From Macrostomum hystrix (lineage: Eukaryota; Animalia; Platyhelminthes): DNA of 64,000 bases. How positions within the stretch are numbered: position 1 is the stretch's first letter; the number at the start of each line of letters is the position of its first letter. The stretch spans positions 5,146,001 through 5,210,000 of the forward strand of contig CATNEN010000025.1 of assembly GCA_950097015.1 (NCBI GenBank). Reading direction: 5' to 3'. Made by a program: the position numbers and the translations under genes. Below the pieces are notes generated by a model, which was not told where the DNA came from, ran no database searches, and worked only from the letters and a program-made list of their open reading frames with translations. Positions 1-64,000 of this stretch are shown here, piece by piece.

Positions 1-1086
1 AGATCACAAACTAACTAAACAAAGCGGGGCAAGATTCTACAGTTTATCTTGTTCGTCTATTCGTTAACATGTTTTTTTACTGTCAATAATGTTCTTGTGT
101 CCGTGGACTTATCGTCGACTAACTGAACAGAAAAGAAACGACTCTAGTTGAATTTTCAGTACGAAATTACTTTTTTCTGTAGTTTATAACTGTACGTTAA
201 AAGCTAAAACATCATGTCACTATATGACCCTGTAAATTGAATTGAACTACATTAGTGCTCGTGTAAATTGCAAGCAAAATAGCAGTTTTATTCTACTATA
301 GTAGAACATCCTGACTTAAAAAAATTTGAAGGTCAACAAAATCGATGCAAAGTAGGAGCGGTGTATTGTGTCTAGTTTCGTTTGGGCCACAAACGATTGC
401 GTCGACGGAAATTGTGAGCTAAGTAATTTTTTTGCGCGCCTTTCGGGCATCGAAACAGAAATACAACAGATTGCTTATATGCGAATAGTCTATGGTCAAG
501 CCGCCCCCGATCTTTGGATATTCCCAACGGGTTATATATTTGGATATACCCATTTGCAGAAGAGCAATCTGTATATTCCTGTATCAATGCGTTTTGGATA
601 TTTTCAAAAGCAGCTGTTTGACCAGTCAGTCACTTGTCATCTACCGCCTGGCTTTACGCAGTAACTGCTATTTTCATGAGCATACTATTTATTGAGTTTA
701 AGTTGCAGAACTAAGCAAGCAATCGAAAAATATGCTTGCTTATTTGTTTAAAATATATGCAACGAGATATGCTCGTAACCATTCTCTAGATTGCAATAAT
801 GTTCCGAGCACTACAGAGACCCACGAGAGACCCCATGTTTGCCTTTCGTCTCGCTTTGTCACTACCAATTCTTTGAGACTAGAGATAACTCGGTAAACAT
901 ATAACTGAGTTACTAGAAGATGTTTCTATCGTAACACAATAAGTAATGCAGCATGTAAAAATATGTAATCGATAATTTTTTACATAGAAAAACTTACGCT
1001 CGTACTTAAAATAGAAAAACAATGAAGGAACATATCAAAACTGGCCTGAAATTCTGGGCTTAGAGTTATGCGTTTTTACAGCTGCC

Positions 1087-1305
1087 CCAGATGTGCAGCC
1101 GACAGCACAGCCGCAGCTATTGCGCGGCGAATCAGAAGGCTGCGTACGGCTGTTCAGTCCATGGACTGGGGGGGACGCCACACCCACCCTCAGTTACCCC
1201 TGCTAATGCTGGTACCCTGGGTTAACAGCTGGGTGAACTGAAGCAATGCAGAGTTAAGTGAATTGTTAAAGGACATAGATTGTTCTTGAGTCGGGAATCG
1301 AACCC
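1087..1305 (-). mobile_element. SINE family A (tRNA head, CORE-like middle), 5'-truncated
   Basis: B box GGGTTCGATTCCC plus the family body shared with nine other copies. Confidence 0.8.
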
Positions 1306-1599
1306 TGGGCCAATAGTCAGTAGCAATTAAAGTGGCCAAGCAAGTGTTTAAAATAAAGGTCTAGAATTGCTTTCCAAAAGCAGTTAAACAATTGCTTTAA
1401 TTTTTCATCAGAAAATTGCATACAAACTCGTATGCTTCTACTAACAAGTAGTATGCGTGCGTCACACACAGTAAAATATAACATGAATCGGGCATCGAAA
1501 CGGAAAGTAATTCGCTAAAGTTTCTTGAAATATTGCTTCAATGTGTACCTGCAACAACCAGTCAACGAATGGATTGACAAAAAAACTATGTACACAACC

Positions 1600-2145
1600 C
1601 CAGAGTCGCAATTAACAGCGTCAGTTGGGTGAAGCGTCAGATGGTGCGCCGCAGGGCCAATCAGCGAGTGAAAGAATTTGGGCGTCGCACACGATGCAGT
1701 GAGTGCACCTCCGGGTCCGGGCTTGACCACCTCTGAACGAACCCTACAAGGTCATCAGCACGACCATGTGGCCTAACAGTTCGAGTCTCCGCTGGCGCAG
1801 TGTGATGGACGGGCGTCGCAGCTGGGCCCTCTAGTACGAGCTACAGGACCTCGAACGCGACGTTCTCGTCTGCTTGGAAGGCCGCACGAACAAGCCCTGA
1901 GTGCGCCGCTCGAGCTCCCAGCGTCCACGTCTCGGCAGGCATCTTAGAGCAGGGCGTTCTCGACCACCGCCTGCCAAAGTCGAGCCCTCTGACGGTCGGG
2001 CATCGCTTTGGACCGGAGGTCAGAGATCAGCACAATAAAATGCTAGTGACGATGTGATTACTAATAGTGCACGCGCCTCAAATGTGTCCTCATTCACCTC
2101 TAGAAGTCCAGTAACACGCTAGCTCTTACTAGTGCGCCCGTTACA
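1600..2145. other. Possible LTR remnant
   Basis: GC-richer non-coding block with CCAAT (~1657), AATAAA (~2033) and a ...GTTACA end. No matching 5' TG terminus or TSD found. Confidence 0.25.
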
Positions 2146-2275
2146 ATAGTGCAGAGCCTGGTCTGAGTTGATAGAGTTCATTCCGCTTCTATCATATTTT
2201 TTCCGCCGTATCACAGAGCTTACAGAAGCAGTTAGGGCGTCATGGTCACGCTTTGTCTGTCCCATGCCTAGTCAA

Positions 2276-2711
2276 TTGATTGCTGATTTTGTAACTCAAG
2301 GACAATTAAATTTATAGGAAGGTAAAATGATGATGGAACTCGTACAAGATCAGTTCAGAGCAGTTGGGACAGGTTAGAAACCAGTCACGGCACTCTAATC
2401 CTGACGGCACGTCTGTCTCCCCTCGTTTCCCATGAGGCCTGCTGGTAGGCACAGTCGCCGCCCACCCCGCCGCTGCCCGTCCAGCTGCTGCGTGTTGGTG
2501 CACAGGCGCCATATAAATACTGCTTAAACAGGGCGATTTTGCCGGAACAGAGTGAGCCAAAATTGCTGCGACAAGAAACAATTGGTAAGTGCTTTTGTCT
2601 TAATTTATTTAATCTAGTGTTTTTGCGTAAGGATAATCATACGTAATCGCTTTGGATAATCACCCGGTCCTATTAATTTAATTGTCCTTGAGTTACAAAA
2701 TCAGCAACCAA
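2276..2711. mobile_element. MITE-like element with ~44-bp terminal inverted repeats
   Basis: TTGATTGCTGATTTTGTAACTCAAGGACAATTAAATTTATAGGA at 2276 and a near-perfect reverse complement ending at 2711. No TSD identified. Confidence 0.6.
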
Positions 2712-3628
2712 ACGGGCTATCAAAGTGAGCTGCAGTAAGTTGTAAACTCAGTTATTATCAAAGGACAGAGAACACAGGACACAGGACACAGGACACAGAA
2801 TGAGGACACAGGACACAGAATGAGGACACAGGACACAGAGGTTAAGCTTTTGCGAGCATAATCTTCAGTAAAACAGTGAAATAAGCTTCCTAAGTCAAGA
2901 AATGAAATGATTGTCATTTGTAGGAACAGCATCGATAAATAATTTTCTCTGAAAAAGTTCTATGTTGTTGGGATTACTTTCTCAACACTTCTAGCAAGAC
3001 CTGTACGCATGTTAGGGATTGAAAGAGAAGGAATCTTAACACATTGCGAGCATAATCTTCAGTAAAAGAGCGAAATAAGCTTCCTAAGTCAAGTTCAATG
3101 CACGTAAACTGTGTTTGTTTCCATTAAAAGTTATTTCCATTAGTTATTTGGTCTTTCATAATACTGTTTTAGAAAACTTGGCACCTCCATAATACCAAGC
3201 TTTTGGAAATATCTCATTTAGCTCACTTACACGTAAGCATTTTTTAATGTAGGTCCGCGTCACAGTAGTGTGGCCTCCCATTCCTTGTCGTCAAATCAAG
3301 AGAAGCAGCCTGAAAGTCATACTGATCATTGGCGCATGTTTCTAAGGCTTGTATATGCGTTGCGACCAGGGCCGACCAGTTGACAAAGTTACATCTTCGT
3401 CTGTCATAAAACTGAAGCAATCATGCTTAATGAGCATTTTACACAGCCTCCGTTATCAAGTCGTTACTTTATAGCCCTCTTCAAATTCATTTGAAATTCA
3501 TTCATCAAAGTAACCCCATCCATAGGCCCCCCTCTTGTCCTGTCGGGCTATTGAATGGGATTAGATGGGAAAAAGCTGAAAAAATATAGAGCAAAATGGC
3601 AGAAAAATGAGGACCCTTTCAAACTTTC

Positions 3629-3754
3629 AGTGAGCTGCAGCAAGTTGTAAACTCAGTTATTATCAAAGTCAGTGAGCTGCAGCAAGTTGTAAACTCAGTT
3701 ATTATCAAAGTCAGTGAGCTGCAGCAAGTTGTAAACTCAGTTATTATCAAAGTC
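3629..3754. repeat. 42-bp tandem repeat x3 immediately upstream of the locus A start
   Basis: AGTGAGCTGCAGCAAGTTGTAAACTCAGTTATTATCAAAGTC at 3629, 3671 and 3713. A fourth dispersed copy lies at ~2724-2763. Confidence 0.92.
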
Positions 3755-4409
3755 TACATTACAGGACATGAAGGAAAGTGACAATCAGCAGGCCGATGAC
3801 CGATCGGTGGACCAACCAGAGGGCGAGGTCGGCGGCTTTGGCATAGCGAAGTCATTCCGCGAATTCGCGCAGTACACCACCGCGCACGGACTGGGTCGCT
3901 TCGCTGCTCAGACTACAGCATTGGGCCGTACCATATGGATACTATTTCTGCTAGCAACCAGAATGGGCAACAGCGCTGGATGACCCATCCAGGGCCTCCG
4001 GCCAAACTGAGTACCTCTAGCCCCGGCTGGAGGGAAAGGTGTCACCCTTTGACCTTAACAGGGTATGTGGCTTGTCCGCAATTTTCGTGCACCTGTGCGT
4101 GATCAGGTACCTCTGGCTACGGCCCTGAGGGACAGGTGTCACCCTTTGACCTTAACAGGGTTTGCGGCCAGCCCGCAGGCCTCGGCGCCGGCTCAATGGC
4201 ACCCTCCAATGTCCCAGTGTTGACCGTGCTGATGGACGCTTGGCCAGGGAGTAGTCTGGTCTCTTACGGTTCCTCCCGGTGGTCCTGGCATCCCACCCCG
4301 GGTTGTAACTTGTCTTTTTTGGCTGCCCCCGCTCAGTTTTGGGATCGCGGCTGAGCGGGTTATTCCTGCCTGTGTCTACAGGAAGCCCCTCTCTTCATTG
4401 CAGCTTTCA

Positions 4410-5957
4410 ATGGCTTCTAGCCCTTCAACTGCTCCGGCCGAGGACACCATGGTGCCTGAGGCCATACACGCTGCGGCGCCCGGGCTAGCTGGCCCCGCGA
4501 CCGCCACAAATGCCGCGCTGCCCAACTCGCGCGATGACCGGGGCGCTAAGCGCTCCACCACCTCTGGAGCGGCAAAACGCCGTAGGCGCATGCTGGCCCA
4601 CGGCACGTCGGCTCCATTGACCAAGGACCAGGCCCAGGCCAGAGGGGCCGAAGGGGCTCTGCCTAGGGCGGGGGCTGGGGCGGGGGGCCTTGTGCCTCCT
4701 GCCCAGGCTCCTGCACGGGGCGGAGCCCACGACGCCCCGAGGCCAGGGTCGCGGGCCAAGGAGGGCCCGGCGCCCATCCGGACGGCTGCCCGGCCCGAAG
4801 GAGAAGCGGAGGCGGAGGGCCCTGTGCCCACCGCCGACGCAGATCCCGAGGGTGGGGACGCCACCGGACAGGGCCCGGGACCACAAGCTACCTACGCCGC
4901 CATCGCACGTAGGCAACCTGCCGTCATCATCACCGGCAGAGACGGGAAAAGGCTGAGCAGCGAACAGCTCAGCGACATTTGCCGCAACATAGATGCTATG
5001 TTGTGGCAACTTCAACTGAAGGGCGAGCCCCTGGCGGTCGGCGCAAGCGCTACCAGGGAATCGTGCTTCGTCGTCTGGCCCGGCGATGCGGAATCGGGGC
5101 GGCGGCTCCTCGAGTTGCTGCCCACGCAGAGCTGGGCGGCTGGCCTCGAGTTCCTACGGGAGAACGAGCCACCAAAGACCAAGCGACACCGTATCTTCGT
5201 CCCGGCGAAAAGTGTCGTCACCAGCGCTGAGGACCTCCGCAGGGGCCTCATCGCGATGAACCGGGAGCTGCCGACAGCGGGCCTGATCGTGCACCGCACG
5301 ATCCTGCGCCCCGACGGCACCGGTTTCACCGCCATTCTGGGCCTGTCCGAGCAATGGACACGCCGCTACCCAGATGGCGCCAACATTTGCATTGGTCTGT
5401 GGAAGACCAAAATCTTCGCCTTCGAGGCGGATAAAACCCGAGGTCAGACCGGGCCCACCACCGTACCGGCCAATGAAGGGTCCTCGGACCCCAAGGCTGG
5501 GACTGGGGGCAGGGCCCAGTCGTCCCGCCAAAAAAGGCCAGAGCGTGCCATCGCTGGCAGCTCTGAGCGTCGCCCCGCGCGTGTCACAAAGCGCCGGGGC
5601 CTTCTCCAGCGGGCCTCCGAGGTGGTGCGAACCGCCAAGATGGCCCAGCTGCGCGCTGAGATGCGCGGTGGCCCACCGGGGCAGGCGCCGCAACCAAGGG
5701 CTACGGGGGAGGCCTCAGAGGTGCCCAGCTCCATCGAGCAGGGCCCTTCGAGCGCCCCTCCCACGGCCCAGGGAGCGGTGTCGGCTCCAGTTGAGGGCGA
5801 CTCTGGGCCTGGGCTCGGGGCCGGGGGCGGGGACTGGGCGGCTGACGCCGTCGAGTTCCCGTCTCCGGCTCGGGGCCTGGGCACGGAGGAGCCCATGGCT
5901 ACCGACATCGACCCGGAGGAGGAGGACCGCCTTCTGGCTGGGTCCCCCTCCAAGTAG
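4410..5957 (+). CDS. LINE ORF1 (gag-like position; low-complexity termini, no CCHC knuckle seen)
   Basis: First ATG at 4410. Open for about 515 codons and ends 12 nt before the ORF2 ATG. Confidence 0.8.
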   Translation: MASSPSTAPAEDTMVPEAIHAAAPGLAGPATATNAALPNSRDDRGAKRSTTSGAAKRRRRMLAHGTSAPLTKDQAQARGAEGALPRAGAGAGGLVPPAQAPARGGAHDAPRPGSRAKEGPAPIRTAARPEGEAEAEGPVPTADADPEGGDATGQGPGPQATYAAIARRQPAVIITGRDGKRLSSEQLSDICRNIDAMLWQLQLKGEPLAVGASATRESCFVVWPGDAESGRRLLELLPTQSWAAGLEFLRENEPPKTKRHRIFVPAKSVVTSAEDLRRGLIAMNRELPTAGLIVHRTILRPDGTGFTAILGLSEQWTRRYPDGANICIGLWKTKIFAFEADKTRGQTGPTTVPANEGSSDPKAGTGGRAQSSRQKRPERAIAGSSERRPARVTKRRGLLQRASEVVRTAKMAQLRAEMRGGPPGQAPQPRATGEASEVPSSIEQGPSSAPPTAQGAVSAPVEGDSGPGLGAGGGDWAADAVEFPSPARGLGTEEPMATDIDPEEEDRLLAGSPSK

Positions 5958-5969
5958 ACCTCTGCCTGC

Positions 5970-8900
5970 ATGATGATCCCCGGAATATCATGTCTGCAAG
6001 TTAACACCCAGCACTGCGTGGCAGCATCAGTCAATCTGATGCGCACGACAGAGCGCATGATGCCGGGCCTTGTACTTGTGCAGGAGCCCTGGCTATCAAA
6101 GAACAAGCCAAGCAACATTCCTGCTGGCTATGACTGCTTCTGCATGGCAGACTCTGTCCGCCCTAGATCACTGATCTATGCCGCAAAAGCCTTAAATGCG
6201 TGGATGAGACCCGATCTCTCTAACGGGGACATCTGCGTCATCCAATCTGCACACATTGTGCCTAACAAGTTGACCCTCGTGGCATCCGCCTACCTGGCAG
6301 GCGACGCCCCCGTGGTTAGCGATACCCTCGTCGCCCTCTGTGAATTCGCCAGGGCACGAAACTTCGAGCTGCTCCTCGCGGGAGATGTAAACTCGCATCA
6401 CACCCACTGGGGTAGCTCAAAAATCAATGACCGCGGCGAAGAGCTCCTGGCCTTCGTCAGCGGCACGCCTCTAAACTTCTGCAATGTGGGCAACACGCCC
6501 ACTTTCGACAATGGGCGGTGGGCTGAGGTGCTTGACGTCACCCTGGCCTCACCCGGCATCCTCCCAAGGGTGCTGGGGTGGGAGGTGTGGGAGACCGAAA
6601 GCTCGCTCTCGGACCACCGTTTCATCCGTTTCAACATCGGCACCCCCGATAAGAAGCAAAAGCCTATTTGGAGGCGTAATGTCAGAAATACCGACTGGCC
6701 CGCGTTCAGCCAAAAGCTGCATGAGGGCCTTCGGGATTCTGACCCCTCCATGGCCATGGAAACCACGCAGGACCTGGATGGAGTGGCTGCCCTGCTGGGC
6801 GGCGCCATCACAGAGGCCTACGAAATGGCTTGCCCGCTCAAAGCCTACAAAGGCAAAAAATCGGCCCCCTGGTGGAACCCCGAGCTCGGAGTCCTAAGAC
6901 GCCGAGCTAAGGCTCTCCAGAGGAAGCTGAAAACCTCGCACGACCCTGATGACAAAGAGGCCTATACTCGCGCCATCCACGAGTTTAAGGGCCGGGTCAG
7001 AAGGGCAAAAGCGGACAAGTGGCGACAATACTGCGAAGGGCTTGAGGGCTCGCGGCCCACGGCCCGCGTGGTAAAGGCGCTCACCAACGACCGCTTCTCC
7101 AAGCTCTCATCGATTAAAAAGCCGGACGGCTCGATCACTGAGCGCCCGGAGGAAACGCTCGAGCTTATGCTAGGGCATTTCTTCCCGAGTGTACCGGCGC
7201 ACTTCGGCCCAGACGACCACTCGCGTGGAGGTCAGGGCCTGGCTCAGTCACTCGTTACGAATGACCGCATCGTTCGCGCGGCTAAGTCATTCAATCCTTT
7301 TAAAGCACCTGGGCCAGATGGTATATATCCGGCCTTTCTGCATGAAGCGGTTAAAAATGGCCGCTTCCTCCATCTCCTCTGCAGACTTCTACGGGCCTGC
7401 ATCGTGCTGGGCTACGTACCAGCGCGGTGGCATGAAGCCCGGGTCGTCTTCATCCCGAAGCCCGCCAAAGGCGACTATCGCTCGGTCAAGTCTTATCGCC
7501 CGATAAGCTTGACTTCCACCTGCCTCAAGCTCATGGAAAGACTGGTGCTCTGGCGCCTTCTTACTGTAGAGCTAGGGCGGGCCCCGCTCTCACCAAACCA
7601 GCACGCCTTTCGGGCGGGCCGGTCCACGGAGAGCGCCCTCCACTGCATTGTGGAGACTCTCGAGAAGGCAGTGCTGGGCAGCGGTTTTGCCCTGGCTATT
7701 TTCCTTGATATTGAGGGGGCCTTCGATAACGTTATTTTCGAAGCCTTTGAGAAGGCCCTGGTTTCCAGGGCCACTCACCCCCACCTCGTCCGTTGGGTCA
7801 TGTACATGATCCGGAATCGCCACGTGGTGGCCCACCTCGAAGGCAGGGTGCTCTCGGCACCTGTCCTAAAAGGAGGGCCCCAAGGTGGCGTCCTCACCCC
7901 ACTGCTGTGGAATCTCGTCATGGATGAGCTGCTAAAAAGCACTCGGCCTGACCCAGTCCTGAAGGTGGGATATGCCGACGATGTGACCGCCATCTGCGCG
8001 GGCCCCTCGGCGGAAACCACCAGGGACCTCATTCAGGGCTTTATCAACAGGGCGGTGCGCTGGGCGGACCAATGCGGGCTCCGACTCTCTGAGTCCAAGA
8101 CCGTTGCGGTTATGTTTACCAGCAGGCTGCGCTGGACCATTGAGCCTCTGACTCTCTATGGCAAGAATATTGCCATGGAAAAGCAGGTCCGGTGCCTTGG
8201 TATCCTGCTAGACCATAGGCTTAACTGGACCCCGCACATTACCACAAAGGCCAAGAGGGCCCTGGCCATTCTGGCGCAAGTCAGGCGAGCCGTGGGCACC
8301 ACTTGGGGGCTAACCCCCAAAAACCTTTGGTGGATTTACACGGCGATCATTAGACCGTCAGTCGCTTACGCTGGCCTCATCTGGGCCAGTGCCATGAGCA
8401 TCCAGAAAAACCTGGAGGCGCTTTATAGGGTGCAGGGCAGAGCCTGTCGCATGACGCTGGGCGCCCCACCCTCCACTCCCTTTGAAGGCATGAACGCTTT
8501 CCTCAACGCTACACCCATTGACATTTTTGTTAAGGGGGAAGCGGCAAAGTCCACCCGTCGTCTCCTTGATGCGGGTGTATCCTTCCAGAATTCGCGAGCC
8601 TTCTCGAAGCGCTCCCTTCTGCCCCACTCTGACCTCTGCCTGAAAACTCTGGGCGAGTGCGGAGGGCTCACCATCCTTTCGGACGGGGCCCCGGCCACTT
8701 TACTCCGGAGCCACAGGTACAAAGTCAGCATCTTCCCTCGTAATGAGGTAAAGGACTGCTGGGATGACCCCGCAGTCCACTGTTACACTGACGGCTCCCT
8801 GATGAACGGTAAATCGGGATTCGGGGTGTGCGTCGCCTCGGGTGGCGAGGTCCTCTGGACCCACTCCCAACACTGTGGCAAGAGCTCAAGCGTTTTCCAA

Positions 8901-9674
8901 AACGAAATGCTCGCCATCAGCTTCTGTGCGGCTGAGCTGCGCCAGAGGCAGCTGGCTGGTCGGAGGATCTTTTTTCACTCCGACAGTCAAGCAGCCCTCA
9001 AGGCCCTCAGTCGCTGCACCTCTCGCTCCAGAACCACCTTGGACTGCAACACCCAGTTAAACGGTTTGGCGCAGTCTAACAAGGTGGAGCTGATGTGGAT
9101 CCCTGGGCACGCCGGGCTCACAGGGAATGAGATGGCGGACGAGCTTGCAAAGGCTGGAGCAGCCAGCTCCCTGATGGGCCCGGGCCCGGAATCCCCGATC
9201 CCCGCCTCCGTTGTCAACTCCAGCATCAACCACTGGATGGAGACCCAGCACCGGAGGAGGTGGTCCAGCACCCTGAACTGTCGCCAGTCCAGGGCTGCGG
9301 TGCCAACCCCCTCTAGTAACCTGCGTAAGGCCTTACTCAGGCTAAACCGCAGAGACCTGAGAGCAGTCACCATGGCCCTTTCGGGACATGGCTGCTTCAC
9401 CAGACACCGCTACCTCCAAGGCCACGTGCCTGAGGAAACGTGTCCTTTCTGCTGCTCCGGCCGTGAAAACGCCGAGCATTTCATTTGCCACTGCCCGGCC
9501 TTCACCCGGGCTAGGCTAAAACACCTCGGGCCGGCACCGACTCTTGCCGAAGCCTGCTCGCCCGAGAACATCCCTCAGCTCGCCCACTTCCTCCGGGATA
9601 CCGGCCGAGCTGATTTCTTCCCAGCCTATGGCGAGGAAGATCGCGCGGCGGAACCGACCGACGGACCACCCTGA
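5970..9674 (+). CDS. LINE ORF2: AP endonuclease, reverse transcriptase, RNase H, C-terminal CCHC finger
   Basis: Endonuclease motifs QEP, GDVNSHH, PTF, LDVTL, SDH. RT motifs [31 protein letters not shown]. RNase H motifs [34 protein letters not shown]-terminal CPFC-x8-H-x4-C. 1234 aa uninterrupted. Confidence 0.95.
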
Positions 9675-10100
9675 GCGGCACCGCCTCGCTGGAGGCCGTC
9701 TGGCTGCCAGGGGTTAGCGATATGGGCGGCAACAGCCGCCTCCTCGCTGCGTCCGTCATGGAGGCCCCCTGCCGCTAAGTCAAGTAAGTCAAGCTAGCAA
9801 CCTATGGTGGGTTCGCCTACCACCTCTACACCATTGTTGACCGGTGAGTTCTCCAGTCAACGAAGCCAACAAAGGGGAAGCGGCTTGACTAGTCGAGTAT
9901 AAATAACAAAGACTGTTTAAAAAAGTTTAGCTTGCACTTTTTGACTTATTGGACTGCCTGAATGTCTAGCTATTTTCGGTCGCGTTTTAGTTACGCATTT
10001 TAGGGTGCAATTGTTCGCAAAGTTGTACTGATGTGCAGTACTGATTGACTTACAGGGGTGTACAAAATGGAATTGCTGTTTAGGGAAAAAGTAGACCATC

Positions 10101-10860
10101 TGTTGTACTCGCGACTCCCCGGAGGGGTGCCCCTAGGAGGGTCAGATTACGCGGGCTCGTGCTGGCCTGCGTCAGGGCGCGAGTGTCCGCACGGGACCCT
10201 AAGTCTGGGGCGTCAGGATGCACCCAAGTGGCCGGCACACGCGTAGGGACGCTGTGATGTCGATCACCTTCAGCAGGGCGTCAGGGCGCACGAGCTGGCG
10301 TCTAAGTACAGCGGGTGTACAGTACAGGGTGACCCCTGGCTGACTACCTGGTCTAGTTCCCCCCTCCTTAGTCGACGTCAGGACACACGGACGGTCCCAG
10401 CTACAGCCCACCCGAAATAAAGGAGACAAGGCAGTGACTTACTTCACTTATAGCTCGCACTCGCGCGTGCAGTCAATTGCTTGCAGCTGACGTCTGTTTG
10501 CGTGGGGGACGGGTTATTGAAACGGTAGTCAGGCGTTGTAGAGCAAGAACAACAGCACGGGGCAGCCACCCGCCCCCGGCCGCGCCTATATAGGCCACGA
10601 CTCAACCGGGGCCGGGGCCCCCCACGCCCCACCCCCACCCCACCACCCCAGCCCAGCTACCCACCGGCCAATCACGGCGCAGCTGGGGGAGAGGCAGTCT
10701 GGGGCGAGGGCCACACAGGGCGGCCCAGCCAACCAGCGCGCAGACAACACAATGGCGGCTAAGCGGCATACACCGCTGAGCCTCTACCGCCAAAAACAAC
10801 TGCGTTATGCCGCGTGGGGGGGCGAGTGCACTTAAGCAGTGCCAGCGCACGTGCGCAACA
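10101..10860. mobile_element. Solo LTR (probably Gypsy-type)
   Basis: TGTTG...CAACA termini with a 4-bp TSD CATC (10097-10100, 10861-10864). 760 bp, GC-rich, non-coding, with TATA-like and AATAAA motifs. Confidence 0.65.
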
Positions 10861-11973
10861 CATCTCTAAAAATCGTTCATATATCGACTTTCTAGAGATG
10901 TGGCGAGTAGATTCTTGTTGCAGAAGGTGCGCACAACAAAAATTTTGCCCAGCACTAGAATCTCATGTGCCTTCGTTGCTCCGTTCAGGTGGAACAAAGT
11001 GTAGGGGAAATCCAGCCAGCTACAGTCTTTCGAAAGCCTTGTTTGGGACCATTGTTTGATTAGAACGAGCGTCTTGTCCTTTACATTCGCGAAATAACTC
11101 TGACAGGTTCTCCGGCAAGCCTATGTTGACCAGCCTCACCAACTCTCTGCCATACGAGTTTCCTGACGTGTACATCTGCCCGAAGCATCCAATCTCCATG
11201 AGCAAGGTCTACAAGCCATTCAACGAAGAGGACATTCCGAAACTGCGCGGACTGAAGAAGGAGTGCAATACCACCTGTCAGGCGCAGCTGAGCTACTTCT
11301 TGGCCTCCGCAACCGCCTTCAGCAATCCGATGTATGTATTCAGGAGTACAGTTTCAGCAGTGGAGACCGCCCTAATGAAAAGCCTCAACGACAAAAGCAC
11401 AGGTCGGCTTTATAAAGAACCCGTTTGATCACCTATGAAAAAAGAAAATGAGTAAAATTTATTTTTATTTAAGCGATAATGTACGAGTATAAGGGTGTAT
11501 TCAGTAGAGTTATCTGTTGATGTACAGCCAGTGGCACAGGCGCAGCCGCTATGGGGGTACATCTCCGTCCATGGGCCAGAACACCCACGAATTTCTTTGC
11601 GTTTCAGGACATGTGAATCAGTGCCGTTTCACCGTGGAAGGAGCCGAGTACGTTGGCAATAAGAGCACAGTGCCCGTGTTCAGCAACTCGTTGCTCATCT
11701 CTCTCGCGCCCGCCAATCTGTCTCAGCGGCCATACGTGAGTGAAGTCGCTTGCCTGCCGTGGAATGAGGCGGCCAGGAGGCTGAGAACGGCCGGAGTCGG
11801 AGCCATGGCGGACAGGATTCTTGCGCTGAACTTCTCCGAAGGAGACGCCAGGTGTCGGGCTCCAGCTGGTCTGTCGCTGACAGATTTCAAGAACTACACC
11901 TGTGAGCTGACACAGATATTTTGTGCCACTCGAATCCCTATTTTAGAACAAATTATCTTGTTTACAGCTGCAG

Positions 11974-12184
11974 TGGTTGTAGCCGGGTGGTTAGGGCGAC
12001 GGACTCGCGACTTGAAGATCGGGGTTCGATTTCCAGTGGAGCAATATGTGTACTTTAGCAAGAGCACAAAACTCTGAAATGCTTCAGTTCACCCAGCATT
12101 AGCTGGGGTAATTGAGGGTGGGTGTGGCGTTCCCCTGTCAATGGACTGAACAGCCGTACGCCGTACTGTCGGCAGCACATCTAG
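11974..12184 (+). mobile_element. SINE family A copy
   Basis: A box GTAGCCGGGTGGTTAG, B box GGTTCGATTTCC, body with internal deletion. Confidence 0.8.
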
Positions 12185-12991
12185 CACAATCGGTTCAACC
12201 AATTATTGATAGCAAATATCAAATTTATAATACCCAATCTTTAAGACATATTTGAAACCGCAAAACCAAATTTTAGCTCAGCTAATCAATGCGGAAAAAT
12301 CACCAGCTTGCTATCTAGACAGCGCTTCTAATAGGATGTTTAACTTTTCCTGCTTTGGTGGTCAGACTTCCAGCATGAACGTCCAGGTGTGCACGGAGTG
12401 CTGCTACAAGAATAATTACAGGTACTATGGCATGCAGTACTACGACTGTTTCTGCAGCAACAGCACTGATTCGGGGCGTGTGGTGGCGTCCAGCAATTGC
12501 GTCTACTCTTGCCCTGGCCAGGGTGACGAAAAACAAAACTGCGGCGGCGATGGCCTGTTCATGAGCGTGAAGCAAATCAGAAGCGCTGGTGAGTTCTCGA
12601 ATAAGCCGTCCAGCTTCTGATGGTGACTCACCATCAGACTGGCTCACCATGACTCACCATGGTGACTCACCTTCTGATAGTCGTCTTGATTTTCCTTTGT
12701 GTAATACCAAAGATAGCATTGCGAATTTAGCTACTTACCGTATCAAAAAATTTCCTTTGTACTTCCAAGGTAAGGTTATTTTTAGTCTTCGGAGTCCTTT
12801 TTAAAACAGTCCAAGCAAATATCTCATTTCATTCTCATTTCAGACAACTTCCCTATATTTCAACCCTATGGAAGTTTCCTTAGCAACTACCAGCTTGGCC
12901 CATATTGCTTCTATGACGATGCAGCGAATGGACTCGCGATTTCCTACTGCAACACTCCGTTCTGCTGTGAGCACTGTGTATCTATCTATCC

Positions 12992-13040
<49 letters not shown>

Positions 13041-13536
13041 GCATAAAATGTATGCTAAAATGTTATTACTTTACTCCGCAGCTATCGCAGGCGCATACAA
13101 CTGTATGGAAAGCGATAGCACTGGCTCGGCGAAGTACACAGGCAACCTGAGCACCACTGCCTCTGGCCGGAGCTGCATGTCGTGGGCTGATGTGAAGTCT
13201 GAAGTTGAAAGTGGACGACTCCGGCCGTCCAGCTCGTCTGTTATCCACTGGAGCTTGGAAACTATCAAGGGTGAGTTCACAAGCTGTTGGAGTACTCATA
13301 CGATATCCGATTTACGTCAAATGAGAAATCAGAAGAATAAAACTAGCCAAAACTTTCACGCAGATTATCGGGTTATCATACAAACAGCTGACTACGATGT
13401 CAGCAACAGTACAAATTACTGCCGGGCGGCTCACGTGCTTCTCGATGTGATGCACTACAATGGCAGTAGTGCGAATGCTGTCGCTTCAACGTACGTGTCT
13501 ATGATTTTAATTTCGAACTTGTAATGCTTTCAACAT

Positions 13537-13730
13537 GGGGTTAGTGACAGAGTGGTCTAAGGCCTTTGAGACTTGCACCAAGGTCCCTGAGCTCGATTGC
13601 GCGGCGATACCACATTCATTTGGGGGCTTTTGCTGTGCTATTCACACGCCCTCGAAGGCCCTCCGTGTGTCTTGGAGCGAGGAATGGGCGGCATTGCCTC
13701 TCTTTGGATGCTTGATTCACCAAATCGCCG
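13537..13730 (+). mobile_element. SINE family B copy, internally deleted
   Basis: tRNA-like head ...CACCAAGGTCCCTGAGCTCGATT..., CCACATTCATTTGGGGGCTT, degenerate 3' stem-loop. Confidence 0.65.
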
Positions 13731-14057
13731 AATGATTTGCGTGTGCTCACATCTTTCATGCAATTTGAATTTGCTCCACCATCCTAGGCGAAGTACTCTG
13801 GTGTACTCCACCGCACCCGGATGCTTCTATTTAAACGAAGTGGACAAAGTGGTCGCCTTTGAGCTGTGCGAGATTGCATCTTGCGGTAAGCAGCTACTTT
13901 TTATTCGTGAAAGCACTTAAGCCTAACTTGCTGCATGGCGTCATCGAACGAGTGTAATTACACTGTTAAAGTGTTTCCATGAGCTCAGATAAACCACAGA
14001 TTTTTGTCCACCTTGTTTAGCACAATGATAGAGTCCGTGGGATAAATGTATAATCTT

Positions 14058-14182
14058 TCCCACTTATTTCGGCTGCCAGGGTGTAAAGGCTCGAGGCGCA
14101 AATTTATTGACCGAGGCGAAGCCGAGGTCAATGAAATTCGCGCCGAGTGCCTTTGCACCCTAGACAGCCGAAATAAGTGGGA
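14058..14182. repeat. ~125-bp near-perfect palindrome
   Basis: Arms TCCCACTTATTTCGGCTG...ATTGACC and GGTCAAT...CAGCCGAAATAAGTGGGA around a GAGGCGAAGCCGA centre. Confidence 0.9.
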
Positions 14183-14356
14183 GAGATGGTATGTATCCCC
14201 CACTTGGCTGCCGACTTTCATTGCACTTTAAGTCTTCTGTTTCTTGCTACGCTCTGTCTGTAGTCTATGGTGAAAATCAAAATCCGAGAGGAGGGTAGAC
14301 GCTAAAAAAGACAGCCTTTATGCGAAAAAGACAGAACAGGACAGAATAGCAGACGC

Positions 14357-14860
14357 TTGTATATGTCTAGCCCTCGATTTGAAAGCTTGACTGAGGCCGA
14401 GGCGGAGGCCATGATTGGCGGCACGGTCCCTCCGAACACCGTAAAGAAATGCGAGTGGATGCTGTCTACTTTCAATGAATGGCACGCGTTTAAGAAGCAA
14501 GAATGGGCGACGAATGGTGGACCATCCATCATGGTTATCAAGGACATGGATGAGTTTGACAAGACGGACCTGAACTTTCTCCTGAAGTTGTTTATCCTGG
14601 AGGTCCGGACAAAACGGAACGAACGGTACTCGGCTGGTACCCTGAAGGACTTCTTCTCAATGCTACAATACCAAATGCGCAACGTGCATCGCAAGGACTG
14701 GTGCCTCTGGACGAATGTCGAGTTTGCCGAGTGCAGAAGAGCGTTGGACGCTGCTATGAAGTCTATCAACTGCTGAGGGCAAGGGCGTCGGGCTCAAGAA
14801 GTCTGACCCGGTGTCAAAGCCCATCGAAGATGACTGCTGGACGGAGGGTGTGTTTGGTTC
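14357..14860 (+). pseudogene. Fragment of a Crypton/ZMYM-DUF3504-like tyrosine recombinase N-terminal region, frameshifted
   Basis: PPNTVKK..W...FNEW...LNFLLKLFILEVR..K...Y...TL...LQY...F...RRALDAAMK. After a frameshift near 14770 it continues AEGKGVGLKKSDPV...EDDCWTEGVFG. Family recognised from memory. Confidence 0.6.
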
Positions 14861-14984
14861 CGAGCGTTCTCGTTTTGCACTTTCTTTGTTTATTTCCCCA
14901 GACGGTTGTGACTTATGTCTGTGGTAAAAGTTCTGTTTCGCGCGGGGGCGCGGGAAATAAATGATTTATTGCCCTAGGGCAAAT

Positions 14985-17900
14985 CAAGGACTTCTATATA
15001 ATAGCATCTGGACTGGAAACGAGAAATAAATTTCACAATTTTTTTACCACATGAGGCCAATGTTTAGCCGAGCACAGCGGCTCTCCAGAGAAACATATCT
15101 ACTTAAGCCGTCACACATCTCAAGGCGCCTACATTCCAGGCATGCACATTGAATTTGGTGGAAATCCTATGTTGTGGAGAGAAATGGAGTCTACTTTTTT
15201 CGGAGAAGCATTTCCAATTGATTTCAATGGCGTTTCAAATTGGCATTCCATCGGTCCCCAGCTGTTCACCATAGACACTTGTTCCAGAACTGCCACGACT
15301 TATGGCCACGTAGTGGCACTAATTTGAATTGGATCAGATTTCCTAGTTGTTTCATTTCATACTCAACGCAGTTTCCTCAGTTTTCTTTGCCAAGGATTTC
15401 TGCGCCATAAAAGCATATCCTTCACTATGGTGAACAAGTGTTCCGCATTCGGTTGCAAGAGCGGCTTCGCTAATAGTTCAACGCCAGGTACTGTGACATT
15501 TCATTGCTATCCACTCAACAACCCGAGTCTATTGAAAAAATGGAATAAAGCAAATCCGAGGAAGGCGTTTCAGCCCACGAAGTATTCTCGTATCTGCTCG
15601 CTTCATTTCACCACTGAGGACTTCGTCGAAACAACTCGAGATAGCAATAGCACTCGCAGAGAGAAGAAAGGCCAGCTGACCAATCGTTATCTGAGGCAAG
15701 ATGCAGTGCCAACTATCTTTCTTAATGCACCTGCATACCTTTCTTCTGTCCGGCAAGCAGCTCGGAGCACATGCTCTGCGACATCATCTGCGCGTCTGGA
15801 GGCTGAAAACATGCGTCTCAATGATCAAATCGCCGACTTCTTTGCCAAAGATTCAATTCTCAGTTGCTCGCCACGAGAAATTCAAGAATTGCTCGAATCA
15901 GAGGAAACGAGACCAGATGGCTTTCAAACTGCAATTTGCAACGAGTTCCTATGCATCTTCATGCTGGAGGTAAAGCATGTCTGCCAGGTTGCGTGCTCCA
16001 TCTGCATTGGACCGAATCACAAAGTCTCCGTTGGTCTGAATGGCACAGCACTGTTACAAGACCAGGTGGTAAAATTGGTTGGCACGGATGGAAAAGTTTC
16101 TTCCATCAGTGAAGTTGTGAATTTGATGGCTCGAGTCAAGAACTTGAAAGCAGGTCTTGAACGCGCTGAGCAGCAGATGTTGCCTGATGCTGTTGTTAAG
16201 AAGCATTTCGATCACTTCATAGACATGGCCCACAACAATCTGACAAGTGCTCTAGAGCAAAAGGAAGACAGGTCGGTGACTTTTATTCGAGAGCAGCTGC
16301 AGTTGAGCTGTGAGCCAAAGACATCGAGGAGATACTCTCAACAGCTGATGGTCTTGTGCTACATGATTTATTCAGTAAGTGCTGCAGCTTACGGGCTTCT
16401 ACGTGAGCAAGAGATTCTCTGCCTGCCATCAGAGCGAACTCTGCGATCAGTCACTAGGAGAATTGGAAAGGATGGATTGGATTCTCAGAGTTACCTTCGG
16501 CTGCGAGCGTCCAAGCTGACACAGATGGAGCGAGTTGTGGTGCTGATCATTGATGAGATCTATGTGGCCAATCGAATTGAGTACTGTGGAGGCCATGTGA
16601 GTGGATTGGACAATGATGGAGTGGTTGCTTCAACCTACTGTTGCTTCTTGATAAAGTCAATTGCAGGCAAGTACAAGGACATGGTGTCCATGTTTCCTGT
16701 GGCAAAGCTGACAGCACAGAAGCTCAGTCACTGGTTCCAGGATGTCATGGATTTGCTGCGTAGCCTGCAGTTCTCCGTCATTGCAATATCCGTTGATAAT
16801 GCACCAGTTAACAGAAAGTTCGTCGCCGATTTTCTGTGCGATGGAGACTTGGAGGAGTCAATTACTGACAAGGTCACAGGGCAGCCTATCTTCATTGTGA
16901 TCGATCCCGTGCACAACCTCAAGAACATATACAACAACTTCCAGACACGGAAATCATTTCGCTGCCCAGCATTCCCACCAGTTTTGATAGAAGCCTGCGA
17001 CGCTCACTTTTGTCACATCGGTGAGCTGTTCAATGCTGAAGCCAACAAGCCGGTGAGACTTGCTCACAAGCTCAGCCCTGCTGTGCTGAACCCTAAAAAT
17101 ATCGAGAAGTCGTCAGTGAAGCTGGCAGTGGCAGTATTCTGTGATTCAACTCGAGATGCACTCAAATACTACACTGCACATGAGAATAAGAACTGGAGTG
17201 GCACCGCAAGATTTGTCAGTTTGATTCTGAAGCTCTGGAAAGTTCTCAACGTCAAGACACCATCAAAGGGACTTCGAAAGCGTGACATTGCGCAGGATCC
17301 AGTGCGCTCGTCGCTTGACTGGAAGCTGCAATTTCTTGATGAGTTCAGTTGTTTTCTAAAGGTGAGTCTTAAATTAACTATTATCTTTAATTATTGTTAC
17401 CAGTGGCATGGATAAGTTAAATTATTCATGCACAAACAATTTGCAGTTGTGGCAGTCCTCTGGAGACTATGGCTTGTCAAAAGAGACCTTTTTGGCATGC
17501 CGGATTACCTGCCGATCCATCGCTGCCTGTGCGAGACATCTGCTGGATCACGAAGGATTCTCCTATGTACTTCTTGGCTCACTCTAGTCCGACAGCATTG
17601 AACGCCGATTCGGCTGGCTCCGTCAGATGTCCGGAGCCAACTACTTCATTTCTGCAAGGCAGCTAACTGAAAACAGTCGCAAAATTGCTGCGATCAGTCT
17701 GCTGAAGTTTTCTCAGCTGTCACTGGCCGATATTGACAATGCCATTGAGTCAATCTGCGCCAAGGATCAGTGCGTGAAGGAACTGGCGCGAGAGTTTGCA
17801 AGCAAGATGGAGATGAATATCCAGCCATTGAGCTCTGACTGCACCATCATCTACTATATAAGTGGAGCAGTCGCTAAGAAATTCGTGCAAAGGAAGCGCG

Positions 17901-18706
17901 GGTGCGCATCTTGCCGCGAACTTCTGCTTGGCTCTGACGATCTGCCGCCTCTTGAGACTGATGGCGGGATTCAGGCCACGGCCATCGTCTTCTTGGAGGA
18001 GATCAACCGGGGTGGCCTGTCCAAGCCGTCTGATATCGCTTTTGGGCTGGCCAGAAACTGCTGGCAGGTGTTCGAGGAGATCCGGCAGAGCAATGAACTG
18101 CGCAGACGGCTGCTGCATGCTCCCAACCAGATGCAGCTGTTCTGTCACATTGTCGATGAGATGATGGATGACAGCAACTATCTGGAACATTTCATGGGTC
18201 AGACGATGTGCACGGATGGCCATGATGTGAAAGAAGGAATCGTCTGTGCATTTTTCAACTGCATGATGAAAAATCTAGTCAAGGACGTTTCGGTTAGTGG
18301 AGCTGGGGCTCGAAGTAAGCGAAAGTCGGCCAAACTTTCCAGTGCCAGAACAGACAAGTAACTTTTATTTGATGCCAATACGACCTCTGTGAACACTCTT
18401 CTTCAAGTTCTACGTTACCATTGCCTACGTGTTTTGTTTGTTACCGATTGTTTGAAGCACACCTGCATATGCGTTAATCCATTTGAATTTGCGTTGCTGC
18501 TTCAAGGTACTCGTAAACATAAATTAATAATCTGAAGAAAGGAACTAGCCAGTTAACATTACATCTCTGGATTTCCGACATTTGAATTTCCGATCTTGCA
18601 TTTCCCAATTTGACAGATTCCATAGAAAGCAGGGGAAAAACTGGCCTCATGAGGTAATGGGTATTTCTTCGCTTCCAGTCCAGATGCTATTATATAGAAG
18701 TCCTTG
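14985..18706 (+). mobile_element. P-superfamily DNA transposon with THAP-transposase
   Basis: TIRs start CAAGGACTTCTATATAATAGCATCTGGACTGGAA (imperfect to ~75 bp). 8-bp TSD GGGCAAAT at 14977-14984 and 18707-18714. Confidence 0.92.
15427..18361 (+). pseudogene. THAP domain + P-element transposase, two exons, one premature stop
   Basis: THAP: KCSAFGC...FHCYP...W...RICSLHF...AVPTIF. Transposase: LPSERTLR, LIIDEIYV, SVDNA, DPVHNLKN. Phase-0 intron 17362-17446. Exon 2 reads ...VLLGSL*SDSIERRFGWLRQMSG with TAG at 17585-17587. Confidence 0.88.
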
Positions 18707-18937
18707 GGGCAAATAAACGAAACGCGTTACGACATAGACAATGTTGGCGGGCAAGTGGGGGATACATATTTCTAAGATAGTTAATATAATCTCTCCAGTT
18801 TTTTGAATTGCAAGCACCAAGGCAACAAGAAAAACGGCAATCAAAGTTTCTAGATTTTTTTTCTGACGAATTGGAATAATAAGTCTAAGCTGGCATCACT
18901 CATCTTGATTTAACGTCTAACTACATTGTCAGCGGGG

Positions 18938-19190
18938 GCCAGGAGCTCGATTCCGCAGCGAGGCCACATTTATTTGGGTCGCAGCCGCTGAGAGAAAGCT
19001 TGGGGGCTTGTGCAATTTACGTCCATGAGGGCCGATCTCAAAGGCATTGTGCGACTGTACACTGCCTGACGATAGGAAAGATGCAGATGTGCACACCTGT
19101 GTGAGCGTGTGTGCTCAGGAGTCAGCGAACTAGGCAGAATTGCCTCCTCGCTGGCTGCAAGACTATTGTCACCAAATGATGTCCCAGAAC
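18938..19190 (+). mobile_element. SINE family B copy
   Basis: B-box-like GAGCTCGATTCC, GGGGGCTTGTGCAATTTAC, 3' AGTCAGCGA...GCCTCCTCGCTGGCT. Confidence 0.8.
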
Positions 19191-22100
19191 CCACGGCCCA
19201 CCTGCAATTATTAGTACAATTACATTGTCAGCGGACGCGAGTCCCAGCATTCCTGGTATCGTCAGGAACACCATTGGCAGCGCTCAGTTGTCCCGACAGT
19301 TCGGAACCAGTTTGGGTGTCGGGCTGGTCGATTGCAGTTTCAACAACAAGCATTGCAATGCCAGCGACTTCATGGAAGTTTTGATTCCTGAGAGCGGCGT
19401 GTGCTACCGGTTCTTCAAGGAGCGATTCATTCAAGATCTGAGCCTCTCGCAACTGAAGGAGGCGGTTCTGGAAGTTCGACTGTTCACCGATTCCACCGAT
19501 TCCATAGGCTCGGGTCCTCAGAAGGAATACAGTTTGTCAAAGGCAATAATAGACGAGATTAGCGACTCAGCTGTTGTGAGCAACGGCGCATATGACGTAA
19601 GTGATATTACGAGTAGAAACTTTTACTAGTTTTCTGAACTTTCATTGTGTAAAGTTAGTGTATTAAAATAACATTTTTGGTTGTCATAACAGAACTACGC
19701 AATGTAATGACATTGATATGCAATAATTGTGCGCTTCAATGTTGTCAGGTGATAATCGTGCCGACCGGAACGTTTCCATGGTTGTCGAAAGCCTACTCAG
19801 TTGTTAAAGCACAGAGGTCGGACTTTAAAGTGCGCCTGGACAAGACAGTTCGATTGTCGAAGCCGCCACCGCAGGATTGCAGCGATGCTCAGTCGCCTGT
19901 CACCTATATGCTTGACTATTGGAAGCCCGGAGGAAGTCTGCCTTCTAATATTACGTGAGTAGTAAAAAATCATCTTTCCTGGGTATTTTTCTATATTGGG
20001 AGCAGGTAGTCCAGTGGTTGGTGAGATATTTAGTTTTCCTTCTTGAGAGAAAAATAATTGGTATCATTGAGAAAAACTTTCTACATTTCAGAACTCAGAT
20101 GGAGCACACTTTCTGGGTTGTTCAATCCGAGACCAACTGGACTAAGAAGATTGAATTGCTAAAAACGTTGATCACTGGCTATAATGCAATCAAGTGAGTT
20201 TTCTTATTTTCTTGCCAGGTCTTTATTTCCATTGTGCGGAGCTAAACAGCAACAAAAAACGCAAACTTCGGAAATTTTAGAAGCCCCAACAACAGGACAA
20301 TTAGGTTTGAGAAGAGCACTCAGGAGGACTGCATCAATGAGTTCATCCTTAAGAAATTCGCCGAGAACTGTCGCTGTTTACCGACATTTCTTCCCATTCC
20401 GGAGGAATTGTTTGCTGCTTATCCCATCTGCTTCAACTCCACGGACACTGAGAACTTATTTGCTAGGGACCAGTGCTACATCAAGCAGGAGAAGCTCATT
20501 CAAAGCTACCGCATACAGGCCCGAAACCAATGTCCGCCGTTATGCGAGACCATTGAGTACTCGGTCACCCAGACTTCATTTCCCTGGCCAAATGTTCGCA
20601 GGCAGGTCTCCAAAGACTTTTTGGCTAATCTAGCAAAGACTTACGGCTATCCGACCAATGTAAAACTGCTGAGAGGTCCTGGCGTCTTTTACTCGGCCTA
20701 CCTTCACTACATGAGCTTGCGCGAAGATGCTACTGACGTATTGAACTTCGACTACCAGTTGCTGGCCCTGCAGGACCAGCTGGTTACGGTTACTGTGTCA
20801 GCCGCTCAAATGTTTGGCCAAGAGATTACAGAGGAAGAGGCCTACCCCGCCAAGAACCTTCTTGCTGACATGGGCGGTGAGTTCCATCTTGCATTGTTGC
20901 AGAATGTAAACAATGCCTAGCTGCGAAACAAAATATTTTCTGACGCAAATACATGTTACGAGCGTATCTAGATTTATCTTTTTAAAATTTAAGTTGGATT
21001 GTAGGCATAAATTGTACATACGAGCGTAAACTAGTTGGACCAGATGCACATTAGCTTAAAAAATTCATGTACAGGTGACTAGTCCGTGGACAAATTTCTA
21101 CCCCAGCCGATGGTGGTACGCAGTTTACGCATAGCTAAACTGAAGAACTAGGGAATTAAATGTCTTGCTGCTTAAATAAAGAAATTGCTGCTGCAAAAAT
21201 GTTTACCTTTAGGCTCCGATTCGAACTTCAGACCTTTCCGTTTGAAGTGCGATGCTCTAGCCACTAGGCTTAATATAATAGTTCTCAGAGCAAGGGCCTC
21301 AACTCTGTCATACTCAACTCTCAGGCATTCTGGGGCTCTGGTGTGGCATCTCTGTCCTTACCGTGTGCGAGCTGGTGGAGCTGTCACTCTTCATCTGCAT
21401 AACAGCGAAGCATCATGCCTCGCGGAGACTGCGCGAGAGTCAAGGCCGCGTCGAAAGCGATGACGGATCGCTTGCAATGTCACCTAGAAGCCAGAAGGTG
21501 CTAACTGTTAAGCCCGCGGCGGGAGTTGAGATGATTGAGGACGCGTAAGCTGGACGGTGTGCCGAGAGCTCAAAATAAAATTACGTCCAACTGATACTGA
21601 TAATATTGATTTCAATTTATGCCTGCGTACTCCCACTGCCTTTCTCCGGCTTGCCTTTTAAATTAGCTTTGTATGTGTAAATCATCGTGATATAGGCGAG
21701 GCAGTTAAAAGGATTATCTTGAGCCGTAGAGACCAGAAATGTTATTTTTTAATCCTTCTTTTCGATCGGTTTAACTAAATCAGACATCGTTCGCGTACAT
21801 TCGGAGAGGCGAATGAGAATGATATCTTTCTGATCTTTCAAATCACGTGATTACACATTAAACAAATCACGAAAATTATGAACATTGTTAACGAAAGGAA
21901 ACAACCCGGTAGTTTTAAATGGAATACTTCGACATTTACGAAGTAGTAAATTCTAATACTGTTTTTTTACAAATTTTCCTTTTCCGTTTTAATACGAGTA
22001 CTGAAGTACTGAAGTATTTCTTTCGATGTGCGCTTAAAGCTCTTTTGTCGATTATTTTATTAACTCTTTCTTAAAAAAATAAACGAAGCGAAGCTTTTTA

Positions 22101-22864
22101 TACTTTAAAAGACACAAAGAGTTATAAATGCTTTCTCACATAATGAGCTATGCAGAAAAACTGATGTTCTCATGAGCTTAATACTAATAGTAATGAAGTA
22201 GGCAGATACCGAGTATTTTTCAGTTTTTCTCGGGGTTCAGCTTGCCTGAATTCGTCTCTGAGTGTTCAGATGATGACTTTTCTATCAACCAGGAGCTTTC
22301 GACCACGACCTTGACATTCGACTAAATTGGCGGTCTTGTTGCGATTCTAAGTAACTTGCCTCATACGGAATCATTTTGTGTCCACTTCATCGCTTTATGT
22401 TTTACCCACTGTGGTCCCGTTAAAAGTGCTGGTCCCGAAACGTGCTCTGTTATTCTGAATAGAAACTTCGAGGTTAAGAAAACAAAATTAAACAAATTCA
22501 CTACTTTGTTATACGAGGCTCGTACTTATGATACTAAAGTTCACTACTAAAGTAGGGTCATCTAAACCAAACGCAACTATAGCGGTAACCAGAGGGAGTC
22601 TTCCCCGTAGCATAGTACAAGTGCAATTTACTGTGGCGAAGTCACCTTGCAGACCAGCCTGTTGCGTCTATTCATCTGAGCGTACACATTCTTTTTCAGT
22701 CGTTGTGCACACTCTGTGAGTTAAAGGTCGAACCTAATATATGGGCCTAAATTTCAAACCTTCTGTCCTCTGTTACAACACTTCTCAGCAGGTCACAGGG
22801 GTCATTTATAATAATAATAATAACTAATAATAATTGCAGGAGGGCTGCGAGCAATAGCAAGTTA

Positions 22865-23121
22865 ATTGGTGATACTTGATCGGCAGCCAGCGAGGAGGCA
22901 ATTCTGCCCATTTCGCTGACTCCTGAGCACACACGCACACAGACACCGCTCACACAGGTGTGTACATCTGCCCTGACTTCCTCATCGTCAGGCAGTGTAA
23001 ACTCTCACTGTGCCTTGGAGGTTGGCCCTCAAGTGCGTAAATTGCACGACAAGCCCTCAAGCCGTCTCTCCGCGGCTGCGCCCCAAGCTAATGGGGTCTC
23101 GCCCCGGAATCGAGCTCAGGG
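22865..23121 (-). mobile_element. SINE family B copy
   Basis: Reverse complement of the family B body and 3' stem-loop. Confidence 0.8.
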
Positions 23122-23194
23122 ATAGTCACAAGGGTTACAAATATACGAGACATTCGAGTTTTAGTCAACATGAAAGTGCGCTTACCCCCTGCAG

Positions 23195-25377
23195 ACAGCT
23201 CAGTTTCCCAGGTTATTATACGGACGCCAGACTACGAGATCAGCAACAACACTAAATACTGTCGGACACCCCACATTCTGATCGAGTATCAACACTACAA
23301 TCAATCAGAAGTCATGGCGTTCACGTGAGCCTGCGCAAAATACATCAATATTCTAGAAGTACAAAGGTTTTGTCCAAAAATACAGTTGAGAAGCCGATTT
23401 GTAATTTTTTATTGCAAAATTAAACACGTATCGATGTGACATGAGAATGCTCATCTTGATTTTTATTTGCGTATCCGTACCTTCCGCCTGTCCAGACGAA
23501 ACACAGCGCATTTCTCTCCTAATCCTATAAGAGAGAATCCTAAACTATAGTTGTATAGTACTATATACTCGTACTATATCCTATATATTATACTACATGT
23601 ATATACTATGGTTTATAGCATCTGTGTGTGCTGGTGCATTGTTTTAAAAACGTGGCAAATCTCGTTGTCAAAAACTTTTCTCTTGGACCCCACTAAGTTT
23701 CTTATAAAAAGTTAAGGAGGCAGATTTTTGCAGAAAAACTTGCTACGGAGATTGTGTATTTTTCGACAAAAACCTGTCTCCTGAACTATCCCTAAGAAAC
23801 TTTGCATTCCGTCCTTCAACTCCTATAGTGGTGCGTTGTCCATAAATATCGTGGACTATAACTTATTCTTTACAGAACTTTTCATTAAACCTTTACTAAA
23901 CTGTATGCATGATCCGAATCCTGATAATCGGCTCTATTAGCTGTTAAATGCTTTATTTAGAATTAAAACCATTGCTAAGGTAAAAAAAAAATTTATGCAG
24001 CGGACATCAGTCCGAGCATCCCGGGAATCGTAAGGAGCACGATTGGCAGTGCTCAACTGGTTCGGCAGTTCGACCCCACCCTGGGCATGAGCTTGGTAGA
24101 CTGCAAATTGAATAACTGGGCAGTGCTCAACTGGTTCGGCAGTTCGACCCCACCCTGGGCATGAGCTTGGTAGACTGCAAATTGAATAACTGGGCAGTGC
24201 TCAACTGGTTCGGCAGTTCGACCCCACCCTGGGCATGAGCTTGGTAGACTGCAAATTGAATAACTGGGCAGTGCTACGCAAGCAACTTTCAAAAGTTCCT
24301 TCACCCGGAGAGGGGCGTTTGCTACCACTTCATCAAGGAGCCGTTGATAAAAAGCATGAGCCTGTCTGAGCTGACAGAGGCTACTCAGCAGGTTCAGCTT
24401 TCCACAGATTCAACAGATTCAGTCGGCAATGGCCCCGATAATGGGTTCATTGTGTCCAAAAGATTCGTTAAAGAGACTTTGGATTCAGGTCCTATTAACA
24501 ATATCGCATTTGACGTAAGAAAGCTCAGATTGTTTTCAGACTGTTTCACAGTTAAAAGACCAAGCTATTTTACCCTGGGGAGGACCACGGACCGAACGGG
24601 ACCTTTCCCTGGGTGTCGCAAGCAGTGGGAGACGCCAAGGCTCAGAAGTCTGAGGTCAAAGTGCGACTGGACAAGACAGTTCGGTTCTCCAAGCCCGCAC
24701 CACAGGACTGTATTGAAACTTTGTCACCTGTCACGTACATGATTGATTACTGGAAGCCTGGAAATCTACCGGACAATAGTACGTAAGTGGGTCTTCATTT
24801 TGAGAGTTTTAAGGATACCTCTGCTTGAGGACGCCACTGAAAGTGCCCAGAATGAGAGAGGAAGTACCTGAAAATAATTTGTACTTGGCAAGCATCACAA
24901 AGCGCTAGTTAACACTTCCATATCGATCGGGGAGGCTTAAAGCGACGCCCCCAGACAACCCTCTTGGTTGAAGACAAGAGTTAAGCGCATGTACAAAGTA
25001 ATGCTCGCAATTAAAAATTTTTATTCCAATTTAAAAAACTACTAGCCGATATGGGTGGTGAGTTCTCTGTTGGGCTGTTTTGGGCCAGCACAGCCGCAGC
25101 TATTGCGCGGCGCATCGTTTGCGAGCTGATTGAGCTTTCAGTCTACATCTTCATGATGGTAAAGCATCTCACACCGCAGCGACCTGACCAACGTGCAGCC
25201 CAGCAAAGTAACGGTGACGGAGACACTGGTGCCGCTTACGTTATATCGGAGCTGCCAACTGGGACATCCAACAATGCTGAGTGCTCAGAAAGTGGCTACA
25301 GCGCGGCTGGGGTCAGTGGAGGTGACACTGAAGTTGGCAGTGGGCCATTGGAGAGCAGCCGATCGATTGCGATTTGA
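23195..25377 (+). pseudogene. DEG/ENaC locus B, deleted relic
   Basis: Homologues of exon 7 (23195-23324, ...NNTKYCR), exon 9 (24001-~24512, with a frameshifting 74-bp triplication) and exon 10 (to ~24782). Then the last codons of exon 12 (LADMG, ~25042-25056), a SINE fragment and the final exon (VCELIELS..., to 25377). Exons 1-6, 8, 11 and most of 12 were not found. Confidence 0.8.
24045..24275 (+). repeat. 74-bp exact triplication inside a dead exon
   Basis: Unit starts at 24045, 24119 and 24193, with a partial at 24267. Confidence 0.95.
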
Positions 25378-27041
25378 GAGCTCGTTTAAGCTTGTGTTGT
25401 TGCAGAGGTCAAATTGTTAAATTTAAATTCAAATAAAAAGTACCAATGTCAACTTAAGGCTCTAGAATAGAGCCCGAGGTCAACCCTTGAACCAGCTACC
25501 AACTGAAACCAGTAGCTGGTCGATCCAGGTGCAAGAAAATCGGCACAATTTAATAAAAAGGATCGATATTTAATATTTATGAACTCACTCTTTTTATTGT
25601 CAATTTCATTCAAGAGTATCCACAATGCACCGTCGATCTTGCCAGTTTAATTTTGATGCGAACCGTAAACTGTAAGCAAATATACTTTTCTTTGCTAAGA
25701 CGCGTCACCACTACAGACGAGCAACGCAGGCGTTGTACAGCCTTGTGGGCCATTAATTATATGACAGCTCTTTTTGTTTTCGGTTTCCAAGTAAAGTTCT
25801 TTCTGTTTTGACTCTAAATTCTCGTAGATCAGAGAGAGTTTCACTGTTATGCATCGGGGTATTGGCAGCTGCAAGCATAGGTATGGTATCATGCTGAACT
25901 CTAAATCCCTTATCGTACTTGTAAATATAAACAAGCGTAGGTATGCGACCATAGCAGACTCTAGTAGGCGCAGTTGAGTGCATTTTTTATTCTTGTTGTA
26001 CCTCTGCGCTCTTTGACAGGTGAGATGCGCCAGACGAGACCCCTCAGCTCTCACAGTTTAATCAGTTGATTGCCGGAACCACCTGAGAGTTATAACAAAC
26101 CAATTACGGATCACTCATCAGTGAGACACTGAGGCTGACAAGTGGGGACTCACGTCTCTCATACTTCCCTCCTACGTCGGTTTAAGCTCGCAGGATGCGG
26201 AATTTTCCACCTGAAGCAGGATACTTGCGCCCGGATCCTGCCGGGCTCCCAGGGGCGTCCGCACGCCAACAGATCCCAAACCCAGCTGCATGATATAAGC
26301 AACGCAGCGCTCACTCATAACTAATGCGAGAGCCTACCTTAGTTTGGACAGCTTCAGTGCATGCAACTATACGGGTGAGCACTTATTGCACTTATTTTTC
26401 GCTCTGCTTGTCAAGTTAATTTTTTTATTTTGCGCTTTATTTTAAAACTGTAAAACCTATATTGAGCATGCAGTTTACCGATTAAACCTGCTCGTAAAAT
26501 GACTATAAACCTAAAGTATAAAAATTCATGAAGATACTCACTGAAAACATTCAAATATGGGCGCGAGCACTTTAAATAACAGAAACCATGTATTTTTGCC
26601 AGGCGTATCATAACATTGATTCTAAGCGTGATTAACGGTATTATAACATAACATACCAAATTAATCTGGGCTAAGAAAGGCAATTCAGAATCAGAAGTCA
26701 ATAGGAGCTTCGGAATCCTAAAGGGAATCAGTTGGTGCCCTCGGTCAAGAAGCTTAATTCCCAATTGCTTCATTTCACCCAGGAATACCTGGCGCTATGA
26801 GACACCAAACAAGACGCTGGCGCCCCAGACTCTGCCGGCGTAGAAAGAAATTGACGTAGAAAGTTATTTATCAACGAGGCCTCTGATTATAAAAAGCTAA
26901 AAAATTGGGCATGCAATCGGGCATGTAATTGGGCATAATTACACTGTGTAACACTGAGCCTGACAATAGACCGGTCATACAGGCACTCAGCTGCACTGTT
27001 TCGTAAATTTAATTCACATTGTCAACAAAATTCAGCAGATT

Positions 27042-30000
27042 ATGACGGACAGCGAGAAGCAAAGCACTGATCAAAGCTCATCGGATGAACCGGAGGGCCA
27101 GTCTGGTGGCTTTGGCATTGCGAATTCATTCCGCGAGTTCGCACAGTACACCACCGCGCACGGACTGGGTCGCTTTGCCGCCCAGACCACTGTTTCTGGG
27201 CGCGCGATCTGGTCCGTATTTCTTCTTGCCACCTACAGCGGATTCGCCTATCATCTGTTCACTTTGGTTGACAGGCAAGAAATAGCTGGAAACACAATTG
27301 GCACAGCTCTGGAACCTGTGATTCAAGGGATGCGATTCGGATCGATATAATCTCATTAATTAGGAGACTGTCCCATATGTATCTCCCACCTCGCAGGTTC
27401 ACGAGCACACCCCTGCTGACTAGCCTGGCCACATCTCTGCCGTACGAGTTCCCGGACGTGTACATCTGTCCCCAGAACCCCGTCTCAATGAGCAAGGCCT
27501 ACGAGCCGTTCAAAAAGGATGTGGTGTCCAAACTGCGCGGACTGAAGAAAGACTGCAACACCTCCTGCCAGGCGCAGCTGAGCTACTTCTTGGAATCCAA
27601 AACGCCCCTCAGCACACCGATGTATGTATTCAGAGACACTGTTTCGGCTGTCGAGTCTGCCATTATGGAAATTTATAACGACAAGAGAACGGGTATGTTA
27701 TTGTTGTGAATTGATTTGGTAATATAAGTTATAACTAGGGTATTTTAAGAGTCCACCAGTTCAGGAGAGCCTCTCAATTAAACTTTATTTTCAGCTGGAA
27801 ACACGAGTCAGTGCCGCTTCACCAAAGACGGAACTGAGTATACTGGAAACAAGAACACAGTGCCGATTTTCGGAAATAGCATGCTCATCGTCCAAGCACC
27901 GGCCAATCTCTCGCAGCCGCCCCTCGTGACGGAGCTGTCTTGCATTCCATGGAATGAGGCAGCTAGGCAACTCAGGGACGCTGGATTGGGACACATGGCG
28001 GACAGGATTATGGCGCTGAATCTTTTAGATGGTGACGCCAGGTGTCGCGCTCCCGCTGGCCTACCTTTACAAGCTTTCGATAACTATACAAGTGAGCGCA
28101 CTGGGGTTTGTTTTGCTCGAATATCTGCTCAATCTGTAGAAACTCGGTAGATTTAGTCTGGAGCTAGCCCGTTTAATTTGACAGCGATGAACTATATCAC
28201 GAATAAACCTGAATCAATGAGTTTTAATGGAACCGGCAGTTTTGCTTATGAATTTCAGCACAAATGTACCGCCAGAGTAAAGTACCGATCTGCTACAATG
28301 ACAGTCCAAATAAGCTCTTCAGCTTCAACTGTTTTGGCAGTCAGATTCCAGTGATGAACGATGAACTGTGCACCGAGTGCTGCTTCAAAAACAACTACAA
28401 GTACTACGGCATGCAGTACTACGACTGCTTCTGCAGCAACACCATCGATTCTAGCCAGGAGGTGGAGGAATCAGGAAACTGCGTTTATTCTTGTCCCGGC
28501 CAGGGAACCAAAGAACAGACCTGTGGTGGCGAGGACACCTTCATGAGTGTAAAACAGATCAGAGATACAGGTAAGTGCCAATCTGAGCTAAATAAAAGGG
28601 TCCAGAACTTTAAGAAAACAATGGTGCTCTGTAGCGTCCCTGTTTATGCATCAACTGCCGCTAAAAAGCATGTTGTTCTAAGCGTTGACGCAGTGACGCG
28701 TCATAACGGGCAATCCAACAGTTTAACAGTACTAAAAGCTTTTTCTCGCCCCTTTTGCTGTTCAAGAGTTCGCAAAAATATTTTTTTAAGTTTCTATTTT
28801 CACTTGGTACTCGTAGAAGAAATGTTTATCGTTAAGCAATAAACTAACCTTAAGTTAGTTTATGTTAAGAAATAAATAATTCCTTAAGATTAAGGAATTG
28901 CTTAAACATTGCTTAAACATAGGATGTTCCTGAAGCAGAAACTGGTTTGAACGATCATTAACACTGATAAAGTAAACGCAGATTAAAATAAATTAGGAAA
29001 TTTTTGTCTAGCTTGTTTCAACTGAAAGATTTCAAACACGGAAAAATCTTGCTTTTTTCAGTCGACTTGCCAATATTTAAACCACACGGAAGCTTCTTAA
29101 GTGACTACCTGCAAGGCCCATACTGTTTCTACATGGACCCGGTGAATAACCTGTCAATGTCCTACTGCAACATCCCCTTTTGCTGTGAGTTTTTAGTGAA
29201 GTGTCTAGCTCATTGAAATTCTTCCGTAAACCTAAACATACGTCTAATTTTTCTTCAATGCCTCATAATTCCCAGCTGCGGCCGGGACCTACGACTGCGT
29301 CGTCAGCAGCAGTAAGAGCGCCGAGCTGGCCAAAGAGCAGTCTGCTAAGTATACAGGCAGTCTGAATTACACAGTGTCTGGTCGAGAATGCCTGGTATGG
29401 TCAAATGTGAAGTCTGCCGTATCTAAAAAACAGCTAAGTCTGTCCAGCTCGGACATAATCACTTGGAGCTTCGCTTACCAATGTGAGTCTTAACAACTGT
29501 GAAAAAAACTGAATGAAGTCTTTGATAAAAAAGAATACTAGTAACTGATCACACCCTCCCGAATTCGGCCAGCAAATACCATCAGAGCAGCAGCAATTGC
29601 ACGGTTCACTGTAAGGCTGCGTACGGCTGCTCAGTCCGTGGACTCGGGGATGCCAAACCCTCCCTCAATTACCCCATCTAATGTAGGTACCCATTTAACT
29701 GCTGGGTTAACTGAAGCAATGCAGAATTATTAAGTGCCCTGCTAAAGGACACAAATTTTTCCACTGGAGTCAGGAATTGAACCCCCGACCTTCAAGTCGT
29801 GAGGCCAACGATCTGACCACTAGGCTACAAACCTCATCTCTACAATCCCCATTGAATGCAACTTCAAAATTTTGTTATCAACAGCGCGCTTTCGAAACGC
29901 AATTATAAGACAATATTGTGACTATTGGTGTGAGGATACTGACTATTGGTGTGAGGATACTGTTACTATTGGTGTGAGGATACTGACTATTGGTGTGAGG

Positions 30001-33000
30001 ATACTGTTACTATTGGTGTGAGGATACTGTGACTATTGGTGTGAGGAAACTGTTACTATTGGTGTGAGGATACTGACTATTGGTGTGAGGATACTGACTA
30101 TTGGTGTGAGGATACTGACTATTGGTGTGAGGATACTGACTATTGGTGTGAGGATACTGTGACTATTGGTGTGAGGAAACTGTTACTATTGGTGTGAGGA
30201 TACTGACTATTGGTGTGAGGATACTGACTATTGGTGTGAGGATACTGACTATTGGTGTGAGGATACTGACTATTGGTGTGAGGATACTGACTATTGGTGT
30301 GAGGATACTGTGACTATTGGTGTGAGGAAACTGTTACTATTGGTGTGAGGATACTGACTATTGGTGTGAGGATATTGTGACTATTGGTGTGAGGATACTG
30401 ACTATTGGTGTGAGGATACTGACTATTGGTGTGAGGATAGTTGATCTCAATTGCAACACGTAATTCAACTTACTTTCTATTGCTTTCCCATACAACACAG
30501 ACTACTCGATCGATCGATTGATAATTGAGACAGCGGACAATGATTTCAGCAACAGTACGAATTACTGCAGAGCGGCTCGTGTTTACTACGATGCAACTTA
30601 CTACAGTGCGACAGACGTGCTGCCTGTTGGCTCCAGGCGAGAAAGACTCTTATAATTCTCTATCTCTTGAAAATACGAATACTATCAATATATTATCTAA
30701 TTGAAAATGCTGAATTTCAGCCGCAGCACACTAGTTTCGTCCATCCAACCTGGATGCTTTTACTTGAATGAGGAGGAGAATGAAGTTGTATTCGAGCAAT
30801 GCGAAATTCAGTCGTGCGGTAAGACATCATCAGGCTTGCAGTGTCGTTTTCAGTTTCTATTGAATGACGCTTCGTAGAAGTCAAAGTGAAGGATTGGTTA
30901 TTACAAGTATTTTGGAGCCTAATTAAACGACTTGAAGGTCGGGGGTTCGATTCCCGACTCCACTGAAACAATCTGTGTCCTTTAGCAAGACACTTAACTC
31001 TGCATTGCTTCAGTTCACCCAGCTGTTAAATGGGTACCAGCATTAGCTGGGATAATTGAAGGTGGGTGTGGCGTCCCCCAGTCCATGGATTGAACACCTA
31101 GCTGTACGCAGTCTTCAGATGCGCCGCGCAATAGCTGCGGCTGTGCTGTCGACTGCACATCTGGTCTGATTGGGACAGGTGTAATCAATTATTATTATTA
31201 CTAATTATAGTTATTATTGGAGCAAGCTCTATTAGGCACTTCGTGATGTGTTCTGTCACATACTCATTGCCACACCACATCACAGTGGACGCCAGTCCAA
31301 GCATCCCCGGAATCATAAGGAACAACATTGGTACTACACAGCTAGCTCGACAGTTCGGACCGAGTCTTGGGATCAGCTTGGTCGACTGCACATTTTACAA
31401 CTGGCAGTGCTATGCCAGCAACTTCCAGGAAGTTCTGCACCCAGAGAGTGGCGTCTGCTACCGCTTCATCAAGGAGCCTTTCATTAAAGGTCTGAGCCTT
31501 TCTCAGCTGACGGAGGCGACTCTGGAGGTTCAGCTTTTCACTGATTCTACTGATTCTGTCGGCTCCGGGCCAGAACAGACATACAGCTCATCTAAAGCAA
31601 TAATAAACGAGATCGATGATTTACAAGTTATCAGCAATGGTGTATTCGATGTAAGTCCTAGAACTCTATAAATATGTTGGGAAGGATGTTTGAGAGAAAA
31701 ATGAGTGTACATTTGTACACAAAAATAGTGTAAAATCGAATCAATCGAATCACAGGTGATAATCGTACCGAACGGAACTTTTCCGTGGTTGTCGAAGGCC
31801 CTCAGGGTCGCTAAAGCTCAAAATTCTGAGTTCAAGGTGCGACTGGACAAAACAGTTCGGTTCTCAAAGCCTCCGCCTCAAGACTGCAAGAAGAATTTAG
31901 CACCAGTCACGTACATGATTGACTATTGGAAGCCTGGAAGTCTACCTGCGAATCTTACGTAAGTCGGTTGATTGGCTGTTCGATAGGGTTTGAGGATTGA
32001 AATGACAGTGCGAAGTGCTGTGACAAGCCACAGCGCAGAAAAACTCGACATTCGAAACTCGAAAACTTCCAGATCTCTAATGGAGACCACATTCTCGGTA
32101 GTGGACTCTGAGAAAAACTGGACAAGAAGGATCGAATTGTTAAAACAGCTAATCACAGGATACAATGGAATGAAGTAAGCCTTTTCGACCCCCGTCTCCT
32201 TGGGTTGTTTCCTTGGGTAATATTCCGATACTCCTAAAGGCTAAAACTCCTGACTTTCAGAAGTCCCACCAGGAGAAAGCTGACTTTCCAGACGGGCACC
32301 CAGGAAGACTGTATCAACGAGTTCGTGCTGCGCAGATTCGCCCAGACCTGCCGCTGCCTGCCGACGTTTCTGCCCATTCCCGAGGAGCTGTTCATGGCTT
32401 ATCCCATCTGCTTCAACTCCACCGACATCAAAAACTTGTACACCACTGATCAGTGCTACATCAAGCAGCTGAGGCTGATGAACAATTATCGCGTTGACGC
32501 CCGAGATGTCTGTCCAGCCTCCTGCGAGACTAGAAAGTACACAGTCACACAGACTTCGGCACCCTGGCCCAATGTTCGAAGGCAGGTGTCCCGGACGTTC
32601 TTGTCAACTTTGGCAAAGACTTATGGCTATCCGAACAATGTAAAAACGCTTAGAGGCCCCGGAGCAATTTACTCTGCCTATCTTCAATATTTGAGCTTGC
32701 GAGGAAATATAACGGACTTGATGAACTTCGAGTACCAGCTGCTCACCCTGCAAGATCAGCTAGCCATGCTGTCTGTTTCAGCTGCTCAGATGTTCGGCGA
32801 AGAAGTGATTGAGGAAGAGGCCTACCCAATAAAAAACCTCATGGCCGACATGGGCGGTGAGTGCTTAATTGTGGGCCGCGTCCCACTACGAGTGATTAAA
32901 GACAATTTTATTTTCAGTACACTCGTACAAACGTGAGTTTACGAGCTCCTATTAGGATCTACTGCTTCAACTATCAGCTTTTTAAGCTAGCTGGACAAGT

Positions 33001-33399
33001 TGTATAAGTTTGTATTTCTGATTAATAATTTCGAATTACAAAATACTTTTTCTACTCTAAAATGCAGGCATTCTCGGACTCTGGTCGGGCGTCTCTGTAC
33101 TGACCGTGTGCGAGTTGATTGAGCTATCAGTCTACGTCGTCCTAACTGTGAAGCAGCTTATCACAAAGGGACCGCACAATCGTCCAGCTGGTGAAAGAGA
33201 CCCCAGCGCTGCCTACGTCATGCCAGAGCTGCCGTTAACACCTTCCAAGGAGGCTGAATGCGCTAGCAGCTGCAGCAACGGTGCCTTCGCAGTAGATGAT
33301 GCCGGAGGTAACAGCGGGGAAGTCAGCAAGAGGGGTGACAGCGTCAAAGGAGGCAAGAATGATGGCCACGATGGGCCAGTTGAAAGTAGCAGCTTCTGA
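27042..33399 (+). CDS. DEG/ENaC channel locus C, apparently intact, ~1099 aa, kringle[WSC]-kringle ectodomain
   Basis: Manual exons: 27042-27274, 27397-27692, 27795-28091, 28259-28570, 29062-29184, 29276-29482, 30501-30636, 30721-30818, 31286-31650, 31756-31958, 32073-32174, 32261-32856, 33068-33399. These sum to 3300 nt in frame. Motifs: YTTAHG, FPDVYICP, LVDCTF..CY...HPESGVCYRF, DCINE..CRC, CPASC, LMADMGGILGLWSGVS. Two donors are GC. Confidence 0.88.
29590..29832 (-). mobile_element. SINE family A copy
   Basis: Reverse-strand A/B boxes and CORE-like segment. Confidence 0.8.
29917..30439. repeat. Minisatellite, 21/24-bp units (CTATTGGTGTGAGGATACTGA)
   Basis: Over 20 head-to-tail copies with no unique spacers. 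Confidence 0.95.
30928..31218 (+). mobile_element. SINE family A copy
   Basis: B box, GTGTCCTTTAGCAAGACACTTAAC...CCAGCTGTTAAATGGGTACC, (ATT)n tail. Confidence 0.85.
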
Positions 33400-33469
33400 T
33401 ATTATTTTCGCTTTTAATTAACGGGTTATTTAATTCAAATAACCACTTTTTGTATCTCCCAAAATATTT

Positions 33470-33830
33470 AACCGATCGCCGTGAAAATCCGGAACACGGG
33501 CTAAAATTTTCCGCTCTATCCGATGAAACAACTTCCAGAATTACCAAAAAATTGGCTTCGTCGAGATATTCAACGGTTCTCCAAGGGGTGTCTGGTAGCA
33601 AAAGCCACCGATGTAGGCATATTTTTTCTGCTCATAAAATTACATCATACGAGTATAACCATGTAGGCTATCATTGTTCACTCTATTATATTGATTATAG
33701 TGCAATTTTTTAGTTTTTAACTAATGCGGATTCGCCATAGTGACTTATACAGAGTAATGTCAGTTGTCCTTGTCACCGGGGTCTTCGACAAGAACCGCTG
33801 AATACCTCGACGGTGCTGACTCGGGCGGTT
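33470..33830. repeat. Dispersed repeat with internal inverted segments; second copy at ~63460-63800
   Basis: Shared blocks CTAAAATTTTCCGCTC, CGTCGAGATATTCAACG and TTGTCACC(G/A)GGGTCTT...GCTGAATA(C/T)CTCGACG(G/A)TGCTGAC occur in both places. Confidence 0.65.
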
Positions 33831-34384
33831 TTGAAAGTTAGTTCATTGTAAAGGACAAAAAAATTGATTCAGATGGTGGACCTTCACGCAAATCGGTCAG
33901 TGTGTTCGTAGGATAGGCTAAGTTCCTTAATTGAGTAGAAGCATATTTAAATCAAAGCTGGATTTAATCCATAGTTTGTTTAATTTCGCGCTAGATTTGT
34001 CTCACGCTTATGCTAATTGTACGCCAATAGCGATTTATATTACGACCTGTCCTCTAGGTACTTATATTTCTAATCAAAAAATTCTATATTGATTTTAAAC
34101 TTTGTTAAAGTTTGCATATTTTTGACACTAAAGAAAATGCAAATGTACTGCATGCCATTTATCACCGTTTAAAATTCCGCAAATTTTTGTTCCTAACTGT
34201 GGTTTTATTTTCTTTTTATTTTCTATTTTCTCTTTTTCCAGAAACTAAAGCAGTAGTTAACTATATAAACGTAAATACTCCGCATTAACTAGAAAGCTGT
34301 CGAACAGTTAAAATTAAACAAAAATTTTCTAGAATGCGTTCAAGTTAAATTATTACCTACAAGACAGAAATACATTGTTCGCTC

Positions 34385-34560
34385 CGTGAAGTTCCACTGA
34401 CTCCTGAGCACACACTCACGGACAAGTTGATCTTCCCTGACTTTCTCACCGTCTTTTGTTTTGGAGGTATGGCTCTTATGTGCATAGATTGCACAACAAG
34501 CCCCCCCTAGTCTTCTCTCCTCGACTGGGCCCTTCGTGTAGCCTCACTGCGGATTCGGAC
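34385..34560 (-). mobile_element. SINE family B copy, degenerate
   Basis: CTGACTCCTGAGCACACAC and ATTGCACAACAAGCCCCC segments. Confidence 0.6.
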
Positions 34561-34814
34561 TCGGGACTTCGGTTAGACTGACTGCAGATACAACTAAATA
34601 TCTGCTTTACGTGAGTTGCGTGAGGTAGATATTGAAATTTACTCAATCAGAAATTATTGGTTCTACGTCAGTAGTTTTCCATCTAATATTTTCTGTCTCT
34701 CCCAGACCACAAAAATCCCCTGCTGTAGGCCTAAATGGCTAGGTGCGACTTTAGCTCAGACAGCTATTAGCTGAAACCTGATAGAGGCTCAGTCATAAAC
34801 TCCAGGTAAGATTT

Positions 34815-35058
<244 letters not shown>

Positions 35059-36284
35059 TTGTGCAAAAAGAGATGTATCTATAGATATCCCACTACCCAT
35101 ACCTTAATTCTATTGCTTCAATCTTCTAGCTTAGATTTTCGTTTCAATTTGATACCGTACTTTTCAGGCAATATTTTGCTTGTCTCAAAGGGGGCTTCTC
35201 GTGGTAGTAAATACTGAACCAGAATTTTCTGGACCAATGCGGCCCTGTCTGCGTGACCAGGTGTCAAGCACGTCATTATTCCTTGCCAGTACGACAGCAC
35301 TTGCACCGTATGGTACCAGCAATCAATTAGTGAATTGCCTTTGCTTAGAGCTTGTCATCAAGCGTTAGCTCAAAGTCAAGTGTGCCCTGACGGCGGGCAG
35401 TGTTGGTGTGTCTTCCCTTCCCGTTTACCCTAAATTTACCTCTAAATTTAAATGAAGGTCACACATCTGTAATACACTTCGCATCGGAAGGGAATTGACA
35501 CAAGGGGGACGGAGGACACCTTAAAATTGAAGGATATTTAATAGCTAGATTTGCTTGGCTAAAGTCTGCGATGTCCCTGCAATTTGATAGCACAGCCTCT
35601 GAATAATCACCAGTGCCATTGCAGTCAATATACTGAAGAGCCACTAGCAGATGAAAGAGATGTAATATACTCTAACCAATAGATACCCTGCTACACTTCT
35701 TCGATTTCTTAATTCATCTTTTGAGTGGCTTCCTGGTATAGGGGCCAGTTAAATTCATGAAAAAAATACATGTTATACAAGGAGCTATTTCTTCTTGTTA
35801 AATGGCACGAGGAAGGCTTCAAAAGACGAAGGAACCACGAGCGTACGCCCGATACCGAGACAAGAAGCACCTGAATTCGCTAACTTAGCGCCGCAACTGA
35901 TTATTTAATGTAATTATGAACTTAGCCAGCAACTAGAAATAACAATTATCAGCGATCGCTTGGTCCGAAACTTGGTATTTCGCGCAAGAACATTAAAGTT
36001 TTAATACTTTACTCAAAGACGACAAATGCAGAAGGGCGCAAGAATCTCCTGATTCGTGCAAGGCTTGTTGAAGACCGACCAGGAACCGAGACTCCATTGC
36101 GTGCTTTCACGAGTATTTTAGTAGTCTTTGACTTTATTCAGCTATCTTAATAAGCTTAGAACCATTGTTAGGTTGTGGTTGATCAAAAGTACAAGACCTT
36201 ATCTCTATATCACTCAGTAATTTCAATCGACTGCTTTATGCCTTCAAATAGGAGGTGAATGTGGAGGTGGAAATGACACATTAT

Positions 36285-36602
36285 TTGGTGACAGTAGACC
36301 TCTGGCTAGCGAGGAGGCAGTTCTGTCCATTTCGCTGACTCCTGAGCACACACGCACACAGATACCGCTCGCAGGCATACGATCAGACAGGTGCGAAAAC
36401 TGCCATGACTTCTGCCATTCTGCCATGACTTTCTCATAGTCAGGCAGTGTCTCTCACTGTGCCTTGGAGGTTGACCATTCAGAGCGTAAATTGCACGACA
36501 AGCCCCCAAGCCTTTTCTCCGCCCCAAATGAATGTGGCCTCGCCGCAGAATCGAACTCAGGGACCTGGGTGCGAGAGGCAAACGCTTTAACCGCTATGCC
36601 AC
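36285..36602 (-). mobile_element. SINE family B copy (near full length)
   Basis: Minus strand: GGCATAGCGGTTAAAGCG (A box), GAGTTCGATTC (B box), body and 3' stem-loop. Confidence 0.83.
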
Positions 36603-37679
36603 TCATTCCTATACTCAGGCATGAAATTAGCTTCTTAATACGCAGAAATGCAAAGCAAAAAGAGATCGATAAGACTGATAATATGGCCTCTAGCAGTGAA
36701 GAATCCGGATGTGGCGAATGCAAGGAATCAGTTACAAGCCGCCGTGAAGCAGCTGGAATTTCAAATCACCTGATTGCATTCTGCCAATACACAACTGCGC
36801 ATGGCTTAGGCAGGCTCGCAGCTCAGGCCGGGACGCTCGGCTGCAGCATCTGGCTCGTCTTCTTGCTGGCTACCTACGGTGGATTCGCGTTTCATCTCTA
36901 CACGCTTGTTGGCAGGTGTGAATCTAGCGTACATCATTCAAGTAATAATGAATACATATATGAGCTACCAGAAACGGGTTCTATTGTGGATAGCATTAGC
37001 GAGGCAACTTGTGCAAATAGAGTTTTCAAGGTTCTAATTGATCTCATTGGTGCGTTTCTAACCTAATCAGCAAGTCAGAATTGTCAACTCTTTGATAGCT
37101 CTCCGCCACTGAACCCCTTAGCTGGCAACCAGTGTCGTCTGTTCTGCGCGGTGATAAATCTTTGAAACGGAATGCATTGTTTACTGTAAAATCTTAAAAA
37201 CTGCAACTAGAAGCACTACTCCATCTGATTTTCATGAACTTAAGGTTCACGAGCACACCTCTGCTGACTAGCCTGGCCACATCTCTGCCATTCGAATTCC
37301 CGGACGTGTACATCTGTCCCCGGAACCCTATCTCGATGAGCAAGGCCTACGAGCCGTTCAAAAAGGATGTGGTGTCCAAACTGCGCGGACTGAAGAAAGG
37401 CTGCAACACCTCCTGCCAGGTGCAGCTGAGCTACTTCTTGGAATCCAAAGCGCCCCTCAGCACACCGATGTATGTATTCAGCGACACTGTTTCGGCTGTG
37501 GAGTCAGCTCTAAAAAGAAACTATAAAAATATTAGCACATGTGAGTAATAGCCTCACGTTTAGATCTATAGAGCCGAAAATTCTGTTTTAGCCATGGCAT
37601 GGCCTCAGTATTAGGTGTGAGTGGCTGAGAGAAAGTCTTGTGCTTCTTTGAGGAATCTGTAGTGCTGTGAGCTTTCCTG

Positions 37680-37890
37680 ACCTGCAGCCAACGGGGAGGC
37701 AATTCTACCCATTCCGCTGACTCGTGAGCACACACAAGGGCCGGTGTACATCTGCCTGATTTTCTCATCGTAAGGCAGTGTAAACTCACTGTGTCTTCGA
37801 AGTTAATCCAAAAGAAAGTAAACTGCGGGACAAGCTCCACAAGCCTACGGAATCGAGCTCAGGTACCTTGCTGCGAGATGCAAGTGCGTT
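37680..37890 (-). mobile_element. SINE family B copy
   Basis: Reverse complement of head and 3' stem-loop with compensatory changes. Confidence 0.75.
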
Positions 37891-39371
37891 AGACCACTCT
37901 GCAACTGATCCCAAAGCTTTTTAATACCAGCAGTATATTGAGGGTCTCTCCGCCCGAATATCGACGAAGAATTGCACCCTGTTTGTGCGCTCTCAGTTCT
38001 AGTAGAATTACAAATGCCTTCTGAGTGTCAACGGGTTTTAGATCAATTTTTTCGTTCCAAAAAAACGTTTTCTTCACCGTGATGCGGTTAACTGAACTCC
38101 CGATTGCAACAACAAAAGCGGTCCACAATCCGAGTACGACGGAGTGTCGCTTTACATAGGAGGGAACTGAGTATGTTGGGAATAAGAGCTCTGTGCCCGT
38201 CTTCGGTGACAGCCTTCGCTTGTCTCTGTCGCCTGACAATATGTCGCAGCCGCCCTACGTGACGGAGCTGCCATGCCTGCCATGGAACGAGGCCGCCAGA
38301 CAGCTACGAGAGGTCGGAATCGGGCACATGGCAGACCGGATACTGTCGCTAAACTTCTCCGACAGTGAAGCTAGGTGTCGATCTCCTGTTGAACTACCAC
38401 TCAAAGCTTTCGATGGCTATTTGAGTTAGTAAAAAGCCTTTATTTGAACGCATCAGGAGTTTTCACAATTTAGCTTAAAAGTGGCGTAACTTTTACCCGA
38501 TGCGGGTGACAGAATAGACAAGCAGCGGAGCTTTACCACCCACAGGAATTCAAGACTGGGACGCAAATGAAAATATGTCAATTTAAATAATACGATCACA
38601 CAAAAATAACGCATGGGTTTGGCTCTTTAAGGATAATAGACAATCATCTCATTGTATTGGATAAAATTTTTGACTATTCGGTAATACAAACCCATTTAGC
38701 AAGCTGCTCAACAGTTCATCGATCTACAAGTGTAAATATATCAATTTATCGAAAATCTCGCATATTGTACCTATTTGCAGCGCAACCGATAAATGTAGAT
38801 AAAATGTCCTTCTGCTACTACGAGTAAGACAATGCATCCAGCAGGCTGTTCAGCTTCAACTGTTTTGACGTCGAAATTCCGACAATGAACGTCGATCTGT
38901 GCACTGAATGCTGTTACAAGAGGAGCTACAAATACTATGGTTTACAGTCGTTCACTTGCTTCTGCAGCAACAGCATCAATCTGAGTCAGATGGTGGACTC
39001 TGAAAACTGCATCTATTTGTGTCCTGGCGTGGAAGATAAAGATGATAGCTGCGGAGGGGACGACCTTTACCTCAGTGTGAAGCAGATAAGAGACACTGGT
39101 AATTAAAAAAGTTCCAATCTCTTCATCCACACAAGCGCAACAAAATCCGCTGTGTTGCTTGAATCGAGTAGCACTGAATGAGTATTTAATATATTTTTTG
39201 GCATATCTACAAAAAATTGCAGGGTAAACAGAAGCTGGCATGCATTGTTTAAGCAAATCTCTTAAACACCCCACACGATATCCCTCGCTTGAAAAGTGTC
39301 GTCAATTGTTTTGTATCGAAGAGCTCTTGACCATCAAAGACATTTTCCAGTGTGATAGTAATAAAAATCAT

Positions 39372-39662
39372 TTCAGGAAGGCAAGCGAGGAGGCGGTTTC
39401 GCCCATTCGCAATTCCTGAATACACACATATATACTGTCCGCAGGCACACGCTCGCACAGGTGTGTACATATGCCCTGAATTTCGAATTGTCATGCAGTG
39501 TACACTCTCACTGTGCCTTGGAGGTCGGCCCTCAATGGCGTAAATTGCACGACAAGCCCCCAAGCCTTCTCTGCAGCTGCGACCCAAATTATGTGGCCTC
39601 GCCTCGGAATCGAGCTCAAGTACCTTGGTGCGAGAGGCAAACGCGTTAACCGCTCTGCTACT
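39372..39662 (-). mobile_element. SINE family B copy (near full length)
   Basis: Minus strand: GTAGCAGAGCGGTTAACGCG (A box), GAGCTCGATTCC (B box), body, stem-loop. Confidence 0.82.
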
Positions 39663-42603
39663 CGCCCCCTAATCACCTGTGATTGTCCGATTGAGTTTGA
39701 TTGATTTTACTTTCTAACTTTTTTTCCGAATTGTTTGCCTTATTTCAGTCGACTCGCCGATCTTCGCACCATACAGAGGCTTCTTAGCAAACTACCTACT
39801 TGGGCCATACTGTTTCTTCACAGATCCTGTAAGGGGATTGGCGATGGTCTACTGCAATATCCTATTTTGCTGTGAGTAATGAGTTAATTACTACATATTC
39901 TAGGTACTCATATTTTAATTTGTTATTAAAAAGTTTTTTATAGCTACTTAAAGTTTGGTTTTAATGTTGGTATAGGGTATTACACAAGTTTTTCATTCAC
40001 GAATTCAAAATAAATTGTGGAAGCTGGAAATGCGTACAATATTGTAAGAACTGACTGCCTACCCTTAAATCAGCATGTCGCTAACATTCTTGATGTGAAA
40101 TTTTTCAAATGTCTGCTTTTTGTTCAACAAACTGTGCAGCTTCAGCAAGCAGCTATGACTGCTTAGTCAGCAACGACAGAAGTGTAAGCCTCACAAACGA
40201 ACAGTCGGCAAAGTACACGGGCAGCTTGAATTACACAGTTTCTGGTCGAGAATGCTTGGTTTGGGCGGAGGTGAAAGCTGCGGTAGAGAGAAGACAACTC
40301 AGCATGCCCAGCTCCGATTTGATCTCATGGAATTTCTCCTACCAGCGTAAGTTTTACTTTTCGATTGCCTGCCTTTGTGAGATACGATCTTGTTTGCAAA
40401 CGCAAAAAAGCTGAAAAGCGCCTATGCATCAAACAAACGCAGAACCTCCAGATTCAGTCGATCAGTTGATAATTCAGACTGCTGATTATGCGTTCAGCAA
40501 TGGCACTAACCACTGCAGAGCAGCGAATGTTCTATATGAGGCCACCGACTTCAATGGAAGTAACAAAGCTGTTGTCGGCTCCAGGTACAAAGATATTGCA
40601 GCTAACTTATTGATTCCTTTTGTCTTTAAAAATACGAGCTAACGAGACAAAAGTATTTTGTTGCAAACAAGGTGCCACAGTCGGTCAAATGTTACCTTTC
40701 AGCCGGGGCACACTGGTTTCCTCTATTGTCCCAGGATGTTTCTACTTGAACGAGGAGGAAAACGAGACCATATTTGAGCACTGCGCGGTTGATTCGTGTG
40801 GTATGGAAGTTCTGAAATTTTTTGTGCTCTGAACAACTAAGAGCAGTAAACCGTGCTGTGCATTTGGGGCTATGTTTAAATTAATGTGTCTCCTAAATTA
40901 GAAAAAAAGGCAAAAAGTAGTAAAAATCATATTTCACGTGTCATACTTCTTCATAGTGACAGTAGAATAAAACTTTTCTACCAAACCACCTCGACAGTGG
41001 ACGCCAGCCCCAGCGTTCCTGGAATAATCAGAAACATAATTGGCTCGACTCACTTGGCTCGACAATACGGCCCCAGTCTCAGCGTGGGGCTCGTTGATTG
41101 CAAATTTCATCACTGGCAGTGTCACGCCAGCAGCTTCCTGGAGTTTCTGCACCCAGAGAGTGGCGTTTGCTACCGCTTCATCAAGGAGCCCTTCATTGAA
41201 GGCTTGAGTCTCTCTCAGCTGTCGGAGGCAACTCTGTAGGTTCAGCTTTTCACCGACTCAACCGACTCAGTTGGCTCCGGTCCCGATCAATTTTCTAGTT
41301 CGGCAAAAGCTATAAAAAATGAGCTTGGCGACTCAAATACCGTCCGCAACGGTGCATATGCTGTGAGAGTGATAAAGTTCCCAGCCGTAGTGAGAATTTT
41401 GAAATAAAACTACGTAAAACTAATTAGTAATCCACCAATTCACAGGTGATTATCGCACTGAGTAGAAATTTTCCGTGGCTGAAGGAAACTTTTATTTTGC
41501 AGTTTCTAAAGGTCAGAAGTCTGAGTTCAAGGTGAGACTTGACAAATCACTTAGATTTTCAAGGCCAGCACCACGTAACTGCAGAAATACTGTAGCACCA
41601 GTCACGTACATGATTGACTATTGGAAACCTGGAAGTTTACCTGCAAATATTACGTGAGTTCTCCAGATTAATTGTCTTTTAAGGGGGGCAGAGCAGCAAA
41701 ATTACAAAAAATGCTGTATTTTAGAGCCCTAATGGAGACCACGTTTTGGTTTGTGTACAACGAGAAAAACTGGACGAGAAAGATCGAATTGCTGAATGAG
41801 CTTATTAAAGGATACAACGGAGTGAAGTAAGTTTCTTTAATCCACATCCTTTGTGCTATTTGAGCACACAGTGTCAATCACTTTCTGACTTTCAGAAGTC
41901 CCACCAGGAGAAAGCTGACTTTCCAGACGGGCACCCAGGAAGACTGTATCAACGAGTTCGTGCTGCGCAAATTCGCCCAGACCTGCCGCTGCCTGCCGAC
42001 GTTTCTGCCCATTCCCGAGGAGCTGTTCATGGCTTATCCCATCTGCTTCAACTCCACCGACATCAAAAACTTGTACACCACTGATCAGTGCTACATCAAG
42101 CAGCTGAGGCTGCTGAACAATTATCGCGTTGACGCCCGAGACGTCTGTCCAGCCTCCTGCGAGACTAGAAAGTACACAGTCACACAGACTTCGGCACCCT
42201 GGCCCAATGTTCGAAGGCAGGTGTCCCGGACGTTCTTGTCAACTTTGGCAAAGACTTATGGCTATCCGAACAATGTAAAAACGCTCAGAGGTCCCGGAGC
42301 AATTTACTCTGCCTATCTTCAATATTTGAGCTTGCGAGGAAATTCGAATGAGCTGATGAACTTCGACTACCAGCTGCTCACCCTGCAAGATCAGTTAGCC
42401 ATGCTGTCCGTTTCAGCTGCTCCGATGTTCGGCGAAGAAGCGATTGAAGAAGAGGCCTACTCTGTCAAGAATCTTCTGGCAGACATGAGTGGTGAGTTTT
42501 TTGTTCAGAATATATATTTTTTGCAAGGCTTACTATTGCTGTAAATTTTGTCATCTAATGCAGATTCGAACAAAAATTATTGACCTACAAGTCATCTCTT
42601 AGC

Positions 42604-42826
42604 AGCATCCTGCTCCGCTCAGCCACCCTGCTCCGCTCAGCCACCCTGCTCCGCTCAGCCGCCCTGCTCCGCTCAGCCACCCTGCTCCGCTCAGCCACCC
42701 TGCTCCGCTCAGCCATCCTGCTCCGCTCCGCCACCCTGCTCCGCTCAGCCGCCCTGCTCCGCTCAGCCACCCTGCTCCGCTCAGCCGCCCTGCTCCGCTC
42801 AGCCACCCTGCTCCGCTCCGCAACCC
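42604..42826. repeat. 18-bp minisatellite (CCCTGCTCCGCTCAGCCA) in the last intron of locus D
   Basis: About 12 tandem copies. Confidence 0.95.
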
Positions 42827-45800
42827 ATCTCAATTCCGCCACATCTCTCGAATTCACATTAATGCTACACAGAAACTGTTTCATTAAAATGTGGCAGGAA
42901 TCCTGGGCCTCTGGTGCGGTGTCTCTATCTTGACAGTATGTGAACTGATGGAGCTGCTATTCTGCCTGTTCCTTTCCGCAAGGCAACTTGCCAGTCAGTG
43001 GCGGCGTTCAAAGAGCAGTGCCATTGAAGGCACTAGCGACGTTGGTTTGAAACTTGGTGGAGCATCTGTGTCAGTTAGCTAGACCTTCATTGACAATGTT
43101 GTTGATCCGCTCCGTGGCAGCTGCGTGTGATTGCTACAATTGCAACGCATATATTTATTATTCGATCAGACGATGCAACATCAAGAATACTCATAATCGC
43201 GCAAGTAAAGTTAAGTGCGCAAAACACAACATTTTTTGTTGAGTCAACTTATTGAGTAAAAAACAATTCGAGTCTAGCGCAAATTTATGAAAATAATCCA
43301 TTAATTCTTGACTCACATCTCGAAAGCAAGCGGCGATAACCCTGTTTCTAAACCTTTCCGACGCAGTCAGACCTATCTTTATAGTGTTTTTATTTCAAAT
43401 GTAATTTTATATTAACTGTAATATCTGAGAGCAACGTACGATTGTCTGCATTATACAATACATTTAAACTGTCGATGTACTGAGGTACTAAAAACACGCT
43501 ATAATTGATGCCTTTGTTACTTCTTAAAAATATATAAGTGAAAGCAACTGTGACCTGCTTTTCTATGCTCTGTCTGCATATTGAGCAGTAGTTTTCTCTG
43601 CGCTGTCTCTCATTTTATATATAATAGCGTTCACTTTGAGATCATTTCCAACCATTCTCTTCCGAAGCTAATAATAAAAGAGTGACTGGTTCATTTGAAG
43701 GATAACTAATATCTTGAAGTTAAAATCATATTTGTATCTAAGAAAGCTTATCTGGAACATTATATTATCCTTGTGAATTTTATACTTCCCAATGGAAGCA
43801 AGGAGTTAGATGGTACTGGTTTGCCGGTGGTACATATTCTAAGCGATACTGTGATCTGGGTTGCTAGCATACGGTCATATTTCATATCAAGTTAAAAAGC
43901 TGAGAAGCGGAGAGGCTTAAAATGATAAAAAATGTATCCGAGAAGTATTTCTCTCCAGCTCACTAACCTCTGGCCTTGTTTGACCGTTTGCGGATAAATA
44001 TCAACAGGGACAGAGGTAGATAAAGTAAAAAACACACGGCTTGGCAACCTGCTCATTCCTCACCAGCTGGTTTAGGTGGGCAAATTTTTGAATACTTAAT
44101 TGAGGGCCAGCTCAAAAAACTGCATCAATCCGGTGTTTTCTACTTTTTGAACTGGCACCGCTAGTATCATCCGCGCTTATGGCGGGGATGTCTATTAAAC
44201 GATTCCCGCCATATTCCCACTAAACCTGAGAGAATACCAAATAGACTCTCACAGAGGTGGCGCACAGTCGTGGAAGCGGCAGATAAGAAGCAGAATTTTT
44301 TTTCAACAGGTGAGCCAAGAGAATACGAATTTGCGGTCTTAGACTCTCAAATACGAAGATTCATCAGACGATTTATGAAATACTATTTTTGACAATTTGG
44401 AAGCTCCATCAAAATCTTATTGCCAGTAAAAAATGTCGCCGAATATATATTGCCCTTGTTAGGAAAAATATCTGATTGAAATGGTATCGAATTATTTTTA
44501 AGGACTTTTATTGTAGAGAATTAAACTTTTATGGCAAGTTGATTTCTATGGTCTCCTAAACTAGAGGCATAGAGGTATTAGAGTACTGGTATTATGAGAG
44601 AAGCCCAATAAAAATCAAAGCGAAAGTTGATAGAAGCAGTTTTGAATAAGCTTCGATAGCTCTTCAGTGAAGATGATATTGGTCGACTAGAATTACATGG
44701 AATCGTGGGATCCGACCACTAGTCCTTGTATGCAGCGCACCTCTCAATCTTCCAGACGATGACAGCCGCCAACTCGCGGGCTGCCCCCGAGGAAAATGCA
44801 GTTACGGGCGCCTCGAAAGAAGCCAACGGCTTTGGCATAACGCGCTCGCTAAACGAGTTTTGCGAGTACACCACCGCACATGGACTGGGCCGCTTCGCCG
44901 CTCAGAGCTTAGTGTTCGGTCGGACAATCTGGACGGCCTTCTTATTAGCCACATACGCCGGCTTCGCCTATCACCTTTACACATTAATTGACAGGTGCGC
45001 TTTCTAGAATATTATAGCTATAAATAGAAACTGCAAGAAACGTTTAATTTCCAAAACGAACTAGAATTAAGATTTACAAACTTGCTTTGACAAAAATTGC
45101 AGGTACACCAGCACGCCACTGTTGACCAGCTTGACCACGACGCTACCCTTCGAATTCCCGGATGTGTACATCTGCCCGACAAACCCGATCTCTATGAGCA
45201 AGGCCTATCAGCCATTCTCACTCGAGACAGACATGCCGAGACTGCGCGGATTGAAAAAGGACTGCAACATCACCTGTCAGGGGATGCTGAGCTTTTTTAT
45301 TGAATCTAAAACCAGCCTCAGCATGCCAATGAAAGTCTACTCAGACACGCTCTCCGCTGCGGAAGCCGCCCTGATGGCAACAATAAGTAGGAATCGCGCT
45401 TGTGAGTGAGATTAATACGAAATTTAGCCCGAATAGAACATTTAGTTGAATATGCTATGCGTTAATGCAGTAATAAATATATTACTGATTCTGGTTGGAG
45501 AGCTCGAGTTCAGAAGCAGAAAATTCTTATCCGACGCTTTCTGACTCGTTTTTGCTTGCGCAGACGCCCACGAAGCACATTTTCGAACTGGAAAATGTTT
45601 CCACTAATGATACTTTTTTTCTCTACAGCAGGTAACACAAGCCAGTGTCGCTTCAGCCTGGATGGCACTGAGTACACAGGTAACAAGAGTACAGTGCCGG
45701 TGTACGGTGTATCTCTGCAGCTGTTGGTGCCGCCGAGCAATCTGTCCCAGCCGCCCTTCGTGACGGAGCTGCCCTGCCTAGCTTGGAATGAGGCGGCTGA

Positions 45801-47181
45801 CAAGCTGAAAAAAGCCGGCGCACGAAAGATGGCGCAGAGAATTCTGGCGCTCAACTTTTCTGATGGCGACAACAGGTGTCGTTCCCCTCAGAACCTGCCG
45901 CTTGATGCTTTCGCGAACATTTCAAGTGAGCATTGTGCTGAATCAAATAATCTAAATGCATACAGTAAACGGTATTTGAAAATTTTATTTTGAACTTTCG
46001 ATATAGAGTGCGCACTGGAAGTTAGAAGAAGTTAAAAAAAACTTTATGTTTGACATGACAAAAGAGGCGGCAGAAATCGGTAAAAAACGCTCGGATGAGT
46101 GTACACTCGTTTGACTGATAATATCCTTTCAATTGTGCAGCTTTCTTGATCGATACTAACGAACGTCCAATCTGCTACGAAGACGATAGCGGGCAGTTTC
46201 TCAATAACTGCTTCGGCACTCCCATCGCCGGACTAACTATTGAAATCTGCGCCGAGTGCTGCTATAAGAAGAACTACAAGTACATTGGCGTGCAGTACTA
46301 CGATTGTTACTGCAGTAACAACGTCTCAGACACGAAAGAAGTATATGAATACTACTGCGAATATTCGTGTCCAGGTAATGCCGAGACACTTTGCGGCGGC
46401 AATGGAAACTTTAAAAGTGTTCTGCAGATCAGGGATTCAGGTACGAGCAAAAAGTTAATTAAAAGTTCTGTTCATCTTCGAATATGATAAATACCACTTT
46501 TGCATCCGTACGCTCGTAATCGTATACTTATTTAATAGCAATTTATCGTCATTTTGTACTAATAACCACATTCAGTTAGTTATTAGCCCGAATTAATTAT
46601 TTAATTAATCTGGCACAAAATTTATTTCCTGAATGATCCACAGTTGGATTGCCGATATTTCTGCCGTTCGGAGGTTTCTTAACAAATTACCTGCATGGGC
46701 CGTACTGCTTCTACATGGATCCAGACAACGGTTTGGCCATGTCCTACATACCATACCATTCTGCTGTGAGTAAATTTATACACATACAGCCTACTTATTA
46801 AGGAGTAAGCTGGGCATCATCATGTGGGCGTTACTGAACATTCTTCCAGCGTCATCCAGCAAATATGACTGCGTCACTGAAAGTGAAGCCTACGGTGGCA
46901 GGCAAACTGCAATGTACACTGGCGAGCTGAATTTCACCGCTTCCGGTAGAGACTGCATGGCCTGGTCAGATGTTCAGGAGGCTGTCCTAAAGCACGAGCT
47001 TAGCCTGTCCAGGTCTGACATGGCCACGTGGAGCTTCCCGTTCGATGGTTAGTTGGGCTTTTCAATTTTTTCGAAACTGTAGTGGCTCGACAGTAGTTTT
47101 AGTAATTCTAATCTTTGTTAATCTTAATAGTCAAATATTTTTATTATATATAACTGCCGAGGACAAGGGCAGTAGCCTATG

Positions 47182-47479
47182 GTTTGTAGCCTAGTGTTTA
47201 GAGCGTCGGACTAACGACTTAAAAGTCGGGGGTTCGATTCCAGACTCCACTGAAACAATCTGTGACCTTTAGCAAGACACTTAACTCTGCATTGCTTCAG
47301 TTCACCCAGCTGTTAAATGGGTACCAGCATCAGCTGGGGTAATTGAGGGTGGGTGTGGCGTCCCACCAGTCCATGGACTGAACAGGTGTACGCAGCCTTC
47401 AGATGCTGTGCAAAATATCTGCGGCTGTCTGTCAGCAGCACATCTGGCCCAAATGGCGCTGGTGTAGTCAATTATTATT
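47182..47479 (+). mobile_element. SINE family A copy (near full length)
   Basis: A box, B box, CORE-like segment, (ATT)n tail. Confidence 0.85.
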
Positions 47480-49280
47480 TTTAAATTTACATTTACCTTT
47501 AAAAGTATGAAAAAAGCAACTACAATTAACTTAACTTCAGAATACAATATCGACTCACTGATGATCCATACTGCGGATTATGAGATCAGCAACCGGACTA
47601 ACTACTGCAGAGCGGCCATTGTTGTCTATGATTCTACATTCTATCAGAGCGCTGGTGCCAGCCGCAATCCCGTTGCAAGCGCGTAAGCATAGTAGCAGTC
47701 CATATACTTGTATTCCAAGTAATCAAGAGTAAACCCTGATTACTACTGGAAGATCGTTGATTTTCCGATATGCATTCACTTATCTTTGCATCTTAGCACA
47801 ACTGTTTGCCTAGATCCACGACCTTCAGCTGAATTCTGTAACCCTTGCAGCCGAGCTGTAATTGCTGCATCTCTATATCCCGGATGTTTCTACCTGAATG
47901 AAGCTGAGAAAGAGGTGGTGTTTGAGCAATGCTACATTGACGCATGTGGTGAGTACAGTTGCTTAGAATTTAGCGTCCTAGATACCTTCAGATCTGAAAG
48001 ATACCGCAGCTTGAATAGTATCCGAAATCCTCCTTTCTAAAATTTCGAACAAATAGGTTTGTAAATCGATCCCTTTTATAAACCACAAGGAAAAAAACGG
48101 TGTTTGTGCCAACACATTATAAGATGTGATCTATTGTGCATCGCTGTGTGCGTGAATGTGTGAAATGTTACATCGGACACATTATTTAGCACATCTCTCA
48201 CAGACTTGGGATGAGAGGCGGGTGGGAAATTATTTGTACCTCATATTTTTTGTACAGTGGACGCCAGTGCCAGTGTCTCAGGAGCTATTAGGAACAGCAT
48301 TGGCTCTGCTCAGTTGGCCCGACAGTTCAGTCCCAGTTTGGATATTGGACTCTTTGGCTGCCGTTTTTACTCATGGAAGTGCACAATTAGCGACTTCCAG
48401 GAGATTATGCACCCAGAGAGCGGCGTTTGCTACAAGTTCATCAAGGAGAACTTTATCAAGGGTCTGAGCCTATCAGAGCTGACGGAGGCTACTCTAGATG
48501 TCCAGCTGTTCACGGACGCCACCGACTCATCTGGCATTAGTCCGAGGCAAGCTGACTATGCGTCCAAGTCTCTGCTGGCTACAACTGAAGAGTCTAAAGC
48601 TGATGAAAACAACGTGTTTAAGGTAGGCCTCTGATAAATAGCTCGTATTAAATACTTAACATATTTTATTGAGAACAAAACGCTTGTACAATGAAGGTCG
48701 TGATTGTGCCAGACGGAACATTCCCATGGCTGTCGCAGTCGTTTGGAGTCGTCAATGCCCAGAAATCAGAGTTTAAAGTGCGCCTAGACAAGTCTGTTCG
48801 ATTCCCGAAGCCCCCTTCAAGGGACTGTAACAGGAGTCCATCAGCTGTCACATATATGATTGACTATTGGAAGCCAGTCGGTCTCGGGTTAAATTTAACG
48901 TACGTTCTGCACGTCCGTATAACAACGCCTGGTAAAAATATTATCCTACGTAAGAATCTCGCTAATTAAAGCTCTGCTGTTTACACAGGGATCAAATGCA
49001 GACATCTTTTTCGCTGGTCAATGGCGTGACGAACTGGACTGCGAAGCTGGACATGCTAAAAAGTCTGATCGCTGGATTTAATGCATTGAAGTGAGCGCAA
49101 TCATCGACTTGATAATCGCCTTCTTAACAGTAGAACTACCAAGGGATTCCCCCTTGACAATTACTTGGTGCTGCACTTAAACTGAGAAACTCAAACACAC
49201 AGAAGTCAAGAACACGGCCCTACTTTTTGTTGCGCTTCTTCTAAAACAAGACTCTATTCGCAAGCCATTCAGATCCTTGA

Positions 49281-49941
49281 TATACTCAACGGTTCTGGCC
49301 GAAGGTCAGATTTTTCCTATAAGATCTGATTTTATTTGTATTTTATACACCCCAATGCTGAATTTGCCCTGCGCCTGAGTGCGGCCTTGCCAGGCCTTCA
49401 AAATTTATCAGCACGTCATCCGAATGTGCCTGTATCTTCTCTGACTTCGGTGGTCACCGAACTTTATCTAGACGGAGCTGCTGGACCTTCAACAAGTGGA
49501 AGTTTAGTGTAGCCAAATATCGAGGCTTGGTCAGCGAAAGTAGAGAAATTCGTGTTTGACGGACTCCATAGCCGGCTGGAGGCACCCTGCTGACGATGCT
49601 GACGGCGTCGGGTTGGGGACAAATTTTTTGACGGACTAGGCGAGGGTCCTGTGGTTGAGCTTCGGCCAGCATTGAGGCTCGATCAGCGAAATGGGAGACA
49701 TTTGCATCAGGGTGTCTATAGTTGGCTGGTGCCACCTGTTGAAGGTTCAGCAGCTCTGTCTAGATAAAGGTAGGTGGCCACCGAAGACGGAGATGATGCA
49801 GGCACATTCGGATGCCGTGCTGATTAAGTTTGAAGGCCTGGCAAGGCCGCAATGAGGCGCGGTGCAAATTGTGTATCAGGTAGTATGAAATACACTAGCT
49901 CTTATGGGAAAATCTGACCTTCGGCGAGAGCTGTTGAATAT
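49281..49941. mobile_element. Foldback/MITE-like element with ~230-bp imperfect inverted arms (intron 11 of locus E)
   Basis: Left arm ...CCGAAGGTCAGATTTT...GCGGCCTTGCCAGGCCTTCAAA...CCGAATGTGCCTG...CTTCAACA mirrors the right arm at ~49735-49941. Confidence 0.75.
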
Positions 49942-51619
49942 CTCGACAGTCTGAATGGCTGGCGACTTGATTATTGTTTCAGAAGATGCGCAGCAAAAAG
50001 TTGGGCAGTGTTCTGAGCTTCCTGTGCTTGCATTGCTCCGTTCGGGTACAGCACAAATATTTGTCAGGTGGTTGGGGATTACCCCTTGGTACGAACACGG
50101 GCAGCAAAATGGCTTGGTAGTCCAACTGTTAAGTATAAAATATTTTTTTCACAGCTAGAAAATTTTTTACCATCCACCAGGAGCCCCATGAACAGAAAGT
50201 TGACATTCAAAGTCAGCACTCTGGAGGACTGTCTTAACGAGTTCGTGCTGCGAAGATTCACCGAAACCTGTCGCTGCCTTCCGACTTTTCTTCCGATCCC
50301 GGAGCAGCTGTTCCTTGCGTATCCCATCTGCTTCAACTCCACCGACGCCGATTACTTGTACGCCACTGACCGTTGCTACCTTAATCAGATTGAGCAAGTT
50401 AAAGCTTACCGTATCCAAGCGAGAGAGCACTGCAAAGCTCCATGTGAGACTCGAACTTACACAATCAGCCACACGACCTTTCCCTGGCCGAATCTCCGCA
50501 GTGAGTCCGCCGAAATATTTCTGTACAATTTAGCCAAGGCATTCGGCTACCCCAGTAAAGTTCAATCGCTCCGAGGATCAGGTGTTATATACTCGGCCTA
50601 CCTCATGCAAAGAAACCTTTTTTTGGACCCGGAAGCGAGCATTACGTCCTACGATTACCAGCTACTCACCCTGCAGGACCAGCTTGCGAGGGTGTCTGTC
50701 TCCGCTGCTCAGATGTTCGGCGAAGAGGTTGCTGAAGAAGAAGCCTACCCCGTCAAGAATCTCTTGGCTGACATGGGCGGTCAGTCCACCTTTAATTTAT
50801 TACCTATCATTGCCTAATATTATTTATGTACACAGCTAGGATTGATTGTTTGATGCGTTCTAAGTTATTTTTCCGATTTTATTTATGCCTATCGCTCTCA
50901 CCATTACAGGAATTATGGGTCTTTGGTGCGGCGTCTCAATCTTGACTGTGTGCGAGCTGCTGGAGCTGGTGCTGTTTGTGATCCTGAAGCTGATGCACTT
51001 CTTTCGCATTAGAAAGCAAACTTTAGGCGCCAATAAGGGCACTCGAAATGTTTATGTGATTTCCGAGAATGCTTCCACAGTCGTTGTGGAGAACAGCCTT
51101 GCTGTCGCGAATAACGGAGCTCCTGAAAGCGAGACAGAGGCTGTGTACGACATTCCTGGGTGTCATTCGGTATCGTCGGAGGGCGTCAACGAGGGTCCGA
51201 TTGAAGTCAGCAGCTTTTGACTTATTCTGCTAAATCTTATGCTCCAAATGGTGATAGCTGCTTATCTGTGACTGCTGTTTTTGGATCATTTCCAACTGCG
51301 CCTATCAGCTATCGAATTGTTGATAGATACTCGTATGTTATGTGGCTATGCATGCCAAGTAATAGTACAGTAATCTAGAGTTCGGCTGTACATACACCAT
51401 ATATATTAATTATCCAAACATTTATCTTCTCTTTATTTTGGGCCCTCAGCTAATTTTTAGATGTGAATTTTTTCAGCTTTAATTTAAACAAAAATAGATT
51501 CAACAGAAAATGTAGCATAAGTGCATAATAAAAATGTAACAAAAACAGGAAGATAAATAATTTTTTTATTGCCTTTTCAATGACAATTAGTTGCGTTTCT
51601 TTTTCAAATTCAATTACTA

Positions 51620-51920
51620 GGTTGTAGCCTTGTGGTTAGAGCGTGGGACTCACGACTTTAAGGTCGGGGGTTCGATTCCAGACTCCACTGGAACAATTTG
51701 TGACGGAGATTTTAAATCTCCGTGCTTCAGTTCACCCAGCTGTTAATTGGGTACCAGCATAAGCTGGGGCAATTGGGGGTGGGTGTGGCGTCCCCCCAGT
51801 CCATGGACTGAACTGGCGTACGCAGCCTTCAGATGCGGTGCACAATAGCTGCGGCTGTGCTGTTGGCTGCACATCAGGCCCATTGGGGCAGGTGTAATCA
51901 ATTATTATTAATTAAATTAT
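51620..51920 (+). mobile_element. SINE family A copy (near full length)
   Basis: A box, B box, family 3' half, (ATT)n tail. Confidence 0.85.
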
Positions 51921-53097
51921 GATTTTTTGTAAAAAACTAAGTCGAATGTCGGAATTAAGGTTAGTCCGAGCTTTATTGAAAACTTATTTCAAATGGATTC
52001 GTAACGCCATTGTCATGAGACTGGCTAGACTTTTTTGCCATAACTATCATTAAAAAAATGCTCAAAATTCAAACTTTTTTCTATCGTTTAAAAGTCGTGG
52101 TTTCGGCAGTCAGTGTCGCTTTTCACATTTTACTTTTTTCTTTGTCTTAATTTTAACCGTGCAATTCGTATGCGCTAATAGATTCTTGCTATACTTGCGA
52201 AATTGTCAGCGATAAACGTAATTATCGGCATACATAGTCATATGAACAATGATGGATGGTGAAGGCCTTTTAACAGTTTATTATCTATTGAAATAAACTA
52301 TCGAGCCTATTGAAATCTGACAAACTGAGATTGATCAGCTAGCTCCAGAATAATTAGCAAGAGTGAATACATACGAGACATACACATACACATACATTCT
52401 CGTAGAAGTAAGTGTATTATAGTCCAGACGACTGTGAAGAACTCACATTTGCTTGCCAGTCACTCATCTGCATGCGCTGTTGGTTAATCATATTTGCTTT
52501 CTCATCGAACTTAACAGTAAAGAAAGTGTTGATTTGGCAAAGGAAAACAGAAGTATATTTGGTAAACGAAGCGTTCTAAAACCGCAATAGAATCGTGCCA
52601 TTTTCAGATTTTTTATTTGAATTTTGACAGCTAATTTCTTTTATCGGATCTGAGGAAGCTGAGAAGCATAACCAAGCAGCAACTGGATGGCCAGGTAACA
52701 TATTGTTTCCCAATTCCTGTTGGCTCGCTGCCATTGGCATAAATGCTTTGGCTGCTACTGGCAACCGGTTTCAAATATACCCTTCCAGCCCACCCAACCC
52801 CAAAGCATTCTTTAAGGCAGCATTTTAGCTCCGGCCAGAAGAACTGACGTTTCTTTGTGCATAGAAATAACTCGCGTTTGTCATGCTGAGTAGAGAAACA
52901 CCTGAGCAGCGCTGGGCGGCAGAAGTTGCTCCAAGGCGTCCAAACCAACAACTTGCGCCACAGAAGGTAGGCGAAGGCTCAGATAAACACATTTAGTTAA
53001 TTACTAGCAAGTTTTACCCCCCTTCGGAGAGCAGAAATATTTTTAATTCGTCCAGTATATACTTTTTAGCAGCTGTATTTTCAGCTTTTTTTACGCT

Positions 53098-53463
53098 ACA
53101 ATGATCCCCCAGTTGACAATGATCCCCAGTTGACAATGATCCCCCGTTGAAAATTATCCCCCAGTTGACAATGATCCCCAGTTGACAATGATCCCCAGTT
53201 GACAATGATCCCCCGTTGACAATTATCCCCCAGTTGACAATGATCCCCCATTTGATGATGACTCCCCATTGATGATGATCCCCAGTTGATGATGATCCCC
53301 CAGTTGACAATGATCCCCCAGTTGACAATGATCTTCCAGTTGACAATGATTCCCCAGTTGACCATGATCCCCCCAGTTGATGATGACTTCCAATTGATGA
53401 TGATCCCAGTTGACAATGATCCCCCAGTTGATGATGATCACCCAGTTGACAATGATCACCCAG
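53098..53463. repeat. ~18-19-bp minisatellite (CCCAGTTGACAATGATCC)
   Basis: About 19 degenerate tandem copies. Confidence 0.93.
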
Positions 53464-53805
53464 TCCGCAGGATTCGATAGCAACTGCTTGAAGCATCTGG
53501 AAGCCGTCCACCGCTCAGCATTGCTGTGATATAGTGGGTTATGCAAAACAAAGGAAATTCATATCTGCCATCAGTTCTTCACTCTTAAACCAGCAGTAGT
53601 TATAACAATATGGTAAGAACGATGGCCATAACAGTAAATCAACAACAAAATTTCCATGCCTGGACTTTTAATGCTGGCGCAATGTTTGGCAGTGATACCC
53701 ATTCCTCTGATCCTAAAAAATCACACGCATATACACGCCTCATACGTCAGTCTGGGGTGGCGCTATGAGTCGAATCTTTCTTCTCTTCAGACACCGACGG
53801 ATCGG

Positions 53806-56800
53806 ATGGAGACAAATGACGAAATGTACAATGAGCCGATGCAAAATCCTACACCTAGCGGCGACGGTGACCGTAGCGGCGTTGGAAAGGCTGGGGAGTT
53901 CAGCCTCTCGGGCTCCTTCTGGGACTTCTGCGGCTATACTACTGCGCACGGCTTGGGCAGACTCGAGGCCCAGAGCAGGGCTTTTGGTCGCACCGTCTGG
54001 ATAGCATTTCTTCTGGTGACTTACGGCGGATTCAGCTATCACCTTTATACCTTAATTGATAGGTAAGTTTCTCGAATATTAAATTTGAAGAATCCATTTC
54101 TTGACTTACTTGACTTAGCTGCAGGGTTGTCTTGGACACAGCGGGGAGGCGAGGATCGCCCATACCGACCTTGGGTCTTAGAGGGCGACAGAAGGCAGCG
54201 CCAGATCCGCAGTCCACCTGCATACCCTGTTAAGGTCAAATGGTGTCACCTTTCCCCCCAGCCGTAGCCAGAGGTACCTGATCACGCGCAGGTGCACGAC
54301 GCTCCGGACTGGCCGCATGCCCTGTTGAGGTCGAAGGGTGACACCTTTCCCTCAGAGCCGTAGCCAGAGGTACCTGATCACGCACAGGAGCACGAAAGAA
54401 TCCATTTGAGTTTAATATATCATCCTCATTGCAAGGTTACTACTGCTTCTGCTTCTGCTTCTGAAAAGTTTGCAGAATATAACAAACACTCAACAGTTTC
54501 TAAGAATTGCTAAGTATTGCCTAACAGCATTCTGCCCATCAAATTTCAAGTAGCCCGAAAGGATACAGTGATTTTCCACGCTAAATCTCACAAATACGAG
54601 CTAGCCAACGAAAGTCATTCACGATTTTAAAAGGGTGAATGAATATGACTGTCATGTCAAAGATTTCAGTTTAGGACTTTAACTCTTAGACAAAGCCTCC
54701 ATTTTCTAGCTCTTTCCCGCTATTACGAGTATGTCCCATAGTCTGTCACACAGAAACCATATCACTTTTGAGGAAATAGAAATATACTCATTTTCTCACG
54801 CACTAGAACCAATAAAATTTACTGATCGCGTTGCCGCCATTTTCGAACTCAGGTACACGAGCACACCTCTGCTGACGAGTCTGACAACCACTCTGCCCTA
54901 CGAGTTCCCCGATGTGTATATCTGTCCTGCCAATCTAATGTCGATGAGCAAACTTTACAACCGTTTCAACGCGACAACAGATAAGCCACGACTTCGTGGA
55001 TTAAAGAAGGACTGCAACCTGACCTGCCAGATCGCCCTAACTAAATTCGATATTAACAGACGCACCGATAATTTGGACTTTAGCACTCCTGCCTGGGCAC
55101 TTGAGGACGCCGTAAATGCAGCAGAGCAATCAATTATCGCTTGGTTTCAACGGAACACGTATGGTGCGCATCAGACTCGGGATTTTATAATTTTGTTTTA
55201 TAGGCCTTGAATAAACGTGTCTCTCTTGATTTGCGACAGAAGTATCCAGTAAAGAGTGCGAATCCGTACAGTCGTGATGTCATGATTTAATGACGCATTT
55301 TTTCACAGAAAAGCTTTATCACTTACGGTTAACGATCGCTTTCAAACATTTCTCAGGCCAGTTCAATACCTGCCGATTCACTCTGACTGGCAGAGAGTAC
55401 ACTGGCAACAAGAGCACTGTGCCAGTGTACACAGAGAGCGCACAGGTGCAGCTGCAAGCCAGCAACAGTGGCAGCAGCGTTCCTGCTGCGCAGCCGTACG
55501 CAAGGGAGGCGCCATGCATGGCGTGGAAACAAGCGGCCAGGCTGCTGATGGAGAAAGAGTTGACCTCACTGGCCAATCAGATTCTGAATTTGAACTTCTC
55601 TGAGGGGGACGCCAGGTGCCGCCAGACGGCTGGACTTGCGTTTCGGAAAATTCTAGAAAATAACGACGGTAATAGCTGAGCCATTGTACTTGCTTTTGCT
55701 TCATGTAATAATTCATTACACCTGCCCCAATCAGGCCAGATATGCTGCCGACAGCGCAGCCGCAGCTATTGCGCCGCGCATCTGAAGGCTGCGTACGGCT
55801 GTTCAGTCCATGGACTGGGGGGGGCGCCACACCCACACCACCCCAATTACCCCAATTGAGTCTGGTTCCCAATTAATGGCTGGGCGAACTGCAGTAATTT
55901 AGAGTAAACTTTTTTCTTCAAGGCCACAAATTGTTCTAGTGGAGTCGGGAATCGAACCCCCGACCTTCAAGTCGTGAGTCCGATGCTCTAAACACTAGGC
56001 TGCAACCCCACCCCCTAATGAAATCTTAGTGACTTAGTGACAAAAAACGGCTACTACTAGTTGGCTTCCAAACATTTTATTTGAATTTTCAATCATAGTT
56101 TTAGTATGTGCACCTGGTACAATTTTGGTAGGGACTTTCAGTGATTATCCAGGTTTTCTGCTTCCGTGGAAAATCAGAGCGGCCTAACTGCCTGTCACAT
56201 AGCTTTTAAGTGAATGGCCCTGATATTTACGTTCATCGTGAATGTAGTGTATTCAGGCAATTTTTCAATGATTTGCTCAATGAATCACATGTCCGCATTT
56301 AACAGTTAACACAGCTATTTGAAGACGGTTAAAGCAAGTCAAGCAAAGCTGAACAAATATTTCACTAGCCTTGCAAGAAAACTTAAACTTTCATACGACG
56401 ACTTCCTTTTTTCATGCCATTCTCCCGATGAGTGCGCAATACGGAGCGTTTAAAGCTCTTAGAATTACACAAGTGATTAGCAAAGTGATTTTTTAAGCTG
56501 CAGTTCAATCTTTAGGAACGTACTGACGAGCTATATAGAAAAAAACGGACAAAACAAAAAAATCACAATGATCCTACAATTTTACCCGCTCTTTGAAAAC
56601 TCGTCATGAAACAAACTCTTATGAAACATTTAGATCTCCAAGTTGTTGTTCCACTAAAGTCCGACATTGGCTGCTACTTTGAGAACCAGAGCGACAGTCA
56701 CTACTCATTCAAGTGCTTCGCTTTGACCGTGATGACCCTGACTGTTGACACGTGCGCTGAGTGCTGCTACAATCGCAACTTCACCCACATCGCCGTCAGG

Positions 56801-59800
56801 AACTCCTCCTGCTACTGCGGCGGATCTCCTAGAGCCTCCCAAGTACTGGATAGCGACGACTGCGACTGGCCCTGCCCGGGGGACGTGAACCAGTTGTGCG
56901 GCGGAGACGACTCTGCTGTCAGTGTTTATAAAATCAGAGACGTTGGTGAGCTATGACTGCGTATTTGATCCACTTTGTTTTCCTATTCAATGGAGTACAG
57001 AATCCCCAGTGAAATCAACGGCAGCCATTCAGCTGTAACTTTTGCCCCACCCTAAGCAAACTTGGACGAAAAAAAAATATATGTGCCCTACGGGAGCAAC
57101 CTGACTCGTTTCCTGGAAGGACCGATCTGCTTCTACGATGACCCGGCACATGGACTCGCAGTTTCACCTTGCAACATTCCATTTTGTCGTGAGTAGCTGG
57201 ATTATTTGATTGTTGAAAATCAGTTTTTACTTATGCGAGTACCAGCTCGTGTTTCTACCTCACATATATCTGGGGGATTGGGCAGATAGTGGGTCAGATG
57301 TGCAGCCGACAGCACAGCCGCAGCTATTGCGCGGCGTATCTGAAGGCTGCGTAATGCTGTTCAGTCCATGGACTAGGTGGACGCCAACACCCACCCTCAA
57401 TTACCCCAGCCAATGCTACGTTGATCCGTTTAACAGCTAGGTGAACTGAAGCAATGTAGAGTGAATTGTTTTGCTAAAGGACACAAATTATCCCAGTGGA
57501 GTTGGGAATCGAACCCCCCGTCGTGAGTCGACGCTTTAACCACTAGGGCTAGGCTACAACCCTCTTATTAAGCATTAATGTAGAAAAGTAATAATACTCG
57601 TATAAAGTCACTTCGAAAATTCCTGATACAATATGCATTATACTACGAGTTGGCAATAGTTTCTATGCCCTTGTCTGCAGCCGCACCTCAGGAGTACGAT
57701 TGCACGGTCAGTGGCGCGAGTGACGAGGACGAAATGCTCGAGCCGGCCCGCTACAGCGGTCGGCTGAATGTCACCGCGTCAGGTAGGCGGTGCCTGGTCT
57801 GGTCAGACGTCAAACGTCGCGTGGAGAACGGCTCGTTGAGACTGCCGGAGATCCTGCACGACTGGGATTCGACATTTGCCAGTTTGTCCGCTCTTTATAT
57901 TTGTTGTTTATATCTGCTTGCTATCACTCATATCATGAGCCAGAGCCAAAGATGGTTATAAAAGTCATGATTGTGTCCGTAAAAACGTTTCGGTTCCATC
58001 CGTCTGTCTATGCCCCATAAGCTTCCTCACTCTCGATAGCGAAACATTTCCTGCAAAAAATAATAATATATATTTGGTTACGCCTGCCCTGATTAGGCCA
58101 GATGTGCAGCCGCAGCTATTGCACGGCGCATCTGAAAGTTGCGTACAGCTATTCAGTCCATGGACTAGTGGGACGCCACACCCACCCTCTATTACCCCCA
58201 ACTAATGCTGGTACCCATTTAACAGCTGGGTGAACTGAAGCATTGCACAGTTTTAGTTTCTTGCAAAAGACCACAAATTGTTCTAGTCGAGTCGGGAATC
58301 GAACCCCCAGCCTTCAAGTCGTGAGTCCGACGCTCTAAGAGCTAGTCTACAACCACTAGGGAACAGTGAACTGTTCGTTATTAACTGTCAGCAGAAAGCA
58401 GACAGAAGTTCTTGTCTCACGTGAGTACATAGGCATTTTAAAGCTAAGCGCAGGAATGTTATATTCTGGTTTGGTGATAACGACTGTTATATCCGCTAAT
58501 GCCTGGAGCAATATTAACACAGCTCCTAAAAAGAGAATTCGCACTGTGTACATAAATTTCTTTGACGAAAATTCTGCTTGTTCTAATTTGTGTTCTCATT
58601 GGTCTTCGTATGCAGATTATTTCGCCATATTTGCTAGCTACTGATACTAAAGTAATTCTCTTATTTATCTTTCATTTGAAAGCAACAATGAAGACTCAGA
58701 ATCCTGGGATGCCTCTAAGTGGATGCATACCAAACATTATTTGTCACTAAACTATGCTTTCAGACAAAAGACATTCTCTGGCTTGGCTACACAACTCATT
58801 TCAGCCAAGACATTAGTGCAAATGATTCTGCAAACTCCGGACTACGAGCTGAGCAATGAGACCAATTATTGCCGATCTGTTCACGCTTTGTCTGACACCT
58901 GGTATCAGGTGACGCCTGGAAACAACGGATCAAACGCCTACATGTGAGTTAGCCTGGCTTGAGCATACCCATTCTCAGAACACGCTTGCCTACTTCCAAA
59001 TTAGAGCGTACAGTACTAAATTAGCATAAAATGTACTTCAATTCGGTAGCTTGCTGTGCGCTCTCCCCTTTCAGTCGAGACACGGTTGCCGAGTCCATAG
59101 TACCCGGCTGCTTCTACCTGAACGAGGCTGAGAATGTCATCCTCTTCGAAGCCTGCAGCGTGCAGCCCTGTTGTGAGTTTAAAGCTATTTCAAAAGACTT
59201 TCAGAAGGCATTTGCTGTATGCCGCATCCGCCACTGACGCCGCATCCGTGATGGTGGAGTTTGATCGGCTGATATAGAAAAATCCAGCAATTCGATACAA
59301 ATTTCAGACAAGGTCAGTCCGGCCGTGACGGGCTCGGTGAGGGCCCGAGTCGGCAGCGCGCCGCTGGCCCGACAGTTCAGCAACGAGCTGGGAGACGGTC
59401 TAATTCGGTGCGAGTTCAACAGACAGTCGTGCGGCCCTGCGAACTTCCAATCGGTACTGCAGCCGGAGCTGGGCGTCTGTCAAAGATTTATGAAAGAGCC
59501 GCTGCTGCGCGGCCTCAGCGCCAACGAAGTAGCCGAGGCTGTCCTTCAGGTGCAGCTGTTCAGCGACGCCACCGACTCGCGCGGAGCCGTGTTCCGCCAG
59601 TCCGATAAGCTCGCCAACGCCATCCTCAGCGGCGGCGGTAGCGGCAGCACCGCAATCAAGGTGCGCCTAGTAATTGCTCGGGCATTCGAATAAGTTAATT
59701 CGCTGGATGTGAAAACTAGGGTATTTTAAGTATTGCGTTTCGTTGACTTACTTGGCATAGCGGGGAGGTGGGGTCCCCCATTCCGCTATCTGATTTAGAC

Positions 59801-62140
59801 CCCAGACCTGTGATGGTGCAGGGCCGGTCTGGGTCATCCGCCGCTCCGTCCTGCAGCGTTGTCTTCCGTGGGACAAGAACATTCCCGTCTTCGTTCGTCT
59901 TGTCGCCCGGAGGAACTGGACGAGCCGTGGGAAGCTGTCGGGCTGGCAGACCTCGTTGATAGACGGGTTAGGCCCGAGGTTGTATTTAAATGCGAGGGCA
60001 GTGACAGACAAAGTGCTTAGCATCTTTGTAGTCATTCTCGCAGAAGGGGCAGAGCTTACTATTAAGGGCGCCCCGTATGAAGCAGTGGCTGGCCCTGGCC
60101 CTAGCGAGGGCGCGGAAATCCTCCCGTTTTGGGTTCAGAAGGATATTCCTGAGCCTGCAAGACGGGTGCGGAACTGTGGCAGGCCATTGTAGGCAGTTCT
60201 TGGTGCCCATTGCGTTTTGTGACTATAAGCCATGCTTACATTGTAATGCCTGTATAATGCCTTCTTCAATTGAACAAAAACTGAGAAGAAAGTAGGAGGA
60301 AACTAATAAAATAGCTATAATTTACAGATTAAAATATATAGACTGCTACTTATCTATCTTGGTTGGTCAAGGAGGTTGTAGCCTTGTGATTAGAGCGTTG
60401 GACTCACGACTTGAAGGTCGGGGGTTCGATTCCCGACTCCACTGGAGCAACTTGTGGCCTTTTGCAAGAAACATAACTCTGCATTGATTCTGTTTACCCT
60501 GATGTTAAATTGGTACCAGCATAAGCTGGGGCAATTGGGGGTGGGTGTGGCGTCCTTCCATTCCATGGACTGAACAGCCGTTCGAAGCCTTCAGATGCGC
60601 CGCGCAATAGCTGCGGCTGTGCTGTCGCCTGCACATCTGGCCCGATTTGGGCAGGTGCAATCAATTATTAGTATAATAATTATCTATTGTAATGATCTAT
60701 CTTGCAACACTCAGGTAATAGTAACTCCAGAGGGAACATACCCATGGGCAGCCAATGCTATCGACGCCATGCCAGCGCAGCACACGAAGCTGAGACTTCG
60801 CTATGACAGAACAGTCAGGTACTCCAAGCCACCAGCCTCTGAATGCAGTCGTGAAGCTCGGGCCGTAACATACTTTTTCGAATCGTGGACTCCCAAAGGC
60901 CTGGGTGATGATGAAATGTAAGTGGATTGGTTAATTAGGACCGATTGTGACAATGGGAAGCACAAACTGCTTTATTGCTTTATCCCTTTTTCCGTGCTCT
61001 TACACAGAACCTACATGGACACTCTGTTCATCGAACCAATAGACGCAGAAAATTGGACGAACAAAATCGATTTGGTGAGAGACCTGCTGGGAAACTATAG
61101 CAAAATCAGGTGAGATGCTTCACGGTCGACTCAAAATTTAATAGACCTAAAATTGAAACTTCAAGTCCGCTCTGTATATTTTTACTGCAACATTATGTAG
61201 AGGACCCGTCCAGCAGAAAATAACGTTCAAAACGAGCACTCTGGAAGACTGCCTCAACGAGTTTGTGCTGCACAGATTCGCCGAGAACTGCCGCTGCCTG
61301 CCGACATTCCTACCGATTCCCGAGCAGCTGTTCATGGCTCATCCCATCTGTTTTAATTCCACCGACATCGAGGACCTGTACAAAACTGACCAGTGCTACA
61401 TCAGGCAGCTGGGAATGCTGAAGAGTTACCGCAGCCAGGCTCGTATCAGCTGCAAGTCTCCGTGTGAGACTCGTGAGTTAAAAGTGAGTCAGGTTGAGTA
61501 CGCTTGGCCCAGCTTGCGTCGTGAGACGTCGCTGAGCTTCCTTGCCAGTCTGGCCAGTCGATACGGCTACCCGAACAGCGTGAGTCTGTTCCGCGGTCCC
61601 GTCAGCCTGTACTCCGCCTACCTGAGCGCACTGGTCCTGACGCGAACATCTGCCAGCACCACCAAGCTGACGGCCAACCTGACGAACTTTGATTACGAGC
61701 TGAGCATCCTTCGCGACCGGCTGGCCATGGTGTCGATTTCCGCATCGGAGCCGCTGGGCGAGGAGAAGATCGAGGACGAGGCCTACCCGGTGAAGAACCT
61801 TCTAGCCGACATGGGAGGTTGGCGGATAAAAATTGTACTTCATTTTCAGTCCTTAGCAGTCGCTATCATGCACATATGTCTCATTATTTATTGCCCAGTG
61901 GCATTCATTTAATAATGCTCAAATTCTATGTTACTGCTCATAAAACTCATCCAAGGCATCCTGGGTCTGTGGTGCGGTATTTCCATCCTAACAGTTTGCG
62001 AGCTTCTAGAACTGGGCTTGCGTATCGTTATCCGGACGCGACATCTTATCTCATTGGGCTGGATGCGTCGACACAGCGGTGCGCCTGGCAATGAGACGGT
62101 TTTAGTTCGCGAATTCAACTCATCAGCGAGCGGGCAGTGA
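53806..62140 (+). CDS. DEG/ENaC channel locus F, apparently intact, the most divergent paralogue
   Basis: Approximate exons: 53806-54062, 54852-55163, 55358-55668, 56634-56947 (WSC: IGCYF...CAECC...CYCG...CDWPCPG...CGG), 57057-57188, 57681-57881, 58805-58943, 59075-59172, 59309-59660, 60715-60917, 61009-61110, 61201-61818, 61956-62140. Intron phases are consistent and no stop was seen. TM2 reads LLADMGGILGLWCGIS. Confidence 0.83.
54100..54395 (-). mobile_element. Short bipartite non-autonomous derivative of the LINE family (5' UTR repeats fused to 3' tail)
   Basis: 12-bp TSD AAGAATCCATTT (54088-54099, 54396-54407). Contains about two copies of the 96-bp 5' UTR unit seen at 4011-4200. Ends in ...GCTAAGTCAAGTAAGTCAAG like the full-length element. 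Confidence 0.85.
55706..56008 (-). mobile_element. SINE family A copy
   Basis: Reverse complement of the family consensus from A box to tail. Confidence 0.85.
57270..57561 (-). mobile_element. SINE family A copy
   Basis: Reverse complement of the family consensus. Confidence 0.82.
58060..58354 (-). mobile_element. SINE family A copy
   Basis: Reverse complement of the family consensus. Confidence 0.82.
59743..60208 (-). mobile_element. 5'-truncated LINE related to the 3960-9792 element
   Basis: Minus-strand remnant LRNILL...CPFC....KHFVCHCPRI matches the ORF2 C-terminus. 3' end CCGCTATGCCAAGTAAGTCAA. 11-bp TSD ATTGCGTTT(C/T)G at 59732-59742 and 60209-60219. Confidence 0.85.
60371..60682 (+). 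mobile_element. SINE family A copy
   Basis: A box, B box, body, AT-rich tail. Confidence 0.85.
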
Positions 62141-64000
62141 GTGATGCGTTATGCAGTCATTGGGTTTTGATGACAACAATTTTGGCTCCGGCCTTTGAGT
62201 GATATAGATTTTATACTTTTTGCCACCAGGCACAATAAAACGTTTATTTGTCTATTACACTCGTATTTGATCTTTCTGAGAACTGAATGTATTGTGATCT
62301 GCCGTAGGATACTTTCTTGTGCTATAAATAAAATTTCTATCATATTAACGTTATTTCAAAGAGAAATGTATTTTTTCAAGTCGATACCCTCCGCGAGAAT
62401 ATACTACGAGCGTATTTTCTTTCGAATCTTCGAGCTTCAACAATCTCGATCTAACAACACTATCTATGAGGCACTATCAATAAGAAGTTTCTATTTTTAT
62501 TGCGTACGTCTTTATTATCGCACAAAACAGCACTTAAGTATTTATTGGTTTAAAAAGCACGAAATGCGAACGAGCTACGACCGGATTAAAAACTGTGCAC
62601 TGTCTTTTTATTTTTATTTTTTAAAAGAAGTAGCAGTAAAAATCTAAATATACATATATCATTGAGTACATTCGTTTCCAAGAGTGACTAAGTACTCGTA
62701 AAAAAGCAAATGCAAAATTAGGATCTGATGCATTCCGGACTTGCTCTTGGTATGAGGAGGATCTCTGGTCTCTGTCATCACTAGGTGACAGTAGATGCGT
62801 AGAGTACACACGCACACAGATACTGTACGCAGGCACACGTTTCAACAGCAATTGATTGCCTCTCCGATCAAGGAAAACTAGATCTGAGTTTAGAACAGAA
62901 TCGGAAGGCTGTTAGACTGCTTTGATTGTTAGACAGAACCTGCTTATCAATTATTTAGCTCGTAGCTAGAAAAAGTGCATCGTGCAACGCTGCTATGGTG
63001 TTTGGCTGGATTTGCAAAAAATAGAAAAACCTTATTAAGTCGGAGACAATCAAAAGAATTTTTCGCGCTTCTGTTCTTTTTGTACGGAACGCCACTGAAT
63101 TTTTTCTTGCCAGCGTGCATCGCTTTTGTAGTTTGTAGCGAAGGCCCAACAAACTGCTTTAGAATTCCGCCCCATGTGTAGGATGAATTGGATGAATTTC
63201 CTAGCTACAAACACTCTGACTTGAAAATTCTCTAATGAGTAGCACTTCTCAATACAAAGTACGGATTTTCCAGAAGCGTTTTGGCAGCTAGGCAGTGGTT
63301 ACACCCTGAGACTTGATGGACGCAGTGTTTCGCTAGTTGTGACAATTGAGGACCTGTACAAAAGCAATTTGCTGGTTCGATTCTTTATCCAGATTCTTGT
63401 GTCTTTTTGCATTGATACGCCACGCCCTCAAAAAATAAAAATAAAACCTCAAAAAACCTAAATCGCCAGAAAACGGCCTAAAATTTTCCGCTCATCGGCA
63501 TCGTCGAGATATTCAACGTTTCTCGTCGGGGGTCTTGAGGCCAAATCCACGAATATCGGCATAATTTTCCTGGACACAAAATTTCATAATGTAATTATAT
63601 CGGCTATTATTGATGATTTGCCTCATAATTATTGTATTGTTAATTATTATATGATTGAACCAATATGGTAAGCCATAGAATTTTTTACAAAGCAATTTTA
63701 CTTGCCTTTGTCACCAGGGTCTTGACAAAATCGCTGAATATCTCGACGATGCTGACGTCAGACGGTGGACCCCGGCTTTGGTTCCGGATGGAGGACTTTC
63801 ACGAAAATCGGTCATTCGGTTTGTGAGCTGTCGTGAATTAGGCAGGGTACTTGAAATAGCCCCGTGGTCTTTCCCCAGGGTAAAAATAGCGTGGTCGTTC
63901 TACTCTGCAAAGCGTCGAGTGGCTTTGCTAACGGTGGTAAGCTTTTCAGAACAACTTACTAAGAGTAGGTTGCTACGCCCGAATTTTTTTAGGTTGCCAC

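Follow-up and report, generated by a model that had tools for sequence, protein, structure and literature searches.

The finger is the part of DEG/ENaC channels in which the stimuli of the family have diversified, namely protons, peptides, proteases and shear, and in other members it is the target of peptide ligands, protease cuts and toxins. The ligand site of FaNaC lies in an enlarged finger, and sugar binding is the property of the WSC domain. FaNaC (PDB 7YVB, 8ON7) is the closest solved DEG/ENaC by sequence to the channels described here (E 8e-12), but its finger carries no independent folded module. Three M. lignano channels on a branch adjoining FaNaC, perhaps but not necessarily members of the present subfamily, showed no peptide response (PMC9234716). 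The MEC-4/MEC-10 complex, and ENaC in its sensing of shear, are thought to be coupled to the extracellular matrix, and the tether model for DEG/ENaC channels has been reviewed (PMC10148893); the tether there is made of separate proteins (MEC-1, MEC-5, MEC-9) or N-glycans, whereas the candidate binding module described below is part of the subunit. The C. elegans EGAS proteins (EGF + ASC), an analogue only, are a loose precedent for DEG/ENaC subunits with an extra cysteine-rich extracellular module; they are likewise uncharacterised and gave no currents in oocytes, and their module is EGF, not kringle/WSC. Among known proteins it is Kremen1/2 (kringle-WSC-CUB; PDB 5FWS-5FWV) that combines kringle and WSC; its domains stand side by side, with a CUB domain added and a single-pass membrane anchor of its own. 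The WSC domain of yeast Wsc1, deposited under the title 'mechanosensor domain' (PDB 7PZ2), forms the head of a sensor of fungal cell-wall stress, carried on a single-pass stalk, and is not part of a channel.

In the window analysed here, a stretch of 64,000 nucleotides from Macrostomum hystrix, five DEG/ENaC genes of 13 exons each (A, C, D, E and F) are arrayed head to tail, together with a fragment, B (Table 1). Exon chains were rebuilt by comparing the paralogues and choosing phase-consistent splice sites; Pfam, fold prediction and large database searches were run on single exons and on M. lignano homologues, and the spliced window proteins were analysed by script. Each subunit very probably joins the normal channel parts (an N-terminus that lies in the cytoplasm and bears the HG motif, TM1, the strand FPDVYICP, an ectodomain core and TM2 with the GxS filter) to a predicted disulphide-rich, glycosylated finger module of ~390 residues, in which a kringle-like unit 1 with a WSC domain nested in it is followed by a kringle-like unit 2. 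In our view the window holds tandem genes of a single subfamily of DEG/ENaC subunits from the flatworm lineage, in an array shaped by birth and death; our confidence in this account as a whole, function included, is middling.

Table 1. Coordinates of the array and of its parts within the window.
Feature	Position	Strand	Description
Copy A	3768..21548	+	13/13 exons open (about 1054 aa); LINE splits exon 1
LINE within copy A exon 1	3960..9792	+	Full-length; read from the sequence
Copy A cassette exons	11608-13885	+	
Copy B	23200..25377	+	Fragment: parts of exons 7, 9, 10 and 13; frameshift (tblastn)
Copy C	27042..33399	+	Intact, 13 exons, 1099 aa; spliced CDS open, every acceptor AG
Copy C exon 2	27397..27692	+	Strand FPDVYICP after TM1 and first finger helices; Pfam ASC profile positions 46-86
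Copy C exon 3	27795..28091	+	Phase 1-1; N-terminal part of unit 1, Cys1-Cys3, by alignment; CRFT..G.EYTGN..C..WN..RCRAP.G
Copy C exon 4	28259..28570	+	312 nt, phase 1-1; complete WSC, 10 Cys, nested in unit 1
Copy C exon 5	29062..29184	+	Phase 1-1; C-terminal part of unit 1, Cys4-Cys6; GPYCFY..SYCNIPFC
Copy C exons 6-8	29276-29482, 30501-30636, 30721-30818	+	Kringle-like unit 2
Copy C exons 9-12	31286..32856	+	Remaining ectodomain from LVDCTF on; Pfam ASC profile positions 136-252 and 307-436
Copy C exon 13	33068..33399	+	TM2 (ILGLWSGVSVLTVCELIEL, GxS filter) and C-terminal tail
Copy D	36683..43082	+	Pseudogene; cassette 38119-40800
Copy E	44759..51220	+	1091-aa CDS; cassette 45629-47948
Copy F	53806..62140	+	Intact, most divergent copy; cassette 55357-59172

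A preliminary description of this DNA had counted five full-length loci, which is right for exon content but not for intactness, C and F alone being cleanly intact. Copy C uses GC donors at introns 1 and 7, and copy F encodes 1070 aa if translation starts at Met51, or 1120 aa if it starts at the ATG at 53656, which lies upstream. The LINE in copy A is flanked by a 10-bp target-site duplication (GCTAGCAACC, at 3950-3959 and 9793-9802) and has an ORF1 (4398-5957) and an ORF2 (5970-9674) with endonuclease, RT and RNase H domains. Within copy B there is a 74-bp triplication, a tandem repeat at 24045-24275. Copy D has three in-frame stops, at 38157 (TAG), 38825 (TAA) and 41237 (TAG), and damage to the 5' part of exon 10. 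The CDS of copy E is open only with the exon 5 donor shifted 4 nt downstream (46769), and a 1-nt deletion near the end of this exon leaves its unit 1 without Cys5 and Cys6. The LINE in A, the stops in D, the fragmentary state of B and the frameshift in E, with 3 of the 5 full-length copies damaged, are what would be expected of a decaying relic without current function. We consider this highly improbable, given that C and F are fully open and keep all 22 cassette cysteines despite saturated synonymous sites, and that the family is retained in several M. lignano lineages.

The identity of the channel core is clear from Pfam ASC (PF00858) matches in exons 1, 2, 9 and 12 of copy C, of which exon 12 scored 43.1 bits against a cut-off of 23.6 and the other three 19.6-22.5 bits each; P0006, a full-length M. 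lignano relative, scored 131 bits and matched copy C from end to end (phmmer, E 1e-195). YTTAHGLGR and FPDVYICP were found in all five copies, and TM2 carries GG(I)(L/M)GLW(S/C)G(V/I)S in A, C, E and F, altered in pseudogene D, such that these four copies retain the HG, FPDVY and GxS motifs together.

The cassette is encoded by exons 3-8, whose lengths in copy C (297+312+123+207+136+98) sum exactly to the 1173 nt (391 aa) claimed beforehand. As had also been proposed, it lies in the finger, flanked in each gene by FPDVYICP and LVDCxF (in copy C by FPDVYICP in exon 2 and LVDCTF in exon 9), as a clean insertion between Pfam ASC profile positions of about 129 and 132-142; the segments before and after it align to FaNaC residues 66-155 and 207-240. 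Channel exons and cassette are joined in one reading frame, and every one of the five cassettes contains 20-22 cysteines, on a scheme of 6 (unit 1), 10 (WSC) and 6 (unit 2). However, the proposed order of kringle, WSC and kringle had to be abandoned: the actual order is kringle-N, WSC, kringle-C and kringle, with the WSC domain between Cys3 and Cys4 of unit 1. Both this nesting and the position of the arm rest on sequence alignment because the two structure models were poor. The AlphaFold model of the cassette of P0021, the closest M. lignano relative (7 rows), had a mean pLDDT of 51.5 and gave usable matches for WSC and unit 2 only, and that of full-length P0006 (11 rows) had a mean pLDDT of 43.2. 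When full-length M. lignano proteins were aligned with single window exons (A1), the fragments were smeared over the full length, and this alignment was dropped as a search profile and as folding input.

The WSC assignment proved sound. Exon 4 of copy C scored 41.1 bits with Pfam PF01822 (cut-off 27.8), and the M. lignano proteins P0006 and P0013 scored 39.1 and 40.2. Exon 4 of P0021 is 62% identical to that of copy C, and in the P0021 model, where local pLDDT was only 50-69, the domain matched the folds of the yeast Wsc1 WSC domain (Z 11.0, the best match, 94/97 residues, rmsd 3.4), of the glyoxal oxidase WSC domain (Z 10.5) and of the Kremen WSC domain (Z 9.5-9.7). The Wsc1 domain was also matched by sequence from P0006 (E 2e-6). 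Among Foldseek matches, Kremen, to which the cassette had been likened, ranked first for the cassette model (E 8e-4). The cassette differs from Kremen in having the WSC domain nested in a kringle, a second kringle after it, no CUB domain, and a place inside a channel; no Pfam match to CUB was found in the exons or the M. lignano homologues, nor one to EGF in any exon or homologue examined.

The claim of two kringle-like units stands for the six-cysteine pattern and for the profile and fold likeness of unit 2; Pfam scores stay below the cut-off, and for unit 1 the link to kringles runs through unit 2 alone. The kringle assignments, though consistent, are thus weaker than that of the WSC domain. 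The kringle motif string given earlier corresponds letter for letter to unit 2 of copy C. Scores with Kringle PF00051 were 15.7-21.7 bits (cut-off 34.3), always over profile positions 4-33, yet Kringle was the top and nearly the only Pfam match for exon 6 at all five loci and for unit-2 parts in 4 of 5 M. lignano proteins; for exon 6 of copy C it was the sole match (18.8 bits, under the cut-off). Against solved structures, the unit 2 family profile matched tPA kringle 2 (E 6e-4), and nearly all of its 44 matches were kringle-bearing proteins. The fold matches of unit 2 in the P0021 model were modest (Z 5.6 for the factor XII kringle, 5.3 for prethrombin and 4.8 for HGF). With the WSC domain cut out, unit 1 aligned to unit 2 with all six cysteines in register (hhalign probability 80-86%, P 1.6e-6), and exon 5 aligned to the PGCFY..C.I..C end of unit 2. 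Among solved structures the exon 3 profile had no match, exon 5 alone had none in Pfam, and the structure model was poor in unit 1. Except in copy E, six cysteines in kringle spacing and the motifs Y.G, C..W, NYCR, CFY and C.IP.C are invariant in both units across window copies and M. lignano lineages. The lysine pocket of kringles is made by the NPD acidic pair and the aromatic residues of GPWC. These motifs are absent in the alignments, which show NYCRAA and PGCFY for unit 2 and RCRAP.G and GPYCFY for unit 1, and because NPD and GPWC are replaced in this way ('CRAA', 'PGCFY') a classical lysine-binding role appears unlikely.

Since the whole cassette (1173 nt) and most of its single units can be skipped in frame, isoforms without the arm may occur. 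The same property would suit a gene-model artefact in which exons 3-8 belong to a nested gene of their own or are skipped in every transcript, an explanation that we find scarcely credible. Exon 3 has neither a start codon of its own nor a signal peptide, and an in-frame stop lies just upstream; the cassette agrees in phase with exons 2 and 9; in M. lignano, transcript-derived proteins contain ASC and cassette in one ORF; and the cassette is under purifying selection, as is the channel core. On these four grounds the nested-gene reading was rejected. Ka/Ks among the window paralogues, at saturated synonymous sites, was 0.12-0.23 for the cassette versus 0.14-0.28 for the core. A chance reading was ruled out by the conservation of all exons among paralogues at this saturation, by the cassette Ka/Ks values and by the presence of the exons in M. 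lignano proteins. These proteins stem from an RNA-seq-derived annotation (PMC5730564), and therefore cassette and channel exons are on one mRNA in M. lignano.

On the M. lignano contig NIVC01000342.1 the 13-exon layout recurs, again with a neighbour in tandem, and P0021 nests inside the window clade. An interspersed repeat is common to the window and M. lignano, at 74-81% identity. Word-based searches of 5.8 billion proteins (with P0006, with P0021 and with A4, a profile of the cassette) and an exhaustive HMMER search (with exon 12) returned full-length relatives of this design from M. lignano alone, as transcript-derived, unnamed database entries, and other taxa may still carry it; a stand-alone donor of the cassette was not found in the same searches. 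The preliminary description knew of no characterised DEG/ENaC of such design. No paper describing it was found, and the gene identifiers of the M. lignano relatives appear in no searchable paper, but uncharacterised M. lignano entries with Pfam ASC+WSC are public already, a reason to temper any claim that the architecture is new. As to origin, the outer introns of the module and most inner ones are in phase 1, and one 1-1 exon encodes the whole WSC domain, which suggests that the module would have been gained by exon shuffling, probably before the subfamily split into at least 4 lineages that are now about 33% identical.

Tandem arrays with pseudogenes and transposon insertions are typical of chemoreceptor families, and the window is an array of this kind. 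The WSC domain and unit 2 evolve fastest (45-48% identity within the clade versus 56% for the core), and the finger is the peptide-binding region of FaNaC, the closest solved relative by sequence. Perhaps, then, the arm binds soluble glycans or proteins of food, mates or microbes and gates the pore directly, the array being a diversifying receptor repertoire. Gating by glycans or proteins, as conjectured in the preliminary description, would be of this kind. We think this somewhat unlikely: Ka/Ks of the cassette equals that of the core, with positive selection not seen at this resolution, and any ligand is hypothetical. This and a tethering function are not mutually exclusive.

Our tentative reading, possible though short of probable, is that the arm is a docking or tether arm that feeds into gating. 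In a trimer, three arms would stand out from the ectodomain at its top and side, and these would dock the channel to a glycan-rich partner, be it matrix, mucus or another cell surface, with the occupancy of the arm or the pull on it passed on to the finger. Such an arm would amount to the extracellular tether that has been postulated for MEC-4 and ENaC, here built into the subunit. Yeast Wsc1 clusters through its WSC domains, a property that would also fit an arm without a part in gating, one with a role in assembly, clustering, trafficking or localisation (in the way that MEC-1/5/9 localise MEC-4), or one that forms a protease-controlled lid like the finger tracts of ENaC. The requirement of matrix proteins for MEC-4 localisation (PMC10148893) and the regulation of ENaC via finger inserts (PMC13488063) point the same way; we judge a non-gating arm to be distinctly unlikely, although none of the present results directly contradicts it. 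Returning to the docking or tether arm, its most specific form would be a self-tethered mechanosensitive DEG/ENaC, in which the kringle(WSC)-kringle arm anchors each finger to a glycan-rich matrix and the gating tether lies within the channel polypeptide. This form is unlikely, and if it were true, simply deleting the domain in a flatworm open to transgenesis and RNAi would put the tether model to the test.

The cassette is related to the ectodomain of Kremen and to a yeast cell-wall stress sensor, and the locus would cleanly illustrate a two-layered exon shuffling, with a WSC exon in a kringle and that kringle in a channel. Transgenesis and RNAi work in M. lignano, and because relatives of these genes exist there, deletion, swap or binding tests of the cassette are feasible. 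A subfamily with a ready-made candidate binding module in its finger is a natural experiment in how binding or pull on the outside may be carried to the gate.

The plus strand was cut into stop-to-stop segments that were compared all against all; tblastn then placed the exon peptides of a single copy, and splice sites were chosen by frame, consensus and conservation between copies. The window has the base composition of animal DNA (~44% G+C, higher in a block at 4-10 kb) and carries one DEG/ENaC gene six times, head-to-tail (see table).

Features of the window and their positions
Feature	Position	Strand	Remarks
Copy A	3.8-21.5 kb	+	tblastn with exon peptides
Copy B	23.2-25.4 kb	+	tblastn; fragment
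Copy C	27.0-33.4 kb	+	tblastn
Copy D	36.7-43.1 kb	+	tblastn
Copy E	44.8-51.2 kb	+	tblastn
Copy F	53.7-62.1 kb	+	tblastn
Copy C, exons 3-8		+	297, 312, 123, 207, 136, 98 nt; gene model
Copy C, GC donor, intron 1	27275		CAG/GCAAGA
Copy C, GC donor, intron 7	30637		CAG/GCGAGA
Exon 2, C vs D	27397-27692 vs 37245-37540		90% DNA identity
Exon 12, C vs D	32261-32856 vs 41896-42491		95% DNA identity
1-nt deletion, copy E	46745-46769		near exon 5 end
LINE	3960-9792		coding exon 1 of A
P-element/THAP9-like transposase	15427-18361		intron 8 of A
Tandem repeat, 74-bp x 3.1	24045-24275		fragment B, within exon-9-like part; perfect
~300-bp interspersed repeat, examples	30927-31198, 47181-47479, 51620-51910, 60371-60677		
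~300-bp interspersed repeat, examples	55706-56009, 57291-57562, 58060-58354	-	
Minisatellite, 21-bp x 24	29917-30439		intron 6 of C
Minisatellite, 18-bp x 12	42609-42826		directly upstream of D exon 13
Minisatellite, 18-bp x 21	53098-53464		upstream of F
Microsatellite, (TATC)61	34816-35058		between C and D

Copy C has 13 exons and an open coding sequence of 1099 aa. Its intron 7 donor is GC where the four other copies all have GT, and its intron 1 donor, also GC, corresponds to GT in D, E and F and to CGG/GTGAGT after the LINE in A. Copy F is open as well; read from its first ATG it encodes 1120 aa, and read from Met51, a start that fits the other copies better, 1070 aa. The preliminary description had counted five full-length loci, which holds for the exon content of A, C, D, E and F but not for their intactness, because the defects of A, D and E leave only C and F as cleanly intact copies. 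Every exon of copy A is open, yet exon 1 is interrupted by the 5.8-kb LINE, while copy D has a damaged exon 10 and three in-frame stops, all within conserved blocks. Copy E gives an open coding sequence (1091 aa) only with an exon 5 donor lying 4 nt 3' of the homologous site: the single-nucleotide deletion shifts the last seven codons and the downstream donor, GTAAAT, restores the frame. This costs the first kringle-like unit its Cys5 and Cys6, so copy E may be decaying. Exons 2 and 12 of C and D look like gene-conversion patches between an intact copy and a pseudogene, as identity is 37-78% in the remaining exons and the introns on either side have diverged.

The array also contains mobile elements and repeats. 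The LINE in copy A is full-length and lies between the two copies of a 10-bp target duplication; its 3' tail is short and repeated, and its G+C content is 59-67% against 44% for the genome. ORF1 (519 aa) and ORF2 (1234 aa, with endonuclease, RT and RNase H) are both intact, and the insertion therefore looks recent. The transposase of intron 8 is encoded by a 662-aa ORF whose domains are THAP, TNP-like RNase H and GTP-binding insertion; behind it lies a 244-aa ORF without a Pfam match. The ~300-bp repeat occurs at no fewer than 10 sites in the window, chiefly in introns, and is shared (74-81% identity) with Macrostomum lignano contig NIVC01000342.1.

Channel hallmarks (YTTAHGLGR, FPDVYICP and GGILGLWxGxS...E) are retained in A, C, E and F. 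In copy C, exons 3-8 add up to a cassette of 1173 nt or 391 aa between FPDVYICP (exon 2) and LVDCTF (exon 9), in size and position exactly as described earlier. Introns 2, 3, 4, 5, 6 and 8 are in phase 1 and intron 7 in phase 2, so that exons 3, 4, 5 and 6, the pair 7+8 and the cassette as a whole are symmetrical 1-1 units, the kind expected under Patthy's rule for shuffled extracellular modules. Given this symmetry, isoforms lacking the cassette or its WSC domain may also be made from the window genes. In M. lignano relatives the match to the Pfam channel profile (ASC) runs to ~129 before the cassette and resumes at ~132-142 after it. For one of these, P0006, alignment to FaNaC paired residues 10-97 with 66-155 (TM1 to the first strands) and residues 580-613 with 207-240 (the CxFxxxxC strand), and the cassette, residues 163-548, has predicted helices on both flanks. 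On these alignments the cassette is inserted cleanly into the finger region.

Exon 4 is a WSC domain, as had been claimed (Pfam, 41.1 bits versus a cut-off of 27.8). The kringle assignment was borne out in part: Kringle was the top or sole Pfam match of exon 6 in all five loci, always over profile positions 4-33, but its scores (15.7-19.3 bits) fell short of the 34.3-bit cut-off. A profile of this second unit, built from five M. lignano relatives and run against the sequences of all solved structures, matched tPA kringle 2 (E 6e-4), and nearly all of its 44 matches were kringle-bearing proteins. The first unit is split between exon 3 (Cys1-3) and exon 5 (Cys4-6), and the exon 3 profile alone had no match among the solved-structure sequences. 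Once the WSC exon was removed, this unit aligned over its full length to the second with six of six cysteines paired (hhalign probability 80-86%, P 1.6e-6). The order kringle, WSC, kringle proposed before is thus replaced by kringle-N, WSC, kringle-C, kringle, and the WSC domain appears to be nested in the Cys3-Cys4 loop of the first unit.

A full-length AlphaFold model was too poor for use (pLDDT 43), and the cassette of the closest public relative was modelled only weakly (mean pLDDT 51.5), with the fold of the first unit not resolved. Foldseek nevertheless ranked Kremen, whose ectodomain is kringle-WSC-CUB, first for this weak model (E 8e-4), followed by yeast Wsc1, HGF NK2 and plasminogen. 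With VIA-align, the exon 4 part gave Z scores of 11.0 to Wsc1 and 9.5-9.7 to Kremen WSC, while the second unit matched the kringles of factor XII (5.6), prethrombin (5.3) and HGF (4.8).

Between copies, Ka/Ks was 0.12-0.23 for the cassette and 0.14-0.28 for the channel core; by this measure the two are alike, even though synonymous sites are saturated (Ks ~2). Exon 3 has neither a start codon of its own nor a signal peptide. Spliced copy C aligned end-to-end with P0006 (PAA82974.1; residues 30-1035 versus 12-1022, E 1e-195), and since the M. lignano GenBank annotation derives from RNA-seq-guided transcripts and TransDecoder ORFs (PMC5730564), cassette and channel exons lie on one mRNA in that species.

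Exon 12, run exhaustively with HMMER against 1.84 billion representatives, had 12 matches, none outside M. lignano, and searches of a 5.8-billion protein set returned only M. lignano proteins, with Pfam ASC+WSC. The window copies form one clade with the M. lignano protein P0021 (support 99/100), which is nested within them; the source genome is that of M. lignano or of a near relative. At least three further M. lignano lineages (P0006; P0018; P0020/P0003) have the full cassette at ~33% identity to this clade, which suggests that the insertion is old within this lineage; P0011 has at least the second kringle-like unit adjoining ASC. The 13 exon blocks of the window genes recur in contig NIVC01000342.1, where a second cassette-bearing paralogue (L001:26189-27520) starts ~6.4 kb past exon 13 of the P0021 gene. 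In GenBank the P0021 model ends at exon 11, although exons 12 and 13 are present downstream at 18136-19765.

Our literature search found no paper joining 'WSC domain' with ENaC, or kringle and WSC with flatworms; the 29 papers on kringles and ENaC were plasmin-related or irrelevant, the DEG/ENaC phylogeny papers examined do not mention such domains, and the gene identifiers of the M. lignano relatives are absent from searchable papers. The design is already in public databases, unremarked there. An extra module on a DEG/ENaC channel is not without precedent, as the C. elegans EGAS channels combine EGF with ASC.

The observation in the preliminary description is confirmed and its interpretation partly supported: our results establish the architecture of these genes, its conservation and its position, and what goes beyond these we infer. 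WSC domains bind carbohydrates, and in Kremen the kringle and WSC domains form a surface for protein docking. The classical lysine pocket of kringles is not conserved, which makes lysine binding by the cassette unlikely. The main alternative is a chemoreceptor whose arm senses a soluble ligand, and the birth-and-death gene array is in its favour, as is the variability of the WSC domain and second unit, the most variable parts (45-48% identity versus 56% in the core). The arm may also serve localisation or clustering only. The Wsc1 head was deposited as a mechanosensor domain (PDB 7PZ2), and an extracellular tether is thought necessary for DEG/ENaC mechanosensors (PMC10148893). We prefer to read the arm on the finger as a built-in docking or tether arm, in which case binding to it, or a pull on it, would be passed on to the channel gate.

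What the first reader, a model, noticed from the sequence alone, without database searches (positions are those of the whole stretch)
27795..29184. WSC domain nested inside a kringle rather than next to it, on a phase 1-1 exon
Seen: exon 3 supplies kringle Cys1-3 (QCRF..GTEYTG...SCIPW...ARCRAP, matching the NYCRNP position). Exon 5 supplies Cys4-6 (GPYCFY...SYCNIPFC). Exon 4 between them is a complete WSC domain with phase 1 introns on both sides, in A, C, D, E and F. The whole exon 3-8 cassette also starts and ends in phase 1. Established: class 1-1 modules are the hallmark of exon shuffling in extracellular proteins. Inference: WSC was shuffled into a kringle loop, making a discontinuous kringle that presents a lectin-like head. 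Skipping exon 4 would be frame-neutral and give a plain kringle.
Basis: partly seen in the sequence, partly recalled or inferred. Interest (0 to 1): 0.8.

Follow-up and report, generated by a model that had tools for sequence, protein, structure and literature searches.

The report
WSC domain nested inside a kringle
In a flatworm sodium-channel gene, one self-contained exon places a whole WSC (sugar-binding-type) domain inside a loop of a small disulfide-locked kringle domain, an uncommon, clean case of a domain inside a domain built by exon shuffling; its function is untested.

Summary
In copy C, exon 3 (27795-28091), exon 4 (28259-28570) and exon 5 (29062-29184) are all flanked by phase-1 introns. 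Exon 4 alone is a complete WSC domain (Pfam E 3e-11). Exon 3 carries three conserved Cys and exon 5 three more.

The same layout is found in copies A, E and F, and in decayed form in D. Macrostomum lignano genes only 30% identical also have it (exons of 303/300/123 and 297/312/123 nt).

The split-kringle reading is supported, but indirectly:
- The exon-5 profile hits only kringle C-termini in the PDB (best E 0.015).
- With the WSC removed, K1 aligns end to end with the neighbouring kringle K2 (hhalign E 4.7e-7).
- In an AlphaFold model of the M. lignano orthologue, 18 kringle entries in a row align to a range spanning both sides of the WSC (Z 4.5-6.3, 72-84 residues). The WSC part itself matches Kremen1 at Z 12.7.

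Pfam's Kringle model does not detect either half. I did not run the joined exon 3+5 sequence against it, because it has no reference. No RNA run was listed, so exon-4 skipping is frame-neutral but has no evidence.

Copies D and E are damaged. The scan had already noted this nesting on other DNA of this genome. I found no paper describing it.

The parts
27795..28091 (+). Exon 3 of copy C: N-terminal part of kringle-like module K1 (Cys1-Cys3). Phase 1-1, 297 nt.
   Evidence: Splice sites read. Three Cys are invariant in 4 window copies and in 9 M. lignano sequences. hhalign against K2 places Cys2-Cys3 in register, P 2.2e-4. There is no Pfam or PDB sequence hit on its own.
28259..28570 (+). Exon 4 of copy C: a complete WSC domain on one symmetrical phase 1-1 exon, 312 nt, with 10 Cys.
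   Evidence: Pfam PF01822 E 3e-11, HMM positions 4-82 of 82. The orthologous part of the model matches Kremen1 WSC at Z 12.7, rmsd 1.9, 91 residues aligned.
29062..29184 (+). Exon 5 of copy C: C-terminal part of K1 (GPYCFY...SYCNIPFC, Cys4-Cys6). Phase 1-1, 123 nt.
   Evidence: Profile A2 against the PDB gives 14 hits, all of them kringles, aligned to the last 22 residues of the domain; best E 0.015. It aligns to the Kremen1 kringle C-terminus.
29276..30818 (+). Exons 6-8 of copy C (29276-29482, 30501-30636, 30721-30818): the second, contiguous kringle-like module K2, with enlarged loops.
   Evidence: Pfam Kringle E 0.002, HMM positions 4-32. In the K2 profile search against the PDB, 58 of the 60 listed sequences (65 matched) are kringle-containing proteins (best E 0.0016), with three colinear pieces on tPA kringle 2. 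For the AF2 model, the top 20 structural hits are all kringles, Z 3.4-4.6. UniProt names the M. lignano fragment P0009 'Kringle domain-containing protein'.
27042..27692 (+). Exons 1-2 of copy C: DEG/ENaC N-terminus, TM1 and the start of the ectodomain. Exon 2 ends in phase 1.
   Evidence: Pfam ASC PF00858, HMM positions 1-46 and 46-86.
31286..33396 (+). Exons 9-13 of copy C: the rest of the DEG/ENaC ectodomain, TM2 and the tail.
   Evidence: Pfam ASC HMM positions 137-215, 289-436 (52.1 bits) and 436-455. Colinear with P0008 residues 16-1091.
11608..12966 (+). Copy A, exons 3-5 (11608-11901, 12277-12588, 12844-12966): intact, phase 1-1.
38128..39871 (+). Copy D, exons 3-5: same layout but decayed, with stops in exons 3 and 4 and the exon-3 donor lost.
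45629..46765 (+). Copy E, exons 3-5: exons 3 and 4 are intact and phase 1-1. Exon 5 is 122 nt (frameshift, Cys5 codon lost).
55357..57188 (+). Copy F, exons 3-5: the most divergent copy, with open reading frames and phase-1 sites available.

Best explanation
Exons 3-5 encode one composite extracellular module: a very divergent, enlarged kringle (K1) whose chain is interrupted between Cys3 and Cys4 by a complete WSC domain.

Exon 3 gives Cys1-3 and exon 5 gives Cys4-6. If the canonical kringle pairing holds (1-6, 2-4, 3-5), all three disulfides tie the exon-3 half to the exon-5 half. The WSC would then hang from a loop that is stapled at its base. In lysine-binding kringles, that same loop carries the anionic ligand-binding residues.

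The WSC lies on one symmetrical phase 1-1 exon. The simplest origin is therefore insertion of a WSC exon into a kringle of a K1-K2 pair. This happened early in the family, because paralogues at 30% identity share it.

The module, followed by a second kringle K2, sits in the variable outer (finger) part of a DEG/ENaC channel subunit, between ASC profile positions 86 and 137. A trimeric channel would therefore carry three such arms. By analogy with Kremen1, where kringle and WSC jointly bind DKK1, the arm most likely binds an external protein or glycan that tethers or tunes the channel.

Shown here: the exon structure, the WSC identity, the conservation, and the kringle-like C-terminal half. Predicted: that the two halves fold together. 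Inferred: the disulfide pairing, the origin and the function.
For: Exon structure and conservation:
- The exon boundaries and phases were read directly. They are reproduced in copies A, E and F and in M. lignano genes L002 (297/312/123 nt) and L001 (303/300/123 nt).
- Cys counts are odd in each half (3 + 3) and even in the WSC (10), and conserved in all 9 M. lignano sequences and the intact window copies.
- dN/dS is 0.09-0.28 for exons 3 and 5 where it can be computed.

WSC identity:
- Pfam E 3e-11.

Kringle identity of the halves:
- The exon-5 profile hits only kringle C-termini in the PDB.
- The contiguous K1 profile hits Kremen1 (E 9e-11) in three pieces. They appear in the order kringle Cys2 region, kringle C-terminus, WSC in Kremen1, but Cys2 region, WSC, C-terminus in the query.
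- With the exon-4 columns removed, K1 aligns with K2 from Cys1 to Cys6: hhalign global E 4.7e-7 over 117 columns, local E 1.3e-5. Each half alone aligns to the colinear part of K2. K2 is itself kringle by PDB profile and by fold.
- AF2 model of P0008:192-438 (pLDDT 71): ranks 1-4 are WSC domains, on model residues 96-214. Ranks 5-22 are all kringles, with model range about 1-247, 72-84 residues aligned out of roughly 80-residue domains, 16-29% identity, Z 4.5-6.3.

Position in the channel:
- Pfam ASC profile positions on the flanking exons.
Against: - Pfam's Kringle HMM finds nothing in exon 3, in exon 5, or in contiguous K1 from five proteins, even at E 10.
- The exon-3 profile finds no kringle in the PDB.
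- In 1.84 billion representatives it finds only six relatives, all of them M. lignano proteins.
- The model is of medium confidence, comes from a shallow alignment of 21 rows, and is of the orthologue (62% identical), not the window's own protein.
- A Z of about 6 is not significant on its own by the tool's note.
- The model has two confident helices between Cys2 and Cys3, which ordinary kringles lack.
- The exon-3 part has a 22-residue insert between Cys1 and Cys2.
- The intron in the same loop of K2 is phase 2 and lies some residues away, so a shared recipient intron is not visible.
Confidence: 0.75

Rival explanations
1. The layout arose by rearrangement, not by insertion. An ancestral Kremen-like array (kringle, WSC, kringle...) lost the C-terminal third of the first kringle and the N-terminal two thirds of the next. 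The surviving halves now complement each other around the WSC. The present-day structure would be the same; only the history differs.
For: The best solved relative of the K1/WSC block is Kremen1, where kringle and WSC are adjacent and tightly packed (PMC5014086). The cassette holds another kringle right after it. The K2 intron in the equivalent loop differs in phase and position from those flanking exon 4.
Against: It needs two precise deletions that keep the frame and the Cys parity. K1 without the WSC aligns colinearly with K2 over its full length, as expected for tandem duplicates of one whole kringle. The WSC is exactly one symmetrical 1-1 exon in all copies and in distant paralogues.
Confidence: 0.15
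2. Exons 3 and 5 are not halves of a kringle. Exon 3 is a lineage-specific Cys-containing, partly helical module, and exon 5 is a short kringle-like hairpin. The folding together seen in the model is AlphaFold pattern completion.
For: Exon 3 has no Pfam or PDB sequence hit. The model has confident helices at residues 53-73. Z is only 4.5-6.3 and pLDDT falls below 50 at residues 28-43 and 213-219.
Against: Three Cys in each half means each half on its own would have an unpaired Cys. Exon 3 aligns with K2 at Cys2 and Cys3 (C..W and CR.P/CRAA). Joined, the halves align from Cys1 to Cys6. Kremen1's C.(F)WNE piece matches exon 3 weakly. The 18 kringle entries cover whole target domains, and no other fold matches the non-WSC part.
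Confidence: 0.1
3. Exon 4 is a regulated cassette exon. The channel is made in two forms, with a WSC-bearing K1 or with a K2-like plain K1.
For: Exon 4 is a multiple of 3 in every copy (312, 312, 300, 303 nt) with phase 1-1. Skipping would leave a Cys3-Cys4 loop of about 38 residues, close to K2's 34.
Against: All eight M. lignano database proteins with both K1 halves include the WSC block (a degenerate one in P0002 and P0012). No RNA run could be listed. Every exon of the cassette except 7 and 8 is symmetrical, so symmetry alone predicts nothing.
Confidence: 0.1

Closest known systems
Kremen1/2 ectodomain (kringle-WSC-CUB; PDB 5FWS)
   Same: It combines one kringle with one WSC as a single rigid binding unit. 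It is the best solved sequence and fold relative of the K1/WSC block (E 9e-11; Z 12.7). It has the canonical three kringle disulfides and four WSC disulfides (PMC5014086).
   Different: In Kremen the kringle is finished before the WSC starts. Here the WSC lies between kringle Cys3 and Cys4. There is no CUB domain, and the carrier is a DEG/ENaC channel rather than a type I receptor. The kringle is about 140 residues instead of about 80.
Canonical kringles (plasminogen, apolipoprotein(a), tPA, prothrombin, HGF, ROR1/2)
   Same: Six Cys in the same order. The motifs Y.G, C..W, CR.P and GP[WY]C...YC.[IV]P.C are present. The predicted fold aligns 72-84 residues.
   Different: It scores below Pfam's cut-off. 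It has a 22-residue insert between Cys1 and Cys2 and predicted helices between Cys2 and Cys3. The loop that carries the anionic lysine-binding residues in plasminogen kringles (my own knowledge) is replaced by a 104-residue domain.
DEG/ENaC channels with added extracellular modules (for example nematode EGF + ASC proteins)
   Same: A channel of the same superfamily whose ectodomain has gained shuffled extracellular modules. An ESM Atlas cluster of nematode ASC+EGF proteins turned up in the shape search (row 8).
   Different: The modules differ (EGF rather than kringle/WSC). No nesting has been reported there, and I did not test any relationship.
Domain-insertion (nested) architectures in general
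   Same: One domain interrupts another's chain. A 2026 survey reports insertions in 20% of multidomain proteins (PMC13114784 abstract).
   Different: That paper's text mentions neither kringle nor WSC. Here the host is a very small disulfide-knotted module and the insert is one symmetrical exon.

Membership tests
WSC domain (PF01822) | Pfam model at or above the gathering score, over its full length | tested here: met
   Exon 4 alone scores 43.8 bits against a cut-off of 27.8, HMM positions 4-82 of 82. The orthologues score 30.7-45.6 bits.
WSC domain (PF01822) | WSC/PAN-like fold | tested here: met
   Model residues 106-214 match Kremen1 WSC at Z 12.7, rmsd 1.9, 91 residues aligned. Yeast Wsc1 gives Z 12.0. 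This is a predicted model of the orthologue.
Kringle (PF00051) | Pfam model at or above the gathering score (34.3 bits) | tested here: not met
   No hit for exon 3, for exon 5, or for contiguous K1 of five proteins at E up to 10. The joined exon 3+5 sequence was not run, because it has no reference.
Kringle (PF00051) | Six conserved Cys in kringle order, with the flanking motifs | tested here: met
   C-R..(G.EY.G), C..W, RCR.P, GPYCF, [YF]C, P.C are invariant or nearly so across 9 M. lignano sequences and the intact window copies.
Kringle (PF00051) | Disulfide pairing 1-6, 2-4, 3-5 | not testable with these tools
   The model coordinates are not exposed. Only Cys parity (3+3) argues for links between the halves.
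Kringle (PF00051) | Kringle fold | tested here: met
   Ranks 5-22 of the PDB-wide structural search are all kringles and span both sides of the WSC: 72-84 residues aligned, Z 4.5-6.3. This is a predicted, medium-confidence model.
Kringle (PF00051) | Short Cys3-Cys4 spacing (PROSITE-type signature [FY]-C-R-N-x(7,8)-[WY]-C, quoted from memory) | tested here: not met
   About 140 residues lie between RCRAP and GPYC in K1, and 34 in K2.
Kremen family | Contiguous kringle, then WSC, then CUB, on a single-pass receptor | tested here: not met
   The order differs. There is no CUB hit in the cassette. The carrier is an ASC channel.
DEG/ENaC (PF00858 ASC) | ASC model above its cut-off, with two transmembrane ends | tested here: met
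   Exon 12 scores 52.1 bits against a cut-off of 23.6. Exons 1, 2, 9 and 13 cover HMM positions 1-86, 137-215 and 436-455. The full-length orthologues score 84-131 bits.
Class 1-1 exon-shuffling module | A whole domain on an exon flanked by phase-1 introns | tested here: met
   Exon 4 is 312 nt and phase 1-1 in C and A, 300 nt in E and 303 nt in F. It is 312 and 300 nt in M. lignano L002 and L001.

The most novel reading that the evidence does not exclude
The kringle-with-nested-WSC is a new composite ligand-binding fold. It would act as the built-in sensor or matrix tether of a DEG/ENaC channel, so that binding of a glycan or protein to the arm gates or anchors the channel. That would be a gating input not known for this superfamily. 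It would also be a natural example showing that a roughly 80-residue disulfide knot tolerates a 100-residue domain in its ligand loop.
Probability: 0.2. Interest if true: 0.8.

Novelty: new variant of a known kind. Interest (0 to 1): 0.55.

Why it matters
Kringle and WSC are classic mobile modules that have so far been described side by side, as in Kremen. Here one sits inside the other, on a single symmetrical exon, and the arrangement is conserved across old paralogues.

This gives a concrete case for how exon shuffling can create discontinuous domains, not only strings of domains. It also shows that sequence models miss such a split domain: Pfam does not see this kringle, and databases label these proteins only as WSC-containing or hypothetical.

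The module decorates the ligand-sensing region of a DEG/ENaC channel family that has expanded in a regenerating flatworm model lineage. It is therefore a candidate handle for finding what opens these orphan channels.

Tried and rejected
- RNA evidence: the look-up of sequencing runs listed no run. Splice junctions and 3-5 skipping remain untested.
- Exon-3 profile against the PDB gave only a chance hit to a monooxygenase, E 0.19.
- Pfam on exon 3, on exon 5 and on contiguous K1 gave no Kringle hit.
- ESM Atlas search by features gave no usable hit. By shape it gave only WSC-bearing clusters with TM below 0.5, and no kringle+WSC cluster.
- Foldseek against the PDB saw the WSC and only 19-25-residue kringle pieces. 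The nested kringle appeared only with the aligner that tolerates long inserts.
- dS is saturated for exon 4, so no dN/dS could be computed for the WSC.
- The joined exon 3+5 protein was not sent to any search or folding tool. Exons were joined only inside local scripts, reading window.fa, for comparisons within the family.
- I considered that the cassette belongs to a separate gene. I rejected this because the phases fit on both sides and two independent M. lignano annotations carry ASC-cassette-ASC in one protein.
- Paper searches found nothing on a kringle interrupted by WSC, or on DEG/ENaC channels with kringles.
Full report
**What is there**

The window holds a tandem family of animal DEG/ENaC (amiloride-sensitive channel, Pfam ASC) genes on the + strand. 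There are full copies at about 3.7-21.6 kb (A), 27.0-33.4 kb (C), 36.7-43.1 kb (D), 44.8-51.0 kb (E) and 53.9-62.1 kb (F). A fragment, B, lies at 24.0-25.4 kb and holds only the 3' exons.

In copy C, exons 1-2 match ASC profile positions 1-86. Exons 9-13 match positions 137-455. Between them lie six extra exons, 3 to 8.

The only relatives of exon 3 among 1.84 billion representative proteins are six Macrostomum lignano proteins. These are 45-75% identical to the window's copies. The window therefore comes from a related flatworm or from unannotated paralogues.

**The observation**

- Exon 3 is 27795-28091 (297 nt).
- Exon 4 is 28259-28570 (312 nt).
- Exon 5 is 29062-29184 (123 nt).
- Each has an AG acceptor and a GT donor, and each starts and ends in phase 1.
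- The spliced translation of exons 3-8 is open, at 1173 nt or 391 codons. It is bounded by phase-1 introns at exon 2/3 and exon 8/9. Intron 7, inside the cassette, is phase 2.
- The exon model aligns without gaps across every junction to M. lignano annotated proteins.
- The M. lignano genes keep the same exons. L002 (P0008, 62% identical) has 297/312/123 nt and L001 (P0004, about 30% identical) has 303/300/123 nt, all phase 1-1.
- Copies A and F are open. Copy E has a 122-nt exon 5 (frameshift, Cys5 codon lost). Copy D has stops in exons 3 and 4 and has lost the exon-3 donor. 'In A, C, D, E and F' is therefore true of the layout, but not of intactness.

**Exon 4 is a WSC domain**

Exon 4 alone gives Pfam WSC at E 3e-11 over HMM positions 4-82 of 82. 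In the model of the orthologue, this part matches Kremen1's WSC at Z 12.7 (rmsd 1.9, 91 residues) and yeast Wsc1 at Z 12.0. It has 10 Cys, an even number.

**Are exons 3 and 5 the two parts of one kringle?**

Sequence models alone do not say so.
- Pfam's Kringle model finds nothing in exon 3, in exon 5, or in contiguous K1 of five proteins.
- An exon-3 profile finds no kringle in the PDB.

Five independent lines do say so.
1. An exon-5 profile hits 14 PDB sequences at E up to 10. All of them are kringles, and all but one truncated match align at the last 22 residues, Cys4 to Cys6 (best E 0.015).
2. A profile of the contiguous block hits Kremen1 (E 9e-11) in three pieces. In Kremen1 their order is kringle Cys2 region, kringle C-terminus, WSC. 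In the query it is Cys2 region, WSC, C-terminus.
3. The neighbouring module K2 (exons 6-8) is a contiguous kringle with enlarged loops. In the PDB profile search, 58 of the 60 listed sequences (65 matched) are kringle-containing proteins, with three colinear pieces on tPA kringle 2. The top 20 structural hits are all kringles. UniProt names the M. lignano fragment a kringle protein. K1 with the exon-4 columns removed aligns with K2 from Cys1 to Cys6 (hhalign global E 4.7e-7 over 117 columns; local E 1.3e-5). Each half alone aligns to the colinear part of K2.
4. Exon 3 and exon 5 each carry exactly three conserved Cys. Neither half can satisfy its Cys alone.
5. An AlphaFold2 model of P0008:192-438 was built from 21 rows (pLDDT 71) and searched against 48,161 PDB representatives. 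It gives four WSC entries and then 18 kringle entries in a row: ROR2, angiostatin, plasminogen, factor XII, HGF, urokinase, apolipoprotein(a), prothrombin and others. Their aligned model range runs from residues 1-9 to 242-247, that is, across the WSC. They align 72-84 residues of roughly 80-residue domains, at 16-29% identity and Z 4.5-6.3. The split K1 matches kringles at least as well as the unsplit K2 does (Z up to 4.6).

Caveats:
- A Z near 6 is not decisive on its own.
- The model is of the orthologue, from a shallow alignment.
- It shows two confident helices between Cys2 and Cys3 that ordinary kringles lack.
- I could not read Cys-Cys distances, because coordinates are not exposed.

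**Steps not run**

Exons were joined only inside local scripts for comparisons within the family. No sequencing run could be listed, so there is no RNA evidence for or against a 3-5 junction.

**How it most likely works**

K1 is a kringle scaffold whose Cys3-Cys4 loop carries a whole WSC domain. With canonical pairing, all three disulfides would bridge the exon-3 and exon-5 halves and clamp the base of the insert (inference). In lysine-binding kringles that loop holds the anionic ligand residues (my own knowledge). The WSC therefore sits where a kringle normally meets its ligand.

In Kremen1, kringle and WSC form one rigid surface that binds DKK1 (PMC5014086). A joint protein- or glycan-binding face is thus the best guess here.

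The arm lies in the variable outer region of the channel subunit, so it probably tethers or tunes the channel. This is untested.

Purifying selection acts on exons 3 and 5 (dN/dS 0.09-0.28, with dS saturated).

**Origin**

One symmetrical exon carrying a whole domain, inside a module that has an uninterrupted sister (K2) next door, fits insertion of a WSC exon by exon shuffling. It predates the split of paralogues that are now 30% identical.

A rearrangement of a Kremen-like kringle-WSC-kringle array cannot be excluded. The intron in K2's equivalent loop differs in phase and position, so no shared recipient intron is visible.

**Novelty**

Kringle next to WSC is known from Kremen, and nested domains are common in general (PMC13114784). 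I found no paper on a kringle interrupted by a WSC or on DEG/ENaC channels with kringles. Databases call these proteins hypothetical or 'WSC domain-containing'.

Within this scan, the same channel family, and in one note the nesting itself, had already been recorded on other DNA of this genome (s1-306108, s1-310526, s1-316719). I did not rely on those notes.

**Verdict**

This is a new variant of a known kind, of moderate interest.

Noticed in passing
window 36683-43079 (copy D): The cassette of copy D is decayed. It has in-frame stops in exon 3 (CRFT*EG) and exon 4 (YYE*DN), and the exon-3 donor GT is changed to TT near 38421. Exon 12 is still 93% identical to copy C at the protein level, so the decay or a gene conversion may be recent.
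   Followed up: partly
window 46644-46765 (copy E exon 5): Exon 5 is 122 nt instead of 123. The Cys5 codon is gone and the frame at the donor is shifted. This is either a pseudogene or an assembly error.
   Followed up: partly
window 24003-25362 (copy B): A truncated duplicate holding only exon 9, exon 10 and parts of exons 12/13 of the channel gene. It has no cassette and no 5' exons.
   Followed up: no
window 30637 (intron 7 of copy C): The only in-phase donor is a GC (CAG|GCGAGA). The M. lignano orthologue has AG|GTAAGC at the same place (L002, about 8599). It is phase 2 in both, and the protein junction VGS-S-RSTL is conserved.
   Followed up: partly
window 29919-30439 and 34816-35058: A 21-nt minisatellite (TGACTATTGGTGTGAGGATAC, 24 copies) lies in intron 6 of copy C. 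A (TATC)n run of 61 units lies downstream of the gene, and a similar run follows exon 5 of copy A (about 12973-13087).
   Followed up: no
window 30926-31200; also 47213-47483, 51651-51913, 60386-60675: A dispersed repeat of about 270 nt (up to 94% identical by tblastx) sits in introns of copies C, E and F. It is probably a SINE-like element.
   Followed up: no
P0012 / P0002 (M. lignano paralogues), residues about 290-385: In this subfamily the nested WSC has lost several Cys and no longer hits Pfam WSC, while all six K1 Cys are kept. The host kringle seems more constrained than its insert.
   Followed up: no
ESM Atlas search, row 8: A cluster of nematode ASC+EGF proteins (906 aa, 92 members) matches the WSC part of the model by shape (TM 0.34). 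Other DEG/ENaC lineages may carry PAN/WSC-like modules too.
   Followed up: no
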